NCBI GenBank assembly: GCA_959603585.1
Contig: CAUGYD010000006.1
Location: 46,288-110,287 of the forward strand
Direction: 5' to 3'
Length of the DNA stretch: 64,000 nt
Source: an uncultured Eubacteriales bacterium
Lineage (GTDB): Bacteria; Bacillota; Clostridia; Christensenellales; Borkfalkiaceae
In this document: positions 1 to 64,000 of the stretch, one piece after another
How positions within the stretch are numbered: the stretch's first letter is position 1
Layout: every line of letters begins with the position of its first letter
The notes under the pieces: model-generated
The model's input: the letters and a program-made list of their open reading frames with translations, nothing else
Database searches by the model: none
What the model was told of the DNA's origin: nothing
Translations under genes and position numbers: made by a program

Positions 1-333
1 AGTGCCGAGGAACACGACAAAAAGATCGCGCTGACTTCTCAACTTGCACATCTCGTTTCCAGCGCCTATGTAAAGAGCCCTTCAGCCCGAAACTGCGAAG
101 GTTTTACGGGCGGTAGCTTTCAGGATATGACGCGTATAGCGGGCGTAGACGAGCGTATTTGGTCACAGCTTTATCTCTATAATCGTTCCAATATTTTAGC
201 GGAGCTCGACGGGCTCATCGAAAATCTGAAAGTATATAGAGACGCCATTTTTCAAGGCGACGAAAGGACTTTGTCTGCAGAGCTGAAAACGGGAAGATTA
301 TTGCGAGAAGAGATAAAAAGCGGAAAAGAGTGA
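1..333 (+). CDS. tyrA: Prephenate dehydrogenase, C-terminal fragment (5' end lies outside window)
   Basis: The frame-1 translation from nt 1 is open and contains TyrA C-terminal-like motifs (LTSQLAHLVSSAYVKSP, GFTGGSFQDMTRIAGVDERIW). The ORF track picks it up only from an internal Met at 127. Confidence 0.55.
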   Translation, partial: SAEEHDKKIALTSQLAHLVSSAYVKSPSARNCEGFTGGSFQDMTRIAGVDERIWSQLYLYNRSNILAELDGLIENLKVYRDAIFQGDERTLSAELKTGRLLREEIKSGKE

Positions 334-438
334 TTTTTTTATATTCTTTTCAAAAAATATTGCATAATAGGGTTTACTTTTTTCATAAACTCTGTTATAA
401 TAGAGTCGTTAAAGTAAAAATAATCGGCAGTTATCGAA

Positions 439-843
439 ATGATGAAACCTTGTTTTCTCAAAATAGTGACCGTAGTTGACGGTGAAGAGAGTATTTTTTC
501 ACAGGAAGCAGAAATGGAACTCTTTTCTGAATCTGCAAAGCTGCGCTATTTTGAAAACGGAGGAAAAGTCAGTCTCCATATTTCAAACGGGCAGGTTACC
601 GTTGCGCGGGAGGGAGATTATATTTTGCGACTTCTCTTAAAAGAAGGTAAGAAAAACCGAGGAATAATCGGGGTTTCGGGCTCAGAAGGAGAAGTGGAGA
701 CGGTAACGCATAAAATCGGATTTGCAATCAAAAAAAATTCGTTGTTGATGTCGATGAAATATACTTTGTTATTTGACAGCGGAAAACAAGAGATGCATTT
801 GAAACTTGTCGCGCGAAGCAAACAAATTTCGGAGGAACAATGA
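439..843 (+). CDS. Small hypothetical protein, DUF1934-like beta-barrel
   Basis: A 134-aa ORF whose stop overlaps the next gene's start (translational coupling). Its composition resembles YwiB/DUF1934 proteins. No catalytic motif is present. Confidence 0.35.
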   Translation: MMKPCFLKIVTVVDGEESIFSQEAEMELFSESAKLRYFENGGKVSLHISNGQVTVAREGDYILRLLLKEGKKNRGIIGVSGSEGEVETVTHKIGFAIKKNSLLMSMKYTLLFDSGKQEMHLKLVARSKQISEEQ

Positions 844-1493
844 AAATCCAGTATTTGGGACATTCGTGTTTCAAATTGACCGAGAGTACGGGAACGACGA
901 TTGTCACAGACCCCTATAAAGGTATCGGGTACGACTTGCCCAAAGGACTCACAGCGGACGCTGTGACGGTAAGTCACGGACACTTCGACCATAATAATGT
1001 CGGAGCAATCGGCGGGCGCCCCCGTATAATTGATAAGGAAGGCTTCTATGAATTGCCGGGCGTGGAAATCACGGGAATCAGAAGCTATCACGACAATGAA
1101 GGTGGCCGGCAGAGAGGAGAAAATATCATATATAAATTCCGCATGGACGGATTGGAAGTATGCCATATGGGCGATTTGGGCGAGGAGTGCTCTTCGGAGC
1201 TTTTGGAGATGTTGCTTCCCGTGCATATCCTTCTTATTCCTGTCGGTGGAACTTATACGATAGACGGGAAATTGGCGAAAGAATACGTAGATAGAATGAT
1301 GCCGGAAATCGTGATTCCCATGCATTATAAAACACGCAGTCTTTCGCTCGATCTCGATAAAGCGGATAATTTTCTTGACTTGTTCGATGATGAAGAGACA
1401 GAAATCAGTCATAGAGATGTCTTGGAATTTTCCCGCGACGATTTGACAGAAGAAAAAACAAAAATAATCTTAATGGAGAGGACTAAACACTGA
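840..1493 (+). CDS. MBL-fold metal-dependent hydrolase (UPF0173 family)
   Basis: The N-terminus MKIQYLGHSCFKL...TDPY and the HGHFDHN metal-binding motif are present. The ATGA start overlaps the upstream stop, and the stop overlaps the rho start. Confidence 0.7.
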   Translation: MKIQYLGHSCFKLTESTGTTIVTDPYKGIGYDLPKGLTADAVTVSHGHFDHNNVGAIGGRPRIIDKEGFYELPGVEITGIRSYHDNEGGRQRGENIIYKFRMDGLEVCHMGDLGEECSSELLEMLLPVHILLIPVGGTYTIDGKLAKEYVDRMMPEIVIPMHYKTRSLSLDLDKADNFLDLFDDEETEISHRDVLEFSRDDLTEEKTKIILMERTKH

Positions 1494-2989
1494 TGAATGA
1501 ACGCGCTTTGGAAGAACTCAAACAAGCTTACACAGAATATCTTTCCACTTTGAGTATTGGAAGTTTACGCTCGGTCGGCAGGCATGTCGGCGTCAATCAG
1601 TCTACGTTGAAAAAAAAGGGCGCGCTGGTAAAGGATATCGTGGAAATACTAATCGGTAATGTTCCTCCCGCCGCTAAGACCAATCGGGGCGCGCCTGTCA
1701 AAGATGCCTATATCGATCCGAAGATATTCAGCAAATTGGATGAAATAAAATTTCTGTATCTTTCCGGAATTACCGAAGATGATACGGAGGCAAATATTCC
1801 CGAAGCCGCGGAGAAACAGGAGGTGGCAGATAATGTCATCGACTTTCGTTCCCCGGAATACGAGCCCCAGCAAGGTTATTTTGAGCAAGAAGTCTACACC
1901 GGACAGTTGGAAACAATAAATGGCGTATCTTCTTTATTTCCGCTCAATGGTCGCGATGCGTCTGTCGAAAAGATAATCGTCACGGTTTCCGAAATTAAAA
2001 AGCATGACTTGCGCGATGGCGATATTGTCGTTTGTCACGCGGAAAAACGTCATGCGGCACTCGTTGCTACGGAAATTCTTTCCGTAAATAGTTTGCCTGT
2101 CGGCGAGGATAAACGTTCTCGTTTTGAACTCAGCGAGGTTTGCTATCCCGATCAGCGAATTTCTTTCTATTCGGAAAAATCTAATTCTTCCGCATTAAAA
2201 TATATCGATTGGTTGATTCCTTTAGGAAAAGGACAGCGCGGTGTCGTTACTTCTTCTCCGAAAGCCGGGAAGACCATGTTACTCAAAGAGGTTGCAAAAG
2301 CGGTTTCTGAGGAGCACCCCGATATTCGTCTACTAGTATTGCTTACCGAGCAATCTCCCGAAGCAGTCGGAGAATTCAAGAAGATTGTTCCGAAAGCAGA
2401 TTTTATTTATACCACCTATGACGATGAGGCTGAAACCCATGTTTTCGCCGCAGATTTTCTTTTGAAACGCGCGAAAAGATTCGCGGAAATGGGAATGGAC
2501 GTTCTCATGCTCGTGGATTCTCTTACGGCATTAGCTCATGCCTATAATGAAACGGAAGAATCTTCCGGCGGGAAGACGCTTTCCTGCGGATTGGAGAGCA
2601 AGACGCTCCATTATATTAAGAAATTTTTCGGCTCGGCGAGGTGTCTTGCGCAAGGTGGTTCTCTCGCCATTCTCGGTACGCTTTCCGTCGATACAGGCAA
2701 TCCCATGGACGATATTTTGGCCGGAGAACTTCTCGGCGCAGCAAATTCGGAAATTCGTTTGAGCGATATGCTCGTCGCAAAAAATGTATTCCCCGCTATC
2801 GATGTGGCGCATTCGCAGACAAAGCGCAGCGATTTGCTTTTGACTCCGGAAGAATTGAAGTGCGAAACTTTCATTCGCAATCGCTATCTTTCCACCTTCG
2901 AAGCCGAAGATTTAGCACAACTTATCGAAAAGAGTACAAGTTCCGCTCAGCTCTATAAAATAGCTTCTTCTGCAGTTAAAGAAAAATAA
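1493..2989 (+). CDS. rho: Transcription termination factor Rho with N-terminal insertion domain
   Basis: The C-terminal RecA-like core carries the Walker A GKGQRGVVTSSPKAGKTMLL and the Rho-specific motifs ILGTLSVDTGNPMDD and FPAIDVAHSQTKR. Total length is 498 aa. Confidence 0.9.
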   Translation: MNERALEELKQAYTEYLSTLSIGSLRSVGRHVGVNQSTLKKKGALVKDIVEILIGNVPPAAKTNRGAPVKDAYIDPKIFSKLDEIKFLYLSGITEDDTEANIPEAAEKQEVADNVIDFRSPEYEPQQGYFEQEVYTGQLETINGVSSLFPLNGRDASVEKIIVTVSEIKKHDLRDGDIVVCHAEKRHAALVATEILSVNSLPVGEDKRSRFELSEVCYPDQRISFYSEKSNSSALKYIDWLIPLGKGQRGVVTSSPKAGKTMLLKEVAKAVSEEHPDIRLLVLLTEQSPEAVGEFKKIVPKADFIYTTYDDEAETHVFAADFLLKRAKRFAEMGMDVLMLVDSLTALAHAYNETEESSGGKTLSCGLESKTLHYIKKFFGSARCLAQGGSLAILGTLSVDTGNPMDDILAGELLGAANSEIRLSDMLVAKNVFPAIDVAHSQTKRSDLLLTPEELKCETFIRNRYLSTFEAEDLAQLIEKSTSSAQLYKIASSAVKEK

Positions 2990-3163
2990 ATAATAAAATT
3001 GAGATTAAAAAAATATGAAAATAGCGGCCTATTTTGGCCGTTATTTTTTGTGGAAAAGTGAAAATATTTGATTTTCGAAACTCAAAAAACAGATTTTAAG
3101 GTTTTTCTCTTAAAAAATACCATTATCGACACTTTTGTATTTTGGGGTTATAAGTTTTTTCTA

Positions 3164-3282
3164 TACAATATCTTGTGCAATCCTCTTGACTTTACCACAA
3201 GATGTGGTATAATATAAAGGCACCGATTGATGAAACACAATATCTTGTGTTAAAAATAGAAATATGGCACAATATATTGTGG
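3164..3282 (+). promoter_or_regulatory. nrdDG control region: four NrdR boxes around a sigma-A promoter
   Basis: Four 16-bp imperfect palindromes match the NrdR-box consensus acaCwAtATaTwGtgt: tacaatatcttgtgca (3164-3179), accacaagatgtggta (3194-3209), acacaatatcttgtgt (3235-3250) and gcacaatatattgtgg (3267-3282). The -35 TTGACT is at 3186-3191 and the -10 TATAAT at 3208-3213. Confidence 0.7.
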
Positions 3283-3318
3283 TAATAGTTTGCAGGGTGA
3301 ATAGAAAGGAAAGAGAGG

Positions 3319-5502
3319 GTGAAGGCTATGAAAATTATTAAAAGAAGCGGACAAGAAGCGATATTTGATGAAGAGAAAATCGTCAATGCCGTGAGAAAAG
3401 CGAATAAAGAAGTCAATGAGGTTTCGCGTATTTCAGAAGAACAAATCCGCGCGCTTGCGGACAACGTGATGAAAGAGTGTTCTCAGATGGGGCGTTCCGT
3501 CAATGTGGAAGAAATCCAAGACATGGTAGAAAATCGCTTGATGGACATGAAGGCCTTTATCCTTGCCCGCAAATATATTACGTATCGTTATTCTCGCGCC
3601 CTCGTCAGAAAATCCAACACGACGGACGCGCAAATTCTTACGCTCATCGAATGTAATAATGAAGAGGTAAAGCAGGAAAATTCCAATAAAAATCCCACAG
3701 TCAACAGCGTTCAGCGGGATTATATGGCGGGAGAAGTCTCTAAAGACCTCACTCGGCGTATTCTTTTGCCCGAGGACATCGTCGCCGCTCACGACCAGGG
3801 AATTATTCATTTTCACGATGCGGACTATTTTGCGCAGCATATGCATAATTGTGACCTTGTCAATCTTGAAGACATGTTGCAGAACGGGACGGTAATTTCG
3901 GGGACGCTTATCGAAAAGCCGCATAGTTTTTCGACTGCCTGCAATATCGCTACGCAGATCATCGCACAGGTTGCCTCCAACCAATACGGCGGACAGAGTA
4001 TCTCTTTGACGCATCTGGCGCCTTTTGTTGATGTCAGCAGAAAGAAAATCAGAAAAGAGGTCGCCGAAGAATTGTCTGAAGTAGGCGTTTCCGACGAAGC
4101 TCATATTGCCAAAATTGCGGAAAAACGCCTGCGCGACGAAGTCCGCAAGGGAATACAGATGATTCAATATCAGGTAGTAACCCTTTTGACGACTAACGGA
4201 CAGGCGCCTTTCGTGACGGTATTTATGTATCTGAACGAAGCGCGTTCCGCGCAGGAAAAATCGGACTTGGCGCTCATTATCGAAGAGACGCTTAAACAGA
4301 GAATCCAGGGGGTCAAAAACGAATCAGGCGTATGGATTACGCCGGCGTTTCCCAAACTCATTTATGTCTTGGAATCCGACAATATTTCCGAGGAGCAGCC
4401 ATATTGGTATTTGACGGAGCTCGCGGCTAAATGCACTGCGAAGCGTATGGTTCCCGATTATATTTCCGAAAAGAAAATGCTGGAATATAAAGTGGATAAG
4501 AACGGGGAAGGACATTGTTATACCTGCATGGGGTGCCGGAGTTTTTTGACGCCTTATGTGGACGAGAACGGTAAACCGAAGTATTACGGCCGCTTTAATC
4601 AGGGAGTCGTAACCATCAATTTGGTCGATGTCGCGTTGTCTTCGGGCGGAAACGAAAAGAAATTCTGGGAAATCTTTGATGAAAGGCTCGAACTTTGTTA
4701 TCGGGCGCTCATGTATCGTCACAACAGGTTGAAAGGAACCGTTTCCGATGCGGCGCCTATTCTTTGGCAGTATGGAGCGCTCGCCCGCTTGAAGAAAGGG
4801 GAGACCATCGATAAACTTCTGTACGGAGGATATTCCACGATTTCTTTGGGATATGCGGGACTTTACGAGTGTACGAAATATATGACGGGCAAGTCGCATA
4901 CGGATGAAGAAGCGAAGCCTTTCGCCTTAGCCGTGATGCAGCACATGAACGATAAATGCAAAGAGTGGAAAGCCAAGGAAAATATAGACTTTTCCCTTTA
5001 CGGCACGCCGTTGGAGAGCACCACGTATAAATTTGCGAAATGCTTGCAGAATCGTTTCGGAATTATTCCCGGAGTCACGGATAAAAATTATATTACCAAT
5101 AGTTATCATGTGCATGTCAGCGAGAAGATAGACGCCTTTACAAAGCTGAAATTTGAAAGTGAGTTTCAACAGCTTTCTCCCGGTGGGGCAATCAGTTATG
5201 TCGAAGTTCCTAATATGCAGAATAATTTGCCCGCAGTGCTCGCAGTCATGAAGTTCATCTATGAAAATATTATGTATGCGGAGCTCAATACTAAGAGCGA
5301 TTTTTGCCAAGTTTGTGGCTATGACGGAGAAATTGTAATCGTCACGGACGAAAACGGTAAACTTGTATGGGAATGCCCCAATTGCGGCAACCGCGATCAA
5401 TCGAAGATGAACGTTGCAAGGCGCACCTGCGGATATATCGGAACGCAGTTTTGGAATCAAGGCAGAACGCAGGAAATTAAGGACAGAGTCCTGCACTTAT
5501 AA
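3319..5502 (+). CDS. nrdD: Anaerobic ribonucleoside-triphosphate reductase (class III RNR)
   Basis: The protein has an N-terminal ATP-cone, a C-terminal Zn-ribbon (CQVCGY...CPNCGN) and the glycyl-radical motif RTCGYIG. Total length is 727 aa. Confidence 0.95.
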   Translation: MKAMKIIKRSGQEAIFDEEKIVNAVRKANKEVNEVSRISEEQIRALADNVMKECSQMGRSVNVEEIQDMVENRLMDMKAFILARKYITYRYSRALVRKSNTTDAQILTLIECNNEEVKQENSNKNPTVNSVQRDYMAGEVSKDLTRRILLPEDIVAAHDQGIIHFHDADYFAQHMHNCDLVNLEDMLQNGTVISGTLIEKPHSFSTACNIATQIIAQVASNQYGGQSISLTHLAPFVDVSRKKIRKEVAEELSEVGVSDEAHIAKIAEKRLRDEVRKGIQMIQYQVVTLLTTNGQAPFVTVFMYLNEARSAQEKSDLALIIEETLKQRIQGVKNESGVWITPAFPKLIYVLESDNISEEQPYWYLTELAAKCTAKRMVPDYISEKKMLEYKVDKNGEGHCYTCMGCRSFLTPYVDENGKPKYYGRFNQGVVTINLVDVALSSGGNEKKFWEIFDERLELCYRALMYRHNRLKGTVSDAAPILWQYGALARLKKGETIDKLLYGGYSTISLGYAGLYECTKYMTGKSHTDEEAKPFALAVMQHMNDKCKEWKAKENIDFSLYGTPLESTTYKFAKCLQNRFGIIPGVTDKNYITNSYHVHVSEKIDAFTKLKFESEFQQLSPGGAISYVEVPNMQNNLPAVLAVMKFIYENIMYAELNTKSDFCQVCGYDGEIVIVTDENGKLVWECPNCGNRDQSKMNVARRTCGYIGTQFWNQGRTQEIKDRVLHL

Positions 5503-5508
5503 TCGCCT

Positions 5509-6036
5509 ATGAATTACGCCGAGATTAAATGGACAGACATCGCGAACGGAGAGGGGGTTCGGATTTCCCTTTTCGTTTCGGGATGTACGCATCATTGTAA
5601 AAACTGTTTCAATCAAATAGCTTGGGATTTCAATTACGGGCGTCCTTTTGACGAAGAAATCCAAAGGGAGATTTTCGATAAGTTAGGCGCATCATATATA
5701 GCGGGGCTTTCTTTGCTCGGCGGAGAACCGTTGGAACCTCAAAATCAAGCCGCATTGCTTCCCTTTGTGAAAGAGGTTCGAAAGAAATATCCCAAAAAGA
5801 CGATTTGGTGCTATACGGGTTATACTCTGAATCCGGAAACGGGAGAACTCTTTGAGAAAAATAAAAATACGACGGCTACAAAGGAATTGATTTCTCTCTT
5901 TGATGTCTTGGTAGACGGTCCGTTCGTGGAAGAGCTGAAAAAGATAACGCTTTTGTTTCGCGGCTCTTCCAATCAACGAGTTCTCGACGTAAAAAAATCA
6001 ATTTCGGAAAAAAAGCCCGTTTTATATCTTGATTAA
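5509..6036 (+). CDS. nrdG: Anaerobic RNR activating protein (radical SAM)
   Basis: A CxxxCxxC-type radical SAM cluster motif (GCTHHCKNCFN) is present. The gene lies immediately downstream of nrdD. Confidence 0.9.
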   Translation: MNYAEIKWTDIANGEGVRISLFVSGCTHHCKNCFNQIAWDFNYGRPFDEEIQREIFDKLGASYIAGLSLLGGEPLEPQNQAALLPFVKEVRKKYPKKTIWCYTGYTLNPETGELFEKNKNTTATKELISLFDVLVDGPFVEELKKITLLFRGSSNQRVLDVKKSISEKKPVLYLD

Positions 6037-6096
6037 TCGGAAAATACCTGCTATAATAGATAGTAGGTATTTTATTTTTGGAGGGGAGAAATAAAC

Positions 6097-6513
6097 ATGA
6101 GAAATCCCGAACAAACGATAGGCGCTTTAATCGAGAAATCTCCTTTGACGCAAATTTGCTATATTGACGCAGATGGTTATCCGATTACAAAAGCTATGCT
6201 TAAACCGAGAGAACGCGAAGGGATAAAAACTTTTTGGTTTTCTACGAACACATCGTCCAATAAAGTAAAGTGTTTTCTTTGTAACCCTAAATCGAGTATT
6301 TATTTTATTGATCGGCGTTTTTTTCGAGGCGTAAGTTTAGCCGGATATATCGAAGTTTTGCAAACTGTGGAGGCCAAGAAACGAATTTGGAGAGAGGGGG
6401 ATACGATGTACTATCCCGGAGGAATCGAAGATCCTGATTATTGTGTATTAAAATTTACAGCAGAAAAGGGACGTTATTATAGTAATTTTAAGTCGGAAGA
6501 TTTTAATCTGTAA
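6097..6513 (+). CDS. Pyridoxamine 5'-phosphate oxidase family protein (general stress protein 26-like)
   Basis: A 138-aa ORF with a PNPOx-like split-barrel pattern. Assignment is by overall similarity only. Confidence 0.45.
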   Translation: MRNPEQTIGALIEKSPLTQICYIDADGYPITKAMLKPREREGIKTFWFSTNTSSNKVKCFLCNPKSSIYFIDRRFFRGVSLAGYIEVLQTVEAKKRIWREGDTMYYPGGIEDPDYCVLKFTAEKGRYYSNFKSEDFNL

Positions 6514-6522
6514 GGAGAATTT

Positions 6523-6783
6523 ATGTTTTCAAAGCGCGGCAATGCGGTAAAAATGGCTTTCATCATTTCAATTTTGTGTTTTGTCTTGGCATTTTTGTCG
6601 CTCCTGTCGGCGGGGATTCTCTTTTTTAGGGGCGGAGGAAATATTTTCAAAGTCGGCAGACCGGAAATTTTTTCTGTTTCTGTTTTCGGGCGGAATACTT
6701 CTTTGTTCCGCCTATTTTTGTGTAATGCGTGTTTTCTTTTGAAAAAGGAGAGGAAAAGTAAAAAAGAATACTTTTATATGTGA
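6523..6783 (+). CDS. Small hypothetical membrane protein
   Basis: An 86-aa ORF with a hydrophobic N-terminal segment. It may not be a real gene. Confidence 0.25.
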   Translation: MFSKRGNAVKMAFIISILCFVLAFLSLLSAGILFFRGGGNIFKVGRPEIFSVSVFGRNTSLFRLFLCNACFLLKKERKSKKEYFYM

Positions 6784-6890
6784 GTACTTCGGAAAACGTA
6801 TTTCTCGCAGATGTGATTTTGTCCTTTTCGCGAAAAAAAGAATTGAAAAAATAAGGTAATCATAAAGTTTGAGTATTCTGCTCGCCAAAA

Positions 6891-8300
6891 TTGCAGAAAT
6901 TACTAATGAGGATATATATGAATAAAGTTTTACAAAGTACGGGAGCTTTCTGGAATTCCGTAGATTGGAAGGCGCTCTTGAAGAATATAAGAGAATTTTT
7001 TAATAGCTACGTGTTCTATATTTTTGAGACGCTTGCAGCCTGTCTCTTCGTTGCAACGAGTCAGGAAGTCTTCGGGGCGGTTTGTTTTGTAGCCCTTATT
7101 GCCGTTATTCTTTTGCTTTGCGACGATATTCTTCCCACGACGTTGCCCTTTCTATTGATTTCTGCTTTTACGACGAATTGTTACGATTCTTTTGATACCT
7201 TCTTTCCCTATATTAAGTATGCGCCGGCTGTTGCTATCTGTCTAATTTTCCACTTTATTTTTTATCGAAAACCCATGAAAACGGGGGAGAGCGCCTATGG
7301 CATTTTGGCCGTCGGGGTGGCTATCATGCTCGGAGGGATTGGGAATTTTTCCTTGAAGGAATATGCCGTAGGCTCCTATTATATGTTGGGGCTTGGCTTT
7401 GGAATGTTGGCTACCTATTTTCTGATGAAATCTCAGTTTTCCGTAAAACGAGATTACGATATTAAAATTCGTTTTTCCGCAATCATGACCTTTTTGGGCC
7501 TTTTATGCGTATTTATTATCGCATCGGGATATTACAAAAGCTATAAGGGGATTCCTACTTCCTATGCCTTGGGCTTTTCTCGAAACAACATTTCTACGCT
7601 TTTAATGTTTGCGATGCCGTTTCCTCTCTTTCTTGCATTAAAGCACCCTTGGACCGCGGTACTTTCTCCCGTGTTCTATGCTGCGATTGCCGTCAGTACG
7701 TCGCGCGGAGGGCTTCTGTTCGGAAGCGTTGAAATTTTAGTCTGCTGTGCCTATTGGGTGTTTTGCGGAAAAAAACGATTGTTCAGAACATTGTTATGTC
7801 TTACGGCTTTGCTGTTAATATTCCTTTGCTTCGGACAAATTATTATTGATGTCATTCAGGATCGTTTCCTCGCGGATGACGTCATCACCGGAGACGCTCG
7901 TTATGAAATGATGTTGCAGGCTATCGAAAAGTTCAAAAAGAATCCGCTGGTAGGATTCGGGATTCTCGACAACGATATCGTTTACGGTGAATATAAAAAG
8001 AAAGGCTCTATGGCTTGGTATCACATGATGATTCCTCAAATCATCGGTAGTATGGGCTTAGTCGGCGTAGCCGCGTATCTCTTCCAATTTATCGGCAGAG
8101 TAAAATTGATCTTCCGCAATTACTGTACTTGGTCTCTGTGTCTGGGCATTTCTTATCTTGGCATATTGATGATGAGTCAAGTAAACCCCGGCGAATTTTG
8201 TCCTTTGCCGTTTGAGCTCCTTACCGTTCTCTTGTTCATTTTACAGGAACGAAGATTGGAAAATCCGTTATTACCCTTAAAGGAAAAAGGCCATAAGTAA
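6891..8300 (+). CDS. O-antigen ligase (Wzy_C) family polytopic membrane protein
   Basis: The ORF predicts more than 10 hydrophobic helices. A periplasmic-loop segment (STSRGGLLFGS) is typical of the WaaL/O-antigen-ligase family. Confidence 0.5.
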   Translation: MQKLLMRIYMNKVLQSTGAFWNSVDWKALLKNIREFFNSYVFYIFETLAACLFVATSQEVFGAVCFVALIAVILLLCDDILPTTLPFLLISAFTTNCYDSFDTFFPYIKYAPAVAICLIFHFIFYRKPMKTGESAYGILAVGVAIMLGGIGNFSLKEYAVGSYYMLGLGFGMLATYFLMKSQFSVKRDYDIKIRFSAIMTFLGLLCVFIIASGYYKSYKGIPTSYALGFSRNNISTLLMFAMPFPLFLALKHPWTAVLSPVFYAAIAVSTSRGGLLFGSVEILVCCAYWVFCGKKRLFRTLLCLTALLLIFLCFGQIIIDVIQDRFLADDVITGDARYEMMLQAIEKFKKNPLVGFGILDNDIVYGEYKKKGSMAWYHMMIPQIIGSMGLVGVAAYLFQFIGRVKLIFRNYCTWSLCLGISYLGILMMSQVNPGEFCPLPFELLTVLLFILQERRLENPLLPLKEKGHK

Positions 8301-8302
8301 TT

Positions 8303-9022
8303 TTGAGAAAATCCGTCGCATACAATATTTGTATGAAGACGGGTTTTTTTCGTAAAAAAGCATTTATTCTTGCGGGAATATTATCGATTGCGACGGTAAT
8401 TTCGGGAATTTTTTACGCACATGCTCTCATCGGAGCGGTAAAGGTAAATGTAGGAGAAAGTTTTTATTTTCTCATTTCCGAAGAAGAAAATGTCGCGGCT
8501 TCGGCCGAAGAAGTATATCTCGATGGCGGGGCGGGATATGTGATGAGTCGGGGCCGCACAAATTATGCCGTATATTCCTGTTATTTTACGGAGACGGATG
8601 CAAAAACCGTACGAAATAATTTGAATGACAAGGACATACCCGCTTCGGTTATTGAAGAGAGTGTATCCGTTCTGTATTTGAAAAAACGTTCGGAAAAACA
8701 GAATGCCGAAAAACTTTCTGGGTGTTTTTCTACATTGAGTAGCTGTATTCATCTGTTATACGATATGGCCAATAAAGCGGAAGCAGGGGAATATACGCAA
8801 CAGACATTGAGACGGACGCTGTCTTCCGTGGGAGGAGTTTTATCCTGCCTGGCAGAGGAAAATTCCGGAGGAATATTTACAGATATTTCCGCCTGTGCCG
8901 CGCAGGCGTCTTTAATGTCCGAAGAAATTATTCGTGGAACGATCTATGCAAAAGATATCCGATACCTTCAAGTTTACCTGTGTGATTCTTATCTTTTATT
9001 AGCCTCCGAATTTTCTATTTGA
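8303..9022 (+). CDS. Membrane-anchored hypothetical protein, possible SPOR-like domain
   Basis: The ORF has an N-terminal TM helix. The segment YFLISEEENVAASAEEVYLDGGAGYVMSRGRTNYAVYSCYF follows the SPOR pattern loosely. Confidence 0.3.
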   Translation: MRKSVAYNICMKTGFFRKKAFILAGILSIATVISGIFYAHALIGAVKVNVGESFYFLISEEENVAASAEEVYLDGGAGYVMSRGRTNYAVYSCYFTETDAKTVRNNLNDKDIPASVIEESVSVLYLKKRSEKQNAEKLSGCFSTLSSCIHLLYDMANKAEAGEYTQQTLRRTLSSVGGVLSCLAEENSGGIFTDISACAAQASLMSEEIIRGTIYAKDIRYLQVYLCDSYLLLASEFSI

Positions 9023-9069
9023 CCCTCGAAAAAGTTGTCTCACGGTTTCAGTTGTGCTATAATAAAAAT

Positions 9070-9987
9070 ATGACATGTATTTTTATTTACAATCCGAACA
9101 GCGGACGGGGAAAAATCGAGAAAAAACTTTCGTATATCGTAAAAAAGTTGAAGACGAAATACGAGAAGGTAGATGTATACGCTACAAAGGCTAAGGGGGA
9201 TTTGACGCAAAAGGTACGGGAAGTTGCGGATAAATACGATTGCGTTGTGTTTTCAGGTGGAGACGGAAGCTTTAACGAAGTTTTGCGCGGAATTGGCGAT
9301 ATGGAAAATTTACCTCTTCTCGGATATATTCCCGGCGGAACGGCAAACGATATCGCGCATAGCTTGGGAATTGCCCGAAAAAGCGTGCGCAAAGCGGTAA
9401 AAGTTGTTCTTAAAGGTCGTAAAGAATATCTCGATTGTATGCGCATCAACGGTAAAGAATACGCCATGTATTCTGTTTCGGCGGGGGCGTTCACCAGCGC
9501 TGCCTATACGACGCCGCAGGAGGCAAAGCGCGCACTGGGACTTCTCGCTTATGGCTTAGAAGGAATCCGAAAAAATCTTCCCTTCAAAGTTTTTCCTATG
9601 GCGGTTGAAGACGGAGCGCAAAGGACAGAGACCGAAAGTGTCTTTACATTGATTATGAACACCAAATGTGTTGCCGGTTGGAAAATGAACGGAGGGGGGT
9701 CCATGAGCGACGGTATTATGGAATGTGCGGTCGTCAAACAAAAGATAAGCCCTAATCTCTATAATAAAGCTCGCGCGTTGTTTGCGCTTGTCCGTCTTTT
9801 TGTATTCGGATATCGTTTTAAGGAGAAAAATTTACTCCGTTTCAAGGGAGAAAGATTACGGTTTGAAGTTCCTGACGATGTGGTATGGAATTATGACGGG
9901 GAAAAAGGGGCGAGCGGCAGTATAGACATTGAAGTCCTTCACAGAAAGGTTCCGCTTCTCGTTCCAAAAAATAATAAAAATATTTAG
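9070..9987 (+). CDS. Diacylglycerol kinase family lipid kinase (YegS/DagK-like)
   Basis: The DAGK catalytic motifs are present (IYNPNSGRG, VVFSGGDGSFNEV, GYIPGGTANDIAHSLGI). The internal ATG at 9070 is chosen over the ORF-track start. Confidence 0.8.
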   Translation: MTCIFIYNPNSGRGKIEKKLSYIVKKLKTKYEKVDVYATKAKGDLTQKVREVADKYDCVVFSGGDGSFNEVLRGIGDMENLPLLGYIPGGTANDIAHSLGIARKSVRKAVKVVLKGRKEYLDCMRINGKEYAMYSVSAGAFTSAAYTTPQEAKRALGLLAYGLEGIRKNLPFKVFPMAVEDGAQRTETESVFTLIMNTKCVAGWKMNGGGSMSDGIMECAVVKQKISPNLYNKARALFALVRLFVFGYRFKEKNLLRFKGERLRFEVPDDVVWNYDGEKGASGSIDIEVLHRKVPLLVPKNNKNI

Positions 9988-10064
9988 AGAAAATACTATC
10001 AAAACGCTTGCTTTTTTCTTTCTTATTCAGTATAATAAATAAGCTTGTTGATGAGCAAGCACTT

Positions 10065-10140
10065 GCTACTGTGGCTCAGTCGGTAGAGCGAGTGATTCGT
10101 AATCACTAGGTCGCCGGTTCAAATCCGGCCAGTAGCTCCA
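10065..10140 (+). tRNA. tRNA-Thr (anticodon CGU)
   Basis: The cloverleaf was folded by hand. The 7-bp acceptor stem is GCTACTG/CAGTAGC, the D-arm is GCTC-AGTCGGTAGA-GAGC, and the anticodon stem AGTGA/TCACT carries the loop TTCGTAA (anticodon CGT). The T-arm is GCCGG-TTCAAAT-CCGGC, followed by a discriminator and CCA. Confidence 0.85.
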
Positions 10141-10143
10141 TCA

Positions 10144-10191
10144 ATCCCATATATTGTGTTTTTTCAATGATAATAACACAATATATGGGAT
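10144..10191 (+). terminator. 17-bp perfect inverted repeat plus T-tract after the tRNA (likely tRNA terminator, possible recombination core)
   Basis: The arms atcccatatattgtgtt (10144-10160) and aacacaatatatgggat (10175-10191) flank a 14-nt loop and are followed by tttttcattttt. Confidence 0.5.
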
Positions 10192-10278
10192 TTTTCATTT
10201 TTACAAATCTTGTTTTCGGAGCATTTTTTCCGCTTTCGGTGTCAATTGGGGTGTCAAAAACGGTGTCATTTTTCGAGC

Positions 10279-11544
10279 CTATATGCCGCAAAAGACATTT
10301 TGTATCTTTCCGGATACACTTTCAAGGTATTCCGTCGTAGTGTCCGTATATATATTTTGCGTAACCGCCAACGATGCGTGCCCGAGCAGATATTGTTTGA
10401 GCTTCGGTTGTATGTTTCCTTCTTCCAATCTCGTCGCATAGGTATGCCGCAAAATATGGAGAGTAACATTTAATCCCGTTTCTTTCGCGATTCTTTCGGT
10501 TGCCTTACGGACTGCATCGTAAGAATACGGAAAGATAGCGTCGCCGCTCATACATTTGATTTCATCGCATATACTTCGGGGAACCGGTACGATGCGATAT
10601 CCCGCATCCGATTTCGGCGTTTGCTCGATCTTTTCTCCGTTTACGAACACTACATTTTTATTGACCGAAACAATACCTTTTTCAAAATCGAAATCGGAAC
10701 GTTTCAGCGCGAGCGCTTCTCCTATACGCAATCCCGTACTGAGTAAAAATCGATACAATAAAGAGTGTTTCGTTTGGGAGGCTGCCCTCAAAAAGATTTC
10801 TTGTTCTGCTCTCGTGAGTGCTTTTTTATGCGAAGCCTTATGCCTTTTGATTTCCACGGCATCGCAGGGGTTATTTTTGATTATCCCTTGTATTACCGCC
10901 TTTTTGAATAATTGAGACAAATTGATCTTGCACAGGTCTCTTATTCGTCCCGCCTTTATTCCGACCAACAACTTTTGAATATCGTTTGAGGTTATCTCGT
11001 CCAGCGCCTTATCTTGAAATGCTTTTTCCGCGTATTTTAACGACCTCTCCATCGATTGTAACGATGAGGGTTTTAGATTGGGCTTTTTATAGATCTCGAT
11101 CCATTCGGACATATAGGCAAGGAACATAGGGCTCGATTTTTTGCGCGGTTTTACCTTTTGAGGGGTGCGCTGTCTTCTGCTTCGGCTGTTTCTCAAAAAC
11201 TCTCTGATTTTGTTTGTAACATCTTCGTAATTCCTCCCGTAAAAGTATTTGCGTTGTCCGTCATCCTGAATGATATACCCTTGGAACCTTCCGTCCCGTC
11301 TCGGTTTACTTGTGATGGATACGCCTTTCGCTTCTATTAACATTTGACTCTCCTTTTCAGTAGTCAAAGCATTGCCGTTTTTATCTTCAATATTTTTAGC
11401 TTCCATTAATGACCTCAATATATCTTTCGTAAAACTTTCTGCCGCCAAACGCAGCACTGTGGCCGTGGCATCGTCTTTACTTTTACCGTTAACAGAAGCT
11501 GTATTTATAATTTTAAGTACATTTACTAGTTCGTCATGATTCAT
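10279..11544 (-). CDS. Tyrosine-type site-specific integrase (phage integrase family with arm-binding N-domain)
   Basis: The C-terminal catalytic region carries R...HxLRHTYATRL...Y (LHILRHTYATRLEEGN, NIYTDTT). Its 3' end lies 139 bp from the tRNA-Thr. Confidence 0.9.
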   Translation of the reverse strand: MNHDELVNVLKIINTASVNGKSKDDATATVLRLAAESFTKDILRSLMEAKNIEDKNGNALTTEKESQMLIEAKGVSITSKPRRDGRFQGYIIQDDGQRKYFYGRNYEDVTNKIREFLRNSRSRRQRTPQKVKPRKKSSPMFLAYMSEWIEIYKKPNLKPSSLQSMERSLKYAEKAFQDKALDEITSNDIQKLLVGIKAGRIRDLCKINLSQLFKKAVIQGIIKNNPCDAVEIKRHKASHKKALTRAEQEIFLRAASQTKHSLLYRFLLSTGLRIGEALALKRSDFDFEKGIVSVNKNVVFVNGEKIEQTPKSDAGYRIVPVPRSICDEIKCMSGDAIFPYSYDAVRKATERIAKETGLNVTLHILRHTYATRLEEGNIQPKLKQYLLGHASLAVTQNIYTDTTTEYLESVSGKIQNVFCGI

Positions 11545-11609
11545 TTTTGATAATTCTTGTCCTCCTTATAGTGAAAGCGCAAGGGGACATAATCCTTGCG
11601 CTTTTCGTT

Positions 11610-11846
11610 TTATTTTTTATTTTTTTGTTTTTTCGGGTCGTATTCCGACTTCAAAGCGCTATATCCTGCTTCGATCAATTTTACTTTCGTGAGGCCGTGC
11701 TCCGTTAAGAAAGCGTTTATTTCTTCATACAGTGCCCTCGGAATCATCGTTCCGAAATTTCCGCTCGTTGCTTTTCTCTTTTCTTTATTCCGTTCCTCGT
11801 ACCGTCTGCGGCTTTCCCGCCCGGGTGTGTTTTCTTTTCTCTCCAT
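11610..11846 (-). CDS. Small basic ribbon-helix-helix-like protein (putative excisionase/regulator of the integrase module)
   Basis: This 78-aa ORF has a basic N-terminal tail, then a beta-strand plus two helices (FGTMIPRALYEEINAFLTEHGLTKVKLIEAGYSAL) compatible with an RHH fold. It is adjacent to the integrase. Confidence 0.35.
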   Translation of the reverse strand: MERKENTPGRESRRRYEERNKEKRKATSGNFGTMIPRALYEEINAFLTEHGLTKVKLIEAGYSALKSEYDPKKQKNKK

Positions 11847-12044
11847 AATTACTCCGAAAATAATATTGTCGTATTAATACTATTATAGCACCTTGTAGCT
11901 ATCAAGTCAAGCATTTTTAGCAAAATTTTTTTCCGTCAGCCTTTTTCAAAGCTCCAACAGCTACTTATTTTTTCCTGTTCTTTACTTTTCTCGCGTTCCC
12001 TCTCTTCCTGCATCTCGTCCTCGATTTCTTTCAGTCGATTGGTG

Positions 12045-12094
12045 TACAGTCATATACAAGTGTCGTCAATAAAATGGTTTGGAGAAAGTTCTGA
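12045..12094 (+). repeat. Direct repeat copy 1 (50 bp, identical to the last 50 bp of the fnlC-like gene at 30054-30103)
   Basis: The sequence tacagtcatatacaagtgtcgtcaataaaatggtttggagaaagttctga is found exactly at 12045-12094 and at 30054-30103. Flanks differ on both sides. Confidence 0.9.
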
Positions 12095-12106
12095 AATAAT
12101 AAAGAA

Positions 12107-12150
12107 GAGCGTACTTAACTTCTTACGTCAAGTACGCTCTCTTATTTTAT
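12107..12150. terminator. Bidirectional intrinsic terminator
   Basis: A 10-bp perfect stem gagcgtactt / aagtacgctc (12107-12116 and 12130-12139) has T-rich runs on both sides. It lies immediately 3' of the minus-strand epimerase gene. Confidence 0.6.
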
Positions 12151-13232
12151 ACTTTATAAAATTCTTTGTACCACTCGGCAAATTTTCTTAAGCCCTTCCG
12201 CAAATTCGTTCTTGGCTTAAAACAAAAATCACGTTCTAAAGACGAAGTTTCTGCATAAGTGATAGGTACGTCGCCAGGTTGCATTGGTACAAGCTTTTTA
12301 TGCGATTCAAAATCGTAATCAGCAGGTAGAACTTTCGCATGAATAAGTTCTTGTTGTAAAATATCCACAAAATCCAACAAATTTTCGGGTTTATTATTCC
12401 CAATATTATAAATCGCATACGGAGGAACAGGTAAACCGTCTTCTCCATTTTTCTTTTCTGGAGCGCCTTGCATGACACGTTTAACACCTTCTACAATGTC
12501 GTCTATATAGGTAAAGTCGCGCTTGCAATTTCCGTAATTGAAAATTTGAATAGTTTCACCTTTCAATAACTTATTGGTAAAGTTGAAATATGCCATATCT
12601 GGACGCCCTGCGGGACCGTAGACGGTAAAGAAGCGTAAACCCGTGGAAGGAATATTATATAATTTACTGTATGCATGAGCCATTAATTCATTTGACTTTT
12701 TTGTGGCAGCATATAAAGAAATGGGATTATCGACTTTGTCATCGGTAGAATAAGGAACTTTTTTATTTGAACCGTAGACCGACGATGAAGATGCGTAAAC
12801 GAGATGTTTAATCCCAGAGGCTCCATTGACGTAAGAATAACGGCAAGCTTCTAAAATGTTATAAAAGCCAATTAAATTCGATTCAATGTACGCATCTGGA
12901 TTGCTTATAGAATAACGAACTCCCGCTTGTGCTGCAAGATTGACGACTATCTCAGGTTTGTACGTCTCAAAAATTTGTGTGATCAAGGTTTTATTTGCGA
13001 TATTTCCTTGGACAAAAATCCAAGAAGAATCCTTATGTTCAGAAGCAATTTTCTTAATCTCGTGTAATCTCCATTTTTTTAGGCAAACATCGTAATAATC
13101 GCTCATATTATCAATTCCTACGATATGAATAGAAGATTGCGAACGGAGAAGTTCTAATATAAGATTGGCACCGATAAAACCCGCTGCACCAGTGATAAAG
13201 ATAGTTCTATTTTGCAAAGTAATAGTTGTCAT
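12147..13232 (-). CDS. NAD-dependent epimerase, UDP-glucuronate 4-epimerase type (CapI/Cap1J-like)
   Basis: The Rossmann motif GAAGFIGANL is present, together with YASSSSVYG and the characteristic segment YGPAGRPDMAYFNFTNKLLKGETIQIFN. It is paired with ugd. Confidence 0.75.
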   Translation of the reverse strand: MTTITLQNRTIFITGAAGFIGANLILELLRSQSSIHIVGIDNMSDYYDVCLKKWRLHEIKKIASEHKDSSWIFVQGNIANKTLITQIFETYKPEIVVNLAAQAGVRYSISNPDAYIESNLIGFYNILEACRYSYVNGASGIKHLVYASSSSVYGSNKKVPYSTDDKVDNPISLYAATKKSNELMAHAYSKLYNIPSTGLRFFTVYGPAGRPDMAYFNFTNKLLKGETIQIFNYGNCKRDFTYIDDIVEGVKRVMQGAPEKKNGEDGLPVPPYAIYNIGNNKPENLLDFVDILQQELIHAKVLPADYDFESHKKLVPMQPGDVPITYAETSSLERDFCFKPRTNLRKGLRKFAEWYKEFYKV

Positions 13233-13241
13233 ATTTTTCCC

Positions 13242-14720
13242 TCAATCTCTTTGGAACAAGTCTCTTGTATAGACTTTTTCTTTAACATCGTCAAGGCAAG
13301 AATCAAAACGATTAGCAATAATACAGCGACTCATTTTCTTAAATTTTTTGAGATCGTTGACGATAAGGCTCCCAAAAAACGTAGTTCCGTTTTCCAAAGT
13401 CGGCTCGTAAATAATCACCGTAGCCCCTTTCGCTTTAATTCGTTTCATGACTCCTTGGATAGAGGATTGACGAAAGTTATCGGAATTACTCTTCATGGTC
13501 AGTCGGTAAACGCCGACAATGACCTCCTTTTCTTTATTTTCGTCAAAGATGCTATTCGCTTCATAAGCACCTGTAAGTTCTAGAATCCGATCAGCAATAA
13601 AATCCTTTCTCGTGTGATTACTTTCCACAATCGCTGTTATCATGTTCTGCGGTACGTCGTTGTAGTTGGCAAGAAGTTGTTTAGTATCCTTGGGTAAACA
13701 GTAACCGCCATAACCAAACGAGGGATTATTATAATGTGTCCCGATGCGTGGATCAAGGCATACGCCTGTAATGATATCTTGTGTATTTAATCCCTTAACC
13801 TCTGCATATGTATCTAGTTCATTAAAATAGGAAACTCGAAGCGCTAAATATGTATTGGCAAAAAGTTTAACAGCTTCGGCTTCAGTAAATCCCATCAATA
13901 ATATCTCTACATTCTTTTTGATAGAACCTTCTTGTAAAAGTTCAGCAAAAGTTTGAGCTGATTTTAATAGTTTTTCGTCTGATTTATCCGTGCCTACAAT
14001 AATACGTGAAGGATAAAGATTGTCATAAAGAGCCTTGCTTTCACGTAAAAATTCAGGACTGAAAATTATATTTTTCGTATTATATTTAGCTCGGATAGCT
14101 ACCGTATATCCGACAGGAATAGTCGATTTTATAACTATGATTGCGTTCGGATTAACTTTAAGAACAAGTTTAATTACTTCTTCTACTGCAGAAGTGTCAA
14201 AATAATTCTTCTTGCTATCATAATTAGTTGGCGTAGCGATAATTACGAAATCGGCATTTTTATAGGCATTTTCACCATCAAGTGTGGCTACAAGATTAAG
14301 GTTTTTATGAGAAAGATATTCTTCAATATAGTCATCTTGGATGGGGGATTTTTTTTGATTGATAAGTTCTACTTTTTTTGGAACAACATCAACTGCTGTG
14401 ACTTGATTATGTTGAGCAAGTAATATAGCTAGCGATAAACCGACATAACCTGTTCCTGCAACAGCAATGTTTACTGACGAATGAAAAGCTGTAAAGGGCA
14501 TGATAGACTCATCTCCAAACATAGCACTTGGCTCAAATCCAAGAACATCACCGAGTTTTTCAAGTTGTGGGATTAGAGGAATATAATTCCCTTGTTCTAA
14601 GCGACTAATAATTGCTCTATTGATGCCTGTAAGGATAGAAAGCTGTTGTTGAGATAAATGCTTTTCCTTTCTTAGGGAAATAACTTTTTGTGCTAGCATT
14701 TTTACATTTAGTTTTTTCAT
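13242..14720 (-). CDS. ugd: UDP-glucose 6-dehydrogenase with an in-frame N-terminal XRE-family HTH domain
   Basis: Residues about 85-492 align throughout with E. coli Ugd ([66 protein letters not shown]). Residues 1-66 form a complete HTH_XRE domain ([39 protein letters not shown]). No stop codon separates the two parts. Confidence 0.85.
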
Positions 14721-15307
14721 AACGCCTCTCTCTCTTTAAAAGATTGATACTTTAAGAAACAAATTGTGACGATTTGAAAGGTTTAATTTATAATATTATA
14801 ATATTTGTAATTATAAAAGTCAAGTGAAAAGAGGCTATTATATAAAAATATAGTGATAAAAAGCATCTCTATATGGTCAAGCATTTTTTTTGAGCAACGA
14901 CATCTGAATTTAGAAAAAGGGGATCCCAAAGTCGTATATAAATTTTTGTCGAATATTGAAATAAATACGTTAAATTGTTGCCTTATTTATAAGTTTATGC
15001 TATAATATACAAAATAGAAAAATATCTATCGTTGCGGCAGGGCATTAATATATTCGACTATCGTTTTTTGTATCCAAAAGAATTATTTGGTGAAAAAAAT
15101 TTTTAAGAAAATGATGCGTGAGACGAGACGATAACAAATTTTTAAGTTTAAAATATAAGATTGTGAATTTGTTTTGTCAATATAATAATGTTTTTATTGT
15201 AATATACAAGGTAACTTTTGAAACAATAAGATTCCGTATATGAAGTTTAGTTTGAGCATATGTCTATAAGGAATAATTTAGAATTAAGTTGGAATTTTTT
15301 AAGATAA

Positions 15308-16582
15308 ATGATTGATAAATCAAAGAGGTGCAATATCGTGTCAGAACGAAAAAGAAGGGTTTTATTTAGTCCTCCAGATATTTCAGAAGAGGAAATTAAA
15401 GAAGTTAGTGAGACGCTTCGTTCAGGGTGGATCACTACAGGTCCTAGAACAAAAAAACTTGAAAAAGAAATTGCCGCGTGGATAGGTGTCGGGCATACAG
15501 CCAAAGGTACGCCGCGATGTGTTTGTTTAAATAGTCAAACAGCTTGTGCGGAAATGGCTTTACGCATTATGGGGATCGGTCAGGGGGACGAAGTAATCGT
15601 TCCAGCTTATACTTATACCGCATCTGCTTCCGTTGTTTGTCACGTCGGGGCAAAATTGATTCTTGTCGACTCTCAGAAAAATTCTCTTGAAATGGACTAT
15701 GATAAAGTTGAAGCAGCGATTAATGAGAGAACTAAGGCAATTATACCTGTCGATATAGGAGGGATTCCTTGCGACTACGATAAAATTCTTAAAATTATAG
15801 AAAGAAAGAAAAAAATTTTTAAGCCCGTAAACAATATTCAAAAGGCACTTGGAAGAATCGCGATTATGGCGGATACCGCTCACGCGTTCGGTGCAAGACG
15901 TAAAGGCGTAATGGTTGGTAACATTGCCGATTTTTCATCGTTTAGTTTTCATGCTGTTAAAAATTTTACTACGGCAGAAGGTGGGGCTTTGACATGGAAA
16001 CATATTCAGGGAATTGAGGATGACGAAATATATCATCGACTTCAGCTTTTGAGTCTACATGGTCAATCAAAGGATGCTCTTGCTAAAACAAAATTAGGGG
16101 CGTGGGAATATGACATAATAGGTACTTGGTATAAGTGCAATATGACCGATATTGTTGCGGCAATCGGTTTGAAACAATTTGAGCGTTATCCTGGAATGTT
16201 GAAGAGGAGAAGATATATTATTGCAAAATATGATGCGGCTTTAAAACCGATCGGCGTTAACGTTTTACCACATTATACGAACGAATATGAATCTTCTGGA
16301 CATTTATATATTACAGAAATTCCAAAAATTACACACGAACAGCGTAATGAAATTATTATAAAAATGGCAGAACAGGGTATTGCTTGTAATGTTCATTATA
16401 AGCCCTTGCCTATGCATACGGCTTATAAAAATCTAGGATTTGATATTAAAGATTATCCCAATGCTTATAAGCACTATGAAAATGAAATAACACTACCACT
16501 CCATACGTGCCTGTCTGATGAAGATGTGGCGTATGTGATTAAAAAATATATGGAAATCGTAAAAGAATATGTTGATATGTAA
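15308..16582 (+). CDS. DegT/DnrJ/EryC1/StrS-family PLP-dependent sugar aminotransferase
   Basis: The overall pattern is that of the AHBA_syn/DegT fold family. It lies within the glycan locus, upstream of the initiating transferase. Confidence 0.8.
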   Translation: MIDKSKRCNIVSERKRRVLFSPPDISEEEIKEVSETLRSGWITTGPRTKKLEKEIAAWIGVGHTAKGTPRCVCLNSQTACAEMALRIMGIGQGDEVIVPAYTYTASASVVCHVGAKLILVDSQKNSLEMDYDKVEAAINERTKAIIPVDIGGIPCDYDKILKIIERKKKIFKPVNNIQKALGRIAIMADTAHAFGARRKGVMVGNIADFSSFSFHAVKNFTTAEGGALTWKHIQGIEDDEIYHRLQLLSLHGQSKDALAKTKLGAWEYDIIGTWYKCNMTDIVAAIGLKQFERYPGMLKRRRYIIAKYDAALKPIGVNVLPHYTNEYESSGHLYITEIPKITHEQRNEIIIKMAEQGIACNVHYKPLPMHTAYKNLGFDIKDYPNAYKHYENEITLPLHTCLSDEDVAYVIKKYMEIVKEYVDM

Positions 16583-17333
16583 ATGGAAAAAGCTTCCTGA
16601 AAATATGCAAACGGAAGAAATTCGTCCGTACTGGGAGAAACTTAAAAAAAGGAATTGGAATCTATTTTGGAAGAGAATTTTTGATATTATTGTTTCTCTT
16701 CTTATGCTTATTGTTTTGTCTCCGTTGTTTTTCTGTTTAGCACTAGCAATAAAAATTGATAGCAAAGGACCGATTTTTTACAGACAAGTAAGAATTACGC
16801 AATATGGAAAAGAATTTGAAATCCATAAATTTAGAAGCATGATGGTTAATGCAGACAAAGGTAGTTTGGTAACTGTTAAAGATGACATGAGGGTGACTAA
16901 GGTTGGAAAGTTTATCAGAAAATATAGACTTGACGAAATTTCACAACTCATCGATGTTTTTCAGGGGAATATGTCTTTGGTGGGAACCCGTCCCGAAGTG
17001 CCTAAATATGTTGAATCGTATAGTCCTGTGATGAGGGCTTCTCTTCTGCTTCCTGCTGGAATAACCTCCGAAGCGAGCATCCTATATAAAAATGAAGCAG
17101 AACTTCTTGATAAATCAGAAGAGGTAGATAAAGTTTATATTGAAGAGGTTCTTCCTGCTAAGATGTATTATAATCTGAAAGAAATCCCGAAAGAAGGAAT
17201 ATTTCATGATATTAAAATAATGTTTATGACTGTCTTTACTGTCTTTGGAAAAGAATACAAAGGGGATTACAAGAAAGAGGTAATTCAAAATTTTGAAAAA
17301 CAAGAAATAGGAAAGGAGTTTGTTGGTAAATGA
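16569..17333 (+). CDS. Undecaprenyl-phosphate sugar-1-phosphate transferase, small PglC/WbaP-C-terminal type (initiating glycosyltransferase)
   Basis: A single N-terminal reentrant helix is followed by the Bac_transf motifs (KGPIFYRQVRITQYGKEFEIHKFRSM, DEISQLIDVFQGNMSLVGTRPE). Confidence 0.85.
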   Translation: MLICKWKKLPENMQTEEIRPYWEKLKKRNWNLFWKRIFDIIVSLLMLIVLSPLFFCLALAIKIDSKGPIFYRQVRITQYGKEFEIHKFRSMMVNADKGSLVTVKDDMRVTKVGKFIRKYRLDEISQLIDVFQGNMSLVGTRPEVPKYVESYSPVMRASLLLPAGITSEASILYKNEAELLDKSEEVDKVYIEEVLPAKMYYNLKEIPKEGIFHDIKIMFMTVFTVFGKEYKGDYKKEVIQNFEKQEIGKEFVGK

Positions 17334-18331
17334 TGACAGTATCTTTGTGTGTTGTTGCATATAATGAAGAACAATTTCTTCCTAATCTTTTATCAGATAT
17401 TGAGAATCAAACTTATTTACATAATTTGACTGAAATTATTTTAGTCGATAGCAATTCTTCAGATAAAACTAAGGATATAATGAAAGAATTTTCTCAAAAG
17501 GCATCTTCTTTTTATAGTATTCAAGTGTTAGATAATCCTCAAAAAGTACAGGCTGCAGGTTGGAATGTTGCCATTAAACATGCTAAAAGTGATGTGATTA
17601 TTAGAATTGACGCTCATACGCACATTCCTGCTGATTTTACGGCAAAGAATATGAAATTACAAGAAAATGGTGAATATATAACTGGTGGTATTAGACCTTG
17701 CTTAATTGATAAGCCTACACCTTGGAAAGAGATGTTGCTTGAAGTAGAAAACTCAATGTTTGGAAGTAGTATAAGTAAAGGGCGCAAAAATGATAAAAAG
17801 TGTTATGTAGATTCTATGTTTCATGCAGCATACAGAAAAGAAGTCTTTGAAAAAGCAGGTGTTTTTAACCCGAAACTTTTGAGAACCGAAGATAATGAAA
17901 TGCACTATCGTATTCGAAAGGCAGGCTATAAATTATATTGTGATCCTGATATTGTTTCTTATCAATATGCACGTAGTAATTTAAAAAAGATGATAAAACA
18001 AAAATATGAAAATGGGTATTGGGTAGGGGTGACGCTCGGGGTTTGTCCTAGGTGTATATCGTTGTTTCATCTCATACCGTTAATCTTTGTCTTAGGTATT
18101 TTTTTTACAACAATATTAACACTTTTTTCAATTTGGCATTTAGCGGCATTAATGTGGGGGGCATATTTATTATTTGTAGGTGCGGGAATGATTTGTACAA
18201 TCTTGAATAAACGAGCTAATAGATGGACATTTCTTATGCCGATTGTTTTTCTTGTATTACATGTAAGTTATGGGATTGGAACTGCGGTTGGAATTTTTAA
18301 AATTCCAATTTTTAAGAAAAAATTGAATTAG
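17330..18331 (+). CDS. Family 2 glycosyltransferase with C-terminal membrane anchor
   Basis: The GT-A N-terminus (VSLCVVAYNEE, ILVDSNSSD, DAH) is followed by two C-terminal TM helices. Confidence 0.75.
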   Translation: MMTVSLCVVAYNEEQFLPNLLSDIENQTYLHNLTEIILVDSNSSDKTKDIMKEFSQKASSFYSIQVLDNPQKVQAAGWNVAIKHAKSDVIIRIDAHTHIPADFTAKNMKLQENGEYITGGIRPCLIDKPTPWKEMLLEVENSMFGSSISKGRKNDKKCYVDSMFHAAYRKEVFEKAGVFNPKLLRTEDNEMHYRIRKAGYKLYCDPDIVSYQYARSNLKKMIKQKYENGYWVGVTLGVCPRCISLFHLIPLIFVLGIFFTTILTLFSIWHLAALMWGAYLLFVGAGMICTILNKRANRWTFLMPIVFLVLHVSYGIGTAVGIFKIPIFKKKLN

Positions 18332-18343
18332 GAGAAAACAACT

Positions 18344-19420
18344 GTGGTAGGTATTATTTTTATTGGTGATTTATATGTTTGTCCATATTTACATAGATAT
18401 ACAACTATATGTGACATAAATCAAGTTGAATATGAAGTATTATTTTGGAATAGATGTGGGGAAAAATTGAATCTTCCTAAAAATTATTTGTATTTTGAAA
18501 AAACCTCAAAAGAAGAACAAAACTTTATAATTAAAAGTATAGATTTTTTTAAATATAGGAATTGGTTAAAAAGGTGCATAAAGCAAAGAAAATATGAAAA
18601 ACTGATAATACTATCTACATTAAGCGGTATAGTTCTCTTTGATTTAATATCAAAATATAAAAATAGATATATTTTTGATATCCGTGACTATAGTTATGAA
18701 CACTTAAAACTTTTTTACAAGATAGAACGAAAAATAATTAGAAATAGTTATTATACTGCTATTTCATCTCCAGGCTTTAAAAATTTTTTACCACAGAATG
18801 ACTATTTCATAATTCATAATATGCAAAGTTCCGACTTGGATCATTTGGGTCGATTTCATAAGAAACATTATGGTGAAGTTTTGAATATTGTCTGGAATGG
18901 GACCATGCGGTATTTCGAACACCAAAGAAAGATTATCAAAAAATTGGCAAACGATTCAAGATTTATAATGTATTATTATGGAGATGGACCACAACTTAAT
19001 AAATATAAACAATATATTGAAGAACATAATATAAAAAATGTGTTTTTTACAGGGAAATATAATAATTCCGAAAAATCAAAATTATTAAAAAATGCTGATA
19101 TATTGAATAACAGTTATTGGATAGAGGGTAAAGAAAAGGAAGTATTGTATGCATTATCTAATCGATATTATGATGGCCTAATATATCGTATTCCGCAACT
19201 CGTTGAGGCGAAAACGTATAAGGCTTCACTTTGCGAAATAAACGAAATTGGTATTGGTATTGCCCCCAATATAGAAAATTTTTCTGATAAACTTTACGAA
19301 TGGTATTTTAATATTAATCAGTCGAGATTTGAAGAAAACTGTCAAAAACTTTTGACGAAGGCTATTAAAGAAGACCGAGAAATGAGTGAGAAACTGACAG
19401 ATTTTTTAACCAAGGAGTAG
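18344..19420 (+). CDS. Putative GT-B fold glycosyltransferase (GT4-like C-terminal half)
   Basis: The C-terminal segment IVWNGTMRYFEHQRKII...IMYYYGDGPQLNKYKQYIEEHNIKNVFFTGKY follows the GT4 pattern. The canonical EX7E motif is weak. Confidence 0.4.
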   Translation: MVGIIFIGDLYVCPYLHRYTTICDINQVEYEVLFWNRCGEKLNLPKNYLYFEKTSKEEQNFIIKSIDFFKYRNWLKRCIKQRKYEKLIILSTLSGIVLFDLISKYKNRYIFDIRDYSYEHLKLFYKIERKIIRNSYYTAISSPGFKNFLPQNDYFIIHNMQSSDLDHLGRFHKKHYGEVLNIVWNGTMRYFEHQRKIIKKLANDSRFIMYYYGDGPQLNKYKQYIEEHNIKNVFFTGKYNNSEKSKLLKNADILNNSYWIEGKEKEVLYALSNRYYDGLIYRIPQLVEAKTYKASLCEINEIGIGIAPNIENFSDKLYEWYFNINQSRFEENCQKLLTKAIKEDREMSEKLTDFLTKE

Positions 19421-19718
19421 GTTTATGACTGTGAATAAAAATAAATTTATTAAAAAATGCTAGATATACATTATTCAGCGTTATAGTCTAAAACGTATAG
19501 AAAATGAGAAAACAGGCAGTTTTACACTTTAACTACTTTTAAAGCGTTACAATTTTTGTTTTTTGAATAAATGAAAGTGAACCGTTTAACAATACCTTGC
19601 TTTGGGTTTTGTAAAATTGGTAAAAATATGAAAATTAGAGCGAAGATAATAGTTGTTGTTAGGGGTGTTCCTAATTTTACTACGGTAAGGGCTATAGGAT
19701 AATATTAAGAGGACATAT

Positions 19719-20903
19719 ATGAGTAAAATTTTATTTGTTGGCTGGTATCCTAATCCGGAAGATAAATATAAAAATATTTTTTTTCGTAATTTGATATTTG
19801 CTATGGCAGATATGGGGATAGAATGTACGGTAATATCGCCAGTTTCTTATATGCATTATGGTAAACGGATTAAAAATATTCCAAGGTTTGTTGACGAAAA
19901 AACTCTTGGAGGAAATAGTGTGCTTGTGTATTATCCAAGAATTTTATCGGCGTCTTCAAAACAAATAGGAAAGTATAATACAGAACATTTGTCGGAGCGA
20001 TTTTTTGAAAATGGTGCATTGAGGATAGCAAAATTTTTATTAAAACATAATCAAAAATTTAATGCTGTTTATGGGCACTTTTTTCTTTATGGAGGGTTGG
20101 CGGCGATAAGGATAGGTAAAGTATTAAAAATTCCTTCTTTTGTTGCTTTTGGAGAATGTGATTATGAAACTCAGATTCAACAAACTTATGGTGACCTAAA
20201 AAAGAAGGATATTGAAGGGTTGAGTGGTGTAATTGCTGTTTCTACTAAAAACGCAAAACGGCTCTTAGACTTAGGAATTTTTTCTGATATACCTATTATA
20301 GTAGCACCTAATTCAGTAGATCATAACATATTTCATCCGTTAAATCGTTTGGAGTGTAGGCATAGATTAGGATTATCTACTGACAAGTTTATTGTTGGGT
20401 TCGTTGGTGGTTTTATTGAAAGAAAAGGGGATAAACGACTCCTTGCGGCGGTAAACGAATTGGATGACGTATATTTAGTATATGCTGGTCGTGGTGACGT
20501 TCCCCCGTCAGGTGAGAAGGTTTTATTTTGTAAGGCTATGAAACATGACGATATACCAATCTTACTTTGTGCGGCAGATGTATTTTGTTTACCGACACTA
20601 AGTGAAGGCTCCTGTAATGCTGTTGTGGAAGCAATGGCTTGCGGGATTCCTGTAATATCGTCGAATCTTTCATTCAATGATGATGTGTTAACAGAAGAAA
20701 ATGCAATTAGAATTGATCCTTCTTCAGTGGATGAAATACGTGAGGCAATTTACGAAATAAAAGTAAATAATGTTTTACGCGATAGACTGGGAAAAGCTGC
20801 GTTAAAAACATCTGAAGGATTAAATATAAAAAATAGAGCAAAAAAAATACTTAATTTTATGTTTCGTGGAAATATGGAGGGAAATAATGATTCAGAATCA
20901 TAA
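19719..20903 (+). CDS. Family 4 (GT-B, retaining) glycosyltransferase
   Basis: The C-terminal Glycos_transf_1 signature carries an EX7E-type motif (LSEGSCNAVVEAMACGIPVISSN). Confidence 0.85.
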   Translation: MSKILFVGWYPNPEDKYKNIFFRNLIFAMADMGIECTVISPVSYMHYGKRIKNIPRFVDEKTLGGNSVLVYYPRILSASSKQIGKYNTEHLSERFFENGALRIAKFLLKHNQKFNAVYGHFFLYGGLAAIRIGKVLKIPSFVAFGECDYETQIQQTYGDLKKKDIEGLSGVIAVSTKNAKRLLDLGIFSDIPIIVAPNSVDHNIFHPLNRLECRHRLGLSTDKFIVGFVGGFIERKGDKRLLAAVNELDDVYLVYAGRGDVPPSGEKVLFCKAMKHDDIPILLCAADVFCLPTLSEGSCNAVVEAMACGIPVISSNLSFNDDVLTEENAIRIDPSSVDEIREAIYEIKVNNVLRDRLGKAALKTSEGLNIKNRAKKILNFMFRGNMEGNNDSES

Positions 20904-21464
20904 AGATTATAAACGATACCTTAATTCTGATGCTCATGCATTGTTCTCAAAAAAGCCTTCTATTATTGAGAAACTAAAGAATCCTATTTGGAAATATCAA
21001 AGATTATTAAGAAAATGCGAATATTTTCGAAATACTAATCGATTTGTTCCACTATATTTAAATATTCTATATCTATATAACAAATTTAGACTTTCAAAAT
21101 GGGGTATAAGTTAGGATTTAGCATATCAGAAAATGTTTTTGATGAGGGATTGAGTATAGCACATTACGGAACAATTATCGTTAATCCCTCTGTAAAAGTA
21201 GGAAAGAACTGTAGAATTCATGCGGGAGTAAATATAGGTGCAAGTGTTGATGGGAAAAGTCCTATGATAGGGGATAACGTATATATTGGGCCAGGAGCAA
21301 AAATATTCGGGGGAATAATTTTAGGTAACAATATAGCGGTAGGGGCTAATGCTGTTGTTAATAAAAGTTTCCCACTCGGAAATTGTACTATAGGAGGGAT
21401 TCCTGCTCATATAATTAGCGAAAAGGACTCTAGATTGCTTGCTGTTACATATTATTGGAAATGA
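20866..21464 (+). pseudogene. Hexapeptide-repeat sugar O-acetyltransferase (WcaB/CysE-like), disrupted by a 1-nt frameshift
   Basis: The N-terminal helical part (82 aa, frame 1, ending KWGIS*) and the left-handed beta-helix part (121 aa, frame 0, from MGYKLGFSISENVF...) overlap at 21099-21114. Together they make about 200 aa of one acetyltransferase. The slip is probably in the A4 run at 21095-21098 or the G4 run at 21101-21104. Confidence 0.55.
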
Positions 21465-21478
21465 GGTGACTTTAAAAA

Positions 21479-22696
21479 ATGGAATCGACGAACATGGTTG
21501 CAATAGTAAAAGAACACTCTTTAACGAGTAATATAGATAAGTGTAGGTTGCTGCTAATCGGGATATTGATTTTTTATATATTTTGTTTTCAGTATGTTTT
21601 TTATCCCATAAATGGTTTTCTTTCGCTTTTAGGTGTGATGTTGGCTTTTCTAGAGGTTTTGCGATTGTCACCCAAATATTATAAAAGGATTGGATATATA
21701 TGCACTTTCATAATTTTTGCTGCGCTATTTGGGTCGCTAACGGCATATGATATCAATGCTCATATAAGATTAATTGTTAATATGATGCAGTATTGTCTTC
21801 CGATGATAGCAATATGCGGATACGTGGGAAACAATGGGAAAAGATTATCCAATATTCTTCAAATAATGAGCTTTACAACTATTATACTAGCAATTTCATT
21901 AATATTTAATGGTGTAAAATTTACGGATTATGGGGCAGTGACTGTAGGAGATTTAAATACAAATGTCCTCTCTTGCTTTTTAATGATTGGTTTATTATCT
22001 CAGTTATTTTTACTTTGCGAATGTAAAAAGTCGATAATGAAAATAATTTTGTTTTGTGGAATTTTTATCGAATTAGTAGCGCAAATGCGAGCATCTTCAA
22101 GAAGAGGACTAGTAATTTTTGTTTTTTTATTGGGGGTTTATTTTTTATTGGCATATTTTATACGTTACAAAAAGAATTCTATAATGAAACTTTTTTTGGT
22201 TGTTTCAGTTATAGTTATATTTTTTATTTTTATGGCTAATTTCTATTCTTTGGCAGATAAGTATGTAATTTTGCGCCGATTATTTATGGGGGAGTTTAAT
22301 TCCGGTGATGCTTTAAGAGAGAAATATCAATCAGCTGCTTTCGAATTATTCAAAGAAGCGCCTATTTTTGGACAGGGGTTTGGATGCGTTTCGGCACGAG
22401 TTGGTATGTATAGTCATTCTATGTATTATGAAACATTGGCAAGCACGGGGGTTTTGGGAGGATTTTTATTATTTGGTTCGATTTTATCAAATATGTTCAA
22501 ATTTTTAAAAAGGGCAAAAAGTAGTAAACTCGAAGAATTAAAAATGAAATGCTATATGGGAGCGTGTGGATTTTTTGTAATATTATTATCAGGTATTGCG
22601 GTTGTCAGCATTTTTGATGCCTATTTTTATATTATGCTCGGTATATTAGGGGCGTTAGGCAATGTCGCATTCCAAAATCAAAAGGGGAATTTATGA
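21479..22696 (+). CDS. Wzy-type O-antigen/oligosaccharide polymerase (O-antigen ligase domain family membrane protein)
   Basis: The ORF predicts about 10-12 TM helices. A large loop contains the RRGLVIF segment. It lies in a Wzx-containing locus. Confidence 0.5.
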   Translation: MESTNMVAIVKEHSLTSNIDKCRLLLIGILIFYIFCFQYVFYPINGFLSLLGVMLAFLEVLRLSPKYYKRIGYICTFIIFAALFGSLTAYDINAHIRLIVNMMQYCLPMIAICGYVGNNGKRLSNILQIMSFTTIILAISLIFNGVKFTDYGAVTVGDLNTNVLSCFLMIGLLSQLFLLCECKKSIMKIILFCGIFIELVAQMRASSRRGLVIFVFLLGVYFLLAYFIRYKKNSIMKLFLVVSVIVIFFIFMANFYSLADKYVILRRLFMGEFNSGDALREKYQSAAFELFKEAPIFGQGFGCVSARVGMYSHSMYYETLASTGVLGGFLLFGSILSNMFKFLKRAKSSKLEELKMKCYMGACGFFVILLSGIAVVSIFDAYFYIMLGILGALGNVAFQNQKGNL

Positions 22697-23799
22697 AAGT
22701 ACTCTATTATTTTCTTGATTTACCTACAAATATGTTTCAATGGCAAAAATATCATATTATCGATGAACTTGCAACGCATAATATTTTTATTGACATTTTT
22801 TCTCCGTTAAAATATGCAAATATAGGACAAGCTAACGAAATGCTCCTAGAAGCTATTAATGGGTATGATATGTTTATGACCTGCCTAAATGAAACATATC
22901 TATATTTAGATACGCTACAAGAAATAAAGAAAAGAGGTATTCCTACGTTACTATTTTGTCCGGATAATTTGACCGCGCCGTTTAATCATAAAAAAATAGC
23001 ACCGTTTTTTGATTTAGTATGGCTGACTTCAATTGAAACGGAGTATTTGTTCAAACGTTGGGGAGCGAAAACGATTTTTCTTCCATATGCAGCTAACCCA
23101 AATTTGTTAAAGCCAATATCTTCGGAAAATGAGATTTTACGTGTCGGATTTGTCGGTACTCCTCACGGTAGTAGAATTGATAGAATAAATAAGTTACTCG
23201 ATGGCGGAATACCCATAACTGTACATACGTCAACAGAAAATTTTGATAATAAGCTTATAAAGGCTCCAATATTGGAGTATCTCAAAAAGTCTTCTTTATG
23301 GTTTCGTTATCCGCTTGGTCGACGACTTTTAATTGCTGCTATTCGTGATAAATTGGGCCATAGAGAGCTTATGGATAAAAAAAACTGTCTTGAAATAAAA
23401 GAACCAGTTTCTTTGGAGAAACTGTCGGAAATCAACGGAAGTTATGCATTAGTTTTGAGTTTTACAGAAGCGGATAGTACAGGGATTTTAAAACATCCTG
23501 TGCCAATTGTTAATTTACGTAATTTCGAAATTCCTATGTCGGGGGGATTACAATTTACTATGTATAGTAAAGAGATTGCAGAATATTTTGAGAATGATAA
23601 GGAGATTATTTTGGCTCGCTCTATGGAAGAATATATTGATAAAGCTAAATTTTATTTACAAGCGGAACAGACTTCTCTTAGAAAAAGAATAAGATTTGCA
23701 GCTAGAAAAAGAGCCCAAACACAACACACTTGGTATAATCGCTTTTCATGTATATTTCAGTCTCTAGGGCTGTATCAAATATTCGGAATTCAAAGGTAA
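22693..23799 (+). CDS. CgeB-family glycosyltransferase-like protein
   Basis: The C-terminal motifs (RVGFVGTPHGSRIDRINKLL, RKRAQTQHTWYNRF) resemble the CgeB/Glyco_trans_1_2 family. Assignment is weak. Confidence 0.4.
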   Translation: MKVLYYFLDLPTNMFQWQKYHIIDELATHNIFIDIFSPLKYANIGQANEMLLEAINGYDMFMTCLNETYLYLDTLQEIKKRGIPTLLFCPDNLTAPFNHKKIAPFFDLVWLTSIETEYLFKRWGAKTIFLPYAANPNLLKPISSENEILRVGFVGTPHGSRIDRINKLLDGGIPITVHTSTENFDNKLIKAPILEYLKKSSLWFRYPLGRRLLIAAIRDKLGHRELMDKKNCLEIKEPVSLEKLSEINGSYALVLSFTEADSTGILKHPVPIVNLRNFEIPMSGGLQFTMYSKEIAEYFENDKEIILARSMEEYIDKAKFYLQAEQTSLRKRIRFAARKRAQTQHTWYNRFSCIFQSLGLYQIFGIQR

Positions 23800-24073
23800 A
23801 CAGCTTTATTTTGTATTAAATTGGTGATATGCAACGAAATAATACTTTAAATAAGATATAAATTTAGTCTTTTTATTTTTTTGTAAACTATTCAACTTAA
23901 TTAATGTAAAATTTTAACCATTGTTTCAAGATAATATATTTTTTTGATAAGCACTAATTTTTTTATTTATTATAATTATATTTTGTAAAAATTTATTTTT
24001 CGAACATATTTTAAAATTTTTATAAAGAATAATTACTAAATAATGAAAAAGAATACTTTGTTAGAGGAATTGG

Positions 24074-25516
24074 ATGGGCAAAAAGAATTTGTTGCAAGGC
24101 ATAAGTTGGAGCCTTGCAGAAAAGTTATTACCTCAATTGGTAAGTTTAATTATTTCGGTTATTTTGGCTCGTTTGTTAGGACCAACAGAATATCGTGCAG
24201 TTGCAGTGGTTTTAATCTTCATAAATATCTGTGATGTTTTGGTTACAACAGGGTTTGGAATGGCGTTAATCCAAAAAAATGATGCAGATAAATTGGATTA
24301 TTCTACCATAAGTATTTTTAGTATTTCATTATCTATAGTTGTTGCGATAATTTTGTCGTCTATTTCCCCAACTATAGAAGGCTTTTTTGAAATACCTCAT
24401 TTGTCGCATTATCTTTCTGCGATGTCAATTCGAATTCCTCTCGCTGTTTTGAACTCAATTCAAAGAGCGTATTTACAAAAAAGTATGCAATTCAATAGAA
24501 TTTTTGTTGCGACATTGATAGGTACGCTTATATCAGGTATAATTGGTATAGTAATGGCACAAATAGGTTTTGGCACATGGGCTTTAATTGCACAATATTT
24601 ATCAAATTCAATTATTTCAACAATGATATTTTTATTTATAGCTAGATACCCGTTTAGCTTTCAATTTTCATGGCGCCGATTTGTTCCTATGTTTCGGTTT
24701 AGCTGGAAATTAACTTTTTCGGCTTTGTTTGCAAAGTTATATGACGAGTGTAGATCTGTAGTTATCGATAAAAAATATTCAGATAACTCTATTTCATATT
24801 ATAATAAAGGAATTCAAATACCTAATGTTGTATTGACGACTGTAAACGCTTCAATTACGACTGTTATGTTTCCTTTAATGGCAGAGATTCAAGATGAAAA
24901 AGAAAAATTAAAAAACACTTTAAGAGCTTCAATTAAACTTAGTACTTATGTGATTATGCCGATGATGATGGGGCTTATGATTGTGTCAAAGCCATTGGTA
25001 ATTCTACTTTATACGGAAACATGGGTTTCTACTATCCCATATATGCAAATTTTTGCTTTGTCGTATATTTGTACTCCAATTATAGAACTAAATCAGCGTG
25101 CGATTCAAGCGATTGGGAAAAGTGGTATTGTTATGAGGATTGAAATAATTAATAAATTGTTTGGTCTATTGACTATGTTGATTGTAATTTTATATTGTAA
25201 TTCGCCTATTTATATTGCAGGAAGTTTTGGGATATATATGTTGTTTTCATTAATTTCAAGTATGCTTGTTTATGGACGAACTATTGGATATTCTATGTTG
25301 CAACAATTAAATGATATTAAAAGTTCCTTTTTTATTAGTATTTTGATGTGTTGTACAATTTGGCCATTACATTATATAATTAATAATATGGCTCTTTTAC
25401 TTATATGCCAAATAATAGTTGGGATTTTTGTGTATATATTATTATCTAGTATTTTTAAAATACAGGAATTTAAGATACTTTATGAGCTTCTAATCAAAAT
25501 AATTAAGAAACAATAG
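24074..25516 (+). CDS. Wzx-type oligosaccharide flippase (MOP/polysaccharide biosynthesis protein family)
   Basis: The 480-aa ORF predicts about 12-14 TM helices. Its N-terminus (LLQGISWSLAEKLLPQLVSLIISVILARLLGPTEYRAVAV) is typical of RfbX/Wzx. Confidence 0.8.
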   Translation: MGKKNLLQGISWSLAEKLLPQLVSLIISVILARLLGPTEYRAVAVVLIFINICDVLVTTGFGMALIQKNDADKLDYSTISIFSISLSIVVAIILSSISPTIEGFFEIPHLSHYLSAMSIRIPLAVLNSIQRAYLQKSMQFNRIFVATLIGTLISGIIGIVMAQIGFGTWALIAQYLSNSIISTMIFLFIARYPFSFQFSWRRFVPMFRFSWKLTFSALFAKLYDECRSVVIDKKYSDNSISYYNKGIQIPNVVLTTVNASITTVMFPLMAEIQDEKEKLKNTLRASIKLSTYVIMPMMMGLMIVSKPLVILLYTETWVSTIPYMQIFALSYICTPIIELNQRAIQAIGKSGIVMRIEIINKLFGLLTMLIVILYCNSPIYIAGSFGIYMLFSLISSMLVYGRTIGYSMLQQLNDIKSSFFISILMCCTIWPLHYIINNMALLLICQIIVGIFVYILLSSIFKIQEFKILYELLIKIIKKQ

Positions 25517-25557
25517 AAAAGAATTAGATTCATCAAAAAAAGGAGAAAAAAGGGAAA

Positions 25558-26652
25558 ATGAAAACGATAATGCTTGTATTTGGAACGAGACCTGAGGCTA
25601 TTAAAATGTGTCCACTCGTAAATGAATTGAAAACTCGTAAAACTGTCCGCACTGTTGTTTGTGTAACAGGACAGCATCGTCAAATGCTTAACCAGGTGTT
25701 ACAAGTCTTTAATGTCGTTCCTAATTATGATTTATCCATCATGAAGGATAAGCAGACACTATTCGACATTACAACGAACATTCTAGCGAAAATTAAAGCA
25801 GTTTTGGAAGAAGTGAAGCCCGACGTAGTATTGGTCCATGGGGATACGTCGACAACTTTTGTCACGGCTCTTGCCTGTTATTACCTGCAGATTCCCGTTG
25901 GACACGTAGAGGCAGGACTGCGTACTTATAACATTTACAGTCCATACCCAGAAGAATTCAATCGGCAGGCGGTTGGAATTATCGCAAAATATAATTTTGC
26001 ACCCACAAGGCTTTCTGAACAAAATCTTCTACGGGAAGGGAAAGATCCGCAATCGATCTATGTTACGGGCAATACCGCGATCGACGCATTGAAAACGACA
26101 GTGCGGACTGATTATACCCATCCGGAATTAGAATGGGCAAAGGACAGTCGATTGATTATGATTACGGCACATCGTCGTGAAAATCTTGGAAAGCCGATGC
26201 ACAACATGTTTCGTGCGATTCGGCGTGTAATGGATGAGCATCCTGACATAAAGGCGCTTTATCCGATTCACATGAACCCAATCGTACGTCAGGCGGCTGA
26301 TGAAGAGTTGGGCGGCTGCGCCCAGATCCATATCATTGATCCGCTTGAGGTACTGGATTTTCATAATTTCCTTGCTCGTAGTTATCTGATTTTAACGGAC
26401 AGCGGTGGAATACAGGAAGAAGCACCGTCGCTTGGAAAGCCAGTTTTAGTTATGCGCGATACGACAGAACGCCCAGAGGGAATTAAAGCAGGAACGCTGA
26501 AACTGGTTGGAACAGATGAACAGACGATTTACGACAATTTTAAATTGCTTTTGGAAAATTCGGAAGTTTATCATAAAATGGCGCATGCGAGCAATCCATA
26601 CGGCGATGGTTTTGCCTGTAAACGAATTGCGGATATTTTGGAGGAGAAATGA
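25558..26652 (+). CDS. wecB: UDP-N-acetylglucosamine 2-epimerase (non-hydrolysing)
   Basis: The N-terminus MKTIMLVFGTRPEAIKMCPLV is present, together with HVEAGLRT and DSGGIQEEAPSLGKPVLVMRDTTERPEG. Confidence 0.9.
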   Translation: MKTIMLVFGTRPEAIKMCPLVNELKTRKTVRTVVCVTGQHRQMLNQVLQVFNVVPNYDLSIMKDKQTLFDITTNILAKIKAVLEEVKPDVVLVHGDTSTTFVTALACYYLQIPVGHVEAGLRTYNIYSPYPEEFNRQAVGIIAKYNFAPTRLSEQNLLREGKDPQSIYVTGNTAIDALKTTVRTDYTHPELEWAKDSRLIMITAHRRENLGKPMHNMFRAIRRVMDEHPDIKALYPIHMNPIVRQAADEELGGCAQIHIIDPLEVLDFHNFLARSYLILTDSGGIQEEAPSLGKPVLVMRDTTERPEGIKAGTLKLVGTDEQTIYDNFKLLLENSEVYHKMAHASNPYGDGFACKRIADILEEK

Positions 26653-27701
26653 CAATGAGCTTATTCACAAATAAGACGTTAATGATCACGGGAGGAACTG
26701 GTTCTTTCGGAAATGCGGTATTAAATCGCTTTCTGAAAACGGACATCGGAGAAATCCGAATCTTTTCCCGAGATGAAAAGAAACAAGACGATATGCGTCA
26801 CGAGTTTCAGGCGAAGATGCCAGAAGTTGCCGAGAAGATCAAATTCTATATCGGGGATGTTCGGGATATACAGTCAGTAAAAAACGCAATGCACGGAGTA
26901 GATTACATATTTCATGCGGCAGCATTGAAACAAGTGCCGTCATGTGAATTTTTTCCTGTAGAAGCGGTCAAGACGAATGTCCTCGGAACGGAGAACGTCT
27001 TGACAGCGGCGATTGATGAAGGAGTAAAGACGGTTATCTGTCTTTCCACGGATAAGGCGGCATATCCAGTAAACGCGATGGGAACGAGTAAGGCCATGAT
27101 GGAGAAGGTTATCGTAGCAAAATCCCGTACAACGCAGACGACGAAAATCTGCTGCACGAGATACGGAAACGTGATGTGTTCGAGGGGAAGCGTCATCCCG
27201 CTTTGGATAGAGCAAATCAAGAACAAGCAGCCGATAACACTTACAGAACCGAGTATGACGAGATTTATCATGTCGTTGGACGAAGCGGTGGATTTGGTAT
27301 TGTTTGCATTCGAGCATGGGACAAGCGGAGATATACTGGTACAGAAAGCGCCGGCATGTACGATTCAGACACAGGCAGAGGCAGTGTGCGAATTGTTCGG
27401 AGGAAAGAAAGAGGATATCAAAGTAATCGGAATTCGTCACGGGGAAAAGATGTATGAAACTTTGCTGACGAACGAGGAATGCGCACATGCGATAGATATG
27501 GATAAATTTTATCGTGTACCGTGCGATAAACGCGGGTTGAACTATGACAAATATTTCAAACAGGGAGATACAGAAAGAAATCCGCTTACAGAATTCAATT
27601 CGAATAATACAAAGCTTCTGGCTGTGGAAGAAGTGAAGAAAAAACTACTCACACTGAAATATATACGTGACGAGCTTGACATACAGGGAATAAAATATTA
27701 A
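26649..27701 (+). CDS. fnlA: UDP-GlcNAc 4,6-dehydratase/5-epimerase (FnlA/CapE/WbjB family)
   Basis: The N-terminus KTLMITGGTGSFGNAVLNRFL and a length of 350 aa match the FnlA family. It is followed by capF- and capG-like genes. Confidence 0.85.
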   Translation: MTMSLFTNKTLMITGGTGSFGNAVLNRFLKTDIGEIRIFSRDEKKQDDMRHEFQAKMPEVAEKIKFYIGDVRDIQSVKNAMHGVDYIFHAAALKQVPSCEFFPVEAVKTNVLGTENVLTAAIDEGVKTVICLSTDKAAYPVNAMGTSKAMMEKVIVAKSRTTQTTKICCTRYGNVMCSRGSVIPLWIEQIKNKQPITLTEPSMTRFIMSLDEAVDLVLFAFEHGTSGDILVQKAPACTIQTQAEAVCELFGGKKEDIKVIGIRHGEKMYETLLTNEECAHAIDMDKFYRVPCDKRGLNYDKYFKQGDTERNPLTEFNSNNTKLLAVEEVKKKLLTLKYIRDELDIQGIKY

Positions 27702-27710
27702 AATAAAGCG

Positions 27711-28916
27711 ATGAAAGTACTGATAACGGGAGCGAAAGGATTTGTCGGAAAGAATCTGGTAAGTGCTCTGAAAAACATAAAAGAAGGGAAAGACAAAACA
27801 CGTCTGAATCTCAGTATAGAAGAAGTATACGAATACGATTTGGATACGGACAAAGAGCTGTTGGCGGAATACTGTGAGAAAGCGGATTTCGTGTTTCATT
27901 TGGCGGGAGTAAATCGTCCGAATGATAATGCGGAATTTATGCAGGGAAATTTCGGGTTTTCTTCCGTTTTGTTGGATACGTTGAAAAAGTATAAAAACAC
28001 TTGCCCCGTAATGTTGTCGAGTTCGGTACAGGCAACACTGATCGGAAGATACGGACAGAGCGATTACGGGAAATCCAAGTTGGCGGGAGAAGAACTTTTT
28101 TTCGCGTATGCCCAAAAAACGGAATCGGAAGTATTTGTATATCGTTTTCCGAATTTATTCGGAAAATGGTGCCGACCGAACTATAACAGTGCGGTGGCGA
28201 CGTTTTGCTATAATACGGCGAATGATTTGCCTATAACGATAAATAACAGAAATACCGAATTGGAACTGGTCTATATAGACGACCTCGTGACGGAAATGCT
28301 AGATAGCTTAGAAGGAAAAGCGCATCGATGCGATTATGAGGGACTCAATCCGATACCGACTGAAACGGGAAAATATTGCTATGTGCCCGTATCGCATAAA
28401 GAGACGCTTGGGAGAATTGTCGAACTTTTGGAAACATTCCGAAATCAGCCGACTACTCTTGTAATGCCCGAGATTCCGAAGGGAAGTTTTGAGAAGAAAC
28501 TGTATTCGACGTATCTATCGTATTTGCCGAAAGAAAAGATAAGCTTCCCGTTGAAAATGAACATAGATGAACGCGGAAGTTTTACGGAACTACTCAAAAC
28601 GAAAAAATGCGGTCAGATAAGCGTGAACATAAGTAAACCCGGCATAACGAAAGGGGAACATTGGCATAACAGTAAATGGGAGTTCTTTATCGTGGTATCG
28701 GGACACGGACTGATACAAGAACGGAAAATCGGAACGGAGGAAATACTGAATTTCGAAGTATGCGGAGAGAAAATCGAAGCTGTTCATATGCTACCCGGGT
28801 ATACGCATAACATCATCAATCTGAGCAACACAGAACCGTTGATAACGGTGATGTGGGCAAATGAGACATTTGATATAAAGCATCCCGACACATTCGGAGA
28901 AAAGGTAGAAAAATGA
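27711..28916 (+). CDS. fnlB: FnlB/CapF-type bifunctional SDR reductase with C-terminal cupin (UDP-L-FucNAc pathway)
   Basis: The N-terminal SDR motif MKVLITGAKGFVGKNL is combined with a C-terminal cupin (GEHWHNSKWEFFIVVSGHG). Total length is 401 aa. Confidence 0.8.
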   Translation: MKVLITGAKGFVGKNLVSALKNIKEGKDKTRLNLSIEEVYEYDLDTDKELLAEYCEKADFVFHLAGVNRPNDNAEFMQGNFGFSSVLLDTLKKYKNTCPVMLSSSVQATLIGRYGQSDYGKSKLAGEELFFAYAQKTESEVFVYRFPNLFGKWCRPNYNSAVATFCYNTANDLPITINNRNTELELVYIDDLVTEMLDSLEGKAHRCDYEGLNPIPTETGKYCYVPVSHKETLGRIVELLETFRNQPTTLVMPEIPKGSFEKKLYSTYLSYLPKEKISFPLKMNIDERGSFTELLKTKKCGQISVNISKPGITKGEHWHNSKWEFFIVVSGHGLIQERKIGTEEILNFEVCGEKIEAVHMLPGYTHNIINLSNTEPLITVMWANETFDIKHPDTFGEKVEK

Positions 28917-30103
28917 ATACGGAAATCAAACTCGATTATAGCGATATAAAATTCAAGAATGACGGCAGATTAAAACTACTGATTATCGTAGGGACGCGTC
29001 CGGAGATTATCCGTCTTGCAGCGGTGATTACAAAATGTCGGAAGTATTTTGATTGTATTCTTGCGCATACGGGACAGAATTACGATTATACCTTAAACGG
29101 GATATTTTTTCATGACCTCAAACTCAAAGCCCCGGAAGTGTATATGGACGCGGTGGGCGAGGATTTGGGGGCGACAGTGGGGAATATCATCAACTGTTCC
29201 TATAAGCTGATGAATCAAATCTGCCCCGAGGCATTACTGATTCTCGGAGATACGAACAGCTGTCTTTCAGCAATCGCGGCGAAGAGATTGCATATCCCGA
29301 TATTTCATATGGAAGCGGGGAATCGTTGTAAAGACGAATGTTTGCCTGAAGAGACAAACCGTCGGATTGTAGATATTATTTCGGACGTGAATATGGCATA
29401 CAGCGAACACGCGAGAAGATATTTGGCGGAATGCGGTCTGCCGAAAGAGAGGACGTATGTAACGGGAAGCCCGATGGCAGAAGTATTGCATAATAATCTC
29501 GACGAGATTGAAAAAAGCAATATCCTTGAAAAACTGAATTTAGAACCGAGAAAATATATCTTGCTTTCGGCACATAGAGAGGAGAATATAGATACGGAGA
29601 AGAATTTCTTATCATTGTTCAATGCAATCAATAGATTAGCGGAGAAATACGATAAGCCGATATTATATTCCTGTCATCCGAGAAGCAAAAAACGTTTGGA
29701 CGAAAACGGATTTAAGTTGGATAAGAGAGTAATCCGCCACGAGCCTTTGGGATTTCATGATTATAATAAGTTGCAGATGAACGCATATGCGGTAGTGTCG
29801 GACAGCGGGACGTTACCGGAGGAAAGCAGTTATTTCACGAGTATAGGAAAGTCGTTTCCGGCGGTGTGTATCCGAACGAGTACGGAGAGACCGGAAGCGT
29901 TGGATAAAGGCTGTTTCATATTGGCCGGGATAGACGAGAAGTCCTTATTACAAGCAGTAGAAACGGCAGTTAGGATGAACGATGAAGGGGATTACGGAAT
30001 CCCCGTACCCGACTACACGGACGAGAATGTGTCGACAAAGGTAGTAAAACTCATACAGTCATATACAAGTGTCGTCAATAAAATGGTTTGGAGAAAGTTC
30101 TGA
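28913..30103 (+). CDS. fnlC: FnlC/CapG-type UDP-N-acetyl-L-talosamine/L-fucosamine 2-epimerase
   Basis: It belongs to the non-hydrolysing UDP-GlcNAc 2-epimerase family, with an N-terminus LLIIVGTRPEIIRLAAVI. It is the third gene of the fnlABC arrangement. Its last 50 bp are duplicated at 12045. Confidence 0.8.
   Translation: MNTEIKLDYSDIKFKNDGRLKLLIIVGTRPEIIRLAAVITKCRKYFDCILAHTGQNYDYTLNGIFFHDLKLKAPEVYMDAVGEDLGATVGNIINCSYKLMNQICPEALLILGDTNSCLSAIAAKRLHIPIFHMEAGNRCKDECLPEETNRRIVDIISDVNMAYSEHARRYLAECGLPKERTYVTGSPMAEVLHNNLDEIEKSNILEKLNLEPRKYILLSAHREENIDTEKNFLSLFNAINRLAEKYDKPILYSCHPRSKKRLDENGFKLDKRVIRHEPLGFHDYNKLQMNAYAVVSDSGTLPEESSYFTSIGKSFPAVCIRTSTERPEALDKGCFILAGIDEKSLLQAVETAVRMNDEGDYGIPVPDYTDENVSTKVVKLIQSYTSVVNKMVWRKF
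30054..30103 (+). repeat. Direct repeat copy 2 (3' terminus of fnlC including the stop codon)
   Basis: This 50-nt stretch is identical to 12045-12094. Confidence 0.9.
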
Positions 30104-30204
30104 TGGACGAAAAAATCTCAATTTTTTCACAGAAAATTCCGTGATTAGTTGAGATTTCTACCATATAAATAAAGGACTATGGAAATATAAATTTAAAAAG
30201 GAAT

Positions 30205-30373
30205 TAAACTTTTTACAAAAGAAAGCCGTACTCTCAAAAGGAGTACGGCTTTCAACAAATATACTTGGGAACTGTGAACGAAAGAATGGTTGTCTATACC
30301 AATAGGTATAAAGTCGATTCGATGTCGATCATTAGACGAATCTTTAACCGCTTATGACAACAACGAATTTCTA
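30205..30373 (-). ncRNA. Candidate sRNA 2 (minus strand), defined by promoter plus intrinsic terminator
   Basis: On the minus strand there is a -35 TTGACA (plus coordinates 30408-30403), a 17-nt spacer and a -10 TACAAT (30385-30380). Downstream is a 13-bp perfect hairpin gaaagccgtactc/gagtacggctttc (30221-30253) followed by UUUUGUAAAAAGUUU on the minus strand. The only ORF in the transcript is a 12-codon one. Confidence 0.3.
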
Positions 30374-30688
30374 AAATATATTGTAGCGTATTCTTTATGA
30401 TTTGTCAATCACTTTTGAACGATTAGCTAATATTTTTTTATATATTTATTTCAGGGGCGAATGTGACATTCGTATTTGAGCCATCGTGAAATCCTCGGGA
30501 AAATTCGATGATGTCCGTATAGCTCGAAATTGGTGTTTTAAGACGCATTAAAGGGTTGGATGAGAATGGGTCGGGAAAGTGCGGAATTCTTCTCTTAGGA
30601 GTAAAAGAATAGGCTTTAACAGAGTTTTGATAAATAAATGTTCGCGCAAGTTTTCAAAAACATAGAAAATAAAAACACCGTTGCTTCA

Positions 30689-30797
30689 CAAAAAGAAACC
30701 ACGCCCCGAAAGGGGCGCGGTCTCTAAACAAAAACTATACCTAATGGATTGAACTGATGATGTATGAACAATATTAAGCTTATCTAAATATATTTTA
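30689..30797 (-). ncRNA. Candidate sRNA 1 (minus strand), defined by promoter plus intrinsic terminator, divergent from the hipB promoter
   Basis: On the minus strand there is a -35 TTGACA (30820-30815), a 17-nt spacer and a -10 TAAAAT (30797-30792). Downstream is the hairpin ccgcgcccc-tttc-ggggcgtgg (30699-30720) followed by UUUCUUUUUG. The transcript is about 100 nt and contains no AUG. Confidence 0.35.
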
Positions 30798-30947
30798 CCG
30801 AAAAATCAAACAGTTGTCAATATATTTTTGGGATAAATTCAAAAATTTTTTATAAAAAATCGTAAATTTTTTGCAAGAGAAAAAATTGTTCTTTTTTGAG
30901 CACTTTTTCTTTACAAATCCAAAAAAATATGCTAAAATATTAGCACT

Positions 30948-31241
30948 ATGAAAAATCGATTCGATATAAGCGCCTTTGTGAACGTGTTGACGGTCCAAAC
31001 GGCTATGGAAAATTTAGCACAGCGTTTTCGGAAAAGACGGAAGGAGAAAAAACTTTCTCAGAAAAGAATTGCTCAGCAATCCGGAGTGAGTTACGCTTCC
31101 GTGCGCCGTTTTGAAAGTAGCGGACGAATTTCCCTTCATTCGCTGATGGAGCTCGCACGTGTTCTCGGCTGCCTCGAAGATTTTAACGAGCTGTTCAAAA
31201 CGCCCGTTATTTCTGACTTAGAAGATTACGACGATGATTAA
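30948..31241 (+). CDS. hipB: XRE-family HTH antitoxin, HipB-like
   Basis: The HTH motif LSQKRIAQQSGVSYASVRRFESSG and an acidic C-tail are present. Its stop overlaps the hipA start by 8 nt. An extended -10 TGcTAAAAT lies 9 nt upstream of the ATG at 30948, so the mRNA may be leaderless. An alternative start is at 31005. Confidence 0.7.
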   Translation: MKNRFDISAFVNVLTVQTAMENLAQRFRKRRKEKKLSQKRIAQQSGVSYASVRRFESSGRISLHSLMELARVLGCLEDFNELFKTPVISDLEDYDDD

Positions 31242-32328
31242 AAACATTAAAAAACTTACTGTAAAATATAATGATAGGACCGTAGGAATTCTGGCTGAGG
31301 TGGAAGAAGGGAAAATCGCGTTTCAGTATGACGAAAAGTGGGTGAAGAACGGTTTTTCGGTTTCGCCGGTTTCGCTTCCCTTGAATAGGGAAGTATATGT
31401 CAATCGTAAAGATACGTTTGAAGGATTGTATGGGGTGTTTCATGATTCTCTGCCCGACGGTTGGGGGGAACTTCTCGTCAGCCGCATGTTGGTGAAACAA
31501 GGAATGAATTATGCGGAGCTTTCTCCGCTCACGAAGCTTTCAATCGTTTCGGAAAACGGGCTCGGAGGGTTAACGTATGAACCGTCTCAAACGGAGAAAG
31601 AGAGCGTCGGCTATAACCTCGATGCTTTGGCGCAGCAGGCGGCAGACGTTTTGGAGGACGGAGACATCAATGCCGATTTGGATACGATTTATTATTTGGG
31701 CGGTTCGAGCGGAGGCGCTCGTCCCAAAGTGCATGTTCGTGAGGGAAAAGAGGAATGGATTGTGAAGTTTCCTTGCCGTATCGATTCGCCCGAATCTGGG
31801 CGGAAAGAGCTAGAAATGAATTTCGCTGCCAAACGCTGCGGAATCGACGTAAATGAATGTAAATTGTTTCCGTCGAAGATCTGCGGCGGATATTTCGGCG
31901 CGAAACGTTTTGACAGGCAGGACGGAAAGCATTTGCATATGATTTCCCTTTCGTCCGTTTTGGAAACGACGCATCGCGTACCCAATCTCGACTATATGCA
32001 CTTGTTTCAGGTGATTTCCGTCATCTGCGGCGATATGAACGACTTGTACGAGGCTTTTCGGCGGATGTGTTTCAATGTTTTTTATGAAAACAAGGATGAC
32101 CACGGAAAAAATTTTTCCTTTCTCTACGACGAAAAGAGATATATGTATCGTCTGTCTCCCGCTTACGATTTGACGCAAACTCCGAATAAACCCGAACATG
32201 AAATGACGGTTCTCGGAAACGGCAATCCGACGGAAGAGGACTTGATCGCCGTCTCCAAAGAACTGAACCTTTCCCGAAAGCGCTGTATTCATATCTTGGA
32301 AACGGTGAAAAAGGGGGAATATCAGTAA
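31234..32328 (+). CDS. hipA: HipA-family serine/threonine kinase toxin
   Basis: The HipA N-terminal domain is followed by the catalytic motifs GGSSGGARPKV and DDHGKNFSF (compare D-x-H-x-KN-x-S) and by SPAYDL. Confidence 0.85.
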   Translation: MIKNIKKLTVKYNDRTVGILAEVEEGKIAFQYDEKWVKNGFSVSPVSLPLNREVYVNRKDTFEGLYGVFHDSLPDGWGELLVSRMLVKQGMNYAELSPLTKLSIVSENGLGGLTYEPSQTEKESVGYNLDALAQQAADVLEDGDINADLDTIYYLGGSSGGARPKVHVREGKEEWIVKFPCRIDSPESGRKELEMNFAAKRCGIDVNECKLFPSKICGGYFGAKRFDRQDGKHLHMISLSSVLETTHRVPNLDYMHLFQVISVICGDMNDLYEAFRRMCFNVFYENKDDHGKNFSFLYDEKRYMYRLSPAYDLTQTPNKPEHEMTVLGNGNPTEEDLIAVSKELNLSRKRCIHILETVKKGEYQ

Positions 32329-33205
32329 ATTGGGGAAACGTTGTCATAATAAAGAAAATCGTGGAGTTTCCTCTCGAAGATTTTCACAATTTTATTTATT
32401 ATTTTACATAGAATCTTTTACCTTCAAAATCATGGTATCAATTGATGTCTGATATACCGGTAATGCCTTTAAGTACTATATAGTATATTTTCAGCATATT
32501 TCACCATAATATATTTGATTCATGGATGCTTCGTAAAAAAATTTATTGACGATGAAGGAATCGTATGCTATAATGGATGTAAAAATTTGAGACTTGTATG
32601 ATAGATACAATGAAAGGAAATCTGGCCTATACGGGAAGGGAACACAGAAATGGTTTGTATCCAGTGTTTTTTTTAACATTTCCCGTCGTTGGCTTTTGGA
32701 TATTTTTCGTCTATGTCAATATAACCTCGATATTTATGGCTTTTCAGTAGCCGAATTACAACGATGGCGGATTGAAAGAAGTATATACGCTTGAAAAATT
32801 CAGGAAGATATTTAATTTTTCAAATGTGGATTTCAAGACCCCTTGTCAATAAAATAGTCTTTCTAAAATTGAAATTTTATGGTACTCGCGAATACGAAAA
32901 AAGGAATAAGTCAAACAAACATAATTCTATAGAGATTAAAAAAGAAAGTGAATTACAGGCGAGACAATTGTCTTGTCTGTTTTTTCTTTTATATTGAGTA
33001 AAGTTCCATTCTCGACGATCATTATTAACTCAAAACATTGACTTTTTATTGTTGTTAGAGTATGATATAGTTAAGGTTGGAAAAGAATTTGAGAGTTTGG
33101 TTTATACGATTAGCGCAAAACAGTGAATTTAATTATGAAACAAATAAATCGAAATGAAGACATGGCGATGGAAAGATTCGTTCATTTTTGTCTGGAGGGG
33201 ATATA

Positions 33206-35680
33206 ATGAGTAAGACATCGGATTTTAAAAAGATGACAAGTTGCATTATAGATCCAATTGCGGATAAGTATACAGAATATGAAAAGTTAAAGACAGAATG
33301 CGCGCAATTACGAGCGGAAAATACGAAATTAAGAGAGAAATTAGATAGTCTGTGCATTCGTTACGGTATAGAATTACCCGACGAAGATAATTCCAGTGAT
33401 GTCGCTTCGGAAGCAGAAAAGACTGAAGAAATATCCCCCGCTGTGACAAATTGCAGTACGTCCGAAGAAAAAATCGAGTTATTTATGTCGCTGTTCCGTG
33501 GGCGGGAGGACGTATGCGCCAAACGCTGGCACAGCGAAAAGAGTGGAAAAAGCGGGTATCAACCGGTATGCCTAAACGAATGGAATACATGGCTTTGCGA
33601 TAAGAGGAAAACGAAGTGTGCGGATTGTAAAAACAGAAAATTTGCTCCGCTTACGGAAAATGTTATCCGCAAGCATTTACAGGGAAAAGTCGCAAATAGC
33701 ACGGATACAATCGGCGTATATCCGTTGACGAAGGATGAATGCTGTTATTTTCTCGTCATAGATTTTGACGGTGAAGGTTGGAAAGAAGATATTTCCGCCG
33801 TGCGGGAAATATGCGGAAAAAATGATATTCCCGTTCTTGCCGAACGTTCTAGATCGGGGCAGGGCGGACACCTTTGGTTCTTCTTTACGGATAAAGTCAA
33901 AGCCTCACAGGCCCGGAGATTGGGAACTCTTCTGATTAACGGAGCTATGCAGGTAAGACACGACATCGGCTTTTCTGCGTATGACAGATTATTCCCTAAT
34001 CAAGATGTCATGCCGAAAGGAGGTTTCGGAAATTTGATCGTGCTGCCGTTACAGGGCGGTCCGCGTCGAAACGGAAACAGTGTATTCGTCGATGAAGATT
34101 TTAAGGAATATCCCGACCAGTGGCAGGTCCTTGCCTGCGTTTCGCGGATAGATGAGGAAAAACTAAAAGAAAAGGTTAGAGTACTTTCAATATATGACGA
34201 GCCAGTTGAACAATCAATATTGCGGACAACTGAAAGTCATGACGGCAGAAAGCAAAAATCAGGCTTGTCCGCCGAGGATTTTCCGTCGATTATCCGTATT
34301 TCTTGTTCAAATATGATCTATACGGAAAAAAGCGGCGTTTCCGAACGGGCGCTCGGCGCGATTAAACGAATGGGCGTATATGCCAATCCCGAGTTTTTTA
34401 AGGCTCAAAAAATGCGTTTACCTACTTATGGAAAACCGAGATTTATTTGCGTGTACGAAGAGGACGATGCATATATCGTAATTCCGCGTGGGCGGCTCGA
34501 CAGGTTACGCTCGCTGTTAAAAGAAGCGGGAGTGCAATTTTTGTTGGACGACAGAAGGAACGGCGGAGAAAAAATCAAGGTATCCTTTAACGGAACTTTG
34601 CGTGAAGAACAACAGCGCGCGTTTTCGGCGCTTATGTCGCGCGATACGGGTGTATTGTCGGCAACTACTGCGTTCGGAAAGACGGTGGTCGGGGCGCGAA
34701 TGATTGCCGAAAGAAAACGAAATACATTGGTATTGGTACATACTTCGGCACTTCTCAACCAATGGAAATCCACTTTGACGAAATTTCTTGATTTTGGTTA
34801 TGAATTGCCCGAATGGAAAAAAACGCGAGGCCGGAAGAAAGAACTTTCGTATATCGGGCAACTGGGTGCGGCCAAAAATACGCTGAACGGCAAAATCGAT
34901 ATTGCGATTATGCAGTCTCTCGGCGGAAAAAACGGTGTAAAGGAGATTGTTAAGAATTACGGCCTCGTTATCGTAGACGAATGTCATCATGTACCCGCGC
35001 TCATGTTCGAGCAAGTGCTGAAAGCGGTGAATGCAAAATATGTTTATGGTTTGACGGCGACGCCTGTTCGCGCGGACGGAGGCTTGAAAACGCTCAATCG
35101 GATTTTTTCGGAGCTTTGTGTAAGCAAAAACCGCAACAAATTAATAGTGGACGACGTTGTGAAAACGGTGGATTGCGGTCGTATGCCCATTGTCTTGACC
35201 GAACGTTCCGAACACGCGAAACTGTTAACCGACGAAATCGAAAAACGGAGCGTAAAGGTCTTCTTGCTGGTCGGGAAAGAATCGGCAAAACTCAAAAGGG
35301 AAAAATTGGCGGAGATTGCCGCCGCAAAGCCTTTGGAGCGCTTTGCGATTGTAGCGATCGGTCGATATGTGGGAGAAGGCTTCGATTTCGCGAGACTGGA
35401 CACGCTGTTTTTGGCTATGCTTATTTCGTGGAAAGGAAAACTGACACAATACGCGGGACGGCTTCACCGAGATTATGCGGGTAAAAACGAAGTAATTATT
35501 TACGATTATGTCGATTTGAACGTATCAATGCTCGAAAATATGTATCATAAGAGATTGAAGGGCTATAAAGATATCGGTTACGAGATCCATGCGGACATAA
35601 AATCGTGCAAGCGTGGTACTACTTGTGATGTAATTTATAAGGAAGGGACAGGGAGAAAATGCTCATTGACAGGGAAATGA
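33206..35680 (+). CDS. Multidomain protein: coiled-coil, Cys-rich region, PrimPol/AEP-like domain, SF2 DEAD/DEAH-type helicase
   Basis: The RBS GGAGGGG lies 5 nt before the ATG at 33206. Residues about 20-55 form a coiled-coil (heptad pattern). Around residue 100 is a Cys cluster (CAKRW...CLNEWNTWLCDKRKTKCADC). AEP-like motifs are present: hhhhDhD (YFLVIDFDGEG), sGxGxH (SRSGQGGHLWFFF) and motif III (RHDIGF...DRLFP). The C-terminal half is an SF2 helicase with Walker A TAFGKTVVG, Walker B VIVDECHHVPA, motif III LTATPVRADG and an Arg-finger region GRYVGEGFDFARLDTLFLA. Confidence 0.6.
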   Translation: MSKTSDFKKMTSCIIDPIADKYTEYEKLKTECAQLRAENTKLREKLDSLCIRYGIELPDEDNSSDVASEAEKTEEISPAVTNCSTSEEKIELFMSLFRGREDVCAKRWHSEKSGKSGYQPVCLNEWNTWLCDKRKTKCADCKNRKFAPLTENVIRKHLQGKVANSTDTIGVYPLTKDECCYFLVIDFDGEGWKEDISAVREICGKNDIPVLAERSRSGQGGHLWFFFTDKVKASQARRLGTLLINGAMQVRHDIGFSAYDRLFPNQDVMPKGGFGNLIVLPLQGGPRRNGNSVFVDEDFKEYPDQWQVLACVSRIDEEKLKEKVRVLSIYDEPVEQSILRTTESHDGRKQKSGLSAEDFPSIIRISCSNMIYTEKSGVSERALGAIKRMGVYANPEFFKAQKMRLPTYGKPRFICVYEEDDAYIVIPRGRLDRLRSLLKEAGVQFLLDDRRNGGEKIKVSFNGTLREEQQRAFSALMSRDTGVLSATTAFGKTVVGARMIAERKRNTLVLVHTSALLNQWKSTLTKFLDFGYELPEWKKTRGRKKELSYIGQLGAAKNTLNGKIDIAIMQSLGGKNGVKEIVKNYGLVIVDECHHVPALMFEQVLKAVNAKYVYGLTATPVRADGGLKTLNRIFSELCVSKNRNKLIVDDVVKTVDCGRMPIVLTERSEHAKLLTDEIEKRSVKVFLLVGKESAKLKREKLAEIAAAKPLERFAIVAIGRYVGEGFDFARLDTLFLAMLISWKGKLTQYAGRLHRDYAGKNEVIIYDYVDLNVSMLENMYHKRLKGYKDIGYEIHADIKSCKRGTTCDVIYKEGTGRKCSLTGK

Positions 35681-36267
35681 GCAAAGACCGAAAGTTCAAA
35701 TATATTTGTCGAAGGTTCGGTGTAGTTATCAAAATTCCGACTATAAATTATTTATTCCCACATTCAAAAAAGAGCAATTTGGGGGGCAGAATCTTTCGAA
35801 TACGCAAAGAAAATTATTGCATTATTCAATATCGAACATTTATGGCGTCGTCATTTTCAATTTATTTTCCAAGGGTAAAGCATAGGATATCTATTGTTAC
35901 TATGGTTGCAGTGAACCAGAAGTATTACTTTCAGACGAACGGACCGTAGGACTGGATATAACAGATTTTGTTCGCTGATAGAAATTTTAAATAAATTCCA
36001 TAGAAAGACGGGCACTGATATTATTATAATTACTTACGAAGCAATGTGTAGAAACACTCTGTGATAGAACTTACCTTATAGAACACGGCATGGTAGCGAG
36101 GCAGGCGGTAAAGAACTTATCGAAGAATATTTTCAGAGATAAGAGGAAATCCTTTACTATGCAAATATCTAGGACGTTAGGAGACGGTAAAAATCAGTCT
36201 GGAAAACTTGACAAATAACTAATAAGGCGATATAATATACATAAAGAATCAATAAGGATTAAAAGAC

Positions 36268-36630
36268 ATGCGAGGATTGGTCTTTTTAGTCTGGTGTGTT
36301 TTGCCTGTAATTATTCTACTGTTTTTTTCTTTGAAACCAATGAAAAAGACAGCTGTAATCAGGAAACATCTCAGAGATAAAAGAATGAGCGGCAAAGGAG
36401 AAAAGTTCGATATGTTGAATCTCATCAATCGTTTTATCGGAAAAAAATGTGATATCTCGACAATAGACGAAGAATATACGGGCGTAATTGAGTCGGTCGA
36501 AGAAAATTGGCTCGTTGTTCGTAGCGGAGATTCCGATGCGGAAGAAATCATTAATTTGGAGTATGTAACGAGCGTCCGTCAGTGTCGGGAAAAGAAGAAA
36601 AAGCTCGTTTCGGAAAAACAGACAGTATAA
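36268..36630 (+). CDS. Hypothetical small protein
   Basis: A 120-aa ORF that converges on tmcAL. The N-terminus is hydrophobic, and an alternative start at the MSGKGEKF Met is possible. No recognisable motif is present. Confidence 0.3.
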   Translation: MRGLVFLVWCVLPVIILLFFSLKPMKKTAVIRKHLRDKRMSGKGEKFDMLNLINRFIGKKCDISTIDEEYTGVIESVEENWLVVRSGDSDAEEIINLEYVTSVRQCREKKKKLVSEKQTV

Positions 36631-36668
36631 AACGATTCCCTTTTTCCTTGAAGGAAAAAGGGAATTTT

Positions 36669-37799
36669 TTACGGAGAAATATCCCGAACAATAGAAAAGA
36701 CTGCATCGGCTTTTTGGCCGAGTCCGTAACATTCTTTTGCCGTTTCTTTCAGCTTTCTTGCGTCTGTACCTTTTGTCAGAAGGGGGAAGGATGACTTTCC
36801 CAAAGCGGACAAAACTGCTTCGCTTCCTTTTTTGAAGGATAAAAGATTGAGATAGAGAGGCTCCGTCATACATTTTTCAATGAAGTTACGGGAAATCCCG
36901 AGCAGATTATGCAAAAGAATTCTCCGTATTCTTGAAGACGTGTAACGTTTTGAGGTAACTTTTCCGACGATATCGGTTTCATTTCTCCACGCAGCTTTTT
37001 TCAGGGCGTTTTCCAGTCCTTCCGTACAGTCACAGATCGCCCTGATTTTTTCTGTATCTCTTTCGATTAACGCCGCCTTTTCGAGAATGGAAAGATAATT
37101 GGAGGTATGAGAGAGATCTCTTAATACAAATAGCGGAAGATTTCCCGAAAGGTGTTCGAATTCTTCTCTTTCGAGTGCGGCACGGATTGCCGAAGCGGAA
37201 GAAAAATTGTTTGAAAGAGTTGTTTCCGTATGCCCGTTTCCCTTTCGCTGTACGGGAAACAGGCGGCTTTTCGATTTTGCAAGAAGAAGAGCCTTGGCAT
37301 ATTCTATGCCGAGAATATTATTCGGTGTCGAGAGAAAATTTCGCGGAAATAAGTTCTTCCAAGCCTCAGTTCGCGCGCGGGCAAAACTGAATCCTTCTTT
37401 CAGAAGGCGTTTGATTTCGGCTGAAATCTCCGCGGGTTCCTCCAAAATTAACGAAGCGGCTTTGAAAAAAATATCTTCGTCTCCACTTTCGCACCCGAAG
37501 GAAAGCGCGGTGATTTCGGGAACGGAAGAGATAAGTTTTATTGCGCCTTTGGCGAAGAGCTCCGCCGGTGCAGACGAAAAGACGACGGGGAGCTCGACGA
37601 CGGCGTCGGCGCCTGCAAGGACGGCATGTTTCGCTCGGATATATTTTTCCAATACGGCGGCTTCTCCGCGCTGAACGAAATTTCCGCTCATGAAACAAAC
37701 GACGGCATCGGCGCCAGATTTTTTCTTCGCCGCATCCAATTGATAGAAATGTCCGTTATGAAAGGGGTTATATTCGCAAATTATCGCACAAATTTTCAT
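36669..37799 (-). CDS. tmcAL: tRNA(Met) cytidine acetate ligase (YlbM/UPF0348 nucleotidyltransferase)
   Basis: The N-terminus MKICAIICEYNPFHNGHFYQL shows an HxGH-type nucleotidyltransferase signature. Length is about 376 aa. An RBS AAAGGAAAGCGG precedes the chosen ATG. Confidence 0.7.
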   Translation of the reverse strand: MKICAIICEYNPFHNGHFYQLDAAKKKSGADAVVCFMSGNFVQRGEAAVLEKYIRAKHAVLAGADAVVELPVVFSSAPAELFAKGAIKLISSVPEITALSFGCESGDEDIFFKAASLILEEPAEISAEIKRLLKEGFSFARARTEAWKNLFPRNFLSTPNNILGIEYAKALLLAKSKSRLFPVQRKGNGHTETTLSNNFSSASAIRAALEREEFEHLSGNLPLFVLRDLSHTSNYLSILEKAALIERDTEKIRAICDCTEGLENALKKAAWRNETDIVGKVTSKRYTSSRIRRILLHNLLGISRNFIEKCMTEPLYLNLLSFKKGSEAVLSALGKSSFPLLTKGTDARKLKETAKECYGLGQKADAVFSIVRDISP

Positions 37800-37942
37800 T
37801 TTACCGCTTTCCTTTTCCTTTACAACCCGCAAAATGTGTGCTATAATTAAATCCGATAGAAAATCGGAACGGGTTTATTTTTTTCAAGATTTATTATACA
37901 CGAAAGTCAAAAAGAAATAAAGCGTTTCCAAGGAGATATTTT

Positions 37943-38941
37943 ATGAAGAACGTTCTTGATGAAATCAAAACAAAGGCGAAGGCTCTGCACAAGAAAATCG
38001 TCTTGTGCGAGGGCGAGGATAAGCGCGTCGTAAAAGCGGCTTCCGACGCGACGAAAGAAGGAATTGCCGAAATCGTCCTGCTTGGCGACGAAACGACAAT
38101 AAAAGCAGAAAATCCCGAAGTAGACCTTACGGAGGTGACCGTCGTCAATCCGCTAACTTCTCCCCGCCTTGCGGAATATAATGCTAAACTCTGCGAGCTG
38201 CGTGCCTCCAAGGGCATGACGCCGGAACAGGCGGCGAAACTTCTGACGGACGGAACCTATTTCGGCGCCATGATGCTGAAAATGGGCGAGGTGGACGGAC
38301 TTGTTTCCGGAGCGTGCCATTCGACCGCCAATACACTTCGTCCCGGACTTCAGATCATAAAGACCGCGAAGGGAGTTTCCTCCGTTTCCAGTTTCAATCT
38401 CATGATTTGCCCTCCTCAGGGAAACCAGTATTGTCCTGACGGTTTAGTCGTGTTTGCGGACTGCGGTCTCAATCCCACTTATACCAGCGAAGGATTGGCG
38501 GATTGCGCCATTGCTACGGCGAAATCCGCGCGTGAAATCGCGGGAATCGAGCCGAAGGTCGCCATGCTCTCCTTCTCGACAAAGGGTAGCGCAAAGCACG
38601 ATAACGTGACGATGGTCGCGGAAGCCGTAAAAATCGCAAAAGAGAAGGCTCCTGACTTAAAGCTCGACGGCGAACTCCAATTCGATGCCGCCATCGTTCC
38701 TTCCGTGGGCGAATTCAAGGCTCCCGGCTCTCCGGTCGCCGGACATGCCAATGTGTTCATTTTTCCCGATTTGCAGGCGGGAAACATCGGCTACAAAATT
38801 GCGGAACGCCTCGGCGGCTTTATGGCAGTAGGTCCTATCTGCCAAGGCTTTGCAAAGCCCTTGAACGATCTTTCGAGAGGTTGTAAATCGGAAGATATTG
38901 TCGCCGCAATTGCTATCACCGCTCTTCAAACACAGTTTTAA
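37943..38941 (+). CDS. pta: Phosphate acetyltransferase
   Basis: The Pta core pattern is present (GLVSGACHSTANTLRPGLQIIKT, SRGCKSEDIVAAIAITA). Total length is 332 aa. Confidence 0.9.
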   Translation: MKNVLDEIKTKAKALHKKIVLCEGEDKRVVKAASDATKEGIAEIVLLGDETTIKAENPEVDLTEVTVVNPLTSPRLAEYNAKLCELRASKGMTPEQAAKLLTDGTYFGAMMLKMGEVDGLVSGACHSTANTLRPGLQIIKTAKGVSSVSSFNLMICPPQGNQYCPDGLVVFADCGLNPTYTSEGLADCAIATAKSAREIAGIEPKVAMLSFSTKGSAKHDNVTMVAEAVKIAKEKAPDLKLDGELQFDAAIVPSVGEFKAPGSPVAGHANVFIFPDLQAGNIGYKIAERLGGFMAVGPICQGFAKPLNDLSRGCKSEDIVAAIAITALQTQF

Positions 38942-38953
38942 GCGGAGGAAAAC

Positions 38954-40147
38954 ATGAAAATTCTAGTCATCAATTCGGGAAGTTCCTCCCTTAAATATCA
39001 ACTCATCGACATGGAGACGGAAGCGGTGCTCGCAAAGGGAAACTGCGAACGTATCGGAATCGAAGGCTCCAAACTCACGCATAAGGCAAAGGGTAAAGAA
39101 GTTGAAATTCAACAGCCCATGCCTAACCATAACGTAGCCGTCCAGTTGGTTTTGAAAGAACTCACGGATAAAGAAGCCGGCGTCATTTCTTCCATGGACG
39201 AAATCGATGCGGTGGGGCATCGCGTCGTCGCTTCGGGCGAAGCGTTCAAAAAGACGACCTTAGTTACGCCCGAAGCCATGGTTTTAATGGAAGAAATCAA
39301 AGATTTGGCTCCCTTGCACAATCCCGCCGCAATCGTCGGGGTCAAGGCTTGTCAGGCGGCTATGCCCAAGACGCCCATGGCGCTCGTATTCGATACGGGA
39401 TTTCATTTTACCATGCCCGATTATGCATATATGTACGCCGTGGATTATGCGCACTATGAAAAGTATAAAGTAAGAAGATACGGCGCGCACGGAACCAGCC
39501 ATAAATTCGTTTCGAGAGAAGCCGCAAAATATCTCGGCAAAAAGCCCGAGGAACTGAAAATTATCACCTGCCATCTCGGAAACGGCTCTTCGATTACGGC
39601 GGTAAACGGCGGAAAATGCGTGGATACTTCTATGGGCTTTACGCCGCTTGCAGGCGTTCCCATGGGAACGCGGAGCGGAGACATCGATTACGCCGCGGCG
39701 GAATATATCGCCAAAAAGGAAGGCATGGATGTTTCGGAAATGCTCACTTATCTCAATAAAAAATGCGGTATGCTCGGAGTTTCCGGCGTTTCCAGCGATT
39801 TCCGCGATCTTACGGCTGCGGCCGCTCAGGGCAACAAGCGGGCGGCGCTTGCGCTCGAAATGTTCTCTTACTCCTGCAAAAAGTATGTAGGTGCGTATGC
39901 GGCGGCAATGAACGGCGTAGACTGTATCGTCTTTACGGCGGGAGTCGGAGAAAATACTCCCGGCGTAAGAAAGGGAATCTGTGAAAACATGCAGTATCTC
40001 GGCCTGGAAATCGACGAAGAGAAGAACGCGGAGAAGAATAACGGCAGTATCCGCGACATTACCGGAAAGAATTCCAAAGTCAAAGTTTTGATTATTCCTA
40101 CCAATGAAGAGCTCGTTATTGCGAGAGAAACCATGGAATTGCTGTAA
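38954..40147 (+). CDS. ackA: Acetate kinase
   Basis: The motifs MKILVINSGSSSLKYQL, VGHRVVASGE and ITCHLGNGSS are present. Confidence 0.95.
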   Translation: MKILVINSGSSSLKYQLIDMETEAVLAKGNCERIGIEGSKLTHKAKGKEVEIQQPMPNHNVAVQLVLKELTDKEAGVISSMDEIDAVGHRVVASGEAFKKTTLVTPEAMVLMEEIKDLAPLHNPAAIVGVKACQAAMPKTPMALVFDTGFHFTMPDYAYMYAVDYAHYEKYKVRRYGAHGTSHKFVSREAAKYLGKKPEELKIITCHLGNGSSITAVNGGKCVDTSMGFTPLAGVPMGTRSGDIDYAAAEYIAKKEGMDVSEMLTYLNKKCGMLGVSGVSSDFRDLTAAAAQGNKRAALALEMFSYSCKKYVGAYAAAMNGVDCIVFTAGVGENTPGVRKGICENMQYLGLEIDEEKNAEKNNGSIRDITGKNSKVKVLIIPTNEELVIARETMELL

Positions 40148-40218
40148 AATTTGCGTAAATTCCTTAAAAAAAAGTTGACAAACGGTCGGAAATATAATAT
40201 ACTTTTATAGTCGGTTTT

Positions 40219-40626
40219 ATGATGATTATCGATGTGAGAAAACTCAATGCGCAGAAGAAGTATTCGGGGACGCTTGAATTTGAATACGAAGCTCCCGAAA
40301 ATCTGATTGATATTCCCTTCGTGAAGTTTTCCTCTCCCGTAAAGGTTGAGGCGGAATATGAGCTTTTCGAGGACGATTCGCTGGAACTGCGGGGAAAAAT
40401 TCTCTATACGCTCGAAGGACAGTGTTCCAGATGCCTCAAAGAAACTTCCGAGAGAGTGGAAGGGGAATTAGACGCTTATTTCCAACCCTTTAAGGACGGA
40501 GAAGATTATGCCTATTCGGGCGGCGTCATCGATCTTACGAATGCGGTCAACGACGCGATTATGTCGAGTATGCCGCGTACGCTCTCCTGCGGCGAAAATT
40601 GTCAGGACATTCGGTACACAAATTAA
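40219..40626 (+). CDS. YceD/DUF177 family protein (23S rRNA accumulation protein)
   Basis: A 135-aa ORF with the CxRC...C motif (CSRCLKE...CGENC), lying immediately upstream of rpmF in a conserved syntenic pair. Confidence 0.7.
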   Translation: MMIIDVRKLNAQKKYSGTLEFEYEAPENLIDIPFVKFSSPVKVEAEYELFEDDSLELRGKILYTLEGQCSRCLKETSERVEGELDAYFQPFKDGEDYAYSGGVIDLTNAVNDAIMSSMPRTLSCGENCQDIRYTN

Positions 40627-40667
40627 ACGGCGGAAAAATCAAAGAATATTAAACAAGAGGTGTAAAT

Positions 40668-40859
40668 ATGGCAGTACCCAAGCGTAAACAATCCAAGAGC
40701 AGAACGAATAAAAGATTTGCGAATTATAAAGCGACGGCTTCCACGTTGGTGGAATGCCCTCATTGCCACGAATTGACCGAGGCGCACAGAGTCTGCAAAA
40801 ATTGCGGCTACTATGACGGCGTGGAAGTCGTTTCTCAGAAAGAAGACAAGAAAAACTAA
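40668..40859 (+). CDS. rpmF: 50S ribosomal protein L32
   Basis: The N-terminus MAVPKRKQSKSRTNKR and the zinc ribbon CPHCHE...CKNCG are present. Confidence 0.9.
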   Translation: MAVPKRKQSKSRTNKRFANYKATASTLVECPHCHELTEAHRVCKNCGYYDGVEVVSQKEDKKN

Positions 40860-40967
40860 TTAATCGTCTGAATCGCATATTTGGGCGGGTTGCGTCAGCA
40901 TCCCGCTTTTTTGCGTTATCGCTTTTTCAAAATTTTATTTTTATACCGTGGTTAATAATGGAAACGC

Positions 40968-40997
40968 TTGACAGTTTTTATGCGGATATGTTATAAT
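40968..40997 (+). promoter_or_regulatory. Sigma-A type promoter for copA
   Basis: The -35 TTGACA (40968-40973) and -10 TATAAT (40992-40997) are separated by 18 nt. The rpmF terminator hairpin GCGGG...CCCGC plus T6 lies at about 40884-40912. Confidence 0.5.
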
Positions 40998-41025
40998 GAG
41001 GTGCTTAAAAAGCGAAGGAGTTTTC

Positions 41026-43467
41026 ATGAAAGAAAAATTTACGGTAACCGGAATGACGTGTTCCGCGTGTTCCGCAGGTATAGAGCGAACCTTAAATAAA
41101 ATGGAAGGGATTATAAAAGCCGAAGTCTCTTTGATGGGCGAATCGATGAACGTCGAATATGACGAAACCGCCGTCACCCGCGAACAGATTATTGCTGCCG
41201 TAAAAGGCTTGGGCTACGGCGCGTCTCTGTTCGACGCTTCTGAGTGGAAAAAGAAGAAGCCCCAATCGAATACGCTCAAACGGCGTTTTTTCATTTCCCT
41301 GATTTTTCTCTTCCCGTTGCTTTACTTTTCCATGGGCGGAATGATAGGCCTTCCTCAACCCTCTGACGTCGTAAATTATACGATACAGCTCGTATTGACG
41401 ATTATTATCGTCGTCATTAATTTTCGCTTTTTTACGAGCGGGACGAAAGCGCTTTTGAAGCGTGTCCCGAATATGGATACGCTGGTTTCTTTGGGCTCGG
41501 CGGCTTCCTTTATTTACAGTCTGGTATTGACGATTCGCATATATGCGGGAAGCCTTGCTCACGCGCATATGTTCTATGAGTCGGCGGCGATGATTTTAAC
41601 GCTCGTCACGCTCGGAAAATGGCTGGAAGAAAAATCCCGCCGCAAAACGGGCGAAGAAGTGGAAAAACTCATTAAACTCATGCCGGACACCGTGACGGTC
41701 GAAAGAAACGGAGTACAATCAGCCATCGCATTTTCCGAAATTGTTGCCGGTGACCTTCTCGTCGTAAAGCAGGGCGATTATATTCCAGTAGACGGGAAAA
41801 TCGTCGAAGGACATGCGTTTGTAGACAGAGCGGCGATTACGGGCGAAAGCATGCCCGTCGAGCTCGGGGAGGGCGACGCCGTGACGGGCGCGGATATCGT
41901 CAAGAGCGGTTTTGTCAAAGTCGTTGCGGAAAAGGTAGGGGCGGAAACCACGCTTTCCCGGATCGTCCGCATGGTAAAAGAAGCCGGAGCGAGCAAGGCT
42001 CCGTTGCAGAAGATTGCCGATAAAATCGCGGGGATATTCGTTCCCGCCGTCACGTTCATCGCATTGATCACTTTTGCCGTATGGTTTATAATGACAAAGG
42101 ATGTCGGCTCCGCCGCAAATTATGCCATCAGCGTCCTCGTGATTTCCTGCCCCTGCGCTCTCGGACTCGCTACACCCGTAGCGGTCATGGCGGCGACGGG
42201 CAAGGGGATGTCGTTGGGTATTTTATATAAAGACGCAGAGGCTCTGCAAAAGGCTCAGAACGTAAACTGCGTACTTCTCGACAAGACGGCAACTCTCACG
42301 GTCGGCGCGCCTCAGGTGACCGATTTTGAGCTTTTGGCGGGCGAAGAAAAATTTGTTTTGGGGCTTGCGGCTTCCATAGAGGCCCATTCCAATCATCCGA
42401 TTGCGGAATGCGTCAGAGCCTATGCCCAAGGAAAGGCGCCCGAAGCAAATTTCAAGACGGAGAACTATCGTTACGAAATGGGAAAGGGGGCGTCGGCGGA
42501 ATACGGAGGCATGGTGTATCGGCTGGGCAATCGGAAGCTGCTCGGAAATACGATTCAGAAATATGCTTATGAGCGGGAGAAGTTTTATTCCAAAGAAGGA
42601 AAGACGGTCGTATTCTTAGCCGACGACAAACGAATTTTGGCGATCTTTGCGATTGCGGATACCTTGAAAGAAACCAGTGCCGAAGCGATAGAGGAGCTGA
42701 AAGCAAGGAAAATCCGCGTGGCAATGCTCACAGGCGACAGTGAAAACGTGGCGAAGGCAATCGCGGAAAAGGTCGGGATTAAGGAATATTTTGCGGAAGC
42801 GCTCCCCGAAGATAAAACGAAAGCCGTGGAGCGCGTCAGGGAAGTGGGCGGATATGTCGCGATGGTCGGAGACGGAATCAATGACAGTCCCGCCCTGAAA
42901 GCCGCCGATGTGGGTGTAGCAATGGGAACGGGTACGGATATTGCAATCGACAGCGCGGACGTCGTTTTGGTAAGCGGGGATTTGCGCTCGGTAAGTACGA
43001 TGGTGGATTTAAGCAAAGCGGCTGTAAGGAATATCAAGGAAAATCTTTTCTGGGCATTTATTTATAATTGCATCGCGATTCCCGTCGCCGCCGGGGTGTT
43101 TTCCTTTGCGAATATCGAACTCAATCCCATGATTGCCGCGGCATGCATGAGTTTAAGCTCGCTTTTCGTGGTGGGAAACGCGCTTCGGCTCACGCGGTTC
43201 GGCAAATCGAAAAAGTCAAAAAATAAGAAATCCATTGAGCGTAAGGAGACAAATACAATGACAAAGACTTTGAAAATCGAAGGAATGATGTGTAACCATT
43301 GCGTAATGCATGTGACGAAGGCGCTGGAAGGCGTCTCGGGAGTAGAGAAAGCAGACGTCAATCTCAAAAAGAAGACGGCCGTCGTGACGCTTGGCACGGA
43401 GGTGGACGATGCGGTACTGACCGCGGCGGTAAAAGAAGCGGGATACGAGGTCAAAGAAATCTCCTGA
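41026..43467 (+). CDS. copA: Copper-translocating P1B-type ATPase with N-terminal and additional C-terminal HMA metal-binding domains
   Basis: The N-terminal HMA has GMTCSACSAGIE. The CPC, DKTGT and GDGINDSPAL motifs are present. After the last TM helix the ORF continues in frame into a second HMA domain (MTKTLKIEGMMCNHCVMHV...GYEVKEIS). The start was moved to the ATG at 41026 (RBS AAGGAG) because the 40996 ATG lies inside the -10 box. Confidence 0.85.
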   Translation: MKEKFTVTGMTCSACSAGIERTLNKMEGIIKAEVSLMGESMNVEYDETAVTREQIIAAVKGLGYGASLFDASEWKKKKPQSNTLKRRFFISLIFLFPLLYFSMGGMIGLPQPSDVVNYTIQLVLTIIIVVINFRFFTSGTKALLKRVPNMDTLVSLGSAASFIYSLVLTIRIYAGSLAHAHMFYESAAMILTLVTLGKWLEEKSRRKTGEEVEKLIKLMPDTVTVERNGVQSAIAFSEIVAGDLLVVKQGDYIPVDGKIVEGHAFVDRAAITGESMPVELGEGDAVTGADIVKSGFVKVVAEKVGAETTLSRIVRMVKEAGASKAPLQKIADKIAGIFVPAVTFIALITFAVWFIMTKDVGSAANYAISVLVISCPCALGLATPVAVMAATGKGMSLGILYKDAEALQKAQNVNCVLLDKTATLTVGAPQVTDFELLAGEEKFVLGLAASIEAHSNHPIAECVRAYAQGKAPEANFKTENYRYEMGKGASAEYGGMVYRLGNRKLLGNTIQKYAYEREKFYSKEGKTVVFLADDKRILAIFAIADTLKETSAEAIEELKARKIRVAMLTGDSENVAKAIAEKVGIKEYFAEALPEDKTKAVERVREVGGYVAMVGDGINDSPALKAADVGVAMGTGTDIAIDSADVVLVSGDLRSVSTMVDLSKAAVRNIKENLFWAFIYNCIAIPVAAGVFSFANIELNPMIAAACMSLSSLFVVGNALRLTRFGKSKKSKNKKSIERKETNTMTKTLKIEGMMCNHCVMHVTKALEGVSGVEKADVNLKKKTAVVTLGTEVDDAVLTAAVKEAGYEVKEIS

Positions 43468-43571
43468 ACGGTAAAGTGACAAAATAAATTTTTTCACGAC
43501 AAAAACAGACAGGCAGAGTACGGTTGTATATGTTATCATATTCCCGACGAAACATATAGGAGGGAATACAT

Positions 43572-43910
43572 ATGTCCGAAATGCTGCTTCTCGATAAACG
43601 CACACAGGGGCTTATCGAGGATTACGTCCCGCAGGGAGATATCCTCGAAGGCGTCGTGTGCTTTTTTTCCGTCTTTGCCGACTATACGCGGGTGAAGATC
43701 TTATCCGCTCTGGCAATCAGCGAACTTTGCGTCACCGATCTTTCGAGAATTCTCGATATCAATCAGACGACCGTCTCACATCAGCTCCGATTTTTGAAGA
43801 GTGCGGGCATCGTCAAATGCTGCCGACAGGGAAAAGTCATCTTTTACAGTCTTACAAACGACTCCGTCAACGACGTTTTGCTCAAAGGAATAGAGTTTTT
43901 GGGCTGTTAG
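43572..43910 (+). CDS. ArsR/SmtB-family metalloregulatory transcription factor
   Basis: The winged HTH segment ELCVTDLSRILDINQTTVSHQLRFLKSAGIV is present. It lies downstream of copA. Confidence 0.65.
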   Translation: MSEMLLLDKRTQGLIEDYVPQGDILEGVVCFFSVFADYTRVKILSALAISELCVTDLSRILDINQTTVSHQLRFLKSAGIVKCCRQGKVIFYSLTNDSVNDVLLKGIEFLGC

Positions 43911-44012
43911 CAAATTATTTTCCTCGTATCTCTTGCAAAATCGCGCGATTTGGTATATAATAAATAAAGGTAGCGGAAAGGCTCGGATTGCCCTTCCGCT
44001 TTTCGGAGCATT

Positions 44013-45824
44013 ATGGGCGAATTACAGGAGAAACTCAAACTTCTGCCCGACAATCCGGGCGTATATATCATGCTGGATAAGGACGGCGTGGTGATTTATG
44101 TCGGAAAGGCGCGCGTTCTCAAAAATCGGGTGCGGCAATACTTCCACGGCTCGGAGAAGCCCGAGAAGGTCGCGGCGATGGTGGAGCATATCGCGGACTT
44201 TTACTATATCATCACGGGTTCGGAAATAGACGCCCTGGCGCTCGAAAACAATCTCATCAAAAAATACAAGCCGAAATATAATATCCTTTTGAAGGACGAT
44301 AAGACTTATCCCTATATCAAGGCGCACACAAAGGAGGATTTTCCTCGTTTTTCCATTACCCGAAAAATCAAAAAGCGGGACGGAAAATATTTCGGTCCGT
44401 TTATGGGCGGAATCCGCTGTAAAGATATTCTCGACGTGGCGGCGTCCGTCTATAACGTCCGTCTGTGCTCGGTGACGATCGGCGAAAAACCGAAAAAGCC
44501 CTGTCTCGCATATCACCTTCACCGTTGTCTTGCTCCGTGCGCGCATTTGTGCACGCAAGAAGAATACGGCGAACGGGTAAAACAGGCTTTGGCGTTTCTC
44601 GACGGCAACTACGAAGAAGCGGAAAAAATCCTGAAAGAAAAAATGATGCAGTTTGCGGCGAACGAGGAATTTGAACTCGCCATGGAATATCGGGAAAAGC
44701 TGGCTATGCTTTCCAAATTGAAGTTGAAGCGTATCACTTCTCTCAACCGCTGTATCAATGCGGATATTATCGCCTTAAAGACGAATAATCTCTATTCCGC
44801 GGTCAATATCCTCATTACGCGCGGCGGAATCATGCAGGGCGGAAGCAATTTTGCTTTGGAGGACGCATCTCTTTCCGATGCGGACGCGCTCACGGCTTTC
44901 ATCGTACAGTATTACTCCGCTCATGAGATTCCCGAAGAAATTATCACGTCGGAATACTGCGAAAAAGAGCTTCTCGAAAATTTCTTTTTGGAAAACTTTG
45001 AAAAGAAAGTGGACGTCGTCTTTGCCAAACAAGGCGTGCGGAAGAAGCTCCTCGAAATGGCGGAAAAGAATGCCGAGGAATACCTTTCCAAATCCATCGA
45101 TAAAATCAAGCACAAGGACGATATGACCAAAAACGCCTGTGCCCGCATGAAGGAAATTTTAGGGCTTTCCCGCTATCCCAAGCGCATGGAATGTTACGAT
45201 ATTTCCAACATCAGCGGAGTGGACAAGGTGGGTTCCATGGTCGTATTTTCGGACGGTGAGCCCGACCGAATGAGCTATCGGCGTTTCAAAATCAAGACAG
45301 TCGAGGGTGCCAACGACTTTGCGTCTTTGCAGGAAGTACTCAGACGACGGCTTTCCAAGCTGGGAACAGAGGAAGAATCCCGTTTTCCGAAGCCCGACCT
45401 CATCATTATCGACGGCGGCAAGGGACAGCTTTCCTCGGTGCAGGAAATCTTTGACGAAATGCATATCGAGGGAATCGACCTTATTTCCCTCGCCAAGCGG
45501 GAAGAGGAAGTCTTTACTTCTTTTTCCGACGAAAGCATAAAGATCGATCATCGGGATTACGTCCTCAAAATGCTCCAAAGAATCCGGGACGAAGCACACC
45601 GATTTGCCATTACCTATTTCAGAAATCTCCATTCCAAGAGAAACCTCGCTTCGGTGTTGTCGGAAATCGAAGGCGTAGGCAAGAAAAAACAGCTCGCGCT
45701 CATGGAGAAGTTCGGTACGATAGACAAGATCATGCATGCAAGCCTTCAAGAACTTTGCGAAGCGGAAGGAATCGGCGAAGAACTTGCAAAACGCATCAAA
45801 TTTTATTTCGAGGAAAAATTATAA
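44013..45824 (+). CDS. uvrC: Excinuclease ABC subunit C
   Basis: The GIY-YIG N-terminus (PGVYIMLDKDGVVIYVGKA), a UvrBC domain and an Endo V plus HhH C-terminus are present. Total length is 603 aa. Confidence 0.9.
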   Translation: MGELQEKLKLLPDNPGVYIMLDKDGVVIYVGKARVLKNRVRQYFHGSEKPEKVAAMVEHIADFYYIITGSEIDALALENNLIKKYKPKYNILLKDDKTYPYIKAHTKEDFPRFSITRKIKKRDGKYFGPFMGGIRCKDILDVAASVYNVRLCSVTIGEKPKKPCLAYHLHRCLAPCAHLCTQEEYGERVKQALAFLDGNYEEAEKILKEKMMQFAANEEFELAMEYREKLAMLSKLKLKRITSLNRCINADIIALKTNNLYSAVNILITRGGIMQGGSNFALEDASLSDADALTAFIVQYYSAHEIPEEIITSEYCEKELLENFFLENFEKKVDVVFAKQGVRKKLLEMAEKNAEEYLSKSIDKIKHKDDMTKNACARMKEILGLSRYPKRMECYDISNISGVDKVGSMVVFSDGEPDRMSYRRFKIKTVEGANDFASLQEVLRRRLSKLGTEEESRFPKPDLIIIDGGKGQLSSVQEIFDEMHIEGIDLISLAKREEEVFTSFSDESIKIDHRDYVLKMLQRIRDEAHRFAITYFRNLHSKRNLASVLSEIEGVGKKKQLALMEKFGTIDKIMHASLQELCEAEGIGEELAKRIKFYFEEKL

Positions 45825-45827
45825 CTT

Positions 45828-46661
45828 ATGCGAAAGATAAATTATCCATTGATAATTTCCGATTTTGACGGAACTTTGCTCCGCACCGACGGGACAATCT
45901 CTGCGGAAACGAAATCCGCGATCGACGGTTATATCGCGGCGGGCGGTACTTTCGGTATCTGCACGGGAAGAATGACAGGCTCTATTTTGCCCCGCGCCAA
46001 AGAACTCGGGCTGAAAGGATTGGTGTCCTCCTATCAAGGTTCAGTCATCACGGACATCGAGAGCGGGAAATTGCTCGTGGACGGTTATATTCCCGCCGAG
46101 AACGCCGCCGAAATCTGCCGCGTTTTTGAGGGGCTGAATCTCCATACGCATGTATATACTCTGGACGAATTTTTCGTCAATCGGCAGGACGAAGCGCTTG
46201 AAATGTATGAAAACGTGTGTAAGGTCAAAGGTAACGTCGTTACGGATGAGCCGCTTTCTTCCTTTGTTCTCAAAAAGGGCTTCAAGGTACGCAAAGTACT
46301 CGCCATGGTATATCCCGAGGAAAAGAAACGTATTTTCGGTATCGTCTCCGAAGCGCTCGGCGATAAATTTTACGTCACATACAGTGCCGCGAGTCTTGTC
46401 GAAATCACGAGCAGGCAATATTCCAAAGGCACGGCCGTCAGGTTCATGGCGGATTATTACGGCGTTCCCGTCGAAAAGACGATCGCCGCGGGCGACAGTC
46501 TGAACGATTTGCCCATGCTGGAAGCCGCGGGGCTGGGAATTGCGGTAAAGAACGCCGACGAGGCCTTGAAGGATAAAGCGCTGGCATTTGAATATTCCAA
46601 CGACGAAAACGCTATCGGAAAAATTATTGAAACATACGGATTTACGGGAGAAAAAGAATGA
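45828..46661 (+). CDS. Cof-type HAD-IIB family hydrolase
   Basis: The DxD motif (ISDFDGTLL) and the C-terminal GDSLNDLPML are present. Confidence 0.75.
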   Translation: MRKINYPLIISDFDGTLLRTDGTISAETKSAIDGYIAAGGTFGICTGRMTGSILPRAKELGLKGLVSSYQGSVITDIESGKLLVDGYIPAENAAEICRVFEGLNLHTHVYTLDEFFVNRQDEALEMYENVCKVKGNVVTDEPLSSFVLKKGFKVRKVLAMVYPEEKKRIFGIVSEALGDKFYVTYSAASLVEITSRQYSKGTAVRFMADYYGVPVEKTIAAGDSLNDLPMLEAAGLGIAVKNADEALKDKALAFEYSNDENAIGKIIETYGFTGEKE

Positions 46662-47578
46662 ACGATCGCGTAACGGAAAGCGTAATGCTCGATAAGCTGG
46701 CTTCCGATTTGAATCTCGAAATCGTCTATACGGGAAGGGGGGTAGTCACCCTTTCCAGCATGAGCGTGGAACGCCCGGGTTTACAGCTCGCGGGCTTTTT
46801 CAGCTATTTCGACCCCAGCCGTATCATGGTGCTGGGGCTTTCGGAGCATGAATATCTCCGCGCGTTTACGCCCGAAGAGAGGACGGCGAAAATTTCCCGC
46901 CTGTTCGATTACGGGGAGGTTCCCTGCATCATTTTAAGCCGCGATTTGCCCGCTCTTCCCGAATTGATGGAGACGGTCAGAAAGGCTTCCTGTCCGCTGT
47001 TCAGAAGCCATAAGGTCACGACCGACCTCATGAGCGATTTATATATCTATCTCAACCGAATGCTGGCGCCTTCGGTAACGGAGCACGGCGTTTTAATGGA
47101 AGTCTTCGGTGTGGGAATGCTGCTCACAGGGAAAAGCGGCGTGGGAAAGAGCGAAACGGCCATGGAGCTCATCAAGCGCGGTCATAGGCTGATTGCCGAC
47201 GACAGCGTTATTATTAAGGACATTGCCAACGAGCTCTACGGTACGGCGCCCGATATTATCCGATATTTCATGGAGCTTCGCGGCATCGGAATCATCAATG
47301 TCAAAAGTATGTACGGCTCCGGCTCCGTCTTAAACGAAAAGAAAATAGAAATCGTCATTCAGTTGGAAAATTGGCAGCAAGGGAAAGAATATGACCGCGT
47401 GGGGGATACTTCGGCTTTTGCCGAATACCTCGGCATTAAGATTCCCAAACTGACGATTCCCGTCAGTCCCGGCAGAAATCTCGCCATTATCATAGAGGTT
47501 GCCGCTCGTAACTTCCGTTTAAAGAGCATGGGGTACGACGCTTCGCAGGAACTGATCACGCGAAGCATCGGCCGCTGA
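46658..47578 (+). CDS. hprK: HPr kinase/phosphorylase
   Basis: The P-loop GKSGVGKSETAMELIKRGHRLIADD and the capping motif are present. Total length is 306 aa. Confidence 0.9.
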   Translation: MNDRVTESVMLDKLASDLNLEIVYTGRGVVTLSSMSVERPGLQLAGFFSYFDPSRIMVLGLSEHEYLRAFTPEERTAKISRLFDYGEVPCIILSRDLPALPELMETVRKASCPLFRSHKVTTDLMSDLYIYLNRMLAPSVTEHGVLMEVFGVGMLLTGKSGVGKSETAMELIKRGHRLIADDSVIIKDIANELYGTAPDIIRYFMELRGIGIINVKSMYGSGSVLNEKKIEIVIQLENWQQGKEYDRVGDTSAFAEYLGIKIPKLTIPVSPGRNLAIIIEVAARNFRLKSMGYDASQELITRSIGR

Positions 47579-47600
47579 CATTTATGCGAGGGAGAGTACC

Positions 47601-49835
47601 ATGCCTGAAATATTAGCACCCGCGGGAAATGCAGAATGCGTCGAAGCCGCCATAAACAGCGGCGCAAATGCCGTTTATCTCGGATACAGCTCCTTTTCAG
47701 CCCGTGCGGGTGCACAGAATTTTGACGGAGAATCGCTCCAAAAAATCGTGGAAAGGGCACATTTTTCAGACGTTCGGATTTACGTCGCCATGAATACGTT
47801 AATCAAGAACACGGAGACGGAGGACTTTCTTCGTACACTGTTGTCTGTCTGGAATATGGGCGTCGATGCGATTATTATGCAAGACATACTTCTCGGAAAA
47901 TTCGTTCATCAAAGATATCCCGACATCGTCCTGCATTTAAGTACGCAGGCGGGCGTCTGTAATTTGGAAGGAGCCCGCATTGCAAAAGAATACGGTTTTT
48001 CCCGGGTGATTTTGGCGAGAGAAACGCCTCTTTCGGAGATAAAAAAGATTGCGGAATTTATCGAAACGGAGGTTTTCGTACAGGGAGCGCTTTGCACCTG
48101 TTTTTCGGGACAATGCTATTTTTCCTCCTTTGCAGGCGGCAACAGCGGCAATCGCGGACGCTGTAAACAGCCCTGCCGTAAACTGTATTCGTACGACAGG
48201 GAAGGCTTTGAAGAACGGTCTTATGCGCTGTCTCTTTCAGACTTATGCGTGGCAGAGAACATTGGAAAATTTTGCGAAGTGGGCGTGGTCTCTTTCAAAA
48301 TCGAAGGCAGAATGCGCCGTGCGGAATATGTAGCCGCCGCGGTGCGTTATTATCGCCTTTTGCTTGAAGGAGAAAATACGTCGGGAGCTCTTTCCGATTT
48401 GAAACGGACATATAACCGCGGGAATTATACGAAAGGGCTCGCCTTCGGGCAGGATTCCCGTTTCCTTTCGCGCGATGTCCAAGGGCACCTCGGAGAAAAG
48501 ATCGGGACGATAAAAGTAATCAACGGAAAATATTTTGTCGAAACGAAATTTTGTCCCGTTTCAGGCGATGCCTTCAAGATACTCCGAAAGGGGCGCGAGG
48601 TCGGAGGTGGCAGTTTTGAAAAGGCTTTCGGGCGCGGATTTTATTTGTCTTCGTCGCAAAGGCTCTTAAACGGAGACAGCGTTTTCATCACTACGGACAT
48701 GGCGGTAAACGCTCGCCTTCTGTCGGAGAAAAAACAAATTCCGATTTCCTTGAACCTCTCTTTCAGCGAGGGAGAAAGGGCAACGGCGGAAAGTGGCGGA
48801 ATCGTCGTCCGTTCGGAGGAAATCCTGACTTCCGCGCAATCCCGTCCCCTGACGGAATCGGACGTTCGGAATTGTTTTTTGAAAACGGATTCTCTGCCGC
48901 TGAAAGTTACTTTTGAACGCATCGAGATAAAGGGCAGCGTATTCCTTGCCAAATCCCGCCTGAATGCCTTTCGCCGCGCTTTTTACGAACGAATCTTTTC
49001 TGCCTTTGCGGAAAACAGAAATACGCAATATGCTTACGACGGAATTCGGCAATGTACATGCGAATCCGTTTCCGATTTTGCACAGAGCGAAAAAAATGAA
49101 AAGACTGCCGTCATCGCGTCGGACTTTTTGGGACTTGAAAATATTGACATAGCCGTATATAAGCCGACCGACTACGGTGCGGAGCCTCCGAAGTCTTTTT
49201 CGGAGGGGAATTTTGAAAAATTTATCTACTATCCCGCGTTTGCGGATTCCGCCGATATCAAACGGATAAAGGAACTCATAACGGCTTCCGGGGCATCGGG
49301 GATATATGCGGAGAATTACGGCAGCATAGCCTTTGCGAGGGAACGGGGAGTATCTTTGTTTGTAGGCACGGGCTTTAATCTGACTAACGCGATCTCCGTG
49401 AAGGAATTGCTGGAAGAAAATTGCGTAAAATATTATTCTCTTTCCAAGGAACTCGACGAAAGGGAACAGGCAGCTCTGAGCGGTACAAAGGCGTTTGTCC
49501 TGTCGTCCGGGGACATCAAACTGATGGATTTATGTTATTGTCCCTTCCAAAAGAGCTGTCCTTCCTGCGACAAAAGGCAAATATATCACCTTACGGACGA
49601 TTCGGGCAGAAGATTTCCCGTCCGTCGTTTCAAGTCCGTTTCGGGCGAATGCCGCTTTGAAATCTATAATTGTGCAAAGCTCGTCGGAAGCGGCGTGCGG
49701 GGCGCGGGAAAAATTATCGATTGCAGTACGGGCGGGGCCGTCGTTGCGGCCGTAAAAGCGGCGGATAACGAAGAAAAACAGAAATCTCTCTACGGAACCT
49801 ATACTGCAGGCCATAGAAAAAAGAGCATGCTGTAA
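47601..49835 (+). CDS. Peptidase U32 family protein with long C-terminal extension
   Basis: The N-terminus MPEILAPAGN...AVYLG and the conserved E-x-F-x-x-G-A-x-C region are present. Total length is 744 aa. Confidence 0.7.
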   Translation: MPEILAPAGNAECVEAAINSGANAVYLGYSSFSARAGAQNFDGESLQKIVERAHFSDVRIYVAMNTLIKNTETEDFLRTLLSVWNMGVDAIIMQDILLGKFVHQRYPDIVLHLSTQAGVCNLEGARIAKEYGFSRVILARETPLSEIKKIAEFIETEVFVQGALCTCFSGQCYFSSFAGGNSGNRGRCKQPCRKLYSYDREGFEERSYALSLSDLCVAENIGKFCEVGVVSFKIEGRMRRAEYVAAAVRYYRLLLEGENTSGALSDLKRTYNRGNYTKGLAFGQDSRFLSRDVQGHLGEKIGTIKVINGKYFVETKFCPVSGDAFKILRKGREVGGGSFEKAFGRGFYLSSSQRLLNGDSVFITTDMAVNARLLSEKKQIPISLNLSFSEGERATAESGGIVVRSEEILTSAQSRPLTESDVRNCFLKTDSLPLKVTFERIEIKGSVFLAKSRLNAFRRAFYERIFSAFAENRNTQYAYDGIRQCTCESVSDFAQSEKNEKTAVIASDFLGLENIDIAVYKPTDYGAEPPKSFSEGNFEKFIYYPAFADSADIKRIKELITASGASGIYAENYGSIAFARERGVSLFVGTGFNLTNAISVKELLEENCVKYYSLSKELDEREQAALSGTKAFVLSSGDIKLMDLCYCPFQKSCPSCDKRQIYHLTDDSGRRFPVRRFKSVSGECRFEIYNCAKLVGSGVRGAGKIIDCSTGGAVVAAVKAADNEEKQKSLYGTYTAGHRKKSML

Positions 49836-49863
49836 GGCTGTTCTTTTGAGGATACACGGAATC

Positions 49864-52257
49864 ATGAACGAAAAAGCCATAGAAAAGACGGAACTGAATA
49901 AAATTTTATCGATTGCGGCGGAGTATTCCGTTTTGGACGGGAGCAAAGAAAAAATGCGTGCGTTGCAGCCGTCGTCCGACCTCTCCGAGGTAAAAAAGGG
50001 CCTCGATTTGACGGAGGAATGCGTAAAGCTCCTGTTTACCTACGGGGTCGGGAAAGTGGAATATTTTCCCCCCTTTTCGGATGAAATCGAAAGGGCCGAA
50101 AAAGGTTCGGCTCTTTCCTGCGGCGAGCTGTTGAGCGTGGCAAACCTGCTCCGCGCGGCTCGGATCGCGCATTCGGGAATATCGGGCGTTTCGGACGAAG
50201 AAATCCGCCTGATTCGGCGGCTTTCCGATAATCTGTATTTCGATGCGGCGCTCGAAGATGACATCGGCACCAAAATTCTCAACGATTCGGAAGTGAGCGA
50301 TTACGCCAGCGACAAGTTGTATTCCATTCGTCGGGAAATCCGGCTTCTGAACGAAAGAATCCGCTCCCGATTGGCGGAATATTTAACGGGGGAGGAAGGA
50401 AAGTACTTGCAGGACGGCATTATTACGATGCGCGACAACCGCTATGTTCTTCCCGTCCGCGCCGAATATAAACGCAACGTAAAGGGTTTCATTCATGACC
50501 GCTCCCAAAGCGGAGCCACTTTCTTCATCGAGCCCGAACAGGTTCTCGAAATGAATAACGAGCTCCGTTCCCTTGCCATAGACGAGAAAGAGGAGGTGGA
50601 ACGGATTCTGGGCGAACTCTCCCGCCGCGTGGGATTTATGGCGAAAGAGCTCGTCCGCGACATAGAAGTTTTGGAAGAGATTGACTGTTGCTATGCCCGT
50701 GCGGAGTACGCTTATAAGCTCGCGTGCGTAAAACCGTCCGTCAATGCTTCGGGAATCGTTTCTTTCGAGCAGGGACGGCATCCCTTAATCGACCGAAAGA
50801 AAGTGGTGCCCGTGAATCTGTCTCTCGGCAGAGACTATCGTTTTCTGCTCATCAGCGGCCCGAATACGGGCGGTAAGACGGTCACATTGAAAATGGTGGG
50901 GCTGTTTTGCCTGATGGCGATGTGCGGAATGTTCGTTCCCGCACGGCGCGCGGAAGTATCCGTCTTTGACGAAATTTATTGCGACGTCGGAGACGCACAA
51001 AGCATAGAAGAAAGTCTTTCCACATTCTCTTCGCATGTCACGAATATCGTGGAAATCGTCGATTCCGCCGATGCAAAAAGTCTCGTTTTAATCGACGAGC
51101 TGGGCGGGGGAACCGATCCCGACGAGGGACAGGCTCTCGCGAAAGCGGTGGTTTCCTACCTTTTGAAAACGGGTTGTACGGGCGTGGTGACGACGCATTA
51201 TTCGGCTTTGAAGGAATTTGCCTTTTCCACGGAGGGAATCGAAAACGCGTGCATGGAATTCGATTCGGACACTCTCCGTCCGCTGTACGTCATAAAAATC
51301 GGACTTCCGGGGTCCAGCAACGCGCTGGCCATTTCCCGAAGGTTGGGACTCAAAGAAGAAATTTTGGCGGACGCGCTGGGAAATCTGTCCGAAGGCGCGC
51401 AGACGTTTGAAAATATCGTCCGAAGCGCGGAGGACAGCCGAATCGCGGCGGAAGAAGCCTTAAAGGAAACCAACCGCCTGAAAGCGGAGTGGCAGGAAAA
51501 GATCCGGCTTTTAGACGAGGAAAGAAACAGACTTCAAAAGGAAAAAGAAAAGCTGTTCACCTCCGCAAAAGCGGAATCCAGACGAATTATCAACGAACGG
51601 ACGGCCGAGGCGGAAGAGCTTCTCGGAGAAATCGAAGAAATTTTTGCCAAAGAAAACATTTCCGAAGCCGACCTCATCAAGGCGAGGACTTTGAAAAACC
51701 GCCTGAGCGATAAAGCCTACGATAACGAAAGGGAAGAATTTGCGCGGCCTCAGTACATTGCCGCGCAAGCGGATAAGCTGAAAGCCGGCGATAAGGTATT
51801 TGTCGGGAATATCAATCAGGAAGGAGTCGTGCAAAGTGTTCGCCCGCAGAAAAACGAAGCGGAAATTCTTTGCGGAAATATCCGTATCCGAAGCAAAATT
51901 TCCGATTTATCCGTTTTAATTTCCGCTCGGAATACACAGAATGATAAAAAGAAAGGGATAAAAAAGAAAACGGAGAACGTTCAGGTTTCCAAAAATCTTG
52001 CGCCCAAGCCCTTGCCGACGCTCGAACTCAACGTCATCGGTATGACCGTACAGGAGGCGCTGCCCGACGTGGAGGCCTTTATCGATTCGGCGGTATGCGC
52101 CAACCTCGAAGAAGTGCGCATCGTCCACGGCGTGGGAACGGGAAAGCTCCGTGCGGGAATCCACGACTTTCTGAAAAAACACAGAAACGTCGCGGAATTC
52201 CGGCTCGGAAAATACGGGGAAGGAGAAACGGGCGTCACTATCGTAAAAATCAAGTGA
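49864..52257 (+). CDS. mutS2: Endonuclease MutS2 (MutS domain plus C-terminal Smr)
   Basis: The Walker A GPNTGGKTV and a C-terminal Smr domain (LNVIGMTVQEA...VRIVHGVGTGKLR) are present. The ATG at 49864 is chosen because the ORF-track start is TTG. Confidence 0.9.
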   Translation: MNEKAIEKTELNKILSIAAEYSVLDGSKEKMRALQPSSDLSEVKKGLDLTEECVKLLFTYGVGKVEYFPPFSDEIERAEKGSALSCGELLSVANLLRAARIAHSGISGVSDEEIRLIRRLSDNLYFDAALEDDIGTKILNDSEVSDYASDKLYSIRREIRLLNERIRSRLAEYLTGEEGKYLQDGIITMRDNRYVLPVRAEYKRNVKGFIHDRSQSGATFFIEPEQVLEMNNELRSLAIDEKEEVERILGELSRRVGFMAKELVRDIEVLEEIDCCYARAEYAYKLACVKPSVNASGIVSFEQGRHPLIDRKKVVPVNLSLGRDYRFLLISGPNTGGKTVTLKMVGLFCLMAMCGMFVPARRAEVSVFDEIYCDVGDAQSIEESLSTFSSHVTNIVEIVDSADAKSLVLIDELGGGTDPDEGQALAKAVVSYLLKTGCTGVVTTHYSALKEFAFSTEGIENACMEFDSDTLRPLYVIKIGLPGSSNALAISRRLGLKEEILADALGNLSEGAQTFENIVRSAEDSRIAAEEALKETNRLKAEWQEKIRLLDEERNRLQKEKEKLFTSAKAESRRIINERTAEAEELLGEIEEIFAKENISEADLIKARTLKNRLSDKAYDNEREEFARPQYIAAQADKLKAGDKVFVGNINQEGVVQSVRPQKNEAEILCGNIRIRSKISDLSVLISARNTQNDKKKGIKKKTENVQVSKNLAPKPLPTLELNVIGMTVQEALPDVEAFIDSAVCANLEEVRIVHGVGTGKLRAGIHDFLKKHRNVAEFRLGKYGEGETGVTIVKIK

Positions 52258-52356
52258 CGAAAAGCGTTTTTTAAGGCGCGGAAAGAGGCGGAAAAATCAT
52301 AATCTCGAAAAAAGGAAAATACAATAGAACGGAAACTTTTTTCGAGGTAAGCCGTT

Positions 52357-53112
52357 TTGAAAAAACATCGCAACCGCGCCGTAGAGAAAGAGCGGCCGAA
52401 TAAAAACGTAATGCTCAACGTAGTCACGAACTGCGCTTTGGCGTTTCTCATTTTTTCCGTGGGGGTCGTCTGCCTGTTCCCCGTAGACAGTGCGGTGACG
52501 ACGGACGGCGGAGAAAGCAACGTCTATCGCTGTGCGCCGGGAGAATCGGACGGAGTCTCTTTAATGTTTAACGTCTATTGGGGTACGGACGAAGTATACC
52601 GCATTCTCGATACTTTGGACGCCCACGAGGGAAAAGCCACGTTTTTTATCGGCGGAAGCTGGGCGGACGATAACGTCGCTTGCGTGAAGGAAATTTTATC
52701 CCGCGGCCATGAACTCGGCAATCACGGCTATTTCCATAAGGATCATTCCGCGATGACCGAGGAAGAAAATCGGGAGGAGATTTCCGTGTGCAATCGTTTC
52801 ATTCACCTGATGACGGGAGTGCAGATGACCCTTTTCGCTCCGCCTTCGGGGGCATACGGAAAGGCGGCTTTGTCCGCCTGCGCGGCTCTGAACATGAAAA
52901 CCATTCTGTGGTCGAGAGACACCATCGACTGGCGGGATAAAGATTCTTCTCTCATATACAGCCGCGCGACAAAAAATATCAAGGGCGGAGAGTTTGTCCT
53001 CATGCACCCCATGAAGGAGACGGCTGACGCCCTGGACGATATACTGACATATTATGAGACCTGTGCACTCCGTGCGGTGACCGTTTCGGAGAATTTACAG
53101 GCGGGAGGATAA
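52357..53112 (+). CDS. Polysaccharide deacetylase (NodB-homology) family protein, PdaB-like
   Basis: An N-terminal TM helix is followed by the NodB motifs TFFIGGSWADD and HELGNHGYFH. Confidence 0.7.
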   Translation: MKKHRNRAVEKERPNKNVMLNVVTNCALAFLIFSVGVVCLFPVDSAVTTDGGESNVYRCAPGESDGVSLMFNVYWGTDEVYRILDTLDAHEGKATFFIGGSWADDNVACVKEILSRGHELGNHGYFHKDHSAMTEEENREEISVCNRFIHLMTGVQMTLFAPPSGAYGKAALSACAALNMKTILWSRDTIDWRDKDSSLIYSRATKNIKGGEFVLMHPMKETADALDDILTYYETCALRAVTVSENLQAGG

Positions 53113-53115
53113 CAA

Positions 53116-54354
53116 ATGGTTTACGAAAAAAGATATGAAAACGGGCTTCGCTTGGTGGTCAAGCAAATGGAAGGACTTTTGTCCGTTACGATGGGGATTC
53201 TCGTCGGAACGGGTTCGTCCGCGGAGACGGACGCGGAAGACGGCATTTCCCATTTCATCGAACACATGCAGTTCAAGGGTACGAAGAAACGTACTTCTTT
53301 TGAAATTTCCGACGCGTTCGACCGCATCGGCGCTCAGGTGAACGCCTTTACGGGAAAGGATATGACCTGCTATTATTCCAAATGTACGTCCGACCATACG
53401 GCGGAGGCGTTTGAAATTTTGTCCGACCTTTTCCTGAACAGCACCTTCCCCGAAGAAGAAATGGTGCGTGAAAAGGGCGTAGTCGCCGAGGAAATTTCCA
53501 TGAACGAGGATACTCCCGACGACCTCTGCCTCGACCTCCTTTCTTCCGCGTTTTACGGAAAGGAAAATTACGGGCGGAATATTCTGGGTCCCGTCTCCAA
53601 CGTCAAAGGTTTTACGAGGGAGGATATTTTCCGCTATAAAGAGGCAAGATATTGTCCCGAAAATATCGTCGTTTCCTTCGCGGGCGGCATCGATATGCAG
53701 ACGGCAGAAGCATTGGCGGAAACAATGCTCGCTTCTCTTCCGAAGGGAAAATTCGAGCGGAGGGAAAATCACATTTCGCTTCAACACCGCAGTTTGATAA
53801 AGAAAAAGCCTATCGAACAGGTGCATTTTGCCATCGGATATCCGGCTCTTCCGCGCGAACATGCGCTCTCCGACGCCTTGCAGACCATGAACAGCGTTTT
53901 GGGCGGCAGCATGAGTTCCCGCCTCTTTCAGGAAGTCCGTGAAAAAATGGGGCTTGCCTATTCCGTATATTCCTATGTTTCCGCTTTTTCCGAATGCGGT
54001 TCGCTCATCATTTATGCCGGGGTGAATCCCGCCAGCGCGGACAAAGCCTACGAGGCAATCGGCAAAGTGGTGAAGGAACTGAAAGACAAGGGGATTACGG
54101 AAGAAGAATTTCTCCGCGGAAGGGAACAGATGAAGGCGGCTATGCTTTTTTCACAGGAAAGCACTTCCTCTCAGATGCTCCTTTACGGAAAATATATGCT
54201 TTTCAACGATACGCTTTTCGACTTTGAAGGCAAGCTCGACGCAATCAATAAGATTACGCAGAGCGACGTAGCCGAAACAATTTCTCTCGCCTTCGACGAA
54301 AAGAAAAAGGCGGTCGGCGCCGTGGGCAATCTGGACAAGCCCTTTGAACTTTGA
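53116..54354 (+). CDS. M16-family zinc peptidase (insulinase-like)
   Basis: The inverted zincin motif HFIEH...E (GISHFIEHMQFKGT) is present. Confidence 0.8.
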   Translation: MVYEKRYENGLRLVVKQMEGLLSVTMGILVGTGSSAETDAEDGISHFIEHMQFKGTKKRTSFEISDAFDRIGAQVNAFTGKDMTCYYSKCTSDHTAEAFEILSDLFLNSTFPEEEMVREKGVVAEEISMNEDTPDDLCLDLLSSAFYGKENYGRNILGPVSNVKGFTREDIFRYKEARYCPENIVVSFAGGIDMQTAEALAETMLASLPKGKFERRENHISLQHRSLIKKKPIEQVHFAIGYPALPREHALSDALQTMNSVLGGSMSSRLFQEVREKMGLAYSVYSYVSAFSECGSLIIYAGVNPASADKAYEAIGKVVKELKDKGITEEEFLRGREQMKAAMLFSQESTSSQMLLYGKYMLFNDTLFDFEGKLDAINKITQSDVAETISLAFDEKKKAVGAVGNLDKPFEL

Positions 54355-54839
54355 TTGTCGTGAGCGAAAAAAGAGAATCGGGATTTCCTCCCGTGTTCGA
54401 CAGGGAGAGCAGACTGCTTATTTTGGGAAGTTTTCCGTCCGTAAAAAGCCGAAAAATTCAATTTTATTACGGCAACAAGCAAAACCGTTTCTGGAAAACG
54501 GTATGCGGATTTTTCGGAGAACCCGTTCCTGAAGCGGTCGAGGAAAAAAAGGAGTTCCTTTTCCGAAGACATATCGCGCTTTGGGACATGGCCGCGGAGT
54601 GCGAAATAGAAGGTTCGGCGGATTCTTCGGTAAAGGAAGTCGTTCTCGCCGACCTCGACGTAATCTTCCGCAAAGCGCGCATTGAAAAAATTCTTCTGAA
54701 CGGGGCGCTCTCCTATAAGCTCTTTCTTTCCCGCTATGCGGATATTGCCGTTCCGTATTTCAAAATGCCCTCAACCAGTCCCGCCAATCCCCGCTTCGAC
54801 GAAAGGGTATGGAGAGAACAGCTTCGTTGCCTGCTTTGA
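54351..54839 (+). CDS. Uracil-DNA glycosylase superfamily protein, DNA-deoxyinosine glycosylase-like
   Basis: The N-terminal region LLILGSFPS is followed by a 162-aa UDG-fold-like sequence. The start codon is uncertain (TTG or GTG). Confidence 0.45.
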   Translation: MIVVSEKRESGFPPVFDRESRLLILGSFPSVKSRKIQFYYGNKQNRFWKTVCGFFGEPVPEAVEEKKEFLFRRHIALWDMAAECEIEGSADSSVKEVVLADLDVIFRKARIEKILLNGALSYKLFLSRYADIAVPYFKMPSTSPANPRFDERVWREQLRCLL

Positions 54840-54900
54840 GCGCGTTGTCCGTTCTGTATCCGGCAAAAGAGACAATCTACTTCAATCTAAGGAAAAAAAC

Positions 54901-55581
54901 ATGACTTACTCGGACTTTTTGGAAGAACTCGGCGCTTATGCCGAACCCGATTTCGCGGCATTTCAGAAAAAAATCGTCATGAGCCCGTCGCAGGAATTTA
55001 TAGGCGTGAGGACTCCCGTCATGCGAAAGCTCGCGAAGGCTCATAAAAACGATTTAGAGACGCTTTTCACCTTTCCCGATAAATATTACGAGGTGACCTT
55101 TATCAAGCTCTCGGCGGCATCTTTACAGCCCTACGAAGTATTTGTGCGCAATCTCGACAGATGTATTTCGCTCATCGATAATTGGGCGCTGTGCGATTGT
55201 TTCAAGGCGGACTGTATCAAAAAGCATCGGGAAGAGTTTCTGCCCGTTTTGGAGGAAATCTTTTCCCGCGGCGGAGAATTTTATCAAAGGTATGTCCTCG
55301 TCGTCCTGTTGGGAGACTACATAGAGGAAAAGTATATACCCGTAATCGAGGAATATTTGAAGCGTTCGGATACGGAAAAATACTATGTACATATGGCGGC
55401 GGCGTGGCTCGCGGCGGAAGTACTCGTCAAAAATTACGAGGCAGGGCTGAAAATTCTGAATGCGGGAATTTTAAGCGCAAAAACGCACAACAAAGCGATT
55501 CAGAAAGCCAAGGAAAGCTATCGCCTCACACAGGAACAAAAGGGATATCTCGAATCCCTGAAAATAAAAATTTCAAAATAA
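54901..55581 (+). CDS. DNA alkylation repair protein (AlkD-like HEAT-repeat family)
   Basis: The N-terminus MTYSDFLEELGAYAEPDFAAFQKKIV is typical of the DNA_alkylation family. The internal ATG is chosen. Confidence 0.6.
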   Translation: MTYSDFLEELGAYAEPDFAAFQKKIVMSPSQEFIGVRTPVMRKLAKAHKNDLETLFTFPDKYYEVTFIKLSAASLQPYEVFVRNLDRCISLIDNWALCDCFKADCIKKHREEFLPVLEEIFSRGGEFYQRYVLVVLLGDYIEEKYIPVIEEYLKRSDTEKYYVHMAAAWLAAEVLVKNYEAGLKILNAGILSAKTHNKAIQKAKESYRLTQEQKGYLESLKIKISK

Positions 55582-55597
55582 TCTGTAAGGTATCACC

Positions 55598-57769
55598 ATG
55601 GACATTTTACAAACGATTACACAAGAATTCAATCTTACCGAAAACCACGCGAAAAATATTATTTCGCTCATCGACGAGGGGAACACGATTCCCTTCATCG
55701 CCCGTTACCGAAAGGAGATGACGGGAAGCTGCGACGATCAGGTTCTTCGGGAACTTAACGATCGCCTCACGTATCTTCGCAACCTGGAAAAGCGGAAAGA
55801 GGAAGTTTCTGCCGCCATAGAGGAACAGGGAAAGATGACGGACGAAATTCGTTCCGCGCTCGAAAAGGCGGTCACGCTCACCGAAGTGGAGGACGTTTAC
55901 CGCCCGTATAAACAGAAGCGCAAGACGCGGGCTTCCGTCGCCATAGCGAAGGGCTTGCAGCCTCTCGCGGACGCGATTTTCGCGCAGGATAAAGCGCTCG
56001 ACGTCAGGAAGGAAGCGGAGAAATACATAACGGAAGAAGTTCCGACCGCGGAGGAAGCGATTTCCGGCGCGCAGGACATCATTGCGGAAATGATTTCCGA
56101 CGATGCCGCCACCCGCAAAAAAATCCGCAATTTCTTTTTCAATCACGGAGAAATCAGCTCCTCTTACGTCAAGGGCAAAGAGGAAGAGGACGAAGCCAAA
56201 ACCTATGAAATGTATAAGTCCTATTCCGAACCCGTTTCGGAAATCAAAAGCCACCGTGTCCTCGCCCTCAACCGCGGGGAAAAAGAGGGCTTTCTCAAAG
56301 TATCCCTCGTCTGCGATTCGGATTTTGCAAAGCGCATTGCCGCGGCCGCGTTTTTGAAAGACGGCGGCGAATCGACGAAAATCGTCCGCGCGGCTGCCGA
56401 GGACGGCTACGAGCGCCTCATTGCGCCGTCCGTGGAAAGGGAGGTGCGGGCGCAGCTCTTCGACGACGCCAGCGAACAGGCGATCAAAATGTTTGAAATC
56501 AATCTGAAACCGCTCTTGATGCAGCCTCCCGTGAAAAATAAAATTACGATGGGCTGGGACCCCGCATTCCGTACGGGCTGTAAAATCTGCGTCGTGGACG
56601 GTACGGGAAAAGTCCTCGACAAGACCGTAGTTTATCCCACTCCGCCGCAGAATAAGACGGAAGAAGCTAAAAAAACGCTGAAAGCGCTCATCGAAAAGTA
56701 CGGAGTGGAAGTCATTTCCTGCGGCAACGGAACGGCGAGCAAGGAAAGCGAAATTTTTATCGCCGAGCTCATCAAGGAAATCAAGGCGGAAACGGGACGG
56801 GAAGTAGGATACGTCATCGTCAGCGAAGCGGGAGCCAGCGTATACTCTGCCAGCGCGCTGGGCGCGGAAGAATTTCCCGATTACGACGTCACGGCGCGCA
56901 GCGCGGTGTCCATTGCGAGAAGATTGCAGGATCCGCTCGCGGAGCTTATCAAAATCGACCCCAAATCCATCGGCGTGGGGCAATATCAGCACGACATGAA
57001 CGAAAAACGGCTGGACAGCGCGCTGGGAGGCGTCCTCGAAGACTGCGTCAACAGCGTGGGCGTAGACCTCAACACGGCGAGTGTTTCTCTGCTCAAATAT
57101 GTTGCGGGACTCAATTCCGCCGTGGCGAAAAATATCGTGGCCTACCGCGAAGAAAACGGAAAATTTACTTCTCGGAAACAGCTTCTCAAAGTTCCCAAAC
57201 TGGGCGAAAAGGCGTATACTCAATGCGCGGGATTCCTTCGTATCGACTGCGGAGACAATATTCTCGACAATACCGCCGTTCACCCCGAATCCTATGAAAA
57301 GGCGGAGAAGCTGCTCTCTCTGTTTTCCTATACCAAGGAGGACGTCCGCGCCCGCAGGATTTCCGACCTTCGGGATAAACTGAAAGCCTACGGCGTGGAT
57401 AAAGCTGCGAAGGAGACGGACCTCGACAAGGCGACGCTGGCGGATATCGTCACCGAGCTCATGAAGCCGGGACGGGATATTCGGGATGCACTTCCCGCGC
57501 CTATGCTCCGCAAGGATATCATGGGGATCGAGGACTTGAAGCCCGGCATGGAAATTACGGGAACGGTAAGAAACGTCGTCGATTTCGGGGCATTCGTGGA
57601 CATCGGAGTACATCAGGACGGACTCGTACATATTTCGGAAATTACCGATAAATATATCCGTCACCCTTCGGAAGTTCTCAAAGTGGGACAAGTCGTCAAA
57701 GTCACCGTGAAAGACGTGGACATCAAGAAAAACCGTATTGCGCTGACGATGAGAAAGAAGAATAAATAA
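55598..57769 (+). CDS. tex: Transcription accessory protein Tex (S1 RNA-binding)
   Basis: The Tex N-terminus (AKNIISLIDEGNTIPFIARYRKEMTG), a YqgF and HhH core and a C-terminal S1 domain (GMEITGTVRNVVDFGAFVDIG) are present. Confidence 0.9.
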   Translation: MDILQTITQEFNLTENHAKNIISLIDEGNTIPFIARYRKEMTGSCDDQVLRELNDRLTYLRNLEKRKEEVSAAIEEQGKMTDEIRSALEKAVTLTEVEDVYRPYKQKRKTRASVAIAKGLQPLADAIFAQDKALDVRKEAEKYITEEVPTAEEAISGAQDIIAEMISDDAATRKKIRNFFFNHGEISSSYVKGKEEEDEAKTYEMYKSYSEPVSEIKSHRVLALNRGEKEGFLKVSLVCDSDFAKRIAAAAFLKDGGESTKIVRAAAEDGYERLIAPSVEREVRAQLFDDASEQAIKMFEINLKPLLMQPPVKNKITMGWDPAFRTGCKICVVDGTGKVLDKTVVYPTPPQNKTEEAKKTLKALIEKYGVEVISCGNGTASKESEIFIAELIKEIKAETGREVGYVIVSEAGASVYSASALGAEEFPDYDVTARSAVSIARRLQDPLAELIKIDPKSIGVGQYQHDMNEKRLDSALGGVLEDCVNSVGVDLNTASVSLLKYVAGLNSAVAKNIVAYREENGKFTSRKQLLKVPKLGEKAYTQCAGFLRIDCGDNILDNTAVHPESYEKAEKLLSLFSYTKEDVRARRISDLRDKLKAYGVDKAAKETDLDKATLADIVTELMKPGRDIRDALPAPMLRKDIMGIEDLKPGMEITGTVRNVVDFGAFVDIGVHQDGLVHISEITDKYIRHPSEVLKVGQVVKVTVKDVDIKKNRIALTMRKKNK

Positions 57770-57859
57770 ACGGGAAAAAGCACTTGACTTTTCTTTCGTC
57801 TTGTATTACAATTATATCATAAATAAATATTACAAATCGAAATCACGGAGGAACAAAAT

Positions 57860-58087
57860 ATGTTGGAAAAAGTACAAGCAATGCTCGCGGACGCGCTGAA
57901 TCTTCCTTTGAGCAAGGTGACGCCCGACGCTAAGATTGTCGAAGATTTGGGCGCGGATTCCTTGGATGTTGTGGAACTTTTGAGCCGTCTTGAAGACGAA
58001 TACGGCGTTGTTATTCCCGACGATGACGTGGAAAATCTGAAAACCGTCGCGGACGTTGCGGCCGAACTCGAAAAAATCATGAAATGA
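57860..58087 (+). CDS. Acyl carrier protein
   Basis: The 75-aa ORF carries the phosphopantetheine attachment motif LGADSLDVVEL. Confidence 0.8.
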   Translation: MLEKVQAMLADALNLPLSKVTPDAKIVEDLGADSLDVVELLSRLEDEYGVVIPDDDVENLKTVADVAAELEKIMK

Positions 58088-58110
58088 CAGTGATTGCATT
58101 TTTGCAACAG

Positions 58111-58150
58111 GAAATCGCTCCCGAAGATATTCGGGAGCGATTTCTTTGTC
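58111..58150 (+). terminator. Intrinsic terminator after the ACP gene
   Basis: The perfect stem gaaatcgctcccgaa / ttcgggagcgatttc is followed by tttg. Confidence 0.65.
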
Positions 58151-58240
58151 TTTCGGACAAAAGCGGGGCATATTCGTTTGCCATAAACGGCACGATATGG
58201 TATAATCTTCAAGAACGATAAATTTACAGAGGTAATTCAC

Positions 58241-59815
58241 ATGTTACAGGTTTCGGGCGTAAGCCTTCAATACGGCAGCAAAAAATTGTTTGAGGACGTC
58301 AACCTTAAATTCACGAAAGGGAATTGTTACGGCATCATAGGCGCCAACGGCGCGGGAAAATCTACTTTTCTTAAAGTCCTTTCGGGCGAAATAGAACCGC
58401 AGAAGGGATATGTCTCTTTGGATAAAAACGAGCGTATGTCCGTTCTGCAGCAAAACCAGAATATGTACGATAAAGAGACGGTGCTCCGCACCGTCATGCT
58501 CGGCTATAAACACCTCGTGGACGTCATGGACGAAAAGGACGCCCTGTATGCCAATCCTGACTTTTCGGAAGAGGACGGAATCCGTGCCGCCGAACTCGAA
58601 AGCGAATTTGCGGAAATGAACGGCTATGACGCCGAATATCAGGCGGGACAGCTCCTCAACGCCTTGGAGATTCCGGAGGAACTTCATTATTCCTCCATGA
58701 GCGAGCTCGACGCGAAACAGAAGGTCCGCGTACTGTTGGCGCAGGCGCTTTTCGGAAACCCCGACGTCCTTCTTCTCGACGAGCCGACCAATAACCTCGA
58801 CATCAAAACCGTGCGCTGGCTGGAAAACTATTTGATGGATTTCGAAAATACCATTATCATCGTTTCCCATAACCGCCATTTCCTCAATAAGGTCTGCACG
58901 AACATTTGCGACGTCGATTTCGGCAAAATCAATATGTATGTCGGAAACTATGATTTTTGGTATCAGACCAGCCAGCTTCTCGCCCGTCAGCAAAAGGAAC
59001 AGAATAAGAAGGCCGAACAGCGGGCCAAAGAATTGCAGGAATTTATCGCCCGTTTCGCGGCGAACGCTTCCAAATCCCGTCAGGCTACTTCTCGGAAGAA
59101 AGAGCTCGAAAAGCTTACAATCAACGATTTTAATCCCTCTCTCAGAAAATATCCCTATATCGATTTCAAATTTGAAAGAGAAATCGGCAACGATATTCTT
59201 ATCGTGGAAGGGCTTACGAAAAAAGGGTATTTCAAGGATGTCTCCTTTACTGTACAAAAAGGCGAAAAAATCGGTATCGTTTCGGATAAAAGTACCACGC
59301 TCACTATGCTCTACGATATTCTCACGGGAAAAGAACAGCCTGATTCGGGTACCGTTATGTGGGGAAAAACTATTTCTGTCTCTTACTTTCCGCAAAATAA
59401 TAACGAATTTTTTGAAAATTGTGATTTGACATTGGTCGAATGGCTCTCTCAATTCTCTCAGGATCACTATGAAGAATATCTCCGCGGTTGGTTGGGTAGA
59501 ATGTTATTTTCGGGAGAAGAAGCGCTCAAAAAAGCCAAGGTGCTTTCAGGCGGCGAGAAAGTTCGTTGTATGCTGGCGAAAATGATGCTCGAAGGCAGTA
59601 ATTTCCTTATTTTCGACGAACCGACCAACCACCTTGACCTTGAATCTATTACTGCGCTCAATAACGGTCTTAGTAATTATCGCGGCTGTATGCTGCTCAC
59701 CTCTCACGACCAAGAACTCATGAATACCGTAGCAAACCGTATCATCGAAATCGAAGCCACAAAAGTCTATGACAGAAAAGTGACCTATGACGAATATATA
59801 GACGAAATCGGCTAA
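58241..59815 (+). CDS. ABC-F family ATPase (two tandem ABC domains, no TMD)
   Basis: Two Walker A motifs (GANGAGKST and the second domain), two LSGGE signatures and the inter-domain linker are present. Confidence 0.85.
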   Translation: MLQVSGVSLQYGSKKLFEDVNLKFTKGNCYGIIGANGAGKSTFLKVLSGEIEPQKGYVSLDKNERMSVLQQNQNMYDKETVLRTVMLGYKHLVDVMDEKDALYANPDFSEEDGIRAAELESEFAEMNGYDAEYQAGQLLNALEIPEELHYSSMSELDAKQKVRVLLAQALFGNPDVLLLDEPTNNLDIKTVRWLENYLMDFENTIIIVSHNRHFLNKVCTNICDVDFGKINMYVGNYDFWYQTSQLLARQQKEQNKKAEQRAKELQEFIARFAANASKSRQATSRKKELEKLTINDFNPSLRKYPYIDFKFEREIGNDILIVEGLTKKGYFKDVSFTVQKGEKIGIVSDKSTTLTMLYDILTGKEQPDSGTVMWGKTISVSYFPQNNNEFFENCDLTLVEWLSQFSQDHYEEYLRGWLGRMLFSGEEALKKAKVLSGGEKVRCMLAKMMLEGSNFLIFDEPTNHLDLESITALNNGLSNYRGCMLLTSHDQELMNTVANRIIEIEATKVYDRKVTYDEYIDEIG

Positions 59816-60015
59816 GAAAAAAGACTTTTTTATGCAAATAGACAAATTTCGACACGCTTCAACAGAATAATTTAAAATAAATCAAAACTTTCGATAATTA
59901 ATTTTGGTATTATGTAAAATATTGCTTTACGAAGTCTGTTTTTTGTAGTATAATATCCTTGTTAAATATGAAGGTCGACAAGGCCTGCAAATTTTTTTCA
60001 AGGAGGAACGATATA

Positions 60016-60783
60016 ATGCGTTCAAAAACAGTGGTACTGCTGGAATCCAACGGCGCGTTGCTCAGCGAGTTGAAGGAAGCTCTGGCGAAAAACGAAGGCC
60101 TGAATGTCGCGTATGCGGGGGACGATGGGGAAGCGGGAATTCGGGAATTGCACCGATTGAAGCCCGATTTGGCCATCGTCGGAATGTTTCTGAAAGGAAC
60201 GGACGGCTGCGGTGTCATTCAGGCGATACGAAAAGAGGAGGCAGGGACAAAAATTATTGCGACGGGGGTACCAAGCGATACCCTTATGGAAAAGGCGATG
60301 AGCGAGGGGGCCGACTACTATCTCGTAAAGCCTTTTTCCATGCAAGGAGCTTTGGAACGGGTAGAAGAGCTATTGAAAGACTCGCCTGTATCCGGAGAAG
60401 GAAAGGAATATGCGAGCGCTAAACGTCGCCCTGTAACCTTAGAAGAAAAAATCAGCGACATCTTCATTTCCATCGGAATCCCGCCCCACATCAAGGGCTA
60501 TGGATACTTGCGTGCAGGAATTAAAATGACAGTCGAACAACCTTATATTATCAACAATATCACGAAGGGACTGTATCCCAGCATCGCCGAAAAGTTCGGT
60601 ACGACGCCGAGTAAAGTTGAACGAGCCATTCGCCATGCGATAGAAGTTGCTTGGAATCGAGGCAGAATAGATGCCATTAATGCAGTTTTCGGAACCAGAG
60701 TTTATTTGGGCACGGAAAAGCCCACGAACAGCGAATTCATCGCTTTGGTTGCGGATAAATTAATCCTTGAAAATATGATATAA
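60016..60783 (+). CDS. spo0A: Sporulation master regulator Spo0A homologue with a degenerate (pseudo-)receiver domain
   Basis: The C-terminal domain matches Spo0A_C almost residue for residue (PHIKGYGYLRAGI, SKVERAIRHAIEVAWNRG, KPTNSEFIALVADKL). The N-terminal receiver fold is present, but Asp is absent at the acid-pocket position (ES for DD) and at the phospho-acceptor position (G). An RBS AGGAGG precedes the chosen ATG. Confidence 0.8.
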   Translation: MRSKTVVLLESNGALLSELKEALAKNEGLNVAYAGDDGEAGIRELHRLKPDLAIVGMFLKGTDGCGVIQAIRKEEAGTKIIATGVPSDTLMEKAMSEGADYYLVKPFSMQGALERVEELLKDSPVSGEGKEYASAKRRPVTLEEKISDIFISIGIPPHIKGYGYLRAGIKMTVEQPYIINNITKGLYPSIAEKFGTTPSKVERAIRHAIEVAWNRGRIDAINAVFGTRVYLGTEKPTNSEFIALVADKLILENMI

Positions 60784-60958
60784 AAATATAAAGACATCTC
60801 GAAAAGGACTTGCGGTTTTGCCCGGGTTCTTTTTTCTTTGTTTTTGCTTGACAAGCGTCATAAAAAAGGGTATAATATAAGTATGAAAAGTAAAACTTTT
60901 CTAACTTTATATACAAGGCAGGTTCAAAATGGAAAAAAAATTTCCGGAAGGAAAATTC

Positions 60959-61150
60959 ATGACAACGGTAAAAATCGGACCGAAGGGGCAAATCGTCATA
61001 CCGAAGGAAGTTCGGAAGATGTTTGGATTTCAGCCCGGGGACTCGGTATTGCTTCTTGCAGATAAAGGGCAGGGAATAGCCATACAGCCGTTTGAGTTTG
61101 CGGAAGAATTTTGGAATCAAGTACAGATGCAGAGGGAAAAGAAAAGATGA
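60959..61150 (+). CDS. AbrB/MazE/SpoVT-family swapped-hairpin DNA-binding protein
   Basis: The motif VKIGPKGQIVIPKEVRK is present. The RBS GGAAGGAAA lies before the ATG at 60959. The stop overlaps the start of the downstream ABC ATPase. Confidence 0.6.
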   Translation: MTTVKIGPKGQIVIPKEVRKMFGFQPGDSVLLLADKGQGIAIQPFEFAEEFWNQVQMQREKKR

Positions 61151-62004
61151 ACGCTTTAACCGTTTCAAATCTTAAAAAAGAGTATCCCTGTTTTCATTTG
61201 AAGGAGGTTTCCTTTTCTTGTCGGAAAGGGCGAATCGTGGGGCTTATCGGCCGAAACGGAGCCGGAAAAACGACGATTTTGAAAAGTATTATGAATCTGA
61301 TTTCCAGTGAAGGAAAAATCGAATATTTCGGACTTCCTTTTCGGAAAAACGAGCGGCTCATAAAACAAAAGATCGGGTACGTGAGCGGAGGATTTGATTT
61401 TTATCCTTTAAAGACGTTACGTCTGATCTGTAAGACCGTATCTTCGTTTTATGACGATTGGAACGAACAGACGTATCGGGAATATCTCGAACGCTTTTCT
61501 CTCGATGAGAATAAAAAAGTTCATGATTTGTCGGAAGGCATGAAGGTCAAATTTTCCATTACTTTGGCGCTGTCGCACGGTGCAGAGTTTCTCATCATGG
61601 ACGAACCGACGAGCGGATTAGATCCGCTTTCGAGGGAAGAGTTTTGCGACATTATTTTGACTCTTTCGCGAGAAAAGAATATTTCCGTATTATTTTCCAC
61701 TCATATTACATCAGATCTCATGCGTATAGCGGACGATATTATATATATTTCTGACGGGGAAATCTTGCTGGAATGTGGTTTGAAAGAGCTGATAAATCGT
61801 TATAAGAAAGTTTCTTTCAGAAATGCAGAAGAAGCGAAAATCTGCAAATTTCCTGTCTTTGGGCTCAAGCGGGTGAAGGAAGGATACGAAGCACTCGTCA
61901 AAAGGGAAGATTTATCACATTTTAAAGGGGAAGCAAAAGACGTTGACTTAGACGAAATCATTATCCATCTCGAAACGGAAAAGGACAAGAAAAAATGTTT
62001 TTGA
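61147..62004 (+). CDS. ABC transporter ATP-binding protein (BcrA-like)
   Basis: The Walker A GRNGAGKTT, the signature LSEGMK and the Walker B FLIMDEPTSGLD are present. Confidence 0.85.
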   Translation: MNALTVSNLKKEYPCFHLKEVSFSCRKGRIVGLIGRNGAGKTTILKSIMNLISSEGKIEYFGLPFRKNERLIKQKIGYVSGGFDFYPLKTLRLICKTVSSFYDDWNEQTYREYLERFSLDENKKVHDLSEGMKVKFSITLALSHGAEFLIMDEPTSGLDPLSREEFCDIILTLSREKNISVLFSTHITSDLMRIADDIIYISDGEILLECGLKELINRYKKVSFRNAEEAKICKFPVFGLKRVKEGYEALVKREDLSHFKGEAKDVDLDEIIIHLETEKDKKKCF

Positions 62005-62648
62005 ATCTATTAAAAAAAGAATTTACATTGGCGTTACATCCCACGTCCGTCGTATTTGTATTCTTTGCGGCATTTGTATTTATTCCCAACTATCCTTATG
62101 AAGTGATGTGCTTCTTTTCCTGTCTTTCCATATATTTCATGTGTCTGTCGGGCAGAGAAAATAAAGATATTTTTTTCACTTGTATGCTCCCGGTTCAGAA
62201 AGGACAAATAGCTCTCGCCAGAATTGTAACGGCGGTTATTTTACAAACGGCACTTCTGCTTTTATCTGCCTTTCTGATCGTTTTGAAAGCTTTCTTGTTG
62301 CCTGAAATGATAAATCAGGCGGGGTTGGACGCAAATCTCGCATTGATAGGCTGGGGTTTTATTCTCTTTGCGGTTTTTAATATTTGCTATTTTCCCATGT
62401 ACTTCAAAGAACCAAACAAAATCGGCAAACCCTTTCTAATCTCTTCCGTAATTTTATTTTTACTTATCGCGGCGGCCGTCACGGCCTCTTATACGGTTCC
62501 GTTTATTCGAAATTATATCGATAAGCCCGGTTTCGCCTACCTCAGTTATCAAATTGTTGTACTATTGGTCGGAATTATCGCCTATACATTAGTAACAGCA
62601 CTTGCAACGCATTTATCTGTTCGACGCTTTGAAAAAGTGGACATTTGA
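61995..62648 (+). CDS. ABC-2/BcrB-like membrane permease
   Basis: The 217-aa ORF predicts about 6 TM helices. It overlaps the ATPase stop. Confidence 0.45.
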   Translation: MFLNLLKKEFTLALHPTSVVFVFFAAFVFIPNYPYEVMCFFSCLSIYFMCLSGRENKDIFFTCMLPVQKGQIALARIVTAVILQTALLLLSAFLIVLKAFLLPEMINQAGLDANLALIGWGFILFAVFNICYFPMYFKEPNKIGKPFLISSVILFLLIAAAVTASYTVPFIRNYIDKPGFAYLSYQIVVLLVGIIAYTLVTALATHLSVRRFEKVDI

Positions 62649-62877
62649 CGAATACATTTAACGATTCTCCTTAAAACAGGTTTCGCTGAACTAATTCAGC
62701 GAAACCTGCTTTTACAGCACAAGCGAAAACTTGTGCTGTTTTTTAACAATAATTATGCCAATTTCAGTAGGCTCACTCCGAATAAAAATTTCTGATTTTA
62801 GTACCAAAATTTAGTTGACATTTCAATATACTGTGTAGTACAATGTATATAAGATAATTGATATATATATCTATTAA

Positions 62878-63234
62878 TTGAAAAGGCGGTGTTTATTATT
62901 GAATTTAGAAGAATGGAAATCTCAAATAAAGCGAGGCACTTTGGAATATTGTATCCTGCTGCTGATTGAAAAGAAAGCGAGATATGGTTATGAGATTATA
63001 GGGGAGTTAAGTAAATATTCTATCATATCAGCGAATGAAGGCACAATATATCCTTTGCTCAGAAGGCTGTTGAAGGACGGAGCTTTAACCTCTGAATGGA
63101 GAGAAACGACAGAAGGGCTGCCGCCAAGAAAATATTATTTTATTACGGACGTAGGGAAGAAATATTTATTTTCGATGACAGGGGAGTGGCAAAATTTATT
63201 GGAAACAATTTCAGAAATTAAAGGAGAAAATTAA
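62878..63234 (+). CDS. PadR-family transcriptional regulator
   Basis: The motifs LEYCILLLI...RYGYEI and EGTIYPLLRRL are present. Confidence 0.8.
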   Translation: MKRRCLLLNLEEWKSQIKRGTLEYCILLLIEKKARYGYEIIGELSKYSIISANEGTIYPLLRRLLKDGALTSEWRETTEGLPPRKYYFITDVGKKYLFSMTGEWQNLLETISEIKGEN

Positions 63235-63236
63235 AA

Positions 63237-63809
63237 ATGGAACCCATCTTAAATAACTATTTAGTAAAAATGGAAAAATACTTGAAGGCACTTCCTGCGG
63301 CGGAACGAATTGATATCGTCAACGAACTGAAAAGTGAAATGATTGAACTTTCAGATAAAGGGATTTCAGGAGAACAAATCGTAAATAGATTGGGGAATCC
63401 CAAAGTTTTGGCCCGTGCATATCTTGCAGACGAAATCGGTAAAATGAAGAAATTCAGCTGGAAAAAATTCGCCATGGTTTTTTCATTTTATAGTTATGCA
63501 AGCATAGGCGGTATGTTTATTTTACCTATAACAAGCTGTTTAGCTGTGGCGTTCATTATCAGCGGCGTTGCCTGTCCTCTTGCGGGTATCGTAAAATTTA
63601 TTGCTCATTTTTGCGGGAAAGAAATGCCTTATCTGACTCTTAATATCGGTAATTATTCCGCCTCGGCGATTGCTTTTTTACCTATTTCGATTGGTTTAGG
63701 TATTGTATTGTTTCTGTTGGGCTGGGCTTTTTGGAAACTGACCGTGTTATTTATCAAATCTGTCGGAAAACATAAACGCTTAAAAGATAGAATACAAAAA
63801 GAAAATTAA
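63237..63809 (+). CDS. DUF1700-type membrane protein (PadR partner)
   Basis: The N-terminus LNNYLVKMEKYLKALPAAERIDIVNEL and C-terminal TM helices are typical of the DUF1700 partner encoded downstream of padR. Confidence 0.65.
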   Translation: MEPILNNYLVKMEKYLKALPAAERIDIVNELKSEMIELSDKGISGEQIVNRLGNPKVLARAYLADEIGKMKKFSWKKFAMVFSFYSYASIGGMFILPITSCLAVAFIISGVACPLAGIVKFIAHFCGKEMPYLTLNIGNYSASAIAFLPISIGLGIVLFLLGWAFWKLTVLFIKSVGKHKRLKDRIQKEN

Positions 63810-64000
63810 AAGAACGAGCTTGAGTCAAAAAATGACTTAAGCCCGTTCTTCAATGCGCCAAGGCCGACAAATTTTGAACATTTAAAGTGGGAATCTATTT
63901 TCCCAAATGGTTTAGAGGCTGTATCAGCGAAAGAGAGAAGAGCAATATCATGCCTATTTGCTTTTTTCTTCTCTCCCAATCTCACCTATAAGAAATGAAA

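Follow-up and report, generated by a model that had tools for sequence, protein, structure and literature searches.

A perfect 50-bp direct repeat bracketing a gut bacterial glycan locus is very probably the remnant of a deletion-trimmed second gene end

An 18-kb glycan biosynthesis locus of a common human-gut bacterium lies between two identical 50-bp sequences, and we find that the upstream one is very probably a relic of a second fnlB–fnlC end, trimmed by deletion, and not a recombination site. In the 64-kb stretch of DNA that was analysed (the window), TACAGTCATATACAAGTGTCGTCAATAAAATGGTTTGGAGAAAGTTCTGA occurs at 12045–12094 and again at 30054–30103, with 100% identity and a spacing of 18,009 bp. 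No other exact repeat in the window exceeds 32 nt, and the chance expectation of this pair was estimated as ~2e9 position pairs × 4^-50, or roughly 1e-21. The bases adjoining the two copies differ on the left and on the right, so the exact repeat with abrupt ends described in the original prediction was recovered in full. The downstream copy is the 3′ end, stop codon included, of a gene for a 396-amino-acid non-hydrolysing UDP-GlcNAc 2-epimerase (Pfam Epimerase_2; NCBIfam wecB above cut-off), here called fnlC. The upstream copy had been described as an orphan tail with no reading frame behind it, and indeed no open reading frame (ORF) of at least 20 amino acids ends there in a check of the window ORFs. 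Its first two bases (TA) are the microhomology of a deletion joint, leaving 48 nt of unambiguous fnlC origin; the 50-bp stub has no demonstrable function. The features to which we refer are as follows.

10065–10140, plus strand: tRNA-Thr (CGT), left landmark of the variable region (ARAGORN)
10279–11544, minus strand: tyrosine integrase int1, 421 aa (Pfam Phage_integrase and SAM-like domains; phrog_1)
11610–11846, minus strand: 78-aa ORF of an integrative element, conserved, with no family match
11936–12046, minus strand: 3′ remnant of the element's 364-aa gene, 36 codons plus stop (identity with L002)
12045–12094, plus strand: orphan fnlC tail, 2 nt of TA junction microhomology and 48 nt of the fnlC 3′ end with its TGA
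12095–12146, minus strand: intrinsic terminator of the convergent epimerase gene (terminator scan; 15-bp stem at 12105–12141, T-tail at 12095–12104)
12147–14857, minus strand: block Q, a 361-aa SDR epimerase, a 492-aa HTH-fused UDP-glucose 6-dehydrogenase (Ugd) and their upstream region (Pfam, NCBIfam)
14858–14927, no strand: joint segment J, 70 bp, linking block Q to the promoter region of the plus-strand operon (homology limits)
14928–30103, plus strand: block P, from the promoter region through the fnlA/B/C-like genes (domain searches; homology with L129)
28696–30103, plus strand: 3′ fnlB and fnlC, 1,408 bp, the segment that occurs twice in the type B relative (100% identical to L002:9784–11191)
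30054–30103, plus strand: resident 50-mer copy, the functional 3′ end of fnlC with its TGA
30104–30121, plus strand: native 3′ flank of fnlC, TGGACGAAAAAATCTCAA (comparison with L022 and L021)

Domain searches confirmed that a complete Wzx/Wzy-type locus lies between the copies. Block P starts with a promoter region (TTGCCT-17-TATAAT at 14978–15006) and encodes DegT, an initiating transferase, glycosyltransferases, a frameshifted acetyltransferase, Wzy, Wzx, a WecB-type epimerase and the fnlA/B/C-like products, at 90–94% identity to L129 where the two can be aligned. The fnlC product passed the wecB model (TIGR00236, 218 bits against a cut-off of 210), while the best NCBIfam scores of the set otherwise were 509 bits for FnlA (TIGR04130, cut-off 730) and 348 bits for a WbcJ-type reductase (NF047837, cut-off 500). 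Gene order and domain architectures fit a putative UDP-L-FucNAc pathway set (FnlA/FnlB/FnlC, CapE/F/G-type). No transposase ORFs or long repeats flanking the unit were found in the window. The predicted setting of the upstream copy stood as regards an integrase on its left and a terminator on its right; the 'RHH' label given to the neighbouring 78-aa ORF did not, having zero matches in Pfam, PHROGs and NCBIfam. The exact 78-aa protein is present on 119 contigs.

The origin of the stub is recorded in a near-identical relative, a human-gut contig that we term type B (ERZ28508963 NODE_3), which encodes the exact FnlC protein twice. There the repeat comprises 1,408 bp (3′ fnlB and all of fnlC), again 18,009 bp apart; its two copies differ at 0 positions, and the identity extends by not one base on either side. 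The contig equals window 7841–12046, followed by 6,937 extra bp and then by the window from 12045 onward, with 1 mismatch in 23.6 kb. What the window arrangement (type C) lacks is most of the 364-aa gene, the DUF6291 gene, the 841-aa gene, a fragment of the recombinase gene int2 and 1,358 bp of the fnlBC copy. The joint combines GATTGGTG-TA-GTCTCT and AAACTCA-TA-CAGTCAT into GATTGGTG-TA-CAGTCAT, with 2 bp of TA microhomology, and since the 6,937-bp loss was joined at this TA, the 50-mer begins on the left at a deletion endpoint and not at a recombinase core. On the left of the joint, the 364-aa gene is broken off: window 11900–12044 equals L002:4060–4204 at 100%, inside the 364-aa gene at L002:4096–5190, and the protein tail ...DYTNRLKEIEDEMQ...FEKG* agrees between the window remnant and L002.

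In type B the left copy is itself joined to an incomplete recombinase gene, next to which lies a complete small integrative element. Here int2 (...GGAGTAATA/ATAAG) and fnlB (...CGTGGTA/TCGGG) are joined as GGAGTAATATCGGG, and int2 is intact, at 312 aa, in other strains. State B is known from one metagenomic contig, the int2::fnlB fusion protein being found on that 1 contig only, and, as the 1,408-bp repeat exceeds short-read length, its block order hangs on how the assembler resolved that repeat. Assembly chimaerism cannot account for the int2::fnlB joint or for the one between fnlC (>50 nt) and the terminator, as each involves no more than 2 shared bp. A strain with two full-length copies was absent among the contigs examined, a state that short-read assemblies would collapse.

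The right edge of the stub has a counterpart in a related lineage. In three samples (L125, L126 and L130), 90–96% identical to the window, a full fnlABC is followed by its stop codon, AATAATAAAG, the terminator and the epimerase gene (order P–Q). The 50-mer carries 2 SNPs in this lineage and the terminator stem a compensatory change. The succession of fnlC stop, terminator and convergent epimerase is thus a native gene junction. We considered whether the P–Q contig might be a collapsed duplication and found no support, as its 211-bp right tail recurs nowhere. Block Q is 95.6% identical to L125, homology with the P–Q lineage stopping at 14857, and block P homology with L129 begins at 14928; segment J, in between, has no match outside type B and type C contigs and is probably the novel joint created by the rearrangement. 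Among the contigs found, identical Ugd or epimerase alleles were confined to types B and C, with no ancestor carrying them in another context. The two genes of block Q form a pair that is widely conserved in Bacillota genomes: a genome-contig scan with the epimerase returned 80 loci, all in other species at ≤88% identity, which showed only how widespread the ugd–epimerase pair is; nucleotide similarity ends at the epimerase stop codon. The species representative genome is without this glycan cassette.

The resident copy has a different right flank. TGGACGAAAAAATCTCAA is common to other serotype lineages and missing 3′ of the orphan copy; L022 matches all 18 nt of this flank with 1 mismatch, and L021 matches TGGACGA.

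The 90-nt junction formed by the upstream 50-mer and 20 nt on either side is base-identical in seven distinct contigs from different samples and assemblers. State C is therefore inherited and, because stub and flanks agree to the base in seven independent assemblies, goes back to a single event. An assembly artefact, through collapse or misjoining of a repeat, has practically no likelihood: contigs L111 and L116 do stop at or near the repeat, but 50 bp is below typical read length and the junction was recovered by SPAdes, MEGAHIT and scaffolded pipelines alike.

On the basis of these comparisons, we propose the following history. The ancestor would have carried the fnl gene end twice in direct orientation, flanking the epimerase/Ugd block, with the left-hand copy immediately upstream of the convergent epimerase terminator, an arrangement that is still intact in the related lineage. 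This left copy would then have been destroyed by two illegitimate deletions, both sealed at 2 bp of TA microhomology. The first would have run from about codon 140 of int2 into fnlB, leaving 1,408 bp (state B); the second would have taken out 6,937 bp between a point within the 364-aa gene and one 50 bp short of the fnlC stop, leaving the stub (state C). On the left the repeat would thus stop at the endpoint of the second deletion, and on the right where fnlC itself naturally ends and meets the terminator. The direction from B to C is suggested by parsimony, and the left copy is likewise presumed to have been full length at one time. The comparison with related strains that the original prediction called for thus revealed both the 1,408-bp form and the native fnlC–terminator junction. 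Of its proposals, deletion within an earlier duplication fits the last step, given the 1,408 bp in a near-identical strain and the 6,937-bp microhomology deletion, but a plain tandem duplication as the starting point is less likely.

Such a duplication is disfavoured as sole origin of the two-copy state because the right copy ends as fnlC/TGGACGA, native to other cassettes and not to block Q. We favour a homologous crossover within the fnl genes. Somewhat improbable in its particulars, though worth setting out, is a Campbell-like relocation in which a circularised or sister-chromosome cassette of order P–Q recombined via fnlABC into a chromosome with fnlABC beside hipBA; this would account for the left copy keeping fnlC/terminator and the right copy fnlC/TGGACGA. 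A crossover of this kind, which is a live option, would have needed kilobase-scale fnl homology and not the 50 bp. The identity of the copies is no proof of intragenomic duplication, since the P allele is 100% identical among strains that differ in their right flank.

Constancy of the P allele also bears on whether the stub is what remained of an older, different fnlC allele after serotype cassette replacement, which we consider unlikely. The region from tRNA-Thr to the HIGH_NTase1 gene is hypervariable and holds many unrelated glycan cassettes, several of them ending in fnlABC; mosaic SNP patches in fnlC indicate recombination between alleles, and the P allele circulates unchanged between strains. 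Against this, the type B relic is identical to the resident copy at 1,408 of 1,408 positions, whereas alleles of other serotype lineages in the species have 91–97 mismatches (~93% identity in fnlBC), and the right flank of the relic is the native partner of the same gene set in the P–Q lineage. The proposal of a relic of the previous allele is disfavoured accordingly. Far less probable still is that the 50-mer is the attL/attR core of a site-specific element carrying the 18-kb glycan locus, inserted into the fnlC 3′ end by the neighbouring integrase. The likeness to tyrosine-integrase islands is real, with identical direct repeats around an 18-kb low-GC segment and an integrase beside a tRNA nearby. 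But the repeat length is inconstant (50 bp here, 1,408 bp in near-identical type B), the left edge is a deletion joint, the right edge is a native gene–terminator junction elsewhere, and int1 precedes the left repeat instead of lying within the bracketed DNA. The integrase is the remainder of a separate small integrative element beside tRNA-Thr, intact in other strains (int1, 78-aa, 364-aa, DUF6291 and 841-aa genes), and an identical int1 protein adjoins tRNA-Thr in all related contigs examined. A tRNA-derived att repeat for int1 was also sought: a k-mer scan of 10060–10285 gave no repeat of at least 13 nt elsewhere except a local hairpin, the window holds no second copy of the tRNA-Thr 3′ end, and the tRNA-Thr 3′ region is not repeated over at least 13 nt in related loci either. 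Neither a plasmid nor a phage match of the 18-kb unit was found; a plasmid search with the unit gave no match and a phage search with the integrative element essentially none. The att-core proposal thus gained no support.

The relic could, rarely, support RecA-mediated loss of the locus. Less than 50 bp of perfect direct homology suffices for RecA-dependent exchange in E. coli, and loss of surface glycans is often advantageous under phage pressure. That the stub is retained as a switch, with recombination between the 50-mers deleting or amplifying the glycan locus at a useful rate, is nevertheless very improbable, if slightly less so than an att core. The locus-loss junction was found in 0 of 135 fetched loci, all assembled contigs, and was absent from the 23–24 longest contigs per flanking-gene lookup; these loci and the collection scans also lacked an empty site with a single copy and a circle junction. 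In JGI metagenomes, a collection that barely samples this organism, the junction of fnlC (>50 nt) with the terminator, which is both the type B and the circle junction, had 0 matches, and the 50-mer had 1 uninformative match, an adapter-ended 2.4-kb contig; IMG/VR gave 0 matches for the 50-mer and 0 for the int2::fnlB joint. Chance deletion endpoints, moreover, account for the stub boundaries. Excision through the 50-bp homology, as originally predicted, is possible in principle, but neither a locus-loss nor a circle junction was found, and the search with the 50-mer and its flanks in other genomes returned the same stub in seven contigs and no empty-site or circle arrangement.

Remnants of this kind have parallels. 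Cassette exchange at the cps/rfb loci of Enterobacteriaceae and Streptococcus pneumoniae leaves partial genes at the borders of O-antigen and capsule clusters. Similarly, a conserved sugar-nucleotide block, here fnlABC, ends a hypervariable, low-GC, serotype-specific block, and orphan fragments of flanking genes record past rearrangements. Here, however, the fragment is identical to the resident allele and not a diverged older one, and its trimming can be traced via an intermediate in a near-identical strain. In the cap-b locus of Haemophilus influenzae, a tandem capsule locus, a 1.2-kb deletion truncates bexA and IS1016 in one copy (PMC6535587). As there, a glycan or capsule locus is associated with direct repeats of which one copy is deletion-truncated, a relative has a longer form (1,408 bp in type B, 50 bp in type C), truncation is the state commonly inherited, and the leftover direct homology could in principle drive copy-number change or loss (PMC6535587). 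In contrast to cap-b, no IS element flanks the window unit and the joints are 2-bp microhomologies; the second copy is reduced to its last 1.4 kb and then to 50 bp, and here neither amplification nor any change in glycan production is in evidence.

Related strains carry an inverton, a promoter-bearing segment between inverted repeats of 23–24 nt placed 146 nt apart, which is found in both orientations next to a recombinase gene: L019, L119 and L120 have it opposite to L017 and L118, and L118 and L119 encode an identical int2 protein. The inverted-repeat motif is absent from the window. Other strains have the recombinase gene, the invertible promoter and a helicase gene at the head of the glycan locus; the deletions took all three away, and the glycan locus of the window lineage is now behind a fixed promoter.

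The stub is an ordinary genome scar, and the fixed promoter may matter more to the bacterium than the repeat does. The case also carries a caution, in that a perfect direct repeat around a low-GC island near an integrase resembles an att pair and is here the chance product of two deletions. If the relocation outlined above is correct, single crossovers within a common 3′ gene block would relocate whole glycan cassettes in this gut species, with rare excision still permitted by the residual 50 bp. The three-state series of native P–Q order, 1,408-bp relic and 50-bp relic is a clean natural record of how illegitimate deletion at microhomologies reshapes the hypervariable region for surface glycans in a common human-gut bacterium.

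The exact direct repeat TACAGTCATATACAAGTGTCGTCAATAAAATGGTTTGGAGAAAGTTCTGA (50 nt; the 50-mer) occurs as an orphan at 12045-12094 and as the 3' end of fnlC at 30054-30103. Its copies are 100% identical, lie 18,009 bp apart and have different flanking bases on both sides. They form the sole long exact repeat in the 64-kb window, and a chance match of the 50-mer in 64 kb is estimated at ~1e-21. The original prediction, that the repeat brackets the whole glycan locus, described the repeat and its surroundings accurately, apart from an RHH label on the 78-aa ORF, which has no family match. GC content is 29-37% across 12-26 kb, compared with 42-45% in fnlABC.

Features around the two copies of the 50-mer (window coordinates, strand, feature)
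10065-10140, plus strand: tRNA-Thr(CGT)
10279-11544, minus strand: tyrosine integrase, int1
11610-11846, minus strand: 78-aa ORF, no family match
12045-12094, plus strand: orphan 50-mer
12105-12141, minus strand: terminator with a 15-bp stem
12147-13232, minus strand: SDR epimerase
13242-14720, minus strand: HTH-fused UDP-glucose dehydrogenase
15308-30103, plus strand: operon encoding a DegT aminotransferase, an initiating sugar transferase, glycosyltransferases, Wzy, Wzx, a WecB-type epimerase and three fnlA/B/C-like genes
30948-32328, plus strand: hipBA
33188-35680, plus strand: TOTE-type primase-helicase

In the UDP-glucose 6-dehydrogenase (13242-14720), the N-terminal Cro/C1-type HTH domain spans residues 15-64; the fusion and the adjacent epimerase form a two-gene pair conserved across many Bacillota genomes.

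Using an exact FnlC protein lookup in public assemblies, we identified a near-identical relative (type B), a single human-gut contig (ERZ28508963 NODE_3) that encodes this exact protein twice. The left part of type B carries, all on the minus strand, int1, the 78-aa gene, a 364-aa gene, a DUF6291 gene and an 841-aa gene. These are followed by a 213-aa fusion ORF, in which the N-terminal part of another tyrosine recombinase (int2) runs into the FnlB C-terminus, by a complete fnlC, and by the terminator and epimerase known from the window. Alignment revealed that type B consists of window 7841-12046, 6,937 extra bp and window 12045 onward, with 1 mismatch in 23.6 kb of shared sequence. Window 28696-30103 (1,408 bp) is present twice in type B, exactly and 18,009 bp apart, and the match stops dead at both ends, with not one base more. 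The window arrangement (type C) is type B minus 6,937 bp; with the 1,408-bp second copy retained in type B, this bears out, for the last step, the earlier suggestion of a deletion within a pre-existing duplication.

The type C joint reads GATTGGTG-TA-CAGTCAT, with the dinucleotide TA at both parental sites. The left endpoint of the deletion falls inside the 364-aa gene, of which the last 36 codons remain (11936-12046), while the right endpoint sits 50 bp upstream of the fnlC stop. Deletion from B to C is the parsimonious direction, because an insertion in the reverse direction would have to restore the element and fnlBC exactly, each without a break. At least 7 distinct contigs, from different samples and assemblers, share the 90-nt type C junction base for base, which rules out an assembly artefact; the junction is one inherited event.

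Type B itself bears the mark of a prior deletion. Other strains of the species have an intact int2 (312 aa), followed by a ~980-aa helicase gene and then a variable glycan locus. The type B int2 breaks off after ~codon 140 and is fused to fnlB at a 2-bp TA microhomology (parents GGAGTAATA/ATAAG and CGTGGTA/TCGGG, giving GGAGTAATATCGGG). Two other contigs (L117:6761-6928 and that of protein P0005) have int2 independently cut elsewhere, after ~codon 44; two different sequences follow the shared residues ...GEDN, a point that could be a recurrent breakage or insertion hot spot. Illegitimate deletions are evidently common around this boundary.

In related strains (L019:19157-19350, L017:19158-19349, L118:10939-11230 and L119:10939-11230), an invertible promoter lies between the gene of the 312-aa recombinase int2 and the helicase gene (~980 aa) at the head of the glycan locus. 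Both orientations are seen, even between contigs encoding identical int2 protein. Its near-palindromic inverted repeats of 23-24 nt, CCACCTATTATCATAATAGG and CCGCCTATTATGATAATAGG, are 146 nt apart, and the segment contains TTGCCT-17-TATAAT and a terminator hairpin. The window lineage has lost int2, the inverted repeats and the helicase gene and has kept a fixed promoter core (~14975-15011) upstream of DegT.

The 841-aa element protein deleted from the window (L002:6696-9221 of type B, minus strand) is a 'yonO B. subtilis homolog' according to one source; YonO itself is an RNA polymerase of the single-subunit type, encoded by a prophage. The 841-aa protein matches phrog_8308, has no Pfam or NCBIfam match, and shares 37-41% identity with proteins of uncultured human-faecal phages and ~23% with an Enterocloster phage ORF whose annotation is RNA-dependent RNA polymerase.

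At the right edge of the orphan, the fnlC stop abuts AATAATAAAG, the T-tail of the epimerase terminator. We rejected this join as a novel duplication joint, the same join being native in a lineage represented by three samples (L125/L129, L126 and L130; the P-Q lineage) and 90-96% identical to the window. On single contigs, its order is DegT ... Wzy ... Wzx-WecB-fnlA-fnlB-fnlC, then terminator, convergent epimerase and ugd, with TGA/AATAATAAAG present downstream of full-length fnl genes. Its 50-mer differs by two SNPs and its terminator stem by a compensatory pair of changes. The P-Q junction and the type B comparison therefore account for both orphan edges. Judged from these alignments, the orphan is bounded on the right by a native gene end and on the left by a deletion endpoint.

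In the two-copy state, the left copy runs into the terminator, as in the P-Q lineage, and the resident right copy into TGGACGA..., the native fnlC flank in two other cassette types of the species (L021 and L022). Had a P-Q unit simply been duplicated in tandem, block Q (convergent epimerase and ugd) would follow the right copy, and it does not. Both junctions would arise with no further steps under the favoured origin, a homologous crossover within the fnl genes. Either by Campbell-like integration or by unequal exchange, it would have united the P-Q arrangement with an fnlABC-hipBA arrangement. Homology to block Q stops at 14857 and homology to block P, the glycan operon, starts at 14928; the intervening 70 bp have no match outside types B and C and are probably the site of the novel joint. 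An origin of the stub from an older, diverged allele, also raised in the original prediction, is less likely, because the 1,408-bp copies match each other perfectly, against 91-97 differing sites in the species' other fnlBC alleles. Identity alone is no proof of an intragenomic origin, since the P allele is also identical among strains with different right-hand flanks.

An att core had been proposed as well. An att pair is defined by a repeat of constant length, a recombinase within the element and the occurrence of an empty site, and the 50-mer pair shows none of the three: its length varies, int1 lies outside the bracketed DNA and no empty site was found. None of the 135 loci retrieved, nor any of the 23-24 longest contigs examined per flanking gene, contained the locus-loss junction (GGTG, 50-mer, TGGACG), and a search for a tRNA-derived repeat for int1 found none. 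In assembled, indexed data, the circle/type B junction had 0 matches in JGI metagenomes, the 50-mer had one uninformative match there and none in IMG/VR, the 18-kb unit had no plasmid match and the integrative element had essentially no phage match.

The closest described case is the Haemophilus influenzae cap-b duplication-deletion variant, a tandem capsule locus commonly with a 1.2-kb deletion truncating one copy (PMC6535587). In contrast, the present case involves no IS elements, retains just a stub of the second copy and has no sign of amplification. The orphan 50-mer is real and amounts to an ordinary scar in the genome.

In this human-gut species, the surrounding region, from tRNA-Thr/int1 to the 120-aa/HIGH_NTase1 genes (window ~10150-36630 and loci L021-L030), forms a hypervariable island. 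Glycan cassettes and defence or toxin-antitoxin content differ among ten contigs that share an identical HIGH_NTase1 protein; the latter content includes hipBA, TOTE variants of 815-912 aa, an HNH/AAA system, a DUF2357-containing system, KilA-N and IS fragments. The window has ~100 bp at 30122-30219, with the conserved TGGACGAAAAAATCTCAA on one side and the terminator AAAGCCGTACTC... on the other, that are missing in the otherwise collinear L022; this stretch holds a 9-bp inverted repeat (AAATCTCAA and TTGAGATTT) and may be a small insertion. Within the glycan operon, the hexapeptide-repeat acetyltransferase gene (20866-21464) is broken into a pair of overlapping ORFs, one of 82 or 75 aa and one of 121 aa, which are 96-97% identical to the two halves of the intact 192-aa P-Q-lineage protein. 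This points to a frameshift, present in every type B and type C contig, with a possible effect on glycan acetylation.

Follow-up and report, generated by a model that had tools for sequence, protein, structure and literature searches.

The 64-kb stretch of DNA analysed here (the window) encodes on its minus strand a protein in which an XRE/Cro-C1 helix-turn-helix (HTH) domain is joined, in one polypeptide, to a UDP-glucose 6-dehydrogenase (Ugd). The fusion is real, complete and conserved. We consider it probable that HTH-Ugd is a bifunctional trigger enzyme that binds operators in its own promoter region and, most likely, represses the HTH-ugd-epimerase operon. Auto-regulation by the fused HTH is strongly supported by sequence comparison, because the candidate operator occurs only upstream of fused genes and co-varies with helix 3, the recognition helix of the HTH.

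The HTH-ugd coding sequence (13242..14720, minus strand; 492 codons plus stop, assigned from the open reading frame list and from Pfam and NCBIfam domains) has no internal stop codon. It reads through, as the initial annotation had claimed, from a Pfam HTH_3 domain into a full-length Ugd that matches the NCBIfam profile PRK15057 end to end. The protein can be divided into three parts, all encoded on the minus strand: the HTH domain (aa 1-66; 14523..14720), delimited by HTH_3, a family profile and an AlphaFold2 (AF2) model; a flexible linker (aa 67-83; 14472..14522), marked by low identity and low pLDDT and containing Met74; and the Ugd part (aa 84-492; 13242..14471), delimited by the PRK15057 match, with the GTGYVG motif at aa 89-94 and the GGYCLPKD motif that contains C341. 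The linker, first put at about 18 residues, is 17 residues long. At the sequence level HTH-Ugd has one feature of a trigger enzyme, an enzyme domain and a DNA-binding domain in the same chain.

The Ugd part matches the three Pfam domains of the family, each above its cut-off: UDPG_MGDP_dh_N (PF03721; aa 84-250, 115.3 bits), the central domain (PF00984; aa 280-369, 94.5 bits) and the C domain (PF03720; aa 403-480, 44.1 bits). Its score of 311.5 against TIGR03026 (cut-off 189.8) places it among the nucleotide sugar dehydrogenases. PRK15057 (Ugd) aligns with aa 84-492 over profile positions 2-388 of 388; the score of 565.2 bits falls below the equivalog cut-off of 757 bits, so that by this profile the window protein is a relative of Ugd and no certified equivalog. 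The alignment with Klebsiella pneumoniae Ugd (3phl) spans aa 83-492 of the window protein, and identity to the K. pneumoniae and Streptococcus pyogenes UGDHs, both biochemically studied, is 58-60%. The Rossmann GTGYVG motif and the GGYCLPKD motif with C341 are the same in K. pneumoniae Ugd and are invariant in 50 fused proteins, as is a 21-residue motif around the catalytic Cys. Since the Rossmann and catalytic-Cys motifs are invariant, the Ugd part is almost certainly active as an enzyme. The predicted reaction is the oxidation of UDP-glucose to UDP-glucuronate with 2 NAD+, a prediction backed by the adjoining epimerase gene. Among the structures in the PDB comparison, all solved UGDHs start at query residue 79-85 and none has the N-terminal domain.

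The N-terminal domain is recognised by Pfam HTH_3 (PF01381) at aa 15-64 (29.3 bits; gathering cut-off 23). Its family profile matches SinR, P22 C2, C.BclI/C.AhdI and CylR2 with E-values of 1e-7 to 1e-10, and there is a weak NCBIfam match to PuuR over aa 10-71. The 20-residue helix 2/3 motif quoted in the initial annotation corresponds to aa 24-43. A single-sequence AlphaFold model was uninformative (pLDDT 37), and a model based on an 85-sequence alignment was used instead. In this model aa 1-70 have a pLDDT of 84-96 and form the five helices of the XRE fold (residues 6-19, 24-31, 35-42, 50-60 and 64-67), the third being the predicted recognition helix (about aa 35-42, RAIISRLE; within 14523..14720, minus strand). 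The pLDDT drops below 50 at linker aa 72-76; the Rossmann domain that follows is modelled confidently and the central domain poorly.

The same architecture is found in databases well beyond the window. Each of the best 120 database matches (77-100% identity; 491-510 aa, nearly all 491-492) carries PF01381 together with the Ugd domains; their sources are Clostridium perfringens, Anaerostipes, Lachnospiraceae and Eubacteriales, and the only label given to them is "nucleotide sugar dehydrogenase". A profile search revealed a second large clade in Anaerobutyricum hallii, with single sequences present on 800-950 contigs. Scanning one genome per GTDB species with a query alignment (A3) that included the start of the Rossmann domain gave at least 51 loci with the N-terminal domain. 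An intact fused ORF of 490-537 aa is present in 45 of the 51 listed (at least 45 species-level genomes), and hosts among the loci listed include Clostridium, Dorea, Blautia, Oribacterium, Lactonifactor, Ruminococcus, Anaerococcus, Solobacterium and Erysipelotrichaceae. A few host MAGs are labelled Fusobacterium, Slackia, Coriobacteriaceae or Bacteroidaceae, and mis-binning is possible for these. A representative search with aa 1-105 and the A3 profile search returned mostly N-terminal fragments, and the family is diverse; frameshifted or truncated copies occur elsewhere (P0132, L012, L026).

The protein of the window (P0001) is found, identical and with the same neighbours, on 58 contigs of independent assemblies. 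The fusion is therefore not an artefact, given this recurrence and the intact fusions in 45 of the 51 listed loci, and a sequencing error or lost stop at the junction, a concern raised with the initial annotation, is ruled out by the same observations. Averaged over all pairs of the 50 full-length members, the HTH is 51% identical, Ugd 76% and the linker 18%; linker length ranges from 15 to 55 aa. Judged by these sequence comparisons, the HTH and Ugd parts are both under selection. Invariant HTH residues in the 18-sequence alignment A3 include R17, K18, R35, E42, P48, Q52, L53 and L60, and Q24 joins the invariant or near-invariant HTH residues in the 50 full-length proteins.

We searched up to 350 nt upstream of 46 fused genes for all 5- and 6-mer inverted repeats with spacers of 0-14 nt. 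Of the 46 upstream regions, 13 contain TGTTA-N7-TAACA, compared with 0.07 expected from dinucleotide shuffles, in which the most frequent inverted repeat of any kind reached 5. Relaxing the motif to TGTTR-N7-YAACA yields 31 exact sites, spread over 23 loci, and the resulting operator consensus is ATGTTAY-N5-RTAACAT, 17 bp in length. We then scanned 6 kb to either side of each locus, plus the 64-kb window, with position weight matrices (PWMs); the matrices were trained on the same upstream set, a circularity that does not touch the shuffle test, the controls or the leave-out test. The 15.5 kb of upstream DNA contain 48 sites scoring at least 13, whereas the other 436 kb of these loci contain 1. 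When the window and its closest relative are left out of the matrix, a site scoring at least 12 is present in 42 of 50 fused loci; the remaining 8 have none at this threshold. Among the upstream regions of non-fused ugd genes, 0 of 28 controls have a site scoring at least 12. Sites in A. hallii are asymmetric only, with none in the proximal position. Strong candidate sites in a C. perfringens locus (L085) are TGTTTTTTTAAATAACA and TGTTATTTTAAACGCCA.

The upstream regions are otherwise unrelated (blastn finds any match in only 5 of 1225 pairs) and information content drops to background directly outside the 17 bp, so that the motif stands as an island of conservation tied to the fused gene. Two sites scoring at least 11 are present in 33 of 50 loci, and the usual pair brackets a σ70-like promoter. 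In 23 of these 33 loci the proximal site is centred 19-44 nt before the ATG. Where a σ70-like promoter is predicted, many family loci have its -35 element about 95-113 nt before the ATG; with the predicted transcription start as reference, the proximal operator is at +25 to +45 and the distal operator at about -60 to -92. The distance between the two operators is either 32-73 nt or 94-164 nt and shows no helical phasing (Rayleigh p ~0.46), and phased DNA looping is therefore not supported.

The identity of one residue in helix 3 tracks the sequence of the half-site. This residue follows the invariant I-N-R and is A36 in the window protein. Counted as raw loci, uncorrected for shared ancestry, Ala pairs with TGTTAT half-sites (T at position 4 in 20 of 21 loci and AT at positions 5-6 in 17 of 21), Gly with TGTCAT (C at position 4 in 5 of 5) and Ser with TGTTGC (GC at positions 5-6 in 9 of 14 loci; the Ala figure is 1 of 21). 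This co-variation, seen in aligned sequences, matches the prediction of direct readout of the operator by the fused HTH.

The HTH-ugd gene of the window is separated from a divergent DegT-type aminotransferase gene, which starts at 15308 on the plus strand, by 587 bp of 24.7% GC (14721-15307); this agrees with the head-to-head arrangement with a plus-strand glycan operon across an AT-rich region of 590 bp described initially. A predicted σ70-type promoter, TTGACT-17-TATAAT (14795..14823, minus strand), has 11 of 12 consensus positions, and a Shine-Dalgarno-like element, AGAGAGAGAGG, can be read from the sequence at 14725..14735 (minus strand). The predicted proximal operator O1 (14745..14761, minus strand; TGTTTCTTAAAGTATCA on the gene strand) lies between the predicted promoter and the ribosome-binding site, with its centre 33 nt upstream of the ATG and at about +35 from the predicted transcription start. 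O1 is the top score (13.4) of 63,978 window positions with the leave-out matrix, rising to 14.2 with a refined matrix, and no other site in the 64-kb window scores at least 12.

A weak distal operator, O2, is predicted at 14806..14822 (minus strand; TGACTTTTATAATTACA on the gene strand). It overlaps the -35 hexamer and the spacer, beginning at the second base of the hexamer, and its score of 7.2 is by itself not significant. In L088, the closest relative whose upstream sequence differs (80% identity), a site, TGACATTTATAAGAACA, scores 14.3 in the same register as O2, over that locus's own TTGACA-17-TATAAT promoter. Both window operators fall short of the family consensus, O1 by one mismatch per half-site. 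Inverted repeats taken from the window alone are uninformative in DNA of 25% GC. One further AT-rich palindrome, over the -10 element (14784-14813), was considered as a candidate and rejected; it is not conserved in relatives.

Downstream, an SDR epimerase gene (12147..13232, minus strand; 361 aa, Pfam Epimerase) starts 9 nt past the ugd stop and is predicted to belong to the same operon. The best PDB relatives of the epimerase are 5u4q_A from K. pneumoniae (1.7e-103) and 6zl6 (4e-38). The latter is deposited only as 'Epimerase domain-containing protein', and we take it to be the Bacillus cereus UDP-glucuronate 4-epimerase. On these matches the SDR epimerase is probably a UDP-glucuronate 4-epimerase. 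An intrinsic-terminator-like hairpin with a 15-pair stem and a T-rich tail (12105..12141, minus strand) ends the two-gene operon. Across the family, a member of the same epimerase family lies directly downstream in 14 of the 29 loci with a co-directional downstream gene. Fused genes come first in a transcription unit of their own; the upstream gap has a median of 284 nt, and the upstream neighbour is divergent in 28 and co-directional in 14 of 42 loci. Non-fused ugd genes lie within operons, with a median upstream gap of 50 nt and a co-directional upstream gene in 20 of 25 cases.

The mechanism that we favour combines these elements. The C-terminal 409 residues would act as a UDP-glucose 6-dehydrogenase, supplying UDP-glucuronate to the epimerase and to the neighbouring glycan locus, while the N-terminal XRE HTH, on its flexible linker, would bind the 17-bp palindromes in its own promoter region. 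One operator would lie at about +25 to +45 from the transcription start, just 5' of the ribosome-binding site, and the second upstream of the promoter or over the -35 element. Binding to these operators would repress transcription of the HTH-ugd-epimerase operon and so exert negative feedback on the amount of enzyme. We infer repression as the sign of regulation from operator position, because one operator lies downstream of the start and the other, in the sub-clade of the window, over the -35 element. Bacterial UGDHs of this type are dimers; the Ugd core could therefore hold two HTH domains on one palindrome, and the two would be paired through the Ugd dimer. By analogy with BirA, PutA, NadR and RbkR, our guess is that DNA binding might be modulated by UDP-glucose, UDP-glucuronate or NAD(H). 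HTH-Ugd would then also be a sensor, in which UDP-glucose, UDP-glucuronate or NAD(H) in the active site switches operator binding through a changed presentation of the two tethered HTH domains; we put this forward tentatively, as a possibility that we rather doubt.

It had been suggested at the outset that the fused HTH could auto-regulate its gene or coordinate both arms of the divergent region. The operator specific to fused genes and its co-variation with helix 3 strongly support the first part; the second is not supported, the sites being near ugd only. HTH-Ugd could in principle regulate the divergent glycan-assembly operon, or both arms, and so couple precursor supply to polymer assembly, and two observations favour this: the gene stands head-to-head with a DegT/Bac_transf/glycosyltransferase operon across the 587 bp, and the upstream gene is divergent in two thirds of the family loci (28 of 42). 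Both window sites, however, lie close to the ugd ATG (25-102 nt) and far from the plus-strand gene (about 490-560 nt), with no further site scoring at least 12 in the 64 kb and a single site in the 436 kb outside the immediate upstream regions of the family. The upstream neighbour is moreover inconsistent in identity and orientation (DegT, LytR, VanZ, RES, IS66), and we regard control of the glycan operon as unlikely. It is also quite improbable that the palindromes serve another, unlinked regulator, the fused HTH being vestigial or having a role other than DNA binding. Low-GC intergenic DNA does often contain AT-rich palindromes, but this motif is confined to fused genes (none of the 28 non-fused controls has it) and co-varies with a recognition-helix residue; the HTH, unlike the drifting linker, is conserved (51% identity, with invariant residues in helix 3), and the domain resembles operator-binding XRE repressors.

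Two further explanations concern what is translated and what is transcribed. The long ORF might be an annotation or translation artefact, in which a start at Met74 gives an ordinary Ugd and the upstream part is untranslated or the remnant of a decaying regulator. A GGAG lies 11 nt before the ATG at 14500-14498, and the frameshifted or truncated copies (P0132, L012, L026) could be read in the same way. Such a reading is very unlikely, given that the N-terminal MKKL(S), with its own strong Shine-Dalgarno sequence, is conserved in about 50 species, that no stop interrupts the domains in 45 of the 51 listed loci, that the identical 492-aa protein is called on 58 contigs and that Met74 is present only in the window protein. 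The earlier proposal of a stand-alone Ugd made from this internal Met is not supported as a conserved feature, for the last of these reasons and for the character of the linker around it (18% identity, 15-55 aa), though this organism itself might use that start. Equally, the proximal palindrome would be transcribed and lies just 5' of the ribosome-binding site, as a 5'-UTR hairpin or riboswitch-like structure controlling translation would. Folding energy of the 5'-UTR is no better than that of shuffled sequences (z = -0.36), Rfam gives no match, the position of the second copy, over the -35 element or upstream of the promoter, would leave it untranscribed, and the palindrome has arms of just 5-7 nt around a central 7 nt that are A/T-rich and not loop-like. 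We rejected the RNA explanation on the folding and Rfam results and consider it extremely improbable.

A literature search, in which subscription journals were thinly covered, found no paper that describes a fusion of HTH and Ugd. In public annotation the architecture can be seen, as precomputed Pfam domains and as fragments named "helix-turn-helix domain-containing protein, partial". The trigger-enzyme concept is established; the domain combination, pathway, operator and recognition code are apparently undescribed. Uronic-acid sugars build capsules and exopolysaccharides, polymers that shape how gut commensals and pathogens meet their host. If auto-regulation by HTH-Ugd holds, thousands of proteins labelled "nucleotide sugar dehydrogenase" double as transcription factors, with an operator already defined and a readable code (Ala, Gly or Ser in helix 3 against TGTTAT, TGTCAT or TGTTGC), and the trigger-enzyme concept extends from vitamin and amino-acid metabolism to cell-surface glycan precursors. 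Were HTH-Ugd a sensor as well, the nucleotide-sugar pool would be wired directly to transcription of the uronic-acid precursor operon. It would then be the first trigger enzyme in surface-polysaccharide precursor metabolism, common to many gut Firmicutes, among them a pathogen (C. perfringens) and an abundant commensal (A. hallii). C. perfringens is genetically tractable and would allow an immediate test of the hypothesis, and HTH-Ugd might become a compact UDP-sugar-responsive switch for synthetic biology.

HTH-Ugd can be compared with four groups of known proteins. Stand-alone Ugd proteins (K. pneumoniae 3phl/3plr; S. pyogenes HasB, 1dli) share the three domains, the GxGxxG and catalytic Cys motifs and the 58-60% identity noted above but lack the 83-residue N-terminal HTH and linker; non-fused ugd genes, unlike the fused ones, are usually inside operons and have no upstream palindrome. 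Relative to K. pneumoniae Ugd, the window protein also has an insertion of about 15 residues (about aa 382-396). PuuR-type regulators, which combine HTH_3 with a cupin, have the same order of an N-terminal XRE HTH followed by a small-molecule-binding domain, but their C-terminal sensor is non-catalytic whereas HTH-Ugd keeps every catalytic motif. XRE repressors and controllers (the SinR N-domain, P22 C2, 434 Cro/cI, C.AhdI/C.BclI and CylR2) have the same five-helix domain. Their operators, like the candidate 17-bp sites of HTH-Ugd, are palindromes (about 14-18 bp), and helix 3 reads the outer bases. Controller proteins and phage repressors typically auto-regulate by means of paired operators at their own promoter. 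These proteins dimerise alone or through a small C-terminal domain; the partner of the HTH in HTH-Ugd is a 409-residue enzyme.

A parallel in design is with trigger enzymes that have a fused DNA-binding domain, namely BirA (a biotin ligase and repressor), NadR, PutA and the archaeal RbkR (PMC5397151, citing Commichau and Stulke 2008). Like HTH-Ugd, these join an active enzyme and an N-terminal DNA-binding domain in one polypeptide, and their palindromic operators lie at genes of their own pathway, often at their own gene. HTH-Ugd differs in having an XRE/Cro-C1 HTH, with no winged helix or ribbon-helix-helix, and in its enzyme, a nucleotide-sugar dehydrogenase whose pathway is the supply of surface-polysaccharide precursors. 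RbkR was first inferred from genome comparison and operator motifs (PMC5397151), as HTH-Ugd is here.

The genes encoding UDP-glucose 6-dehydrogenase (Ugd) with and without the N-terminal XRE-type helix-turn-helix (HTH) domain differ in their setting. Genes without the HTH (loci L056–L084) are located within operons, with a co-directional upstream gene in 20 of 25 cases and a median gap of 50 nt, whereas the fused genes (loci L005–L055) are preceded by long gaps (median 284 nt), with a divergent neighbour in 28 of 42 cases.

In the window, the fused gene and its epimerase partner belong to a glycan locus (~12–26 kb) with a GC content of 29–37%, compared with 40–52% in the flanks. The locus is adjoined by a tyrosine integrase gene (10279–11544, minus strand) and a conserved 78-aa ORF (11610–11846, minus strand), for which no family match was found. 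In L002 this HTH-ugd/epimerase pair recurs with a different insert behind it, and beyond that come the same 78-aa ORF and integrase. In the window, the segment from 10279 to 26000 resembles an island gained by horizontal transfer. In one relative (locus L089) the ugd-epimerase pair adjoins a defence island, not a glycan locus; the DNA preceding the fused gene there (L089 1–4619) carries CBASS-like genes (an SMODS/DncV-like nucleotidyltransferase and a ThiF-like gene) and a RES-domain gene.

The gene directly 3' of the fused gene also varies among relatives. In four loci (L014, L044, L046 and L048) it encodes a second Ugd paralogue of ~400 aa that lacks the HTH and begins with MKITVAGVGYVGLS. 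Because this paralogue adjoins the HTH-Ugd gene, the question arises whether enzymatic and regulatory roles are split between the two copies. In L023, L030 and L047 a ~390-aa gene takes the place of the epimerase gene; judged by sequence motifs only, its product appears GHMP-kinase-like, and a role in uronic-acid salvage is speculation. Copies of the fused gene that are truncated or carry a frameshift were seen in P0132 (from a metagenome), L012 6001–6516 ([Clostridium] polysaccharolyticum DSM 1801; 171 aa, annotated 'Helix-turn-helix') and L026 1080–2027 (a Slackia MAG); they are pseudogenes or result from errors in assembly.

Upstream of the fused gene in the window, an imperfect AT-rich palindrome (TAATTTATAATATTATAATATTTGTAATTA, 14784–14813) overlaps the predicted −10 element. 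Since it does not fit the family operator (the 17-bp palindrome TGTTR-N7-YAACA) and was not found in relatives, it probably arose by chance in DNA of 25% GC.

The version of the fused gene from Anaerobutyricum hallii (L091) is very abundant. Its predicted sites (L091 4793–4861) are all asymmetric, comprising TTCTATTTTAAATAACA and, over the −35 element, TTTCATTTTAATTGACA; with asymmetric sites only and the proximal site, near the ATG, absent, the A. hallii operator layout differs from that of most of the family.

Follow-up and report, generated by a model that had tools for sequence, protein, structure and literature searches.

A chimeric, deletion-derived homologue of the IS-excision enhancer IEE from an uncultured gut Clostridia species

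Analysis of a 64,000-nucleotide stretch of DNA from an uncultured Eubacteriales bacterium (Borkfalkiaceae; hereafter the window) showed that the open reading frame (ORF) of 824 amino acids at positions 33206..35680 (+) is, by sequence comparison, a homologue of IEE, the insertion sequence (IS)-excision enhancer of E. coli O157:H7. Two deletions shaped this ORF into a chimeric derivative. The most likely explanation is that it represents an IEE homologue from a subfamily carrying a C-terminal PLD nuclease domain, which was damaged by these deletions and probably lost its original activity. The original prediction, made from the sequence alone, had presented it as an unusual fusion of an archaeo-eukaryotic primase (AEP)-like domain and an SF2 helicase, possibly serving in anti-phage defence, and missed the chimeric origin.

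Relationship to IEE and domain architecture

A BLASTP comparison with IEE (ECs1305) gave 39% identity over 810 columns (565 bits, E=0), covering residues 31–797 of the window protein and 9–780 of IEE. The identity of the comparator was confirmed by its length of 786 amino acids and by the agreement of D142, D144, H178, D216, K451, and R735 with the published residue numbers. Both proteins are collinear across an LxxENxxL helix, a Cys4 cluster, AEP motifs A/B/C, a linker, and the SF2 motifs, and both match the Pfam families AEP-TOTE (329 bits for IEE and 325 bits for the window protein), ResIII, and DEAD. Each is encoded by a single gene in horizontally acquired DNA, E. coli iee being located in an integrative element beside integrase, AlpA, YfjI, and Gp2-like genes. 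The C-terminus of the window protein falls at about the end of IEE, but its last 20 residues are foreign, 61% of the aligned positions are unlike, and 46 helicase-core residues present in IEE are missing. IEE itself has no PLD domain, whereas the lineage of the window protein normally carries one as an additional C-terminal module. The fusion of AEP and SF2 helicase is not unusual: it is the defining architecture of the IEE/Z1568-like family, known since 2005–2011 and studied biochemically in 2023 (PMC9943667), it occurs in 'CAPP-Helicase' proteins, and it is catalogued as Pfam AEP-TOTE. E. coli IEE enhances IS excision in a transposase-dependent manner and is a Mn-dependent polymerase with MMEJ activity (PMC9943667); its biology was also addressed in bioRxiv 10.1101/2023.06.07.543989.

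The domain order of the window protein is coiled coil, Cys4 cluster, AEP domain, and SF2 helicase. The coiled coil predicted at about residues 20–55 was recovered as a long N-terminal helix at residues 17–53 (33254..33364, +; AlphaFold pLDDT 84–93) with weak bZIP/HALZ leucine-zipper HMM matches. This helix is kept in IEE (LxxENxxL), aligning with IEE residues 9–25, and is a putative dimerisation element. A cysteine cluster was also present, with a spacing (C104-x17-C122-x8-C131-x6-C138-x2-C141) that differs from the one originally given. Its last four cysteines (33569..33628, +), in the N-terminal part of the AEP module, were invariant across 36–37 aligned homologues and in IEE, while C104 is a Tyr in the family; the Cys4 cluster is probably a zinc site. 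The AEP (Z1568-like) primase-polymerase domain at residues 88–322 (33467..34171, +) was confirmed by the profile search, matching Pfam PF22548 with E=3.4e-97 and 325 bits (cutoff 27) over profile positions 1–229 of 230, and the PADLOC PrimPol profile with 295 bits. Its catalytic residues D186/D188 (motif I), H222 (motif II), and D260 (motif III) are intact, invariant in the family alignment, and aligned with D142/D144/H178/D216 of IEE. Foldseek searches with the full-length model were dominated by the helicase, and sequence profiles served instead to assess the AEP and PLD folds.

Between the AEP domain and the helicase core, a linker domain at about residues 355–460 (34268..34585, +) was modelled as strands and helices (362–461, pLDDT 81–95). 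It may form the N-terminal part of a predicted XPB-like module; Foldseek alignments of the full-length relative P0002 to XPB cover approximately 500–700 columns. The helicase module of this relative resembled, in sequence and fold, XPB (E=1.5e-20), UvsW (3e-19), and SauUSI (1.7e-13). In the window protein, the XPB/UvsW-like SF2 ATPase/helicase at residues 464–795 (34595..35590, +) matched the ResIII (82.5 bits) and DEAD (46 bits) HMMs above threshold. The complete SF2 core of the original prediction was borne out for motifs I, II, III, and VI (K492, DECH 591–594, TAT 617–619, and QxxGRxxR 748–755), but the core of seven motifs on two RecA-like domains is interrupted and incomplete, and Pfam Helicase_C, detected in IEE, was undetected in the window protein. 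Substitutions affected 4 of 233 highly conserved columns, compared to 1–7 in intact controls, and a family-invariant Pro is replaced by Leu at residue 739.

Two deletions and a borrowed C-terminus

Alignments with the related loci L008, L007, and L013 revealed the junction of a 138-bp in-frame deletion at 35066..35079 (+), between motifs III and IV. The 46 helicase-core residues lost were retained in all of the 105 aligned homologues and in IEE, and correspond in the P0002 model to a helix (622–629), a strand (632–635), a second helix (638–644), and a second strand (648–655). In intact relatives, the 138-bp segment is flanked by GGACGG-type microhomology. The structure model of the window protein accordingly lacks both helices and both strands, and its deletion junction is modelled as disordered (pLDDT <50).

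The second deletion, of 10,732 bp, has its breakpoint at 35618..35619 (+) with a 3-bp GTA microhomology. Up to position 35618 the window is 99.99% identical to contig L013 of the same species and divergent beyond, while the sequence to the right of 35618|35619 matches L101, which lies 10,732 bp further along that contig. This deletion removed the C-terminal PLD nuclease domain together with downstream cargo, and a tblastn search of the whole window in any frame recovered no PLD remnant. In its place, the ORF acquired in frame the last 20 codons and stop of an unrelated 85-aa ORF (35619..35680, +), which is conserved at L096, L099, L101, and L102 and ends there in ...NKSTTCDVIYKEGTGRKCSLTGK* at the same position. 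The resulting residues 805–824 are foreign to the family and were modelled as a disordered tail (pLDDT 24–33). Microhomology at both junctions (GGACGG and GTA) is the kind of product made by IEE-type enzymes.

Sister alleles at the same locus bear independent inactivating lesions: a 1-bp deletion in the codon of AEP motif II in L008, a frameshift within the PLD region in P0131/L013, and a replaced C-terminus in P0031. The dN/dS ratio between the window and L008 alleles was 0.12, indicating that the gene was under selection until recently and that the lesions are young. Identical DNA of the window allele was found on at least six contigs, and a protein of the same sequence on 22+42 contigs; the 90% cluster of the protein contained three singleton amino-acid variants only. 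Since the six copies compared at the DNA level were all identical, selection on the window allele was not measurable from population variation.

Genomic setting and family distribution

The ORF was confirmed in the ORF list with a ribosome-binding site of its own, the Shine-Dalgarno sequence GGAGGGG at 33194–33200. The segment comprising this site, the ATG, and the first eight codons (33187..33232, +) is near-identical, by blastn and alignment, to the beginning of a DUF3791 gene in L007; the IEE-like gene of that locus begins at the position corresponding to window Met10. Two promoters had been proposed in the 870-bp leader. A gene-proximal sigma-70-like candidate (TTGACT-17-TATGAT; 33038..33066, +) scored 10/12 in a consensus scan, as a pattern match only, but the distal promoter-like site (32546–32574) looks like part of a separate small unit with a terminator-like site at 32955–32980. 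An Rfam scan for the proposed sRNA candidates gave no RNA family near the locus, the only match being the distant tRNA.

The neighbours in the window are HipB, HipA, two small ORFs, and a HIGH_NTase1 gene. The region had been described as tRNA-linked, and a tRNA-Thr (10065–10140) does lie beside a tyrosine integrase, but it is the only tRNA in the window and about 22–23 kb upstream of the gene, so that the link is weak; an att-type repeat of its 3' end bounding an island with the gene was not found. A survey of 80 homologous loci, in which ±4 genes were clustered and 114 upstream neighbours were scanned with Pfam, upheld the description of a solitary gene in a variable region. No neighbour cluster occurred in more than 12 loci, and TPR/OB/TBP, cas, Rep, partition, and integrase genes were absent among the recurrent neighbours. 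Genes found near homologues included AbiEii, Abi_2, RhuM, AAA_14/DUF4143 (PADLOC candidate PDC-S01), and SLFN_AlbA_2, as well as HipBA, vWA-kinase-PP2C, and nSTAND genes; the homologous loci are variable defence/mobile-island settings. The window locus, with a capsule/exopolysaccharide locus on one side and the pta-ackA region on the other, is a hotspot of strain-variable cargo, and in this uncultured gut Clostridia species several independent routes are leading to loss of the gene from it.

Among the best 120 homologues the typical length was 950–980 amino acids, with a C-terminal PLDc_2 domain scoring 46–53 bits in typical members. The HxK(x)4D...GSxN pattern of this domain was present in 63 of 108 full-length members and absent from the window ORF; the closest relatives of the window protein have HxR in the PLD region, where their score stays under the Pfam cutoff (24.6 bits). 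This PLD-bearing (single-HKD) subfamily, common in anaerobes, is the one to which the window gene belongs, and homologues of approximately 800 amino acids without PLD also exist. PLD-bearing proteins turned up in hundreds of species, spread over Clostridia, Bacteroidota, Desulfobacterota, and other phyla, and in every case the gene stood alone in a variable island. Near-full-length copies were present in 61 plasmid records, whereas no match reaching 80% coverage of the protein occurred in any of 50,697 phage records. In the search of genome contigs, the best among the matches listed had 62% identity, and the species of the window was not among them. The PLD domain is unmentioned in the IEE literature searched.

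Probable function and alternative explanations

If intact family members work as IEE does, their AEP domain would be an error-prone, Mn-dependent DNA polymerase, using microhomology of at least 4 bp to pair 3' ends. The SF2 module would be a DNA-dependent ATPase that holds DNA and permits synapsis rather than unwinding it; IEE displayed no unwinding activity (PMC9943667). Together they may rejoin or rewrite the DNA ends resulting from transposase action on copy-out-paste-in insertion sequences, and a dimeric PLD domain could add DNA cleavage or end processing in members of the longer subfamily. IS excision was demonstrated for the E. coli protein only, which is 39% identical, and in the PLD-bearing clade it is putative. 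With its nuclease missing and its RecA-like core damaged, the window allele has probably lost its original activity, and we infer that at most AEP polymerase activity survives. The allele could nevertheless have converged on the two-module form of IEE and still promote IS excision or microhomology-mediated rejoining, since its new C-terminus lies approximately at the natural end of the PLD-less IEE and PLD-less homologues of similar length exist. An open frame with a good Shine-Dalgarno sequence and a promoter-like site, the intact AEP and SF2 catalytic motifs, a number of substitutions at conserved columns within the range of intact controls, and the wide occurrence of the allele are consistent with such retained function. 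Full motor function is also unneeded for synapsis by IEE, where the ATPase-dead mutant K451A still promotes it (PMC9943667). IEE without its helicase domain, however, cannot synapse ends (PMC9943667), and the 46 missing residues comprise conserved strands and helices between RecA1 and RecA2, kept by every homologue and by IEE. The loss of the invariant Pro739 and the different lesions of the sister alleles, which suggest relaxed selection in the lineage, further argue against a functional allele, which we therefore consider unlikely.

The preferred reading, a damaged IEE homologue, also has to be weighed against other roles for the family as a whole. A role in single-gene defence against phages or plasmids, with the polymerase-like domain and the helicase working together and the PLD nuclease joining them in full-length members, would suit solitary genes in variable islands near AbiEii, Abi_2, RhuM, HipBA, nSTAND, and other genes. 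The Pfam name of the AEP domain likewise refers to a 'conflict system': the name AEP-TOTE derives from TOTE conflict systems (TPR, OB, TBP, Effector; Aravind, Iyer and Burroughs, 2022). The window protein matches this AEP domain over its full length, but the TPR-OB (cold-shock) and TBP neighbours are absent beside the window gene and at the 80 loci. The PLD domain of full-length relatives matches the nucleases MkoC of Mokosh and DrmC of DISARM in PADLOC, and the helicase resembles that of the restriction enzyme SauUSI (7CLG), which, like them, couples a single-HKD PLD nuclease to an SF2 motor. In SauUSI, however, the PLD domain is N-terminal rather than C-terminal; the family differs from it further in having no target-recognition domain and in carrying the AEP polymerase as an extra module, and the window allele has no PLD domain at all. 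None of the system-specific models of PADLOC v2 matched the window protein, and only domain-level matches to CAS-associated PrimPol and to PbeA/HamB/type IV REase helicase regions were obtained. A literature search on PrimPol, helicase, and PLD anti-phage architectures found no report among the papers retrieved. With the sole characterised member, IEE, acting on insertion sequences and the nuclease missing from the window allele, a defence role appears rather improbable.

The original prediction offered as its alternative an orphaned replication initiator from a decayed integrative element. This reading, with a plasmid as another possible source of the primase-helicase, is much harder to sustain, and we regard it as very improbable. 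AEP-helicase fusions are typical replicases of mobile elements (PMC5862659), non-CRISPR CAPP homologues occur in mobile and transposable elements (PMC8211822), and the integrative element of E. coli iee, the 61 plasmid records, and the integrase and tRNA 22 kb upstream in the window are all compatible with such an origin. Against it stand the absence of full-length copies from the phage records and of recurring integrase, Rep, or partition neighbours at the 80 loci. The helicase is moreover an XPB/UvsW-like SF2 translocase and not a hexameric SF3/D5 helicase within a replication module, as in pRN1 ORF904 and D5-type replicases, or a DnaB-type helicase; no unwinding was seen with IEE, and a nuclease fused to a replicase would be odd. 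Descent from a CRISPR-associated primase-polymerase of the CAPP-Helicase type that lost its CRISPR-Cas partners has a next to negligible probability. CAPP of Marinitoga sp. 1137 (7NQD/7NQE/7NQF) is the nearest solved AEP structure by sequence, residues 149–315 of P0002 matching 7NQD/7NQF with E about 6e-8, and CAPP-Helicase has been described as the commonest non-CRISPR CAPP architecture (PMC8211822). The window protein, however, has no TPR or PriCT domain, and its NCBIfam PrimPol_Msp match (E=6.7e-32, 110.7 bits) is below the 200-bit equivalog cutoff. Neither Cas1/Cas2 nor other Cas families were found among the Pfam-annotated neighbours in the window or at the 80 loci, and no CRISPR-type repeat array was present at 9900–37000. 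The match to the PADLOC profile 'PrimPol, CAS-associated' (1.3e-88) is surpassed by that of IEE itself (488 bits), indicating that this profile is in effect IEE-type.

Overall, the window gene is a damaged, decaying, and probably crippled member of a known family, and neither a new defence system nor a new domain fusion. The comparison ties Pfam AEP-TOTE, the PADLOC 'CAS-associated PrimPol', and the studied IEE enzyme to one AEP family, of which the commonest form among the retrieved homologues, mostly from anaerobes, carries a PLD nuclease domain. This uncharacterised PLD-bearing subfamily is the one lead of note. Its members might be self-contained enzymes that cut, resect, and rejoin DNA by microhomology, directed against insertion sequences or invading DNA, with the window allele possibly still active, although we hold this proposal as decidedly doubtful. 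If the PLD-bearing form were indeed an autonomous enzyme for IS removal or DNA restriction, it would bear on how bacteria control their transposon load.

Domain composition and family assignment

The open reading frame at 33206–35680 on the + strand is real and encodes 824 aa (an alternative version of 830 aa starts at an upstream TTG), with a Shine-Dalgarno sequence, GGAGGGG, 5 nt ahead of its ATG and a promoter-like site, found by pattern matching, at 33038–33066. Profile searches confirmed the domain order of the original prediction, a coiled coil followed by cysteines, an AEP domain and an SF2 helicase: leucine-zipper-type matches, which were weak, covered residues 19–63, Pfam AEP-TOTE (PF22548) covered residues 88–322 (E = 3.4e-97), and ResIII and DEAD covered residues 464–622 (E = 4.3e-23) and 467–620 (E = 6e-12), respectively. 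The AEP motifs already named there (D186/D188, H222 and D260) are present and invariant in the family alignment, as are K492, DECH 591–594, TAT 617–619 and QxxGRxxR 748–755 of the SF2 domain. The cysteine cluster is also present, but its spacing is C104-x17-C122-x8-C131-x6-C138-x2-C141 rather than that proposed; only the last four cysteines (C122, C131, C138 and C141) are conserved, and these are invariant. Matches to the NCBIfam models PrimPol_Msp (CRISPR-associated primase-polymerase; 110.7 bits vs. a cutoff of 200) and XPB/Rad25 were sub-threshold. PADLOC yielded domain-level matches only ('CAS-associated PrimPol' and helicase regions from PbeA, HamB and type IV restriction enzymes), and PHROGs generic helicase and primase families.

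P0002, a close full-length relative (79% identity), had 61 near-full-length matches in plasmid records by tblastn, including several in E. coli. The copy of E. coli O157:H7 (786 aa, annotated as 'DEAD/DEAH box helicase family protein' and located within an integrase-AlpA-YfjI-Gp2-like element) matches the published insertion-sequence excision enhancer (IEE) in its length and in residues D142, D144, S171, Q175, G176, H178, D216, K451 and R735 (Calvo et al., NAR 2023, PMC9943667). The window protein shares 39% identity with IEE over 810 columns (BLASTP; 565 bits, E = 0), in an alignment stretching from the N-terminal LxxENxxL helix through the last helicase motif. Since IEE itself matches Pfam AEP-TOTE (329 bits) and the PADLOC 'CAS-associated PrimPol' profile (488 bits), these two, IEE and the 'Z1568-like' family of a 2005 classification constitute one AEP family.

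[quoted passage not shown] Its AEP domain is an error-prone, Mn-dependent polymerase that on its own polymerises but cannot synapse ends; the SF2 domain, a DNA-dependent ATPase without detectable unwinding, is required for end synapsis, and full IEE joins 3′ overhangs sharing at least 4 bp of microhomology (PMC9943667). Homologues have previously been noted across many phyla, including Firmicutes and Bacteroidetes (PMC9943667; bioRxiv 10.1101/2023.06.07.543989), and the work on CRISPR-associated primase-polymerases (CAPP) described a 'CAPP-Helicase' type, with the helicase fusion as the commonest non-CRISPR architecture (PMC8211822). P0002 was modelled with AlphaFold using 36 homologues (mean pLDDT 82), and the best Foldseek matches of the model in the PDB were XPB in TFIIH (E = 1.5e-20), archaeal XPB and T4 UvsW, with SauUSI, a PLD-helicase restriction enzyme, ranked lower. 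By sequence, the AEP part of P0002 resembled the Marinitoga CAPP structures 7NQD/7NQF and its helicase XPB, in agreement with published HHpred results for IEE (bioRxiv 10.1101/2023.06.07.543989).

More than 7,900 relatives of the window protein were found in a search of 5.8 billion proteins, and the best 120 were mostly 950–980 aa long, with an additional C-terminal PLD-like domain (PF13091). Among 1.84 billion cluster representatives, the AEP domain alone had 7,253 matches at E ≤ 0.001, of which 1,138 reached E ≤ 1e-30, with lengths peaking at ~800 and ~960 aa besides many fragments. A PLD-less form like that of IEE was present in ~10 of 80 sampled loci and in the proteobacterial plasmid copies. 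In typical members the C-terminal domain scored 46–53 bits against PLDc_2 (consensus IHQKFAVID...WYGSxN), and it is similar to the Mokosh (MkoC) and DISARM (DrmC) PLD nucleases. In the clade nearest the window gene (P0002, P0004, P0010, P0023 and P0024), H-x-R replaces the H-x-K of the PLD motif, and the domain of the closest relatives scored 24.6 bits, under the Pfam cutoff; the nuclease may have been weakened already before its deletion in the window strain. No PLD-like sequence was found anywhere in the 64-kb window by tblastn with full-length proteins.

Deletions and decay of the window allele

Compared with its closest full-length relatives (P0002, P0004 and P0023), the window protein lacks an internal block after 'TATPVRADG' and departs from them after '...SCKRG'. 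The window allele is the product of deletions, and three events can be seen in it. One is a 138-bp in-frame deletion (46 aa) with its junction near 35073 (35066–35079), which distinguishes the window from the related strain L008 (92.6% nucleotide identity) and from L007, the island of another organism; intact sequences carry GGACGG-type direct repeats at either end of the segment. The 46 aa are kept in IEE and in 105/105 aligned homologues, and comprise 24 columns conserved at ≥95% that are gaps in the window protein. In the P0002 model they form helix 622–629, strand 632–635, helix 638–644 and strand 648–655; in the model of the window protein, junction residues 619–628 have pLDDT <50 and the second RecA-like domain is without its first strand. 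The SF2 core, originally predicted to be complete, is thus missing these 46 aa, and Pfam Helicase_C, detected in IEE, was undetected in the window protein.

The second event removed the 3′ end. The window and the same-species contig L013 are 99.99% identical over 12.4 kb up to 35618 and then diverge; sequence to the right of the 35618|35619 breakpoint maps 10,732 bp further along the L013 contig, within a conserved 85-aa ORF, indicating that residues 805–824 and the stop codon are the tail of that ORF. These residues were predicted to be disordered, and the junction of the 10.7-kb deletion has a 3-bp GTA microhomology. In the third event, common to the window and L008 alleles, the Shine-Dalgarno sequence, ATG and first eight codons (33187–33232) are nearly the same as the beginning of a DUF3791 gene at 5504–5545 of L007, where the IEE-like gene starts at the equivalent of window Met10. 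The presence of this start in the island of another organism indicates that the 5′ end of the gene was also remodelled by recombination.

Both deletion junctions (35066–35079, GGACGG-type; 35618|35619, GTA) bear the microhomology signature of slippage or microhomology-mediated joining. The latter is the reaction of IEE-type enzymes, and the match may be a coincidence.

Independent lesions are also present in sister alleles. The L013 allele also has the 138-bp deletion and retains a PLD region that is frameshifted (P0131); that of L008/L009 has lost 1 bp from the AEP motif II codon block (GGH), on seven contigs, so that the gene is divided into parts of 242 and 743 aa; and the sister allele P0031 has an unrelated C-terminus. 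The window protein has substitutions at 4 of 233 highly conserved columns, one of them the invariant Pro739, vs. 1–7 in intact controls, and dN/dS between the window and L008 alleles was 0.12 (dS 0.21). The low dN/dS indicates purifying selection until recently, and hence young structural lesions. Six copies of the window allele were compared, and their DNA was identical throughout.

A strain-variable cargo hotspot

The region at ~30100–35680 of the window is a hotspot of cargo genes that differ between strains. In the interval from the polysaccharide locus to the 85-aa ORF, same-species strains carried hipBA together with an HNH/GreA-like gene and one of AAA_14/DUF4143 type; KilA-N and HTH genes; RhuM and a fragment of IS110; or a frameshifted IEE-like gene with, downstream of it, genes for vWA-kinase-PP2C, an nSTAND-type ATPase and DUF2357. 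GH123/Big_2 genes were further cargo in hotspot loci L096–L103. Downstream of the frameshifted gene, L008/L009 (12380–22232) encode a coiled-coil protein and vWA, Ser/Thr kinase and PP2C phosphatase proteins resembling a TerY-P triad, then a 1067-aa AAA_11/AAA_12 helicase (weak nSTAND3 match) and more large unannotated ORFs, probably a multi-gene defence island.

The right edge of the hotspot is a conserved trio of 85-, 96- and 120-aa ORFs upstream of HIGH_NTase1-pta-ackA; in the window, two small ORFs and the HIGH_NTase1 gene follow the IEE-like gene, then pta, ackA, yceD and rpmF. The window AckA falls in a ≥90% identity cluster with AckA of 'Candidatus Scatosoma' and other uncultured Clostridia. 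The 120-aa ORF (36268–36630, +) has an N-terminal hydrophobic segment and a small C-terminal domain (DUF6897 at 23.1 bits vs. a threshold of 23.9; weakly CotO and phage Hfq-like); it occurs in 439 blocks of the assembly collection and adjoins the HIGH_NTase1 gene in 8/8 matches listed.

The sole tRNA, tRNA-Thr(CGT) at 10065–10140 (+), lies 23 kb upstream of the gene. Directly after it, on the left margin of the polysaccharide locus, is a tyrosine integrase gene at 10279–11544 (−; Phage_integrase, E = 9e-20). Downstream, no att-like repeat derived from the tRNA end was found that would bound a region with the gene. A perfect 50-bp direct repeat (12045–12094 and 30054–30103, 18,009 bp apart) flanks the low-GC polysaccharide-biosynthesis cassette, its right copy being the 3′ end of a UDP-GlcNAc 2-epimerase-like gene (28913–30103). 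L005, a strain with a different cassette, has one copy, and the repeat looks like a recombination handle for capsule/EPS cassette swapping. The locus begins with an unusual enzyme-regulator fusion, also found in L005, a 492-aa UDP-glucose/GDP-mannose dehydrogenase (13242–14720, −) with an N-terminal HTH_3 (residues 15–64).

Of the two promoters proposed for an 870-bp leader of the window gene, the site at 33038–33066 is indeed proximal, but that at 32546–32574, near-consensus with an extended −10 (TTGACG-17-TATAAT), belongs to what looks like a separate compact unit (32546–32980). This unit, which comprises the promoter, a 50-aa ORF (32598–32750; C-terminal half strongly hydrophobic, no Pfam match) and a terminator-like hairpin (32955–32980), might be a gene for a small membrane peptide, or a toxin-like one. 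It accompanies the IEE-like gene in L005 but not in L008.

Function of the family and of the window copy

With one genome scanned per species, at least 595 homologous loci were located, in Clostridia, Bacteroidota, Desulfobacterota, Planctomycetota, Actinomycetota, Paenibacillus and others. The view of the window gene as solitary was borne out: HipB and HipA lie upstream, and clustering of the genes within ±4 positions in the 80 sampled loci revealed no conserved partner, the commonest clusters (SLFN_AlbA_2/HATPase_c_4 and AAA_14/DUF4143 proteins) occurring in 12/80 and 8/80. A role of the family in defence has little positive support. RhuM, AbiEii and Abi_2 were among the other neighbours, together with AAA-ATPase/PDDEXK_9 and HTH proteins, and 114 upstream neighbours included the PADLOC candidates PDC-S01 (n = 8), PDC-S05 (n = 3) and PDC-S23 (n = 3). 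There is also little for a replication initiator: replication and partition families, like TPR-OB and TBP, were not seen among neighbours of the sampled loci, and phage records held no match covering ≥80% of the protein. Association with CRISPR has no positive support, Cas families being likewise unseen among these neighbours.

Most likely, the window gene is a recently crippled IEE-family member from the PLD-bearing subclade. By analogy with IEE, the SF2 module of intact members would bind DNA ends; during events induced by a transposase, these would be paired by microhomology and extended by the AEP polymerase. The PLD domain would contribute cleavage or processing of the ends and, having a single HKD motif, presumably dimerises to act, perhaps through the N-terminal coiled coil. 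With the nuclease gone and the motor core damaged, the window allele likely retains AEP polymerase activity alone. That it still works as a PLD-less IEE-like enzyme seems unlikely to us; natural PLD-less members exist, but IEE keeps the 46-aa segment that the window protein has lost.

The architecture and the family are already known, and the window copy is a degenerate new member from an uncultured gut Clostridia species. The PLD-bearing form, widespread in our survey, goes without mention in the IEE papers cited here (bioRxiv 10.1101/2023.06.07.543989), and it is the sole aspect that might repay experiments.

Follow-up and report, generated by a model that had tools for sequence, protein, structure and literature searches.

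A Spo0A-type regulator with an aspartate-less receiver is conserved together with its 0A boxes across Candidatus Scatosoma

Spo0A is the textbook master regulator gated by a phosphorelay or by orphan kinases. Analysis of the 64,000-nucleotide stretch studied here (the window) identified a Spo0A-type gene (60016-60783, plus strand) whose receiver domain has no aspartate at the phospho-acceptor position. We consider it probable that its product is the Spo0A orthologue of the lineage, that it carries an aspartate-less receiver, that it acts independently of Asp phosphorylation and that it regulates its own synthesis. By alignment, the dismantled pocket is fixed across the Candidatus Scatosoma clade, which comprises at least about 80 species. 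The new elements are this clade-wide fixation, the selection acting on the pseudo-receiver, the conserved phased 0A boxes upstream of the gene and a second, Asp-less paralogue.

The gene extends on the plus strand from an ATG at 60016 to a stop codon at 60781-60783, encodes 255 amino acids and is preceded by a ribosome-binding site (AGGAGG, 60001-60006) 9 nt 5' of the ATG. The product consists of a receiver domain (60025-60375; residues 4-120), a variable inter-domain linker with a conservation of 0.52 (60376-60435; residues 121-140) and a Spo0A_C DNA-binding and trans-activation domain (60436-60780; residues 141-255). The Spo0A_C profile (Pfam PF08769) matched over its full length to residues 146-249 (E 2.7e-39), and Response_reg (Pfam PF00072) matched residues 7-116 (E 8.3e-14). 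The protein scored 219.8 bits on the NCBIfam Spo0A equivalog TIGR02875, a marginal pass against the cutoff of 200; B. subtilis Spo0A scored 435 bits on the same model. Public records call these proteins simply Spo0A.

The assignment of the C-terminal domain made from the sequence alone was borne out by its 55-57% identity to the Spo0A-C structures 1LQ1 and 1FC3 (phmmer E 1.6e-36 against 1LQ1) and by the superposition of its model on them at an rmsd of 0.9-1.9 Å, the comparison with DNA-bound 1LQ1 giving 57% identity and 0.9 Å in Foldseek. The recognition segment TTPSKVERAIRHAIEVAW (60601-60654, plus strand) differs at two positions from that of B. subtilis Spo0A, and residues S199-R215 are invariant within the clade. 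The receiver also retains its fold, as had been proposed: in the AlphaFold2 model (mean pLDDT 82) it forms a normal (beta-alpha)5 domain with pLDDT of 82-94, and its structural matches include the Spo0A-N structures 1QMP and 5WQ0 as well as CheY-like structures. Linker residues 123-138 are disordered in the model (pLDDT <50).

Within this intact fold, the Mg2+/phosphoryl pocket is dismantled, as judged by alignment, at E10, S11 and G56 (codons 60043-60045, 60046-60048 and GGA at 60181-60183, plus strand). A MAFFT alignment of the query, B. subtilis Spo0A and 120 homologues placed E10 opposite D10, S11 opposite D11 and G56 opposite D56, with the conserved Thr and Lys of the receiver present as T83 and K105 (T86 and K108 in B. 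subtilis). In a phmmer alignment to MtrA, G56 likewise faces the acceptor Asp; the register of beta1 is shifted by one residue in this alignment, placing S11/N12 opposite the acidic pair, and the pair is broken in both registers. The model agrees with this placement, in that beta3 comprises residues 52-56 and G56 ends the strand. The two alignments and the position of beta3 exclude an alternative register, and no Asp usable through another register occurs in residues 52-62. A sequencing error at the acceptor site is also excluded, because 647 indexed blocks of public assemblies contain the exact 255-amino-acid protein (it is listed on 290 contigs). The protein thus lacks the Asp acceptor and the acidic Mg2+ pair of canonical Spo0A and has the hallmark of an aspartate-less receiver, a receiver fold with a non-Asp acceptor. 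With E-S in place of the acidic pair and Gly as the acceptor residue, it has no His-Asp phosphotransfer site. The sequence-only reading had claimed these substitutions and concluded that a phosphorelay or orphan kinase cannot activate the protein through the canonical site; that conclusion is a reasonable one, and it is strengthened by the clade-wide loss of the site, the variability of the Thr and the purifying selection described below.

To place the protein among its closest relatives, one genome per species was scanned, yielding 80 loci and, with the window sequence, 81 sequences. Most of the loci bear the label Candidatus Scatosoma or uncultured Clostridia and derive from the guts of humans, chickens, deer, goats and sheep. 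Position 10 is Glu in 76 sequences and Asp in five, position 11 is Asp in none of the 81, and position 56 is Gly in 54, Ser in 23, Asn in one, Ala in one and Asp in two. The two sequences with Asp56 (L067 and L074) both have S11 and an Ile at the Thr position. That switch position (83 in the query) is occupied by T, M, I, L, V, S or C across the 81 sequences, and Lys105 is kept in 80 of them. Of the three acidic positions, the first is Glu, the second Ser or Ala and the third Gly or Ser in all of the closest 120 database homologues (68-96% identity), so the Asp-less state first noticed in a single protein is common to the clade. Both domains are under purifying selection: the median dN/dS (Nei-Gojobori, 60 usable pairs) was 0.086 for the receiver and 0.027 for the C-terminal domain, and the close pair formed by the window sequence and locus L001 gave a receiver dN/dS of 0.09 at a dS of 0.2. 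A receiver dN/dS of about 0.09 argues that the pseudo-receiver is functional and not decaying.

Conservation extends to the region upstream of the gene, where an array of three 0A-type boxes in 10-bp phase (ATAGACA-aat-TTCGACA-cgc-TTCAACA) occupies 59838-59864 of the plus strand. Its middle box is a perfect 0A box, TGTCGAA, on the minus strand, 168 bp 5' of the ATG. The sequence-only reading had found this box and its strand correctly and had placed it at 59849-59856; its coordinates are 59848-59854. About 100 bp downstream of the array lies the strongest conserved promoter, a sigma-A-type core (TTTACG-17-TATAAT, 59926-59954, plus strand) that agrees with the consensus at 10 of 12 positions and for which a start site near 59961 is predicted. 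A consensus scan also returned a weak, tentative promoter-like element (TCGACA-18-TAAAAT, 59849-59878, plus strand), whose putative -35 overlaps the perfect 0A box. Alignment of the upstream regions shows the TTTTAAAATA block to be more than 90% conserved and the box columns at least 90%, compared with 30-50% for the columns flanking the boxes. The core promoter is kept as GCTTTAC(A/G)...GTAGTATAAT throughout the clade and also in the paralogue, and orthologues of about 50% identity have the same layout of boxes and promoter.

The single box at 59848-59854 means nothing alone, because TGTCGAA occurs 11 times in the 64-kb window and 12.1 occurrences are expected; a window-wide enrichment of single 0A boxes was rejected on these counts. 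The signal lies instead in position and phase. Of 75 homologous loci, 67 have an exact TTCGACA between -124 and -180 relative to the ATG, always on the strand of the gene and often as two boxes exactly 10 bp apart; 80 boxes were observed in these 75 loci, and shuffled sequences gave an expectation of 1.7. When both strands of the 1.35 Mb of fetched DNA were scanned for the tandem motif TTCGACAnnnTTCGACA with at most one mismatch (about 0.4 matches expected by chance, as an estimate), all 46 matches lay directly 5' of a spo0A homologue and on its strand. No tandem boxes occurred away from spo0A homologues in this DNA, and no regulon beyond spo0A itself was seen. The 10-bp repeat is the one on which two Spo0A-C molecules sit head-to-tail on tandem boxes in 1LQ1. 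Autoregulation through the 0A boxes is strongly indicated by these comparisons, because phased boxes are conserved upstream of the gene and the recognition segment is near-identical to that of B. subtilis; the earlier suggestion that autoregulation may persist is therefore strongly supported. The protein probably works without the classical phosphorylation switch, since it and its own boxes are conserved across about 80 species despite the loss of the Asp.

We favour a model in which the protein, by analogy with Spo0A-C on tandem boxes, would bind, as a head-to-tail oligomer, the phased boxes of both its own promoter and that of the paralogue, so that binding would make the synthesis of both copies auto- and cross-regulated. 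Its activity would be independent of His-Asp phosphotransfer, and the receiver would have been retained as a dimerisation and regulatory module. The remodelled top face of the receiver (E10-S11-N12, M57-F58-L59-K60-G61-T62-D63 and K105-P106-F107) may lock an active-like state or may take another input, such as a partner protein or a small ligand; K60 or K105 may pair with E10 or D63. Output would then be set mainly by the level of the protein through autoregulation and not by a kinase or phosphorelay. Weighing against this model are the Asp56 of L067 and L074, the unremarkable number of single 0A boxes in the window, the lack of a visible regulon beyond spo0A, and the position of the boxes about 100 bp upstream of the strongest conserved promoter, from which the autoregulation may be either positive or negative.

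A related but rather less likely explanation is that the protein is a signal-regulated switch, in which the pseudo-receiver inhibits the C-terminal domain until a non-Asp input reaches the top face; candidate inputs are a partner protein, a small ligand, a redox change or phosphorylation on Ser, Thr or Tyr. This explanation overlaps the favoured model and differs from it only in whether activity is constitutive or switched. It draws on the finding that the loops of the former active site are the most conserved elements of the receiver (0.94 for beta1-alpha1, ESN; 0.91 for beta3-alpha3, MFLKGTD; 0.95 for beta5-alpha5, KPFS), the receiver helices having values of 0.62-0.78. Within these loops D63 is invariant, as is K60, which replaces the usual Pro at acceptor +4 (invariance in alignment A1), and E10 is invariant in alignment A1 and Glu in 76 of the 81 clade sequences. 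Aspartate-less receivers (ALRs) under other inputs are documented (PMC4395418), and the Ser found at position 56 in 23 of 81 sequences would also suit a switch. However, Gly, the commonest residue at position 56, is not modifiable, C65 is not invariant (C/S/F/L/T/A), and no conserved neighbour points to a partner, the genes downstream of spo0A varying between species.

That the gene is the Spo0A orthologue of its lineage is argued by its locus, because the gene order is common to deeper clusters. The upstream order MutS2, deacetylase, M16 peptidase, Tex, ACP, ABC-F, spo0A is kept in species whose proteins are about 70% identical, and two deeper clusters keep ABC-F - spo0A - polA - coaE - glgCD, an order that the window matches once an inserted block is discounted. 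These are the clusters of P0271 (cluster representative 52% identical; pocket E-S-N-S-K) and P0285 (cluster representative 49% identical; pocket E-R-D-S-K, with the acceptor Asp present). The segment ABC-F - spo0A - polA - coaE is thus common to lineages of about 50% identity, one of them Asp-bearing, which upholds the orthology proposed from the sequence alone. The nearest fully canonical cluster representative (P0128; DDDSK, 46% identity) has a different context. Across this neighbourhood, loss of the second acidic residue appears to have preceded that of the acceptor Asp. Asp56 is absent from 27 of 119 aligned sequences (Gly in 10, Glu in eight, Asn in four, Ser in three, Gln in one and Tyr in one), a query-biased sample in which the query and B. 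subtilis Spo0A were combined with the 117 full-length cluster representatives among the 150 nearest 50%-identity hits. In a neighbour-joining tree, rough and poorly resolved, the Asp56-less sequences are scattered, with about 22 state changes, and therefore loss of the acceptor site seems to have been recurrent among these relatives.

Each of two MAGs contains a further gene (L005 and L013) with about 75% identity to the query, in an unrelated context with a HisKA_3/LuxR-type pair, a HAD hydrolase and glutamate dehydrogenase. A binning artefact was considered and rejected, since the paralogue shares a 476,765-bp scaffold with the query gene: the matching human-gut protein, P0361, is encoded on that scaffold about 285 kb from it. 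P0361 has the pocket E-S-G-T-K, and its identity to the query is 72% over the receiver and 86% over the C-terminal domain; the paralogue scores 225 bits on TIGR02875 (cutoff 200). Upstream of P0361 are an array of its own, AAAGACA-aaa-TTCGACA-agt-TTCGCTA, and the same core promoter, indicating that the duplication took in the regulatory region, which has since been kept. Cross-regulation of the two copies, or the formation of heterodimers between them, is possible.

The existence of two copies raises the alternative that these genes are accessory paralogues or antagonists of a canonical, phosphorylatable Spo0A encoded elsewhere, which they would modulate, for example through competition for 0A boxes or the formation of mixed oligomers. 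Spo0A paralogues are indeed known from 11 of 118 genomes (10.1101/2022.02.25.481979), the same species has two copies on its scaffolds, about 23% of the nearest 50%-identity clusters, interspersed with canonical ones, have no Asp56, and the TIGR02875 score of the query only just exceeds the cutoff. Nevertheless, we regard this alternative as distinctly unlikely, given that the gene occupies a locus common to deeper orthologues, one of which bears the Asp, that both copies are Asp-less in each of the two MAGs as well as on the same-species scaffold, and that the 1.35 Mb of fetched clade DNA contained no further match to Spo0A_C.

The surroundings of the gene were examined for sporulation functions. 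Besides a YlxY/PdaB-like deacetylase, which scores far below its cutoffs and accompanies the M16 peptidase, Tex and ABC-F genes, the window encodes a divergent Rho-like protein, NrdDG, HipBA, a primase-helicase, Pta-AckA, UvrC, HprK and MutS2, together with a low-GC polysaccharide-synthesis island adjoining an integrase. On the 3' side of spo0A are an AbrB/MazE-fold gene (60929-61150) and then an ABC exporter. The AbrB/MazE-fold gene was considered as a Spo0A-linked transition-state regulator and rejected; it is taken as incidental because its adjacency to spo0A is not conserved in other species. The gene spoIVB, the usual neighbour of spo0A, is absent from this position. Pfam tables for 1-64 kb and for flanks of about 10 kb revealed no sporulation-specific family in the 64-kb window and only a SpoIIID-like gene outside it; this gene lies on a same-species contig, about 4.7 kb upstream of where the window begins, matches Pfam SpoIIID and scores 99 bits on TIGR02844, below the cutoff of 111.5. 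The absence of such families from the window, the missing spoIVB and the retention of spo0A by many non-spore-formers (10.1101/2022.02.25.481979) would fit a decaying relic, in which sporulation was lost and spo0A, deprived of its phospho-site, is on its way to becoming a pseudogene, but this explanation is highly improbable in view of the low dN/dS (about 0.09 in the receiver and 0.03 in the C-terminal domain), the intact reading frames in about 80 species, the conservation of the promoter and 0A boxes, and the retention of a duplicate with its promoter.

If the favoured reading of an orthologue acting independently of phosphorylation is correct, these proteins would show a developmental master regulator rewired to phosphorylation-independent control, probably through dosage and autoregulation, and would provide a natural counter-example to the phosphorelay paradigm: a conserved and selected Spo0A orthologue unable to use the phosphorelay gate. 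The carrier of this Asp-less Spo0A is an abundant gut genus of humans, poultry and ruminants. More speculatively, and in our view unlikely, Scatosoma may form endospores, or run a Spo0A-dependent programme, that is started without a kinase or phosphorelay by an auto- and cross-regulated circuit of two Asp-less paralogues on phased boxes; recurrent Asp loss in other uncultured Clostridia would then represent phosphorylation-free Spo0A circuits as a recurrent alternative design. Because about one quarter of the nearest 50%-identity Spo0A clusters lack the Asp, our alignment suggests that Asp loss in Spo0A is widespread and under-reported. Caution is needed when the presence of spo0A is used as a marker in predicting spore-formers from metagenomes, since Asp-less genes are annotated as Spo0A although their signalling logic must differ.

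Compared with canonical Spo0A of B. subtilis, G. stearothermophilus and Clostridioides difficile, the Scatosoma protein has the same combination of REC and Spo0A_C domains and passes the TIGR02875 cutoff; it retains N12 of the DDN motif, the aromatic switch residue Y102 and K105-P-F, has a near-identical recognition segment and has 0A boxes in its own promoter region. It differs in the E-S and Gly pocket, in the variable Thr of the clade, in its equivalog score (219.8 versus 435 bits), in the lack of a spoIVB neighbour and in the presence of two copies on same-species public scaffolds. Canonical Spo0A is the master regulator of endospore formation, whereas a role of the Scatosoma protein in sporulation would be conjectural.

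Multiple spo0A-type genes within a single genome are also known from other Clostridia. Galperin et al. (2022 preprint, 10.1101/2022.02.25.481979) reported paralogues in 11 of 118 Spo0A-encoding genomes, with two copies in 10 clostridial genomes and three in Anaerostipes hadrus, and found spo0A in 40 non-spore-formers; the state of the phospho-site is not mentioned in that preprint. Here, in contrast, both copies are Asp-less and each has the same architecture of boxes and promoter.

Among response regulators at large, the share of receivers without the Asp is estimated at about 4% (Maule et al. 2015, PMC4395418), and such aspartate-less receivers are described as modules that are constitutive or regulated in other ways and that retain the dimer interface. 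Seven of the 391 Response_reg~Spo0A_C proteins were listed as ALRs in the supplementary table of that survey, where they are not discussed (PMC4395418); beyond this census line, no description of an Asp-less Spo0A lineage was found in the literature searched, and the Candidatus Scatosoma literature searched does not give family placement or traits. Like RitR, HP1043/HsrA, ChxR, GlnR and WhiI (PMC4395418), the Scatosoma protein has a receiver fold in which the phospho-Asp is replaced and the pocket rearranged, and, as in other ALRs, the Lys and the aromatic switch residue are kept and the receiver is under selection; constitutive or alternatively regulated behaviour would be expected here by analogy. 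It differs from these ALRs in its Spo0A_C output domain and in its Gly acceptor, Glu being the most frequent substitution in ALRs, and in that it appears to be the orthologue of a developmental master regulator, fixed in about 80 species with its putative autoregulatory sites conserved.

The spo0A gene of the window is not the only copy in its species, as a paralogue that also lacks the acceptor Asp and is 75% identical to it lies about 285 kb away on a same-species public scaffold (ERZ28634784 scaffold_12, L095:10001-10765). This second copy is also present at two comparison loci from separate MAGs (L005 and L013), and its upstream region carries its own phased 0A boxes together with the same core promoter as that of the window gene. 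Four members of the 50%-identity cluster library (P0122, P0124, P0127 and P0130; 394-454 aa) each carry Spo0A_C-like stretches at three or four distinct places, an unusual multi-domain architecture. For one member of the P0002 cluster, MFR1553496.1, the recorded source is a Coriobacteriales MAG; since this protein falls within the Clostridia clade of the window gene, the label probably reflects a mistake in binning or taxonomy.

Directly 3' of spo0A is a block (60848-62648) in which a predicted promoter with a perfect sigma-A consensus (TTGACA-17-TATAAT, 60848-60876) would drive the gene at 60929-61150, for a 73-aa protein of AbrB/MazE/SpoVT fold, together with an ABC exporter of two genes; other species do not keep the block at this position. 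Elsewhere in the window lies a divergent or extended Rho (1493-2989), a Rho-like protein of 498 aa that falls short of the curated Rho cutoffs (288 bits versus 315 and 267 versus 509). A low-GC (31-35%) polysaccharide-biosynthesis island (12000-25000) encoding glycosyltransferases, Wzy, a flippase and epimerases adjoins a tyrosine integrase gene (10279-11544), and is probably a capsule or O-antigen-type locus gained horizontally. Further along, a toxin-antitoxin pair of a HipB-like HTH protein and HipA (30948-32328) is followed by an AEP-type primase/helicase (AEP-TOTE, ResIII, DEAD; 33188-35680; ORF of 830 aa, 824 aa as called), and this segment resembles an insertion that is either mobile or linked to defence.

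About 4.7 kb upstream of the window start, a same-species contig (L094:5310-5600) encodes a 96-aa SpoIIID-like transcription factor that matches Pfam SpoIIID and scores 99 bits against TIGR02844, below the cutoff of 111.5, hinting that the mother-cell sporulation programme partly survives in the source organism. Within the window, a polysaccharide deacetylase gene, which matches the sporulation families YlxY and PdaB best but at scores far under their cutoffs, is followed by an M16 peptidase gene (52357-54354 together), an arrangement that resembles the ylxY-mlpA pair of B. subtilis.
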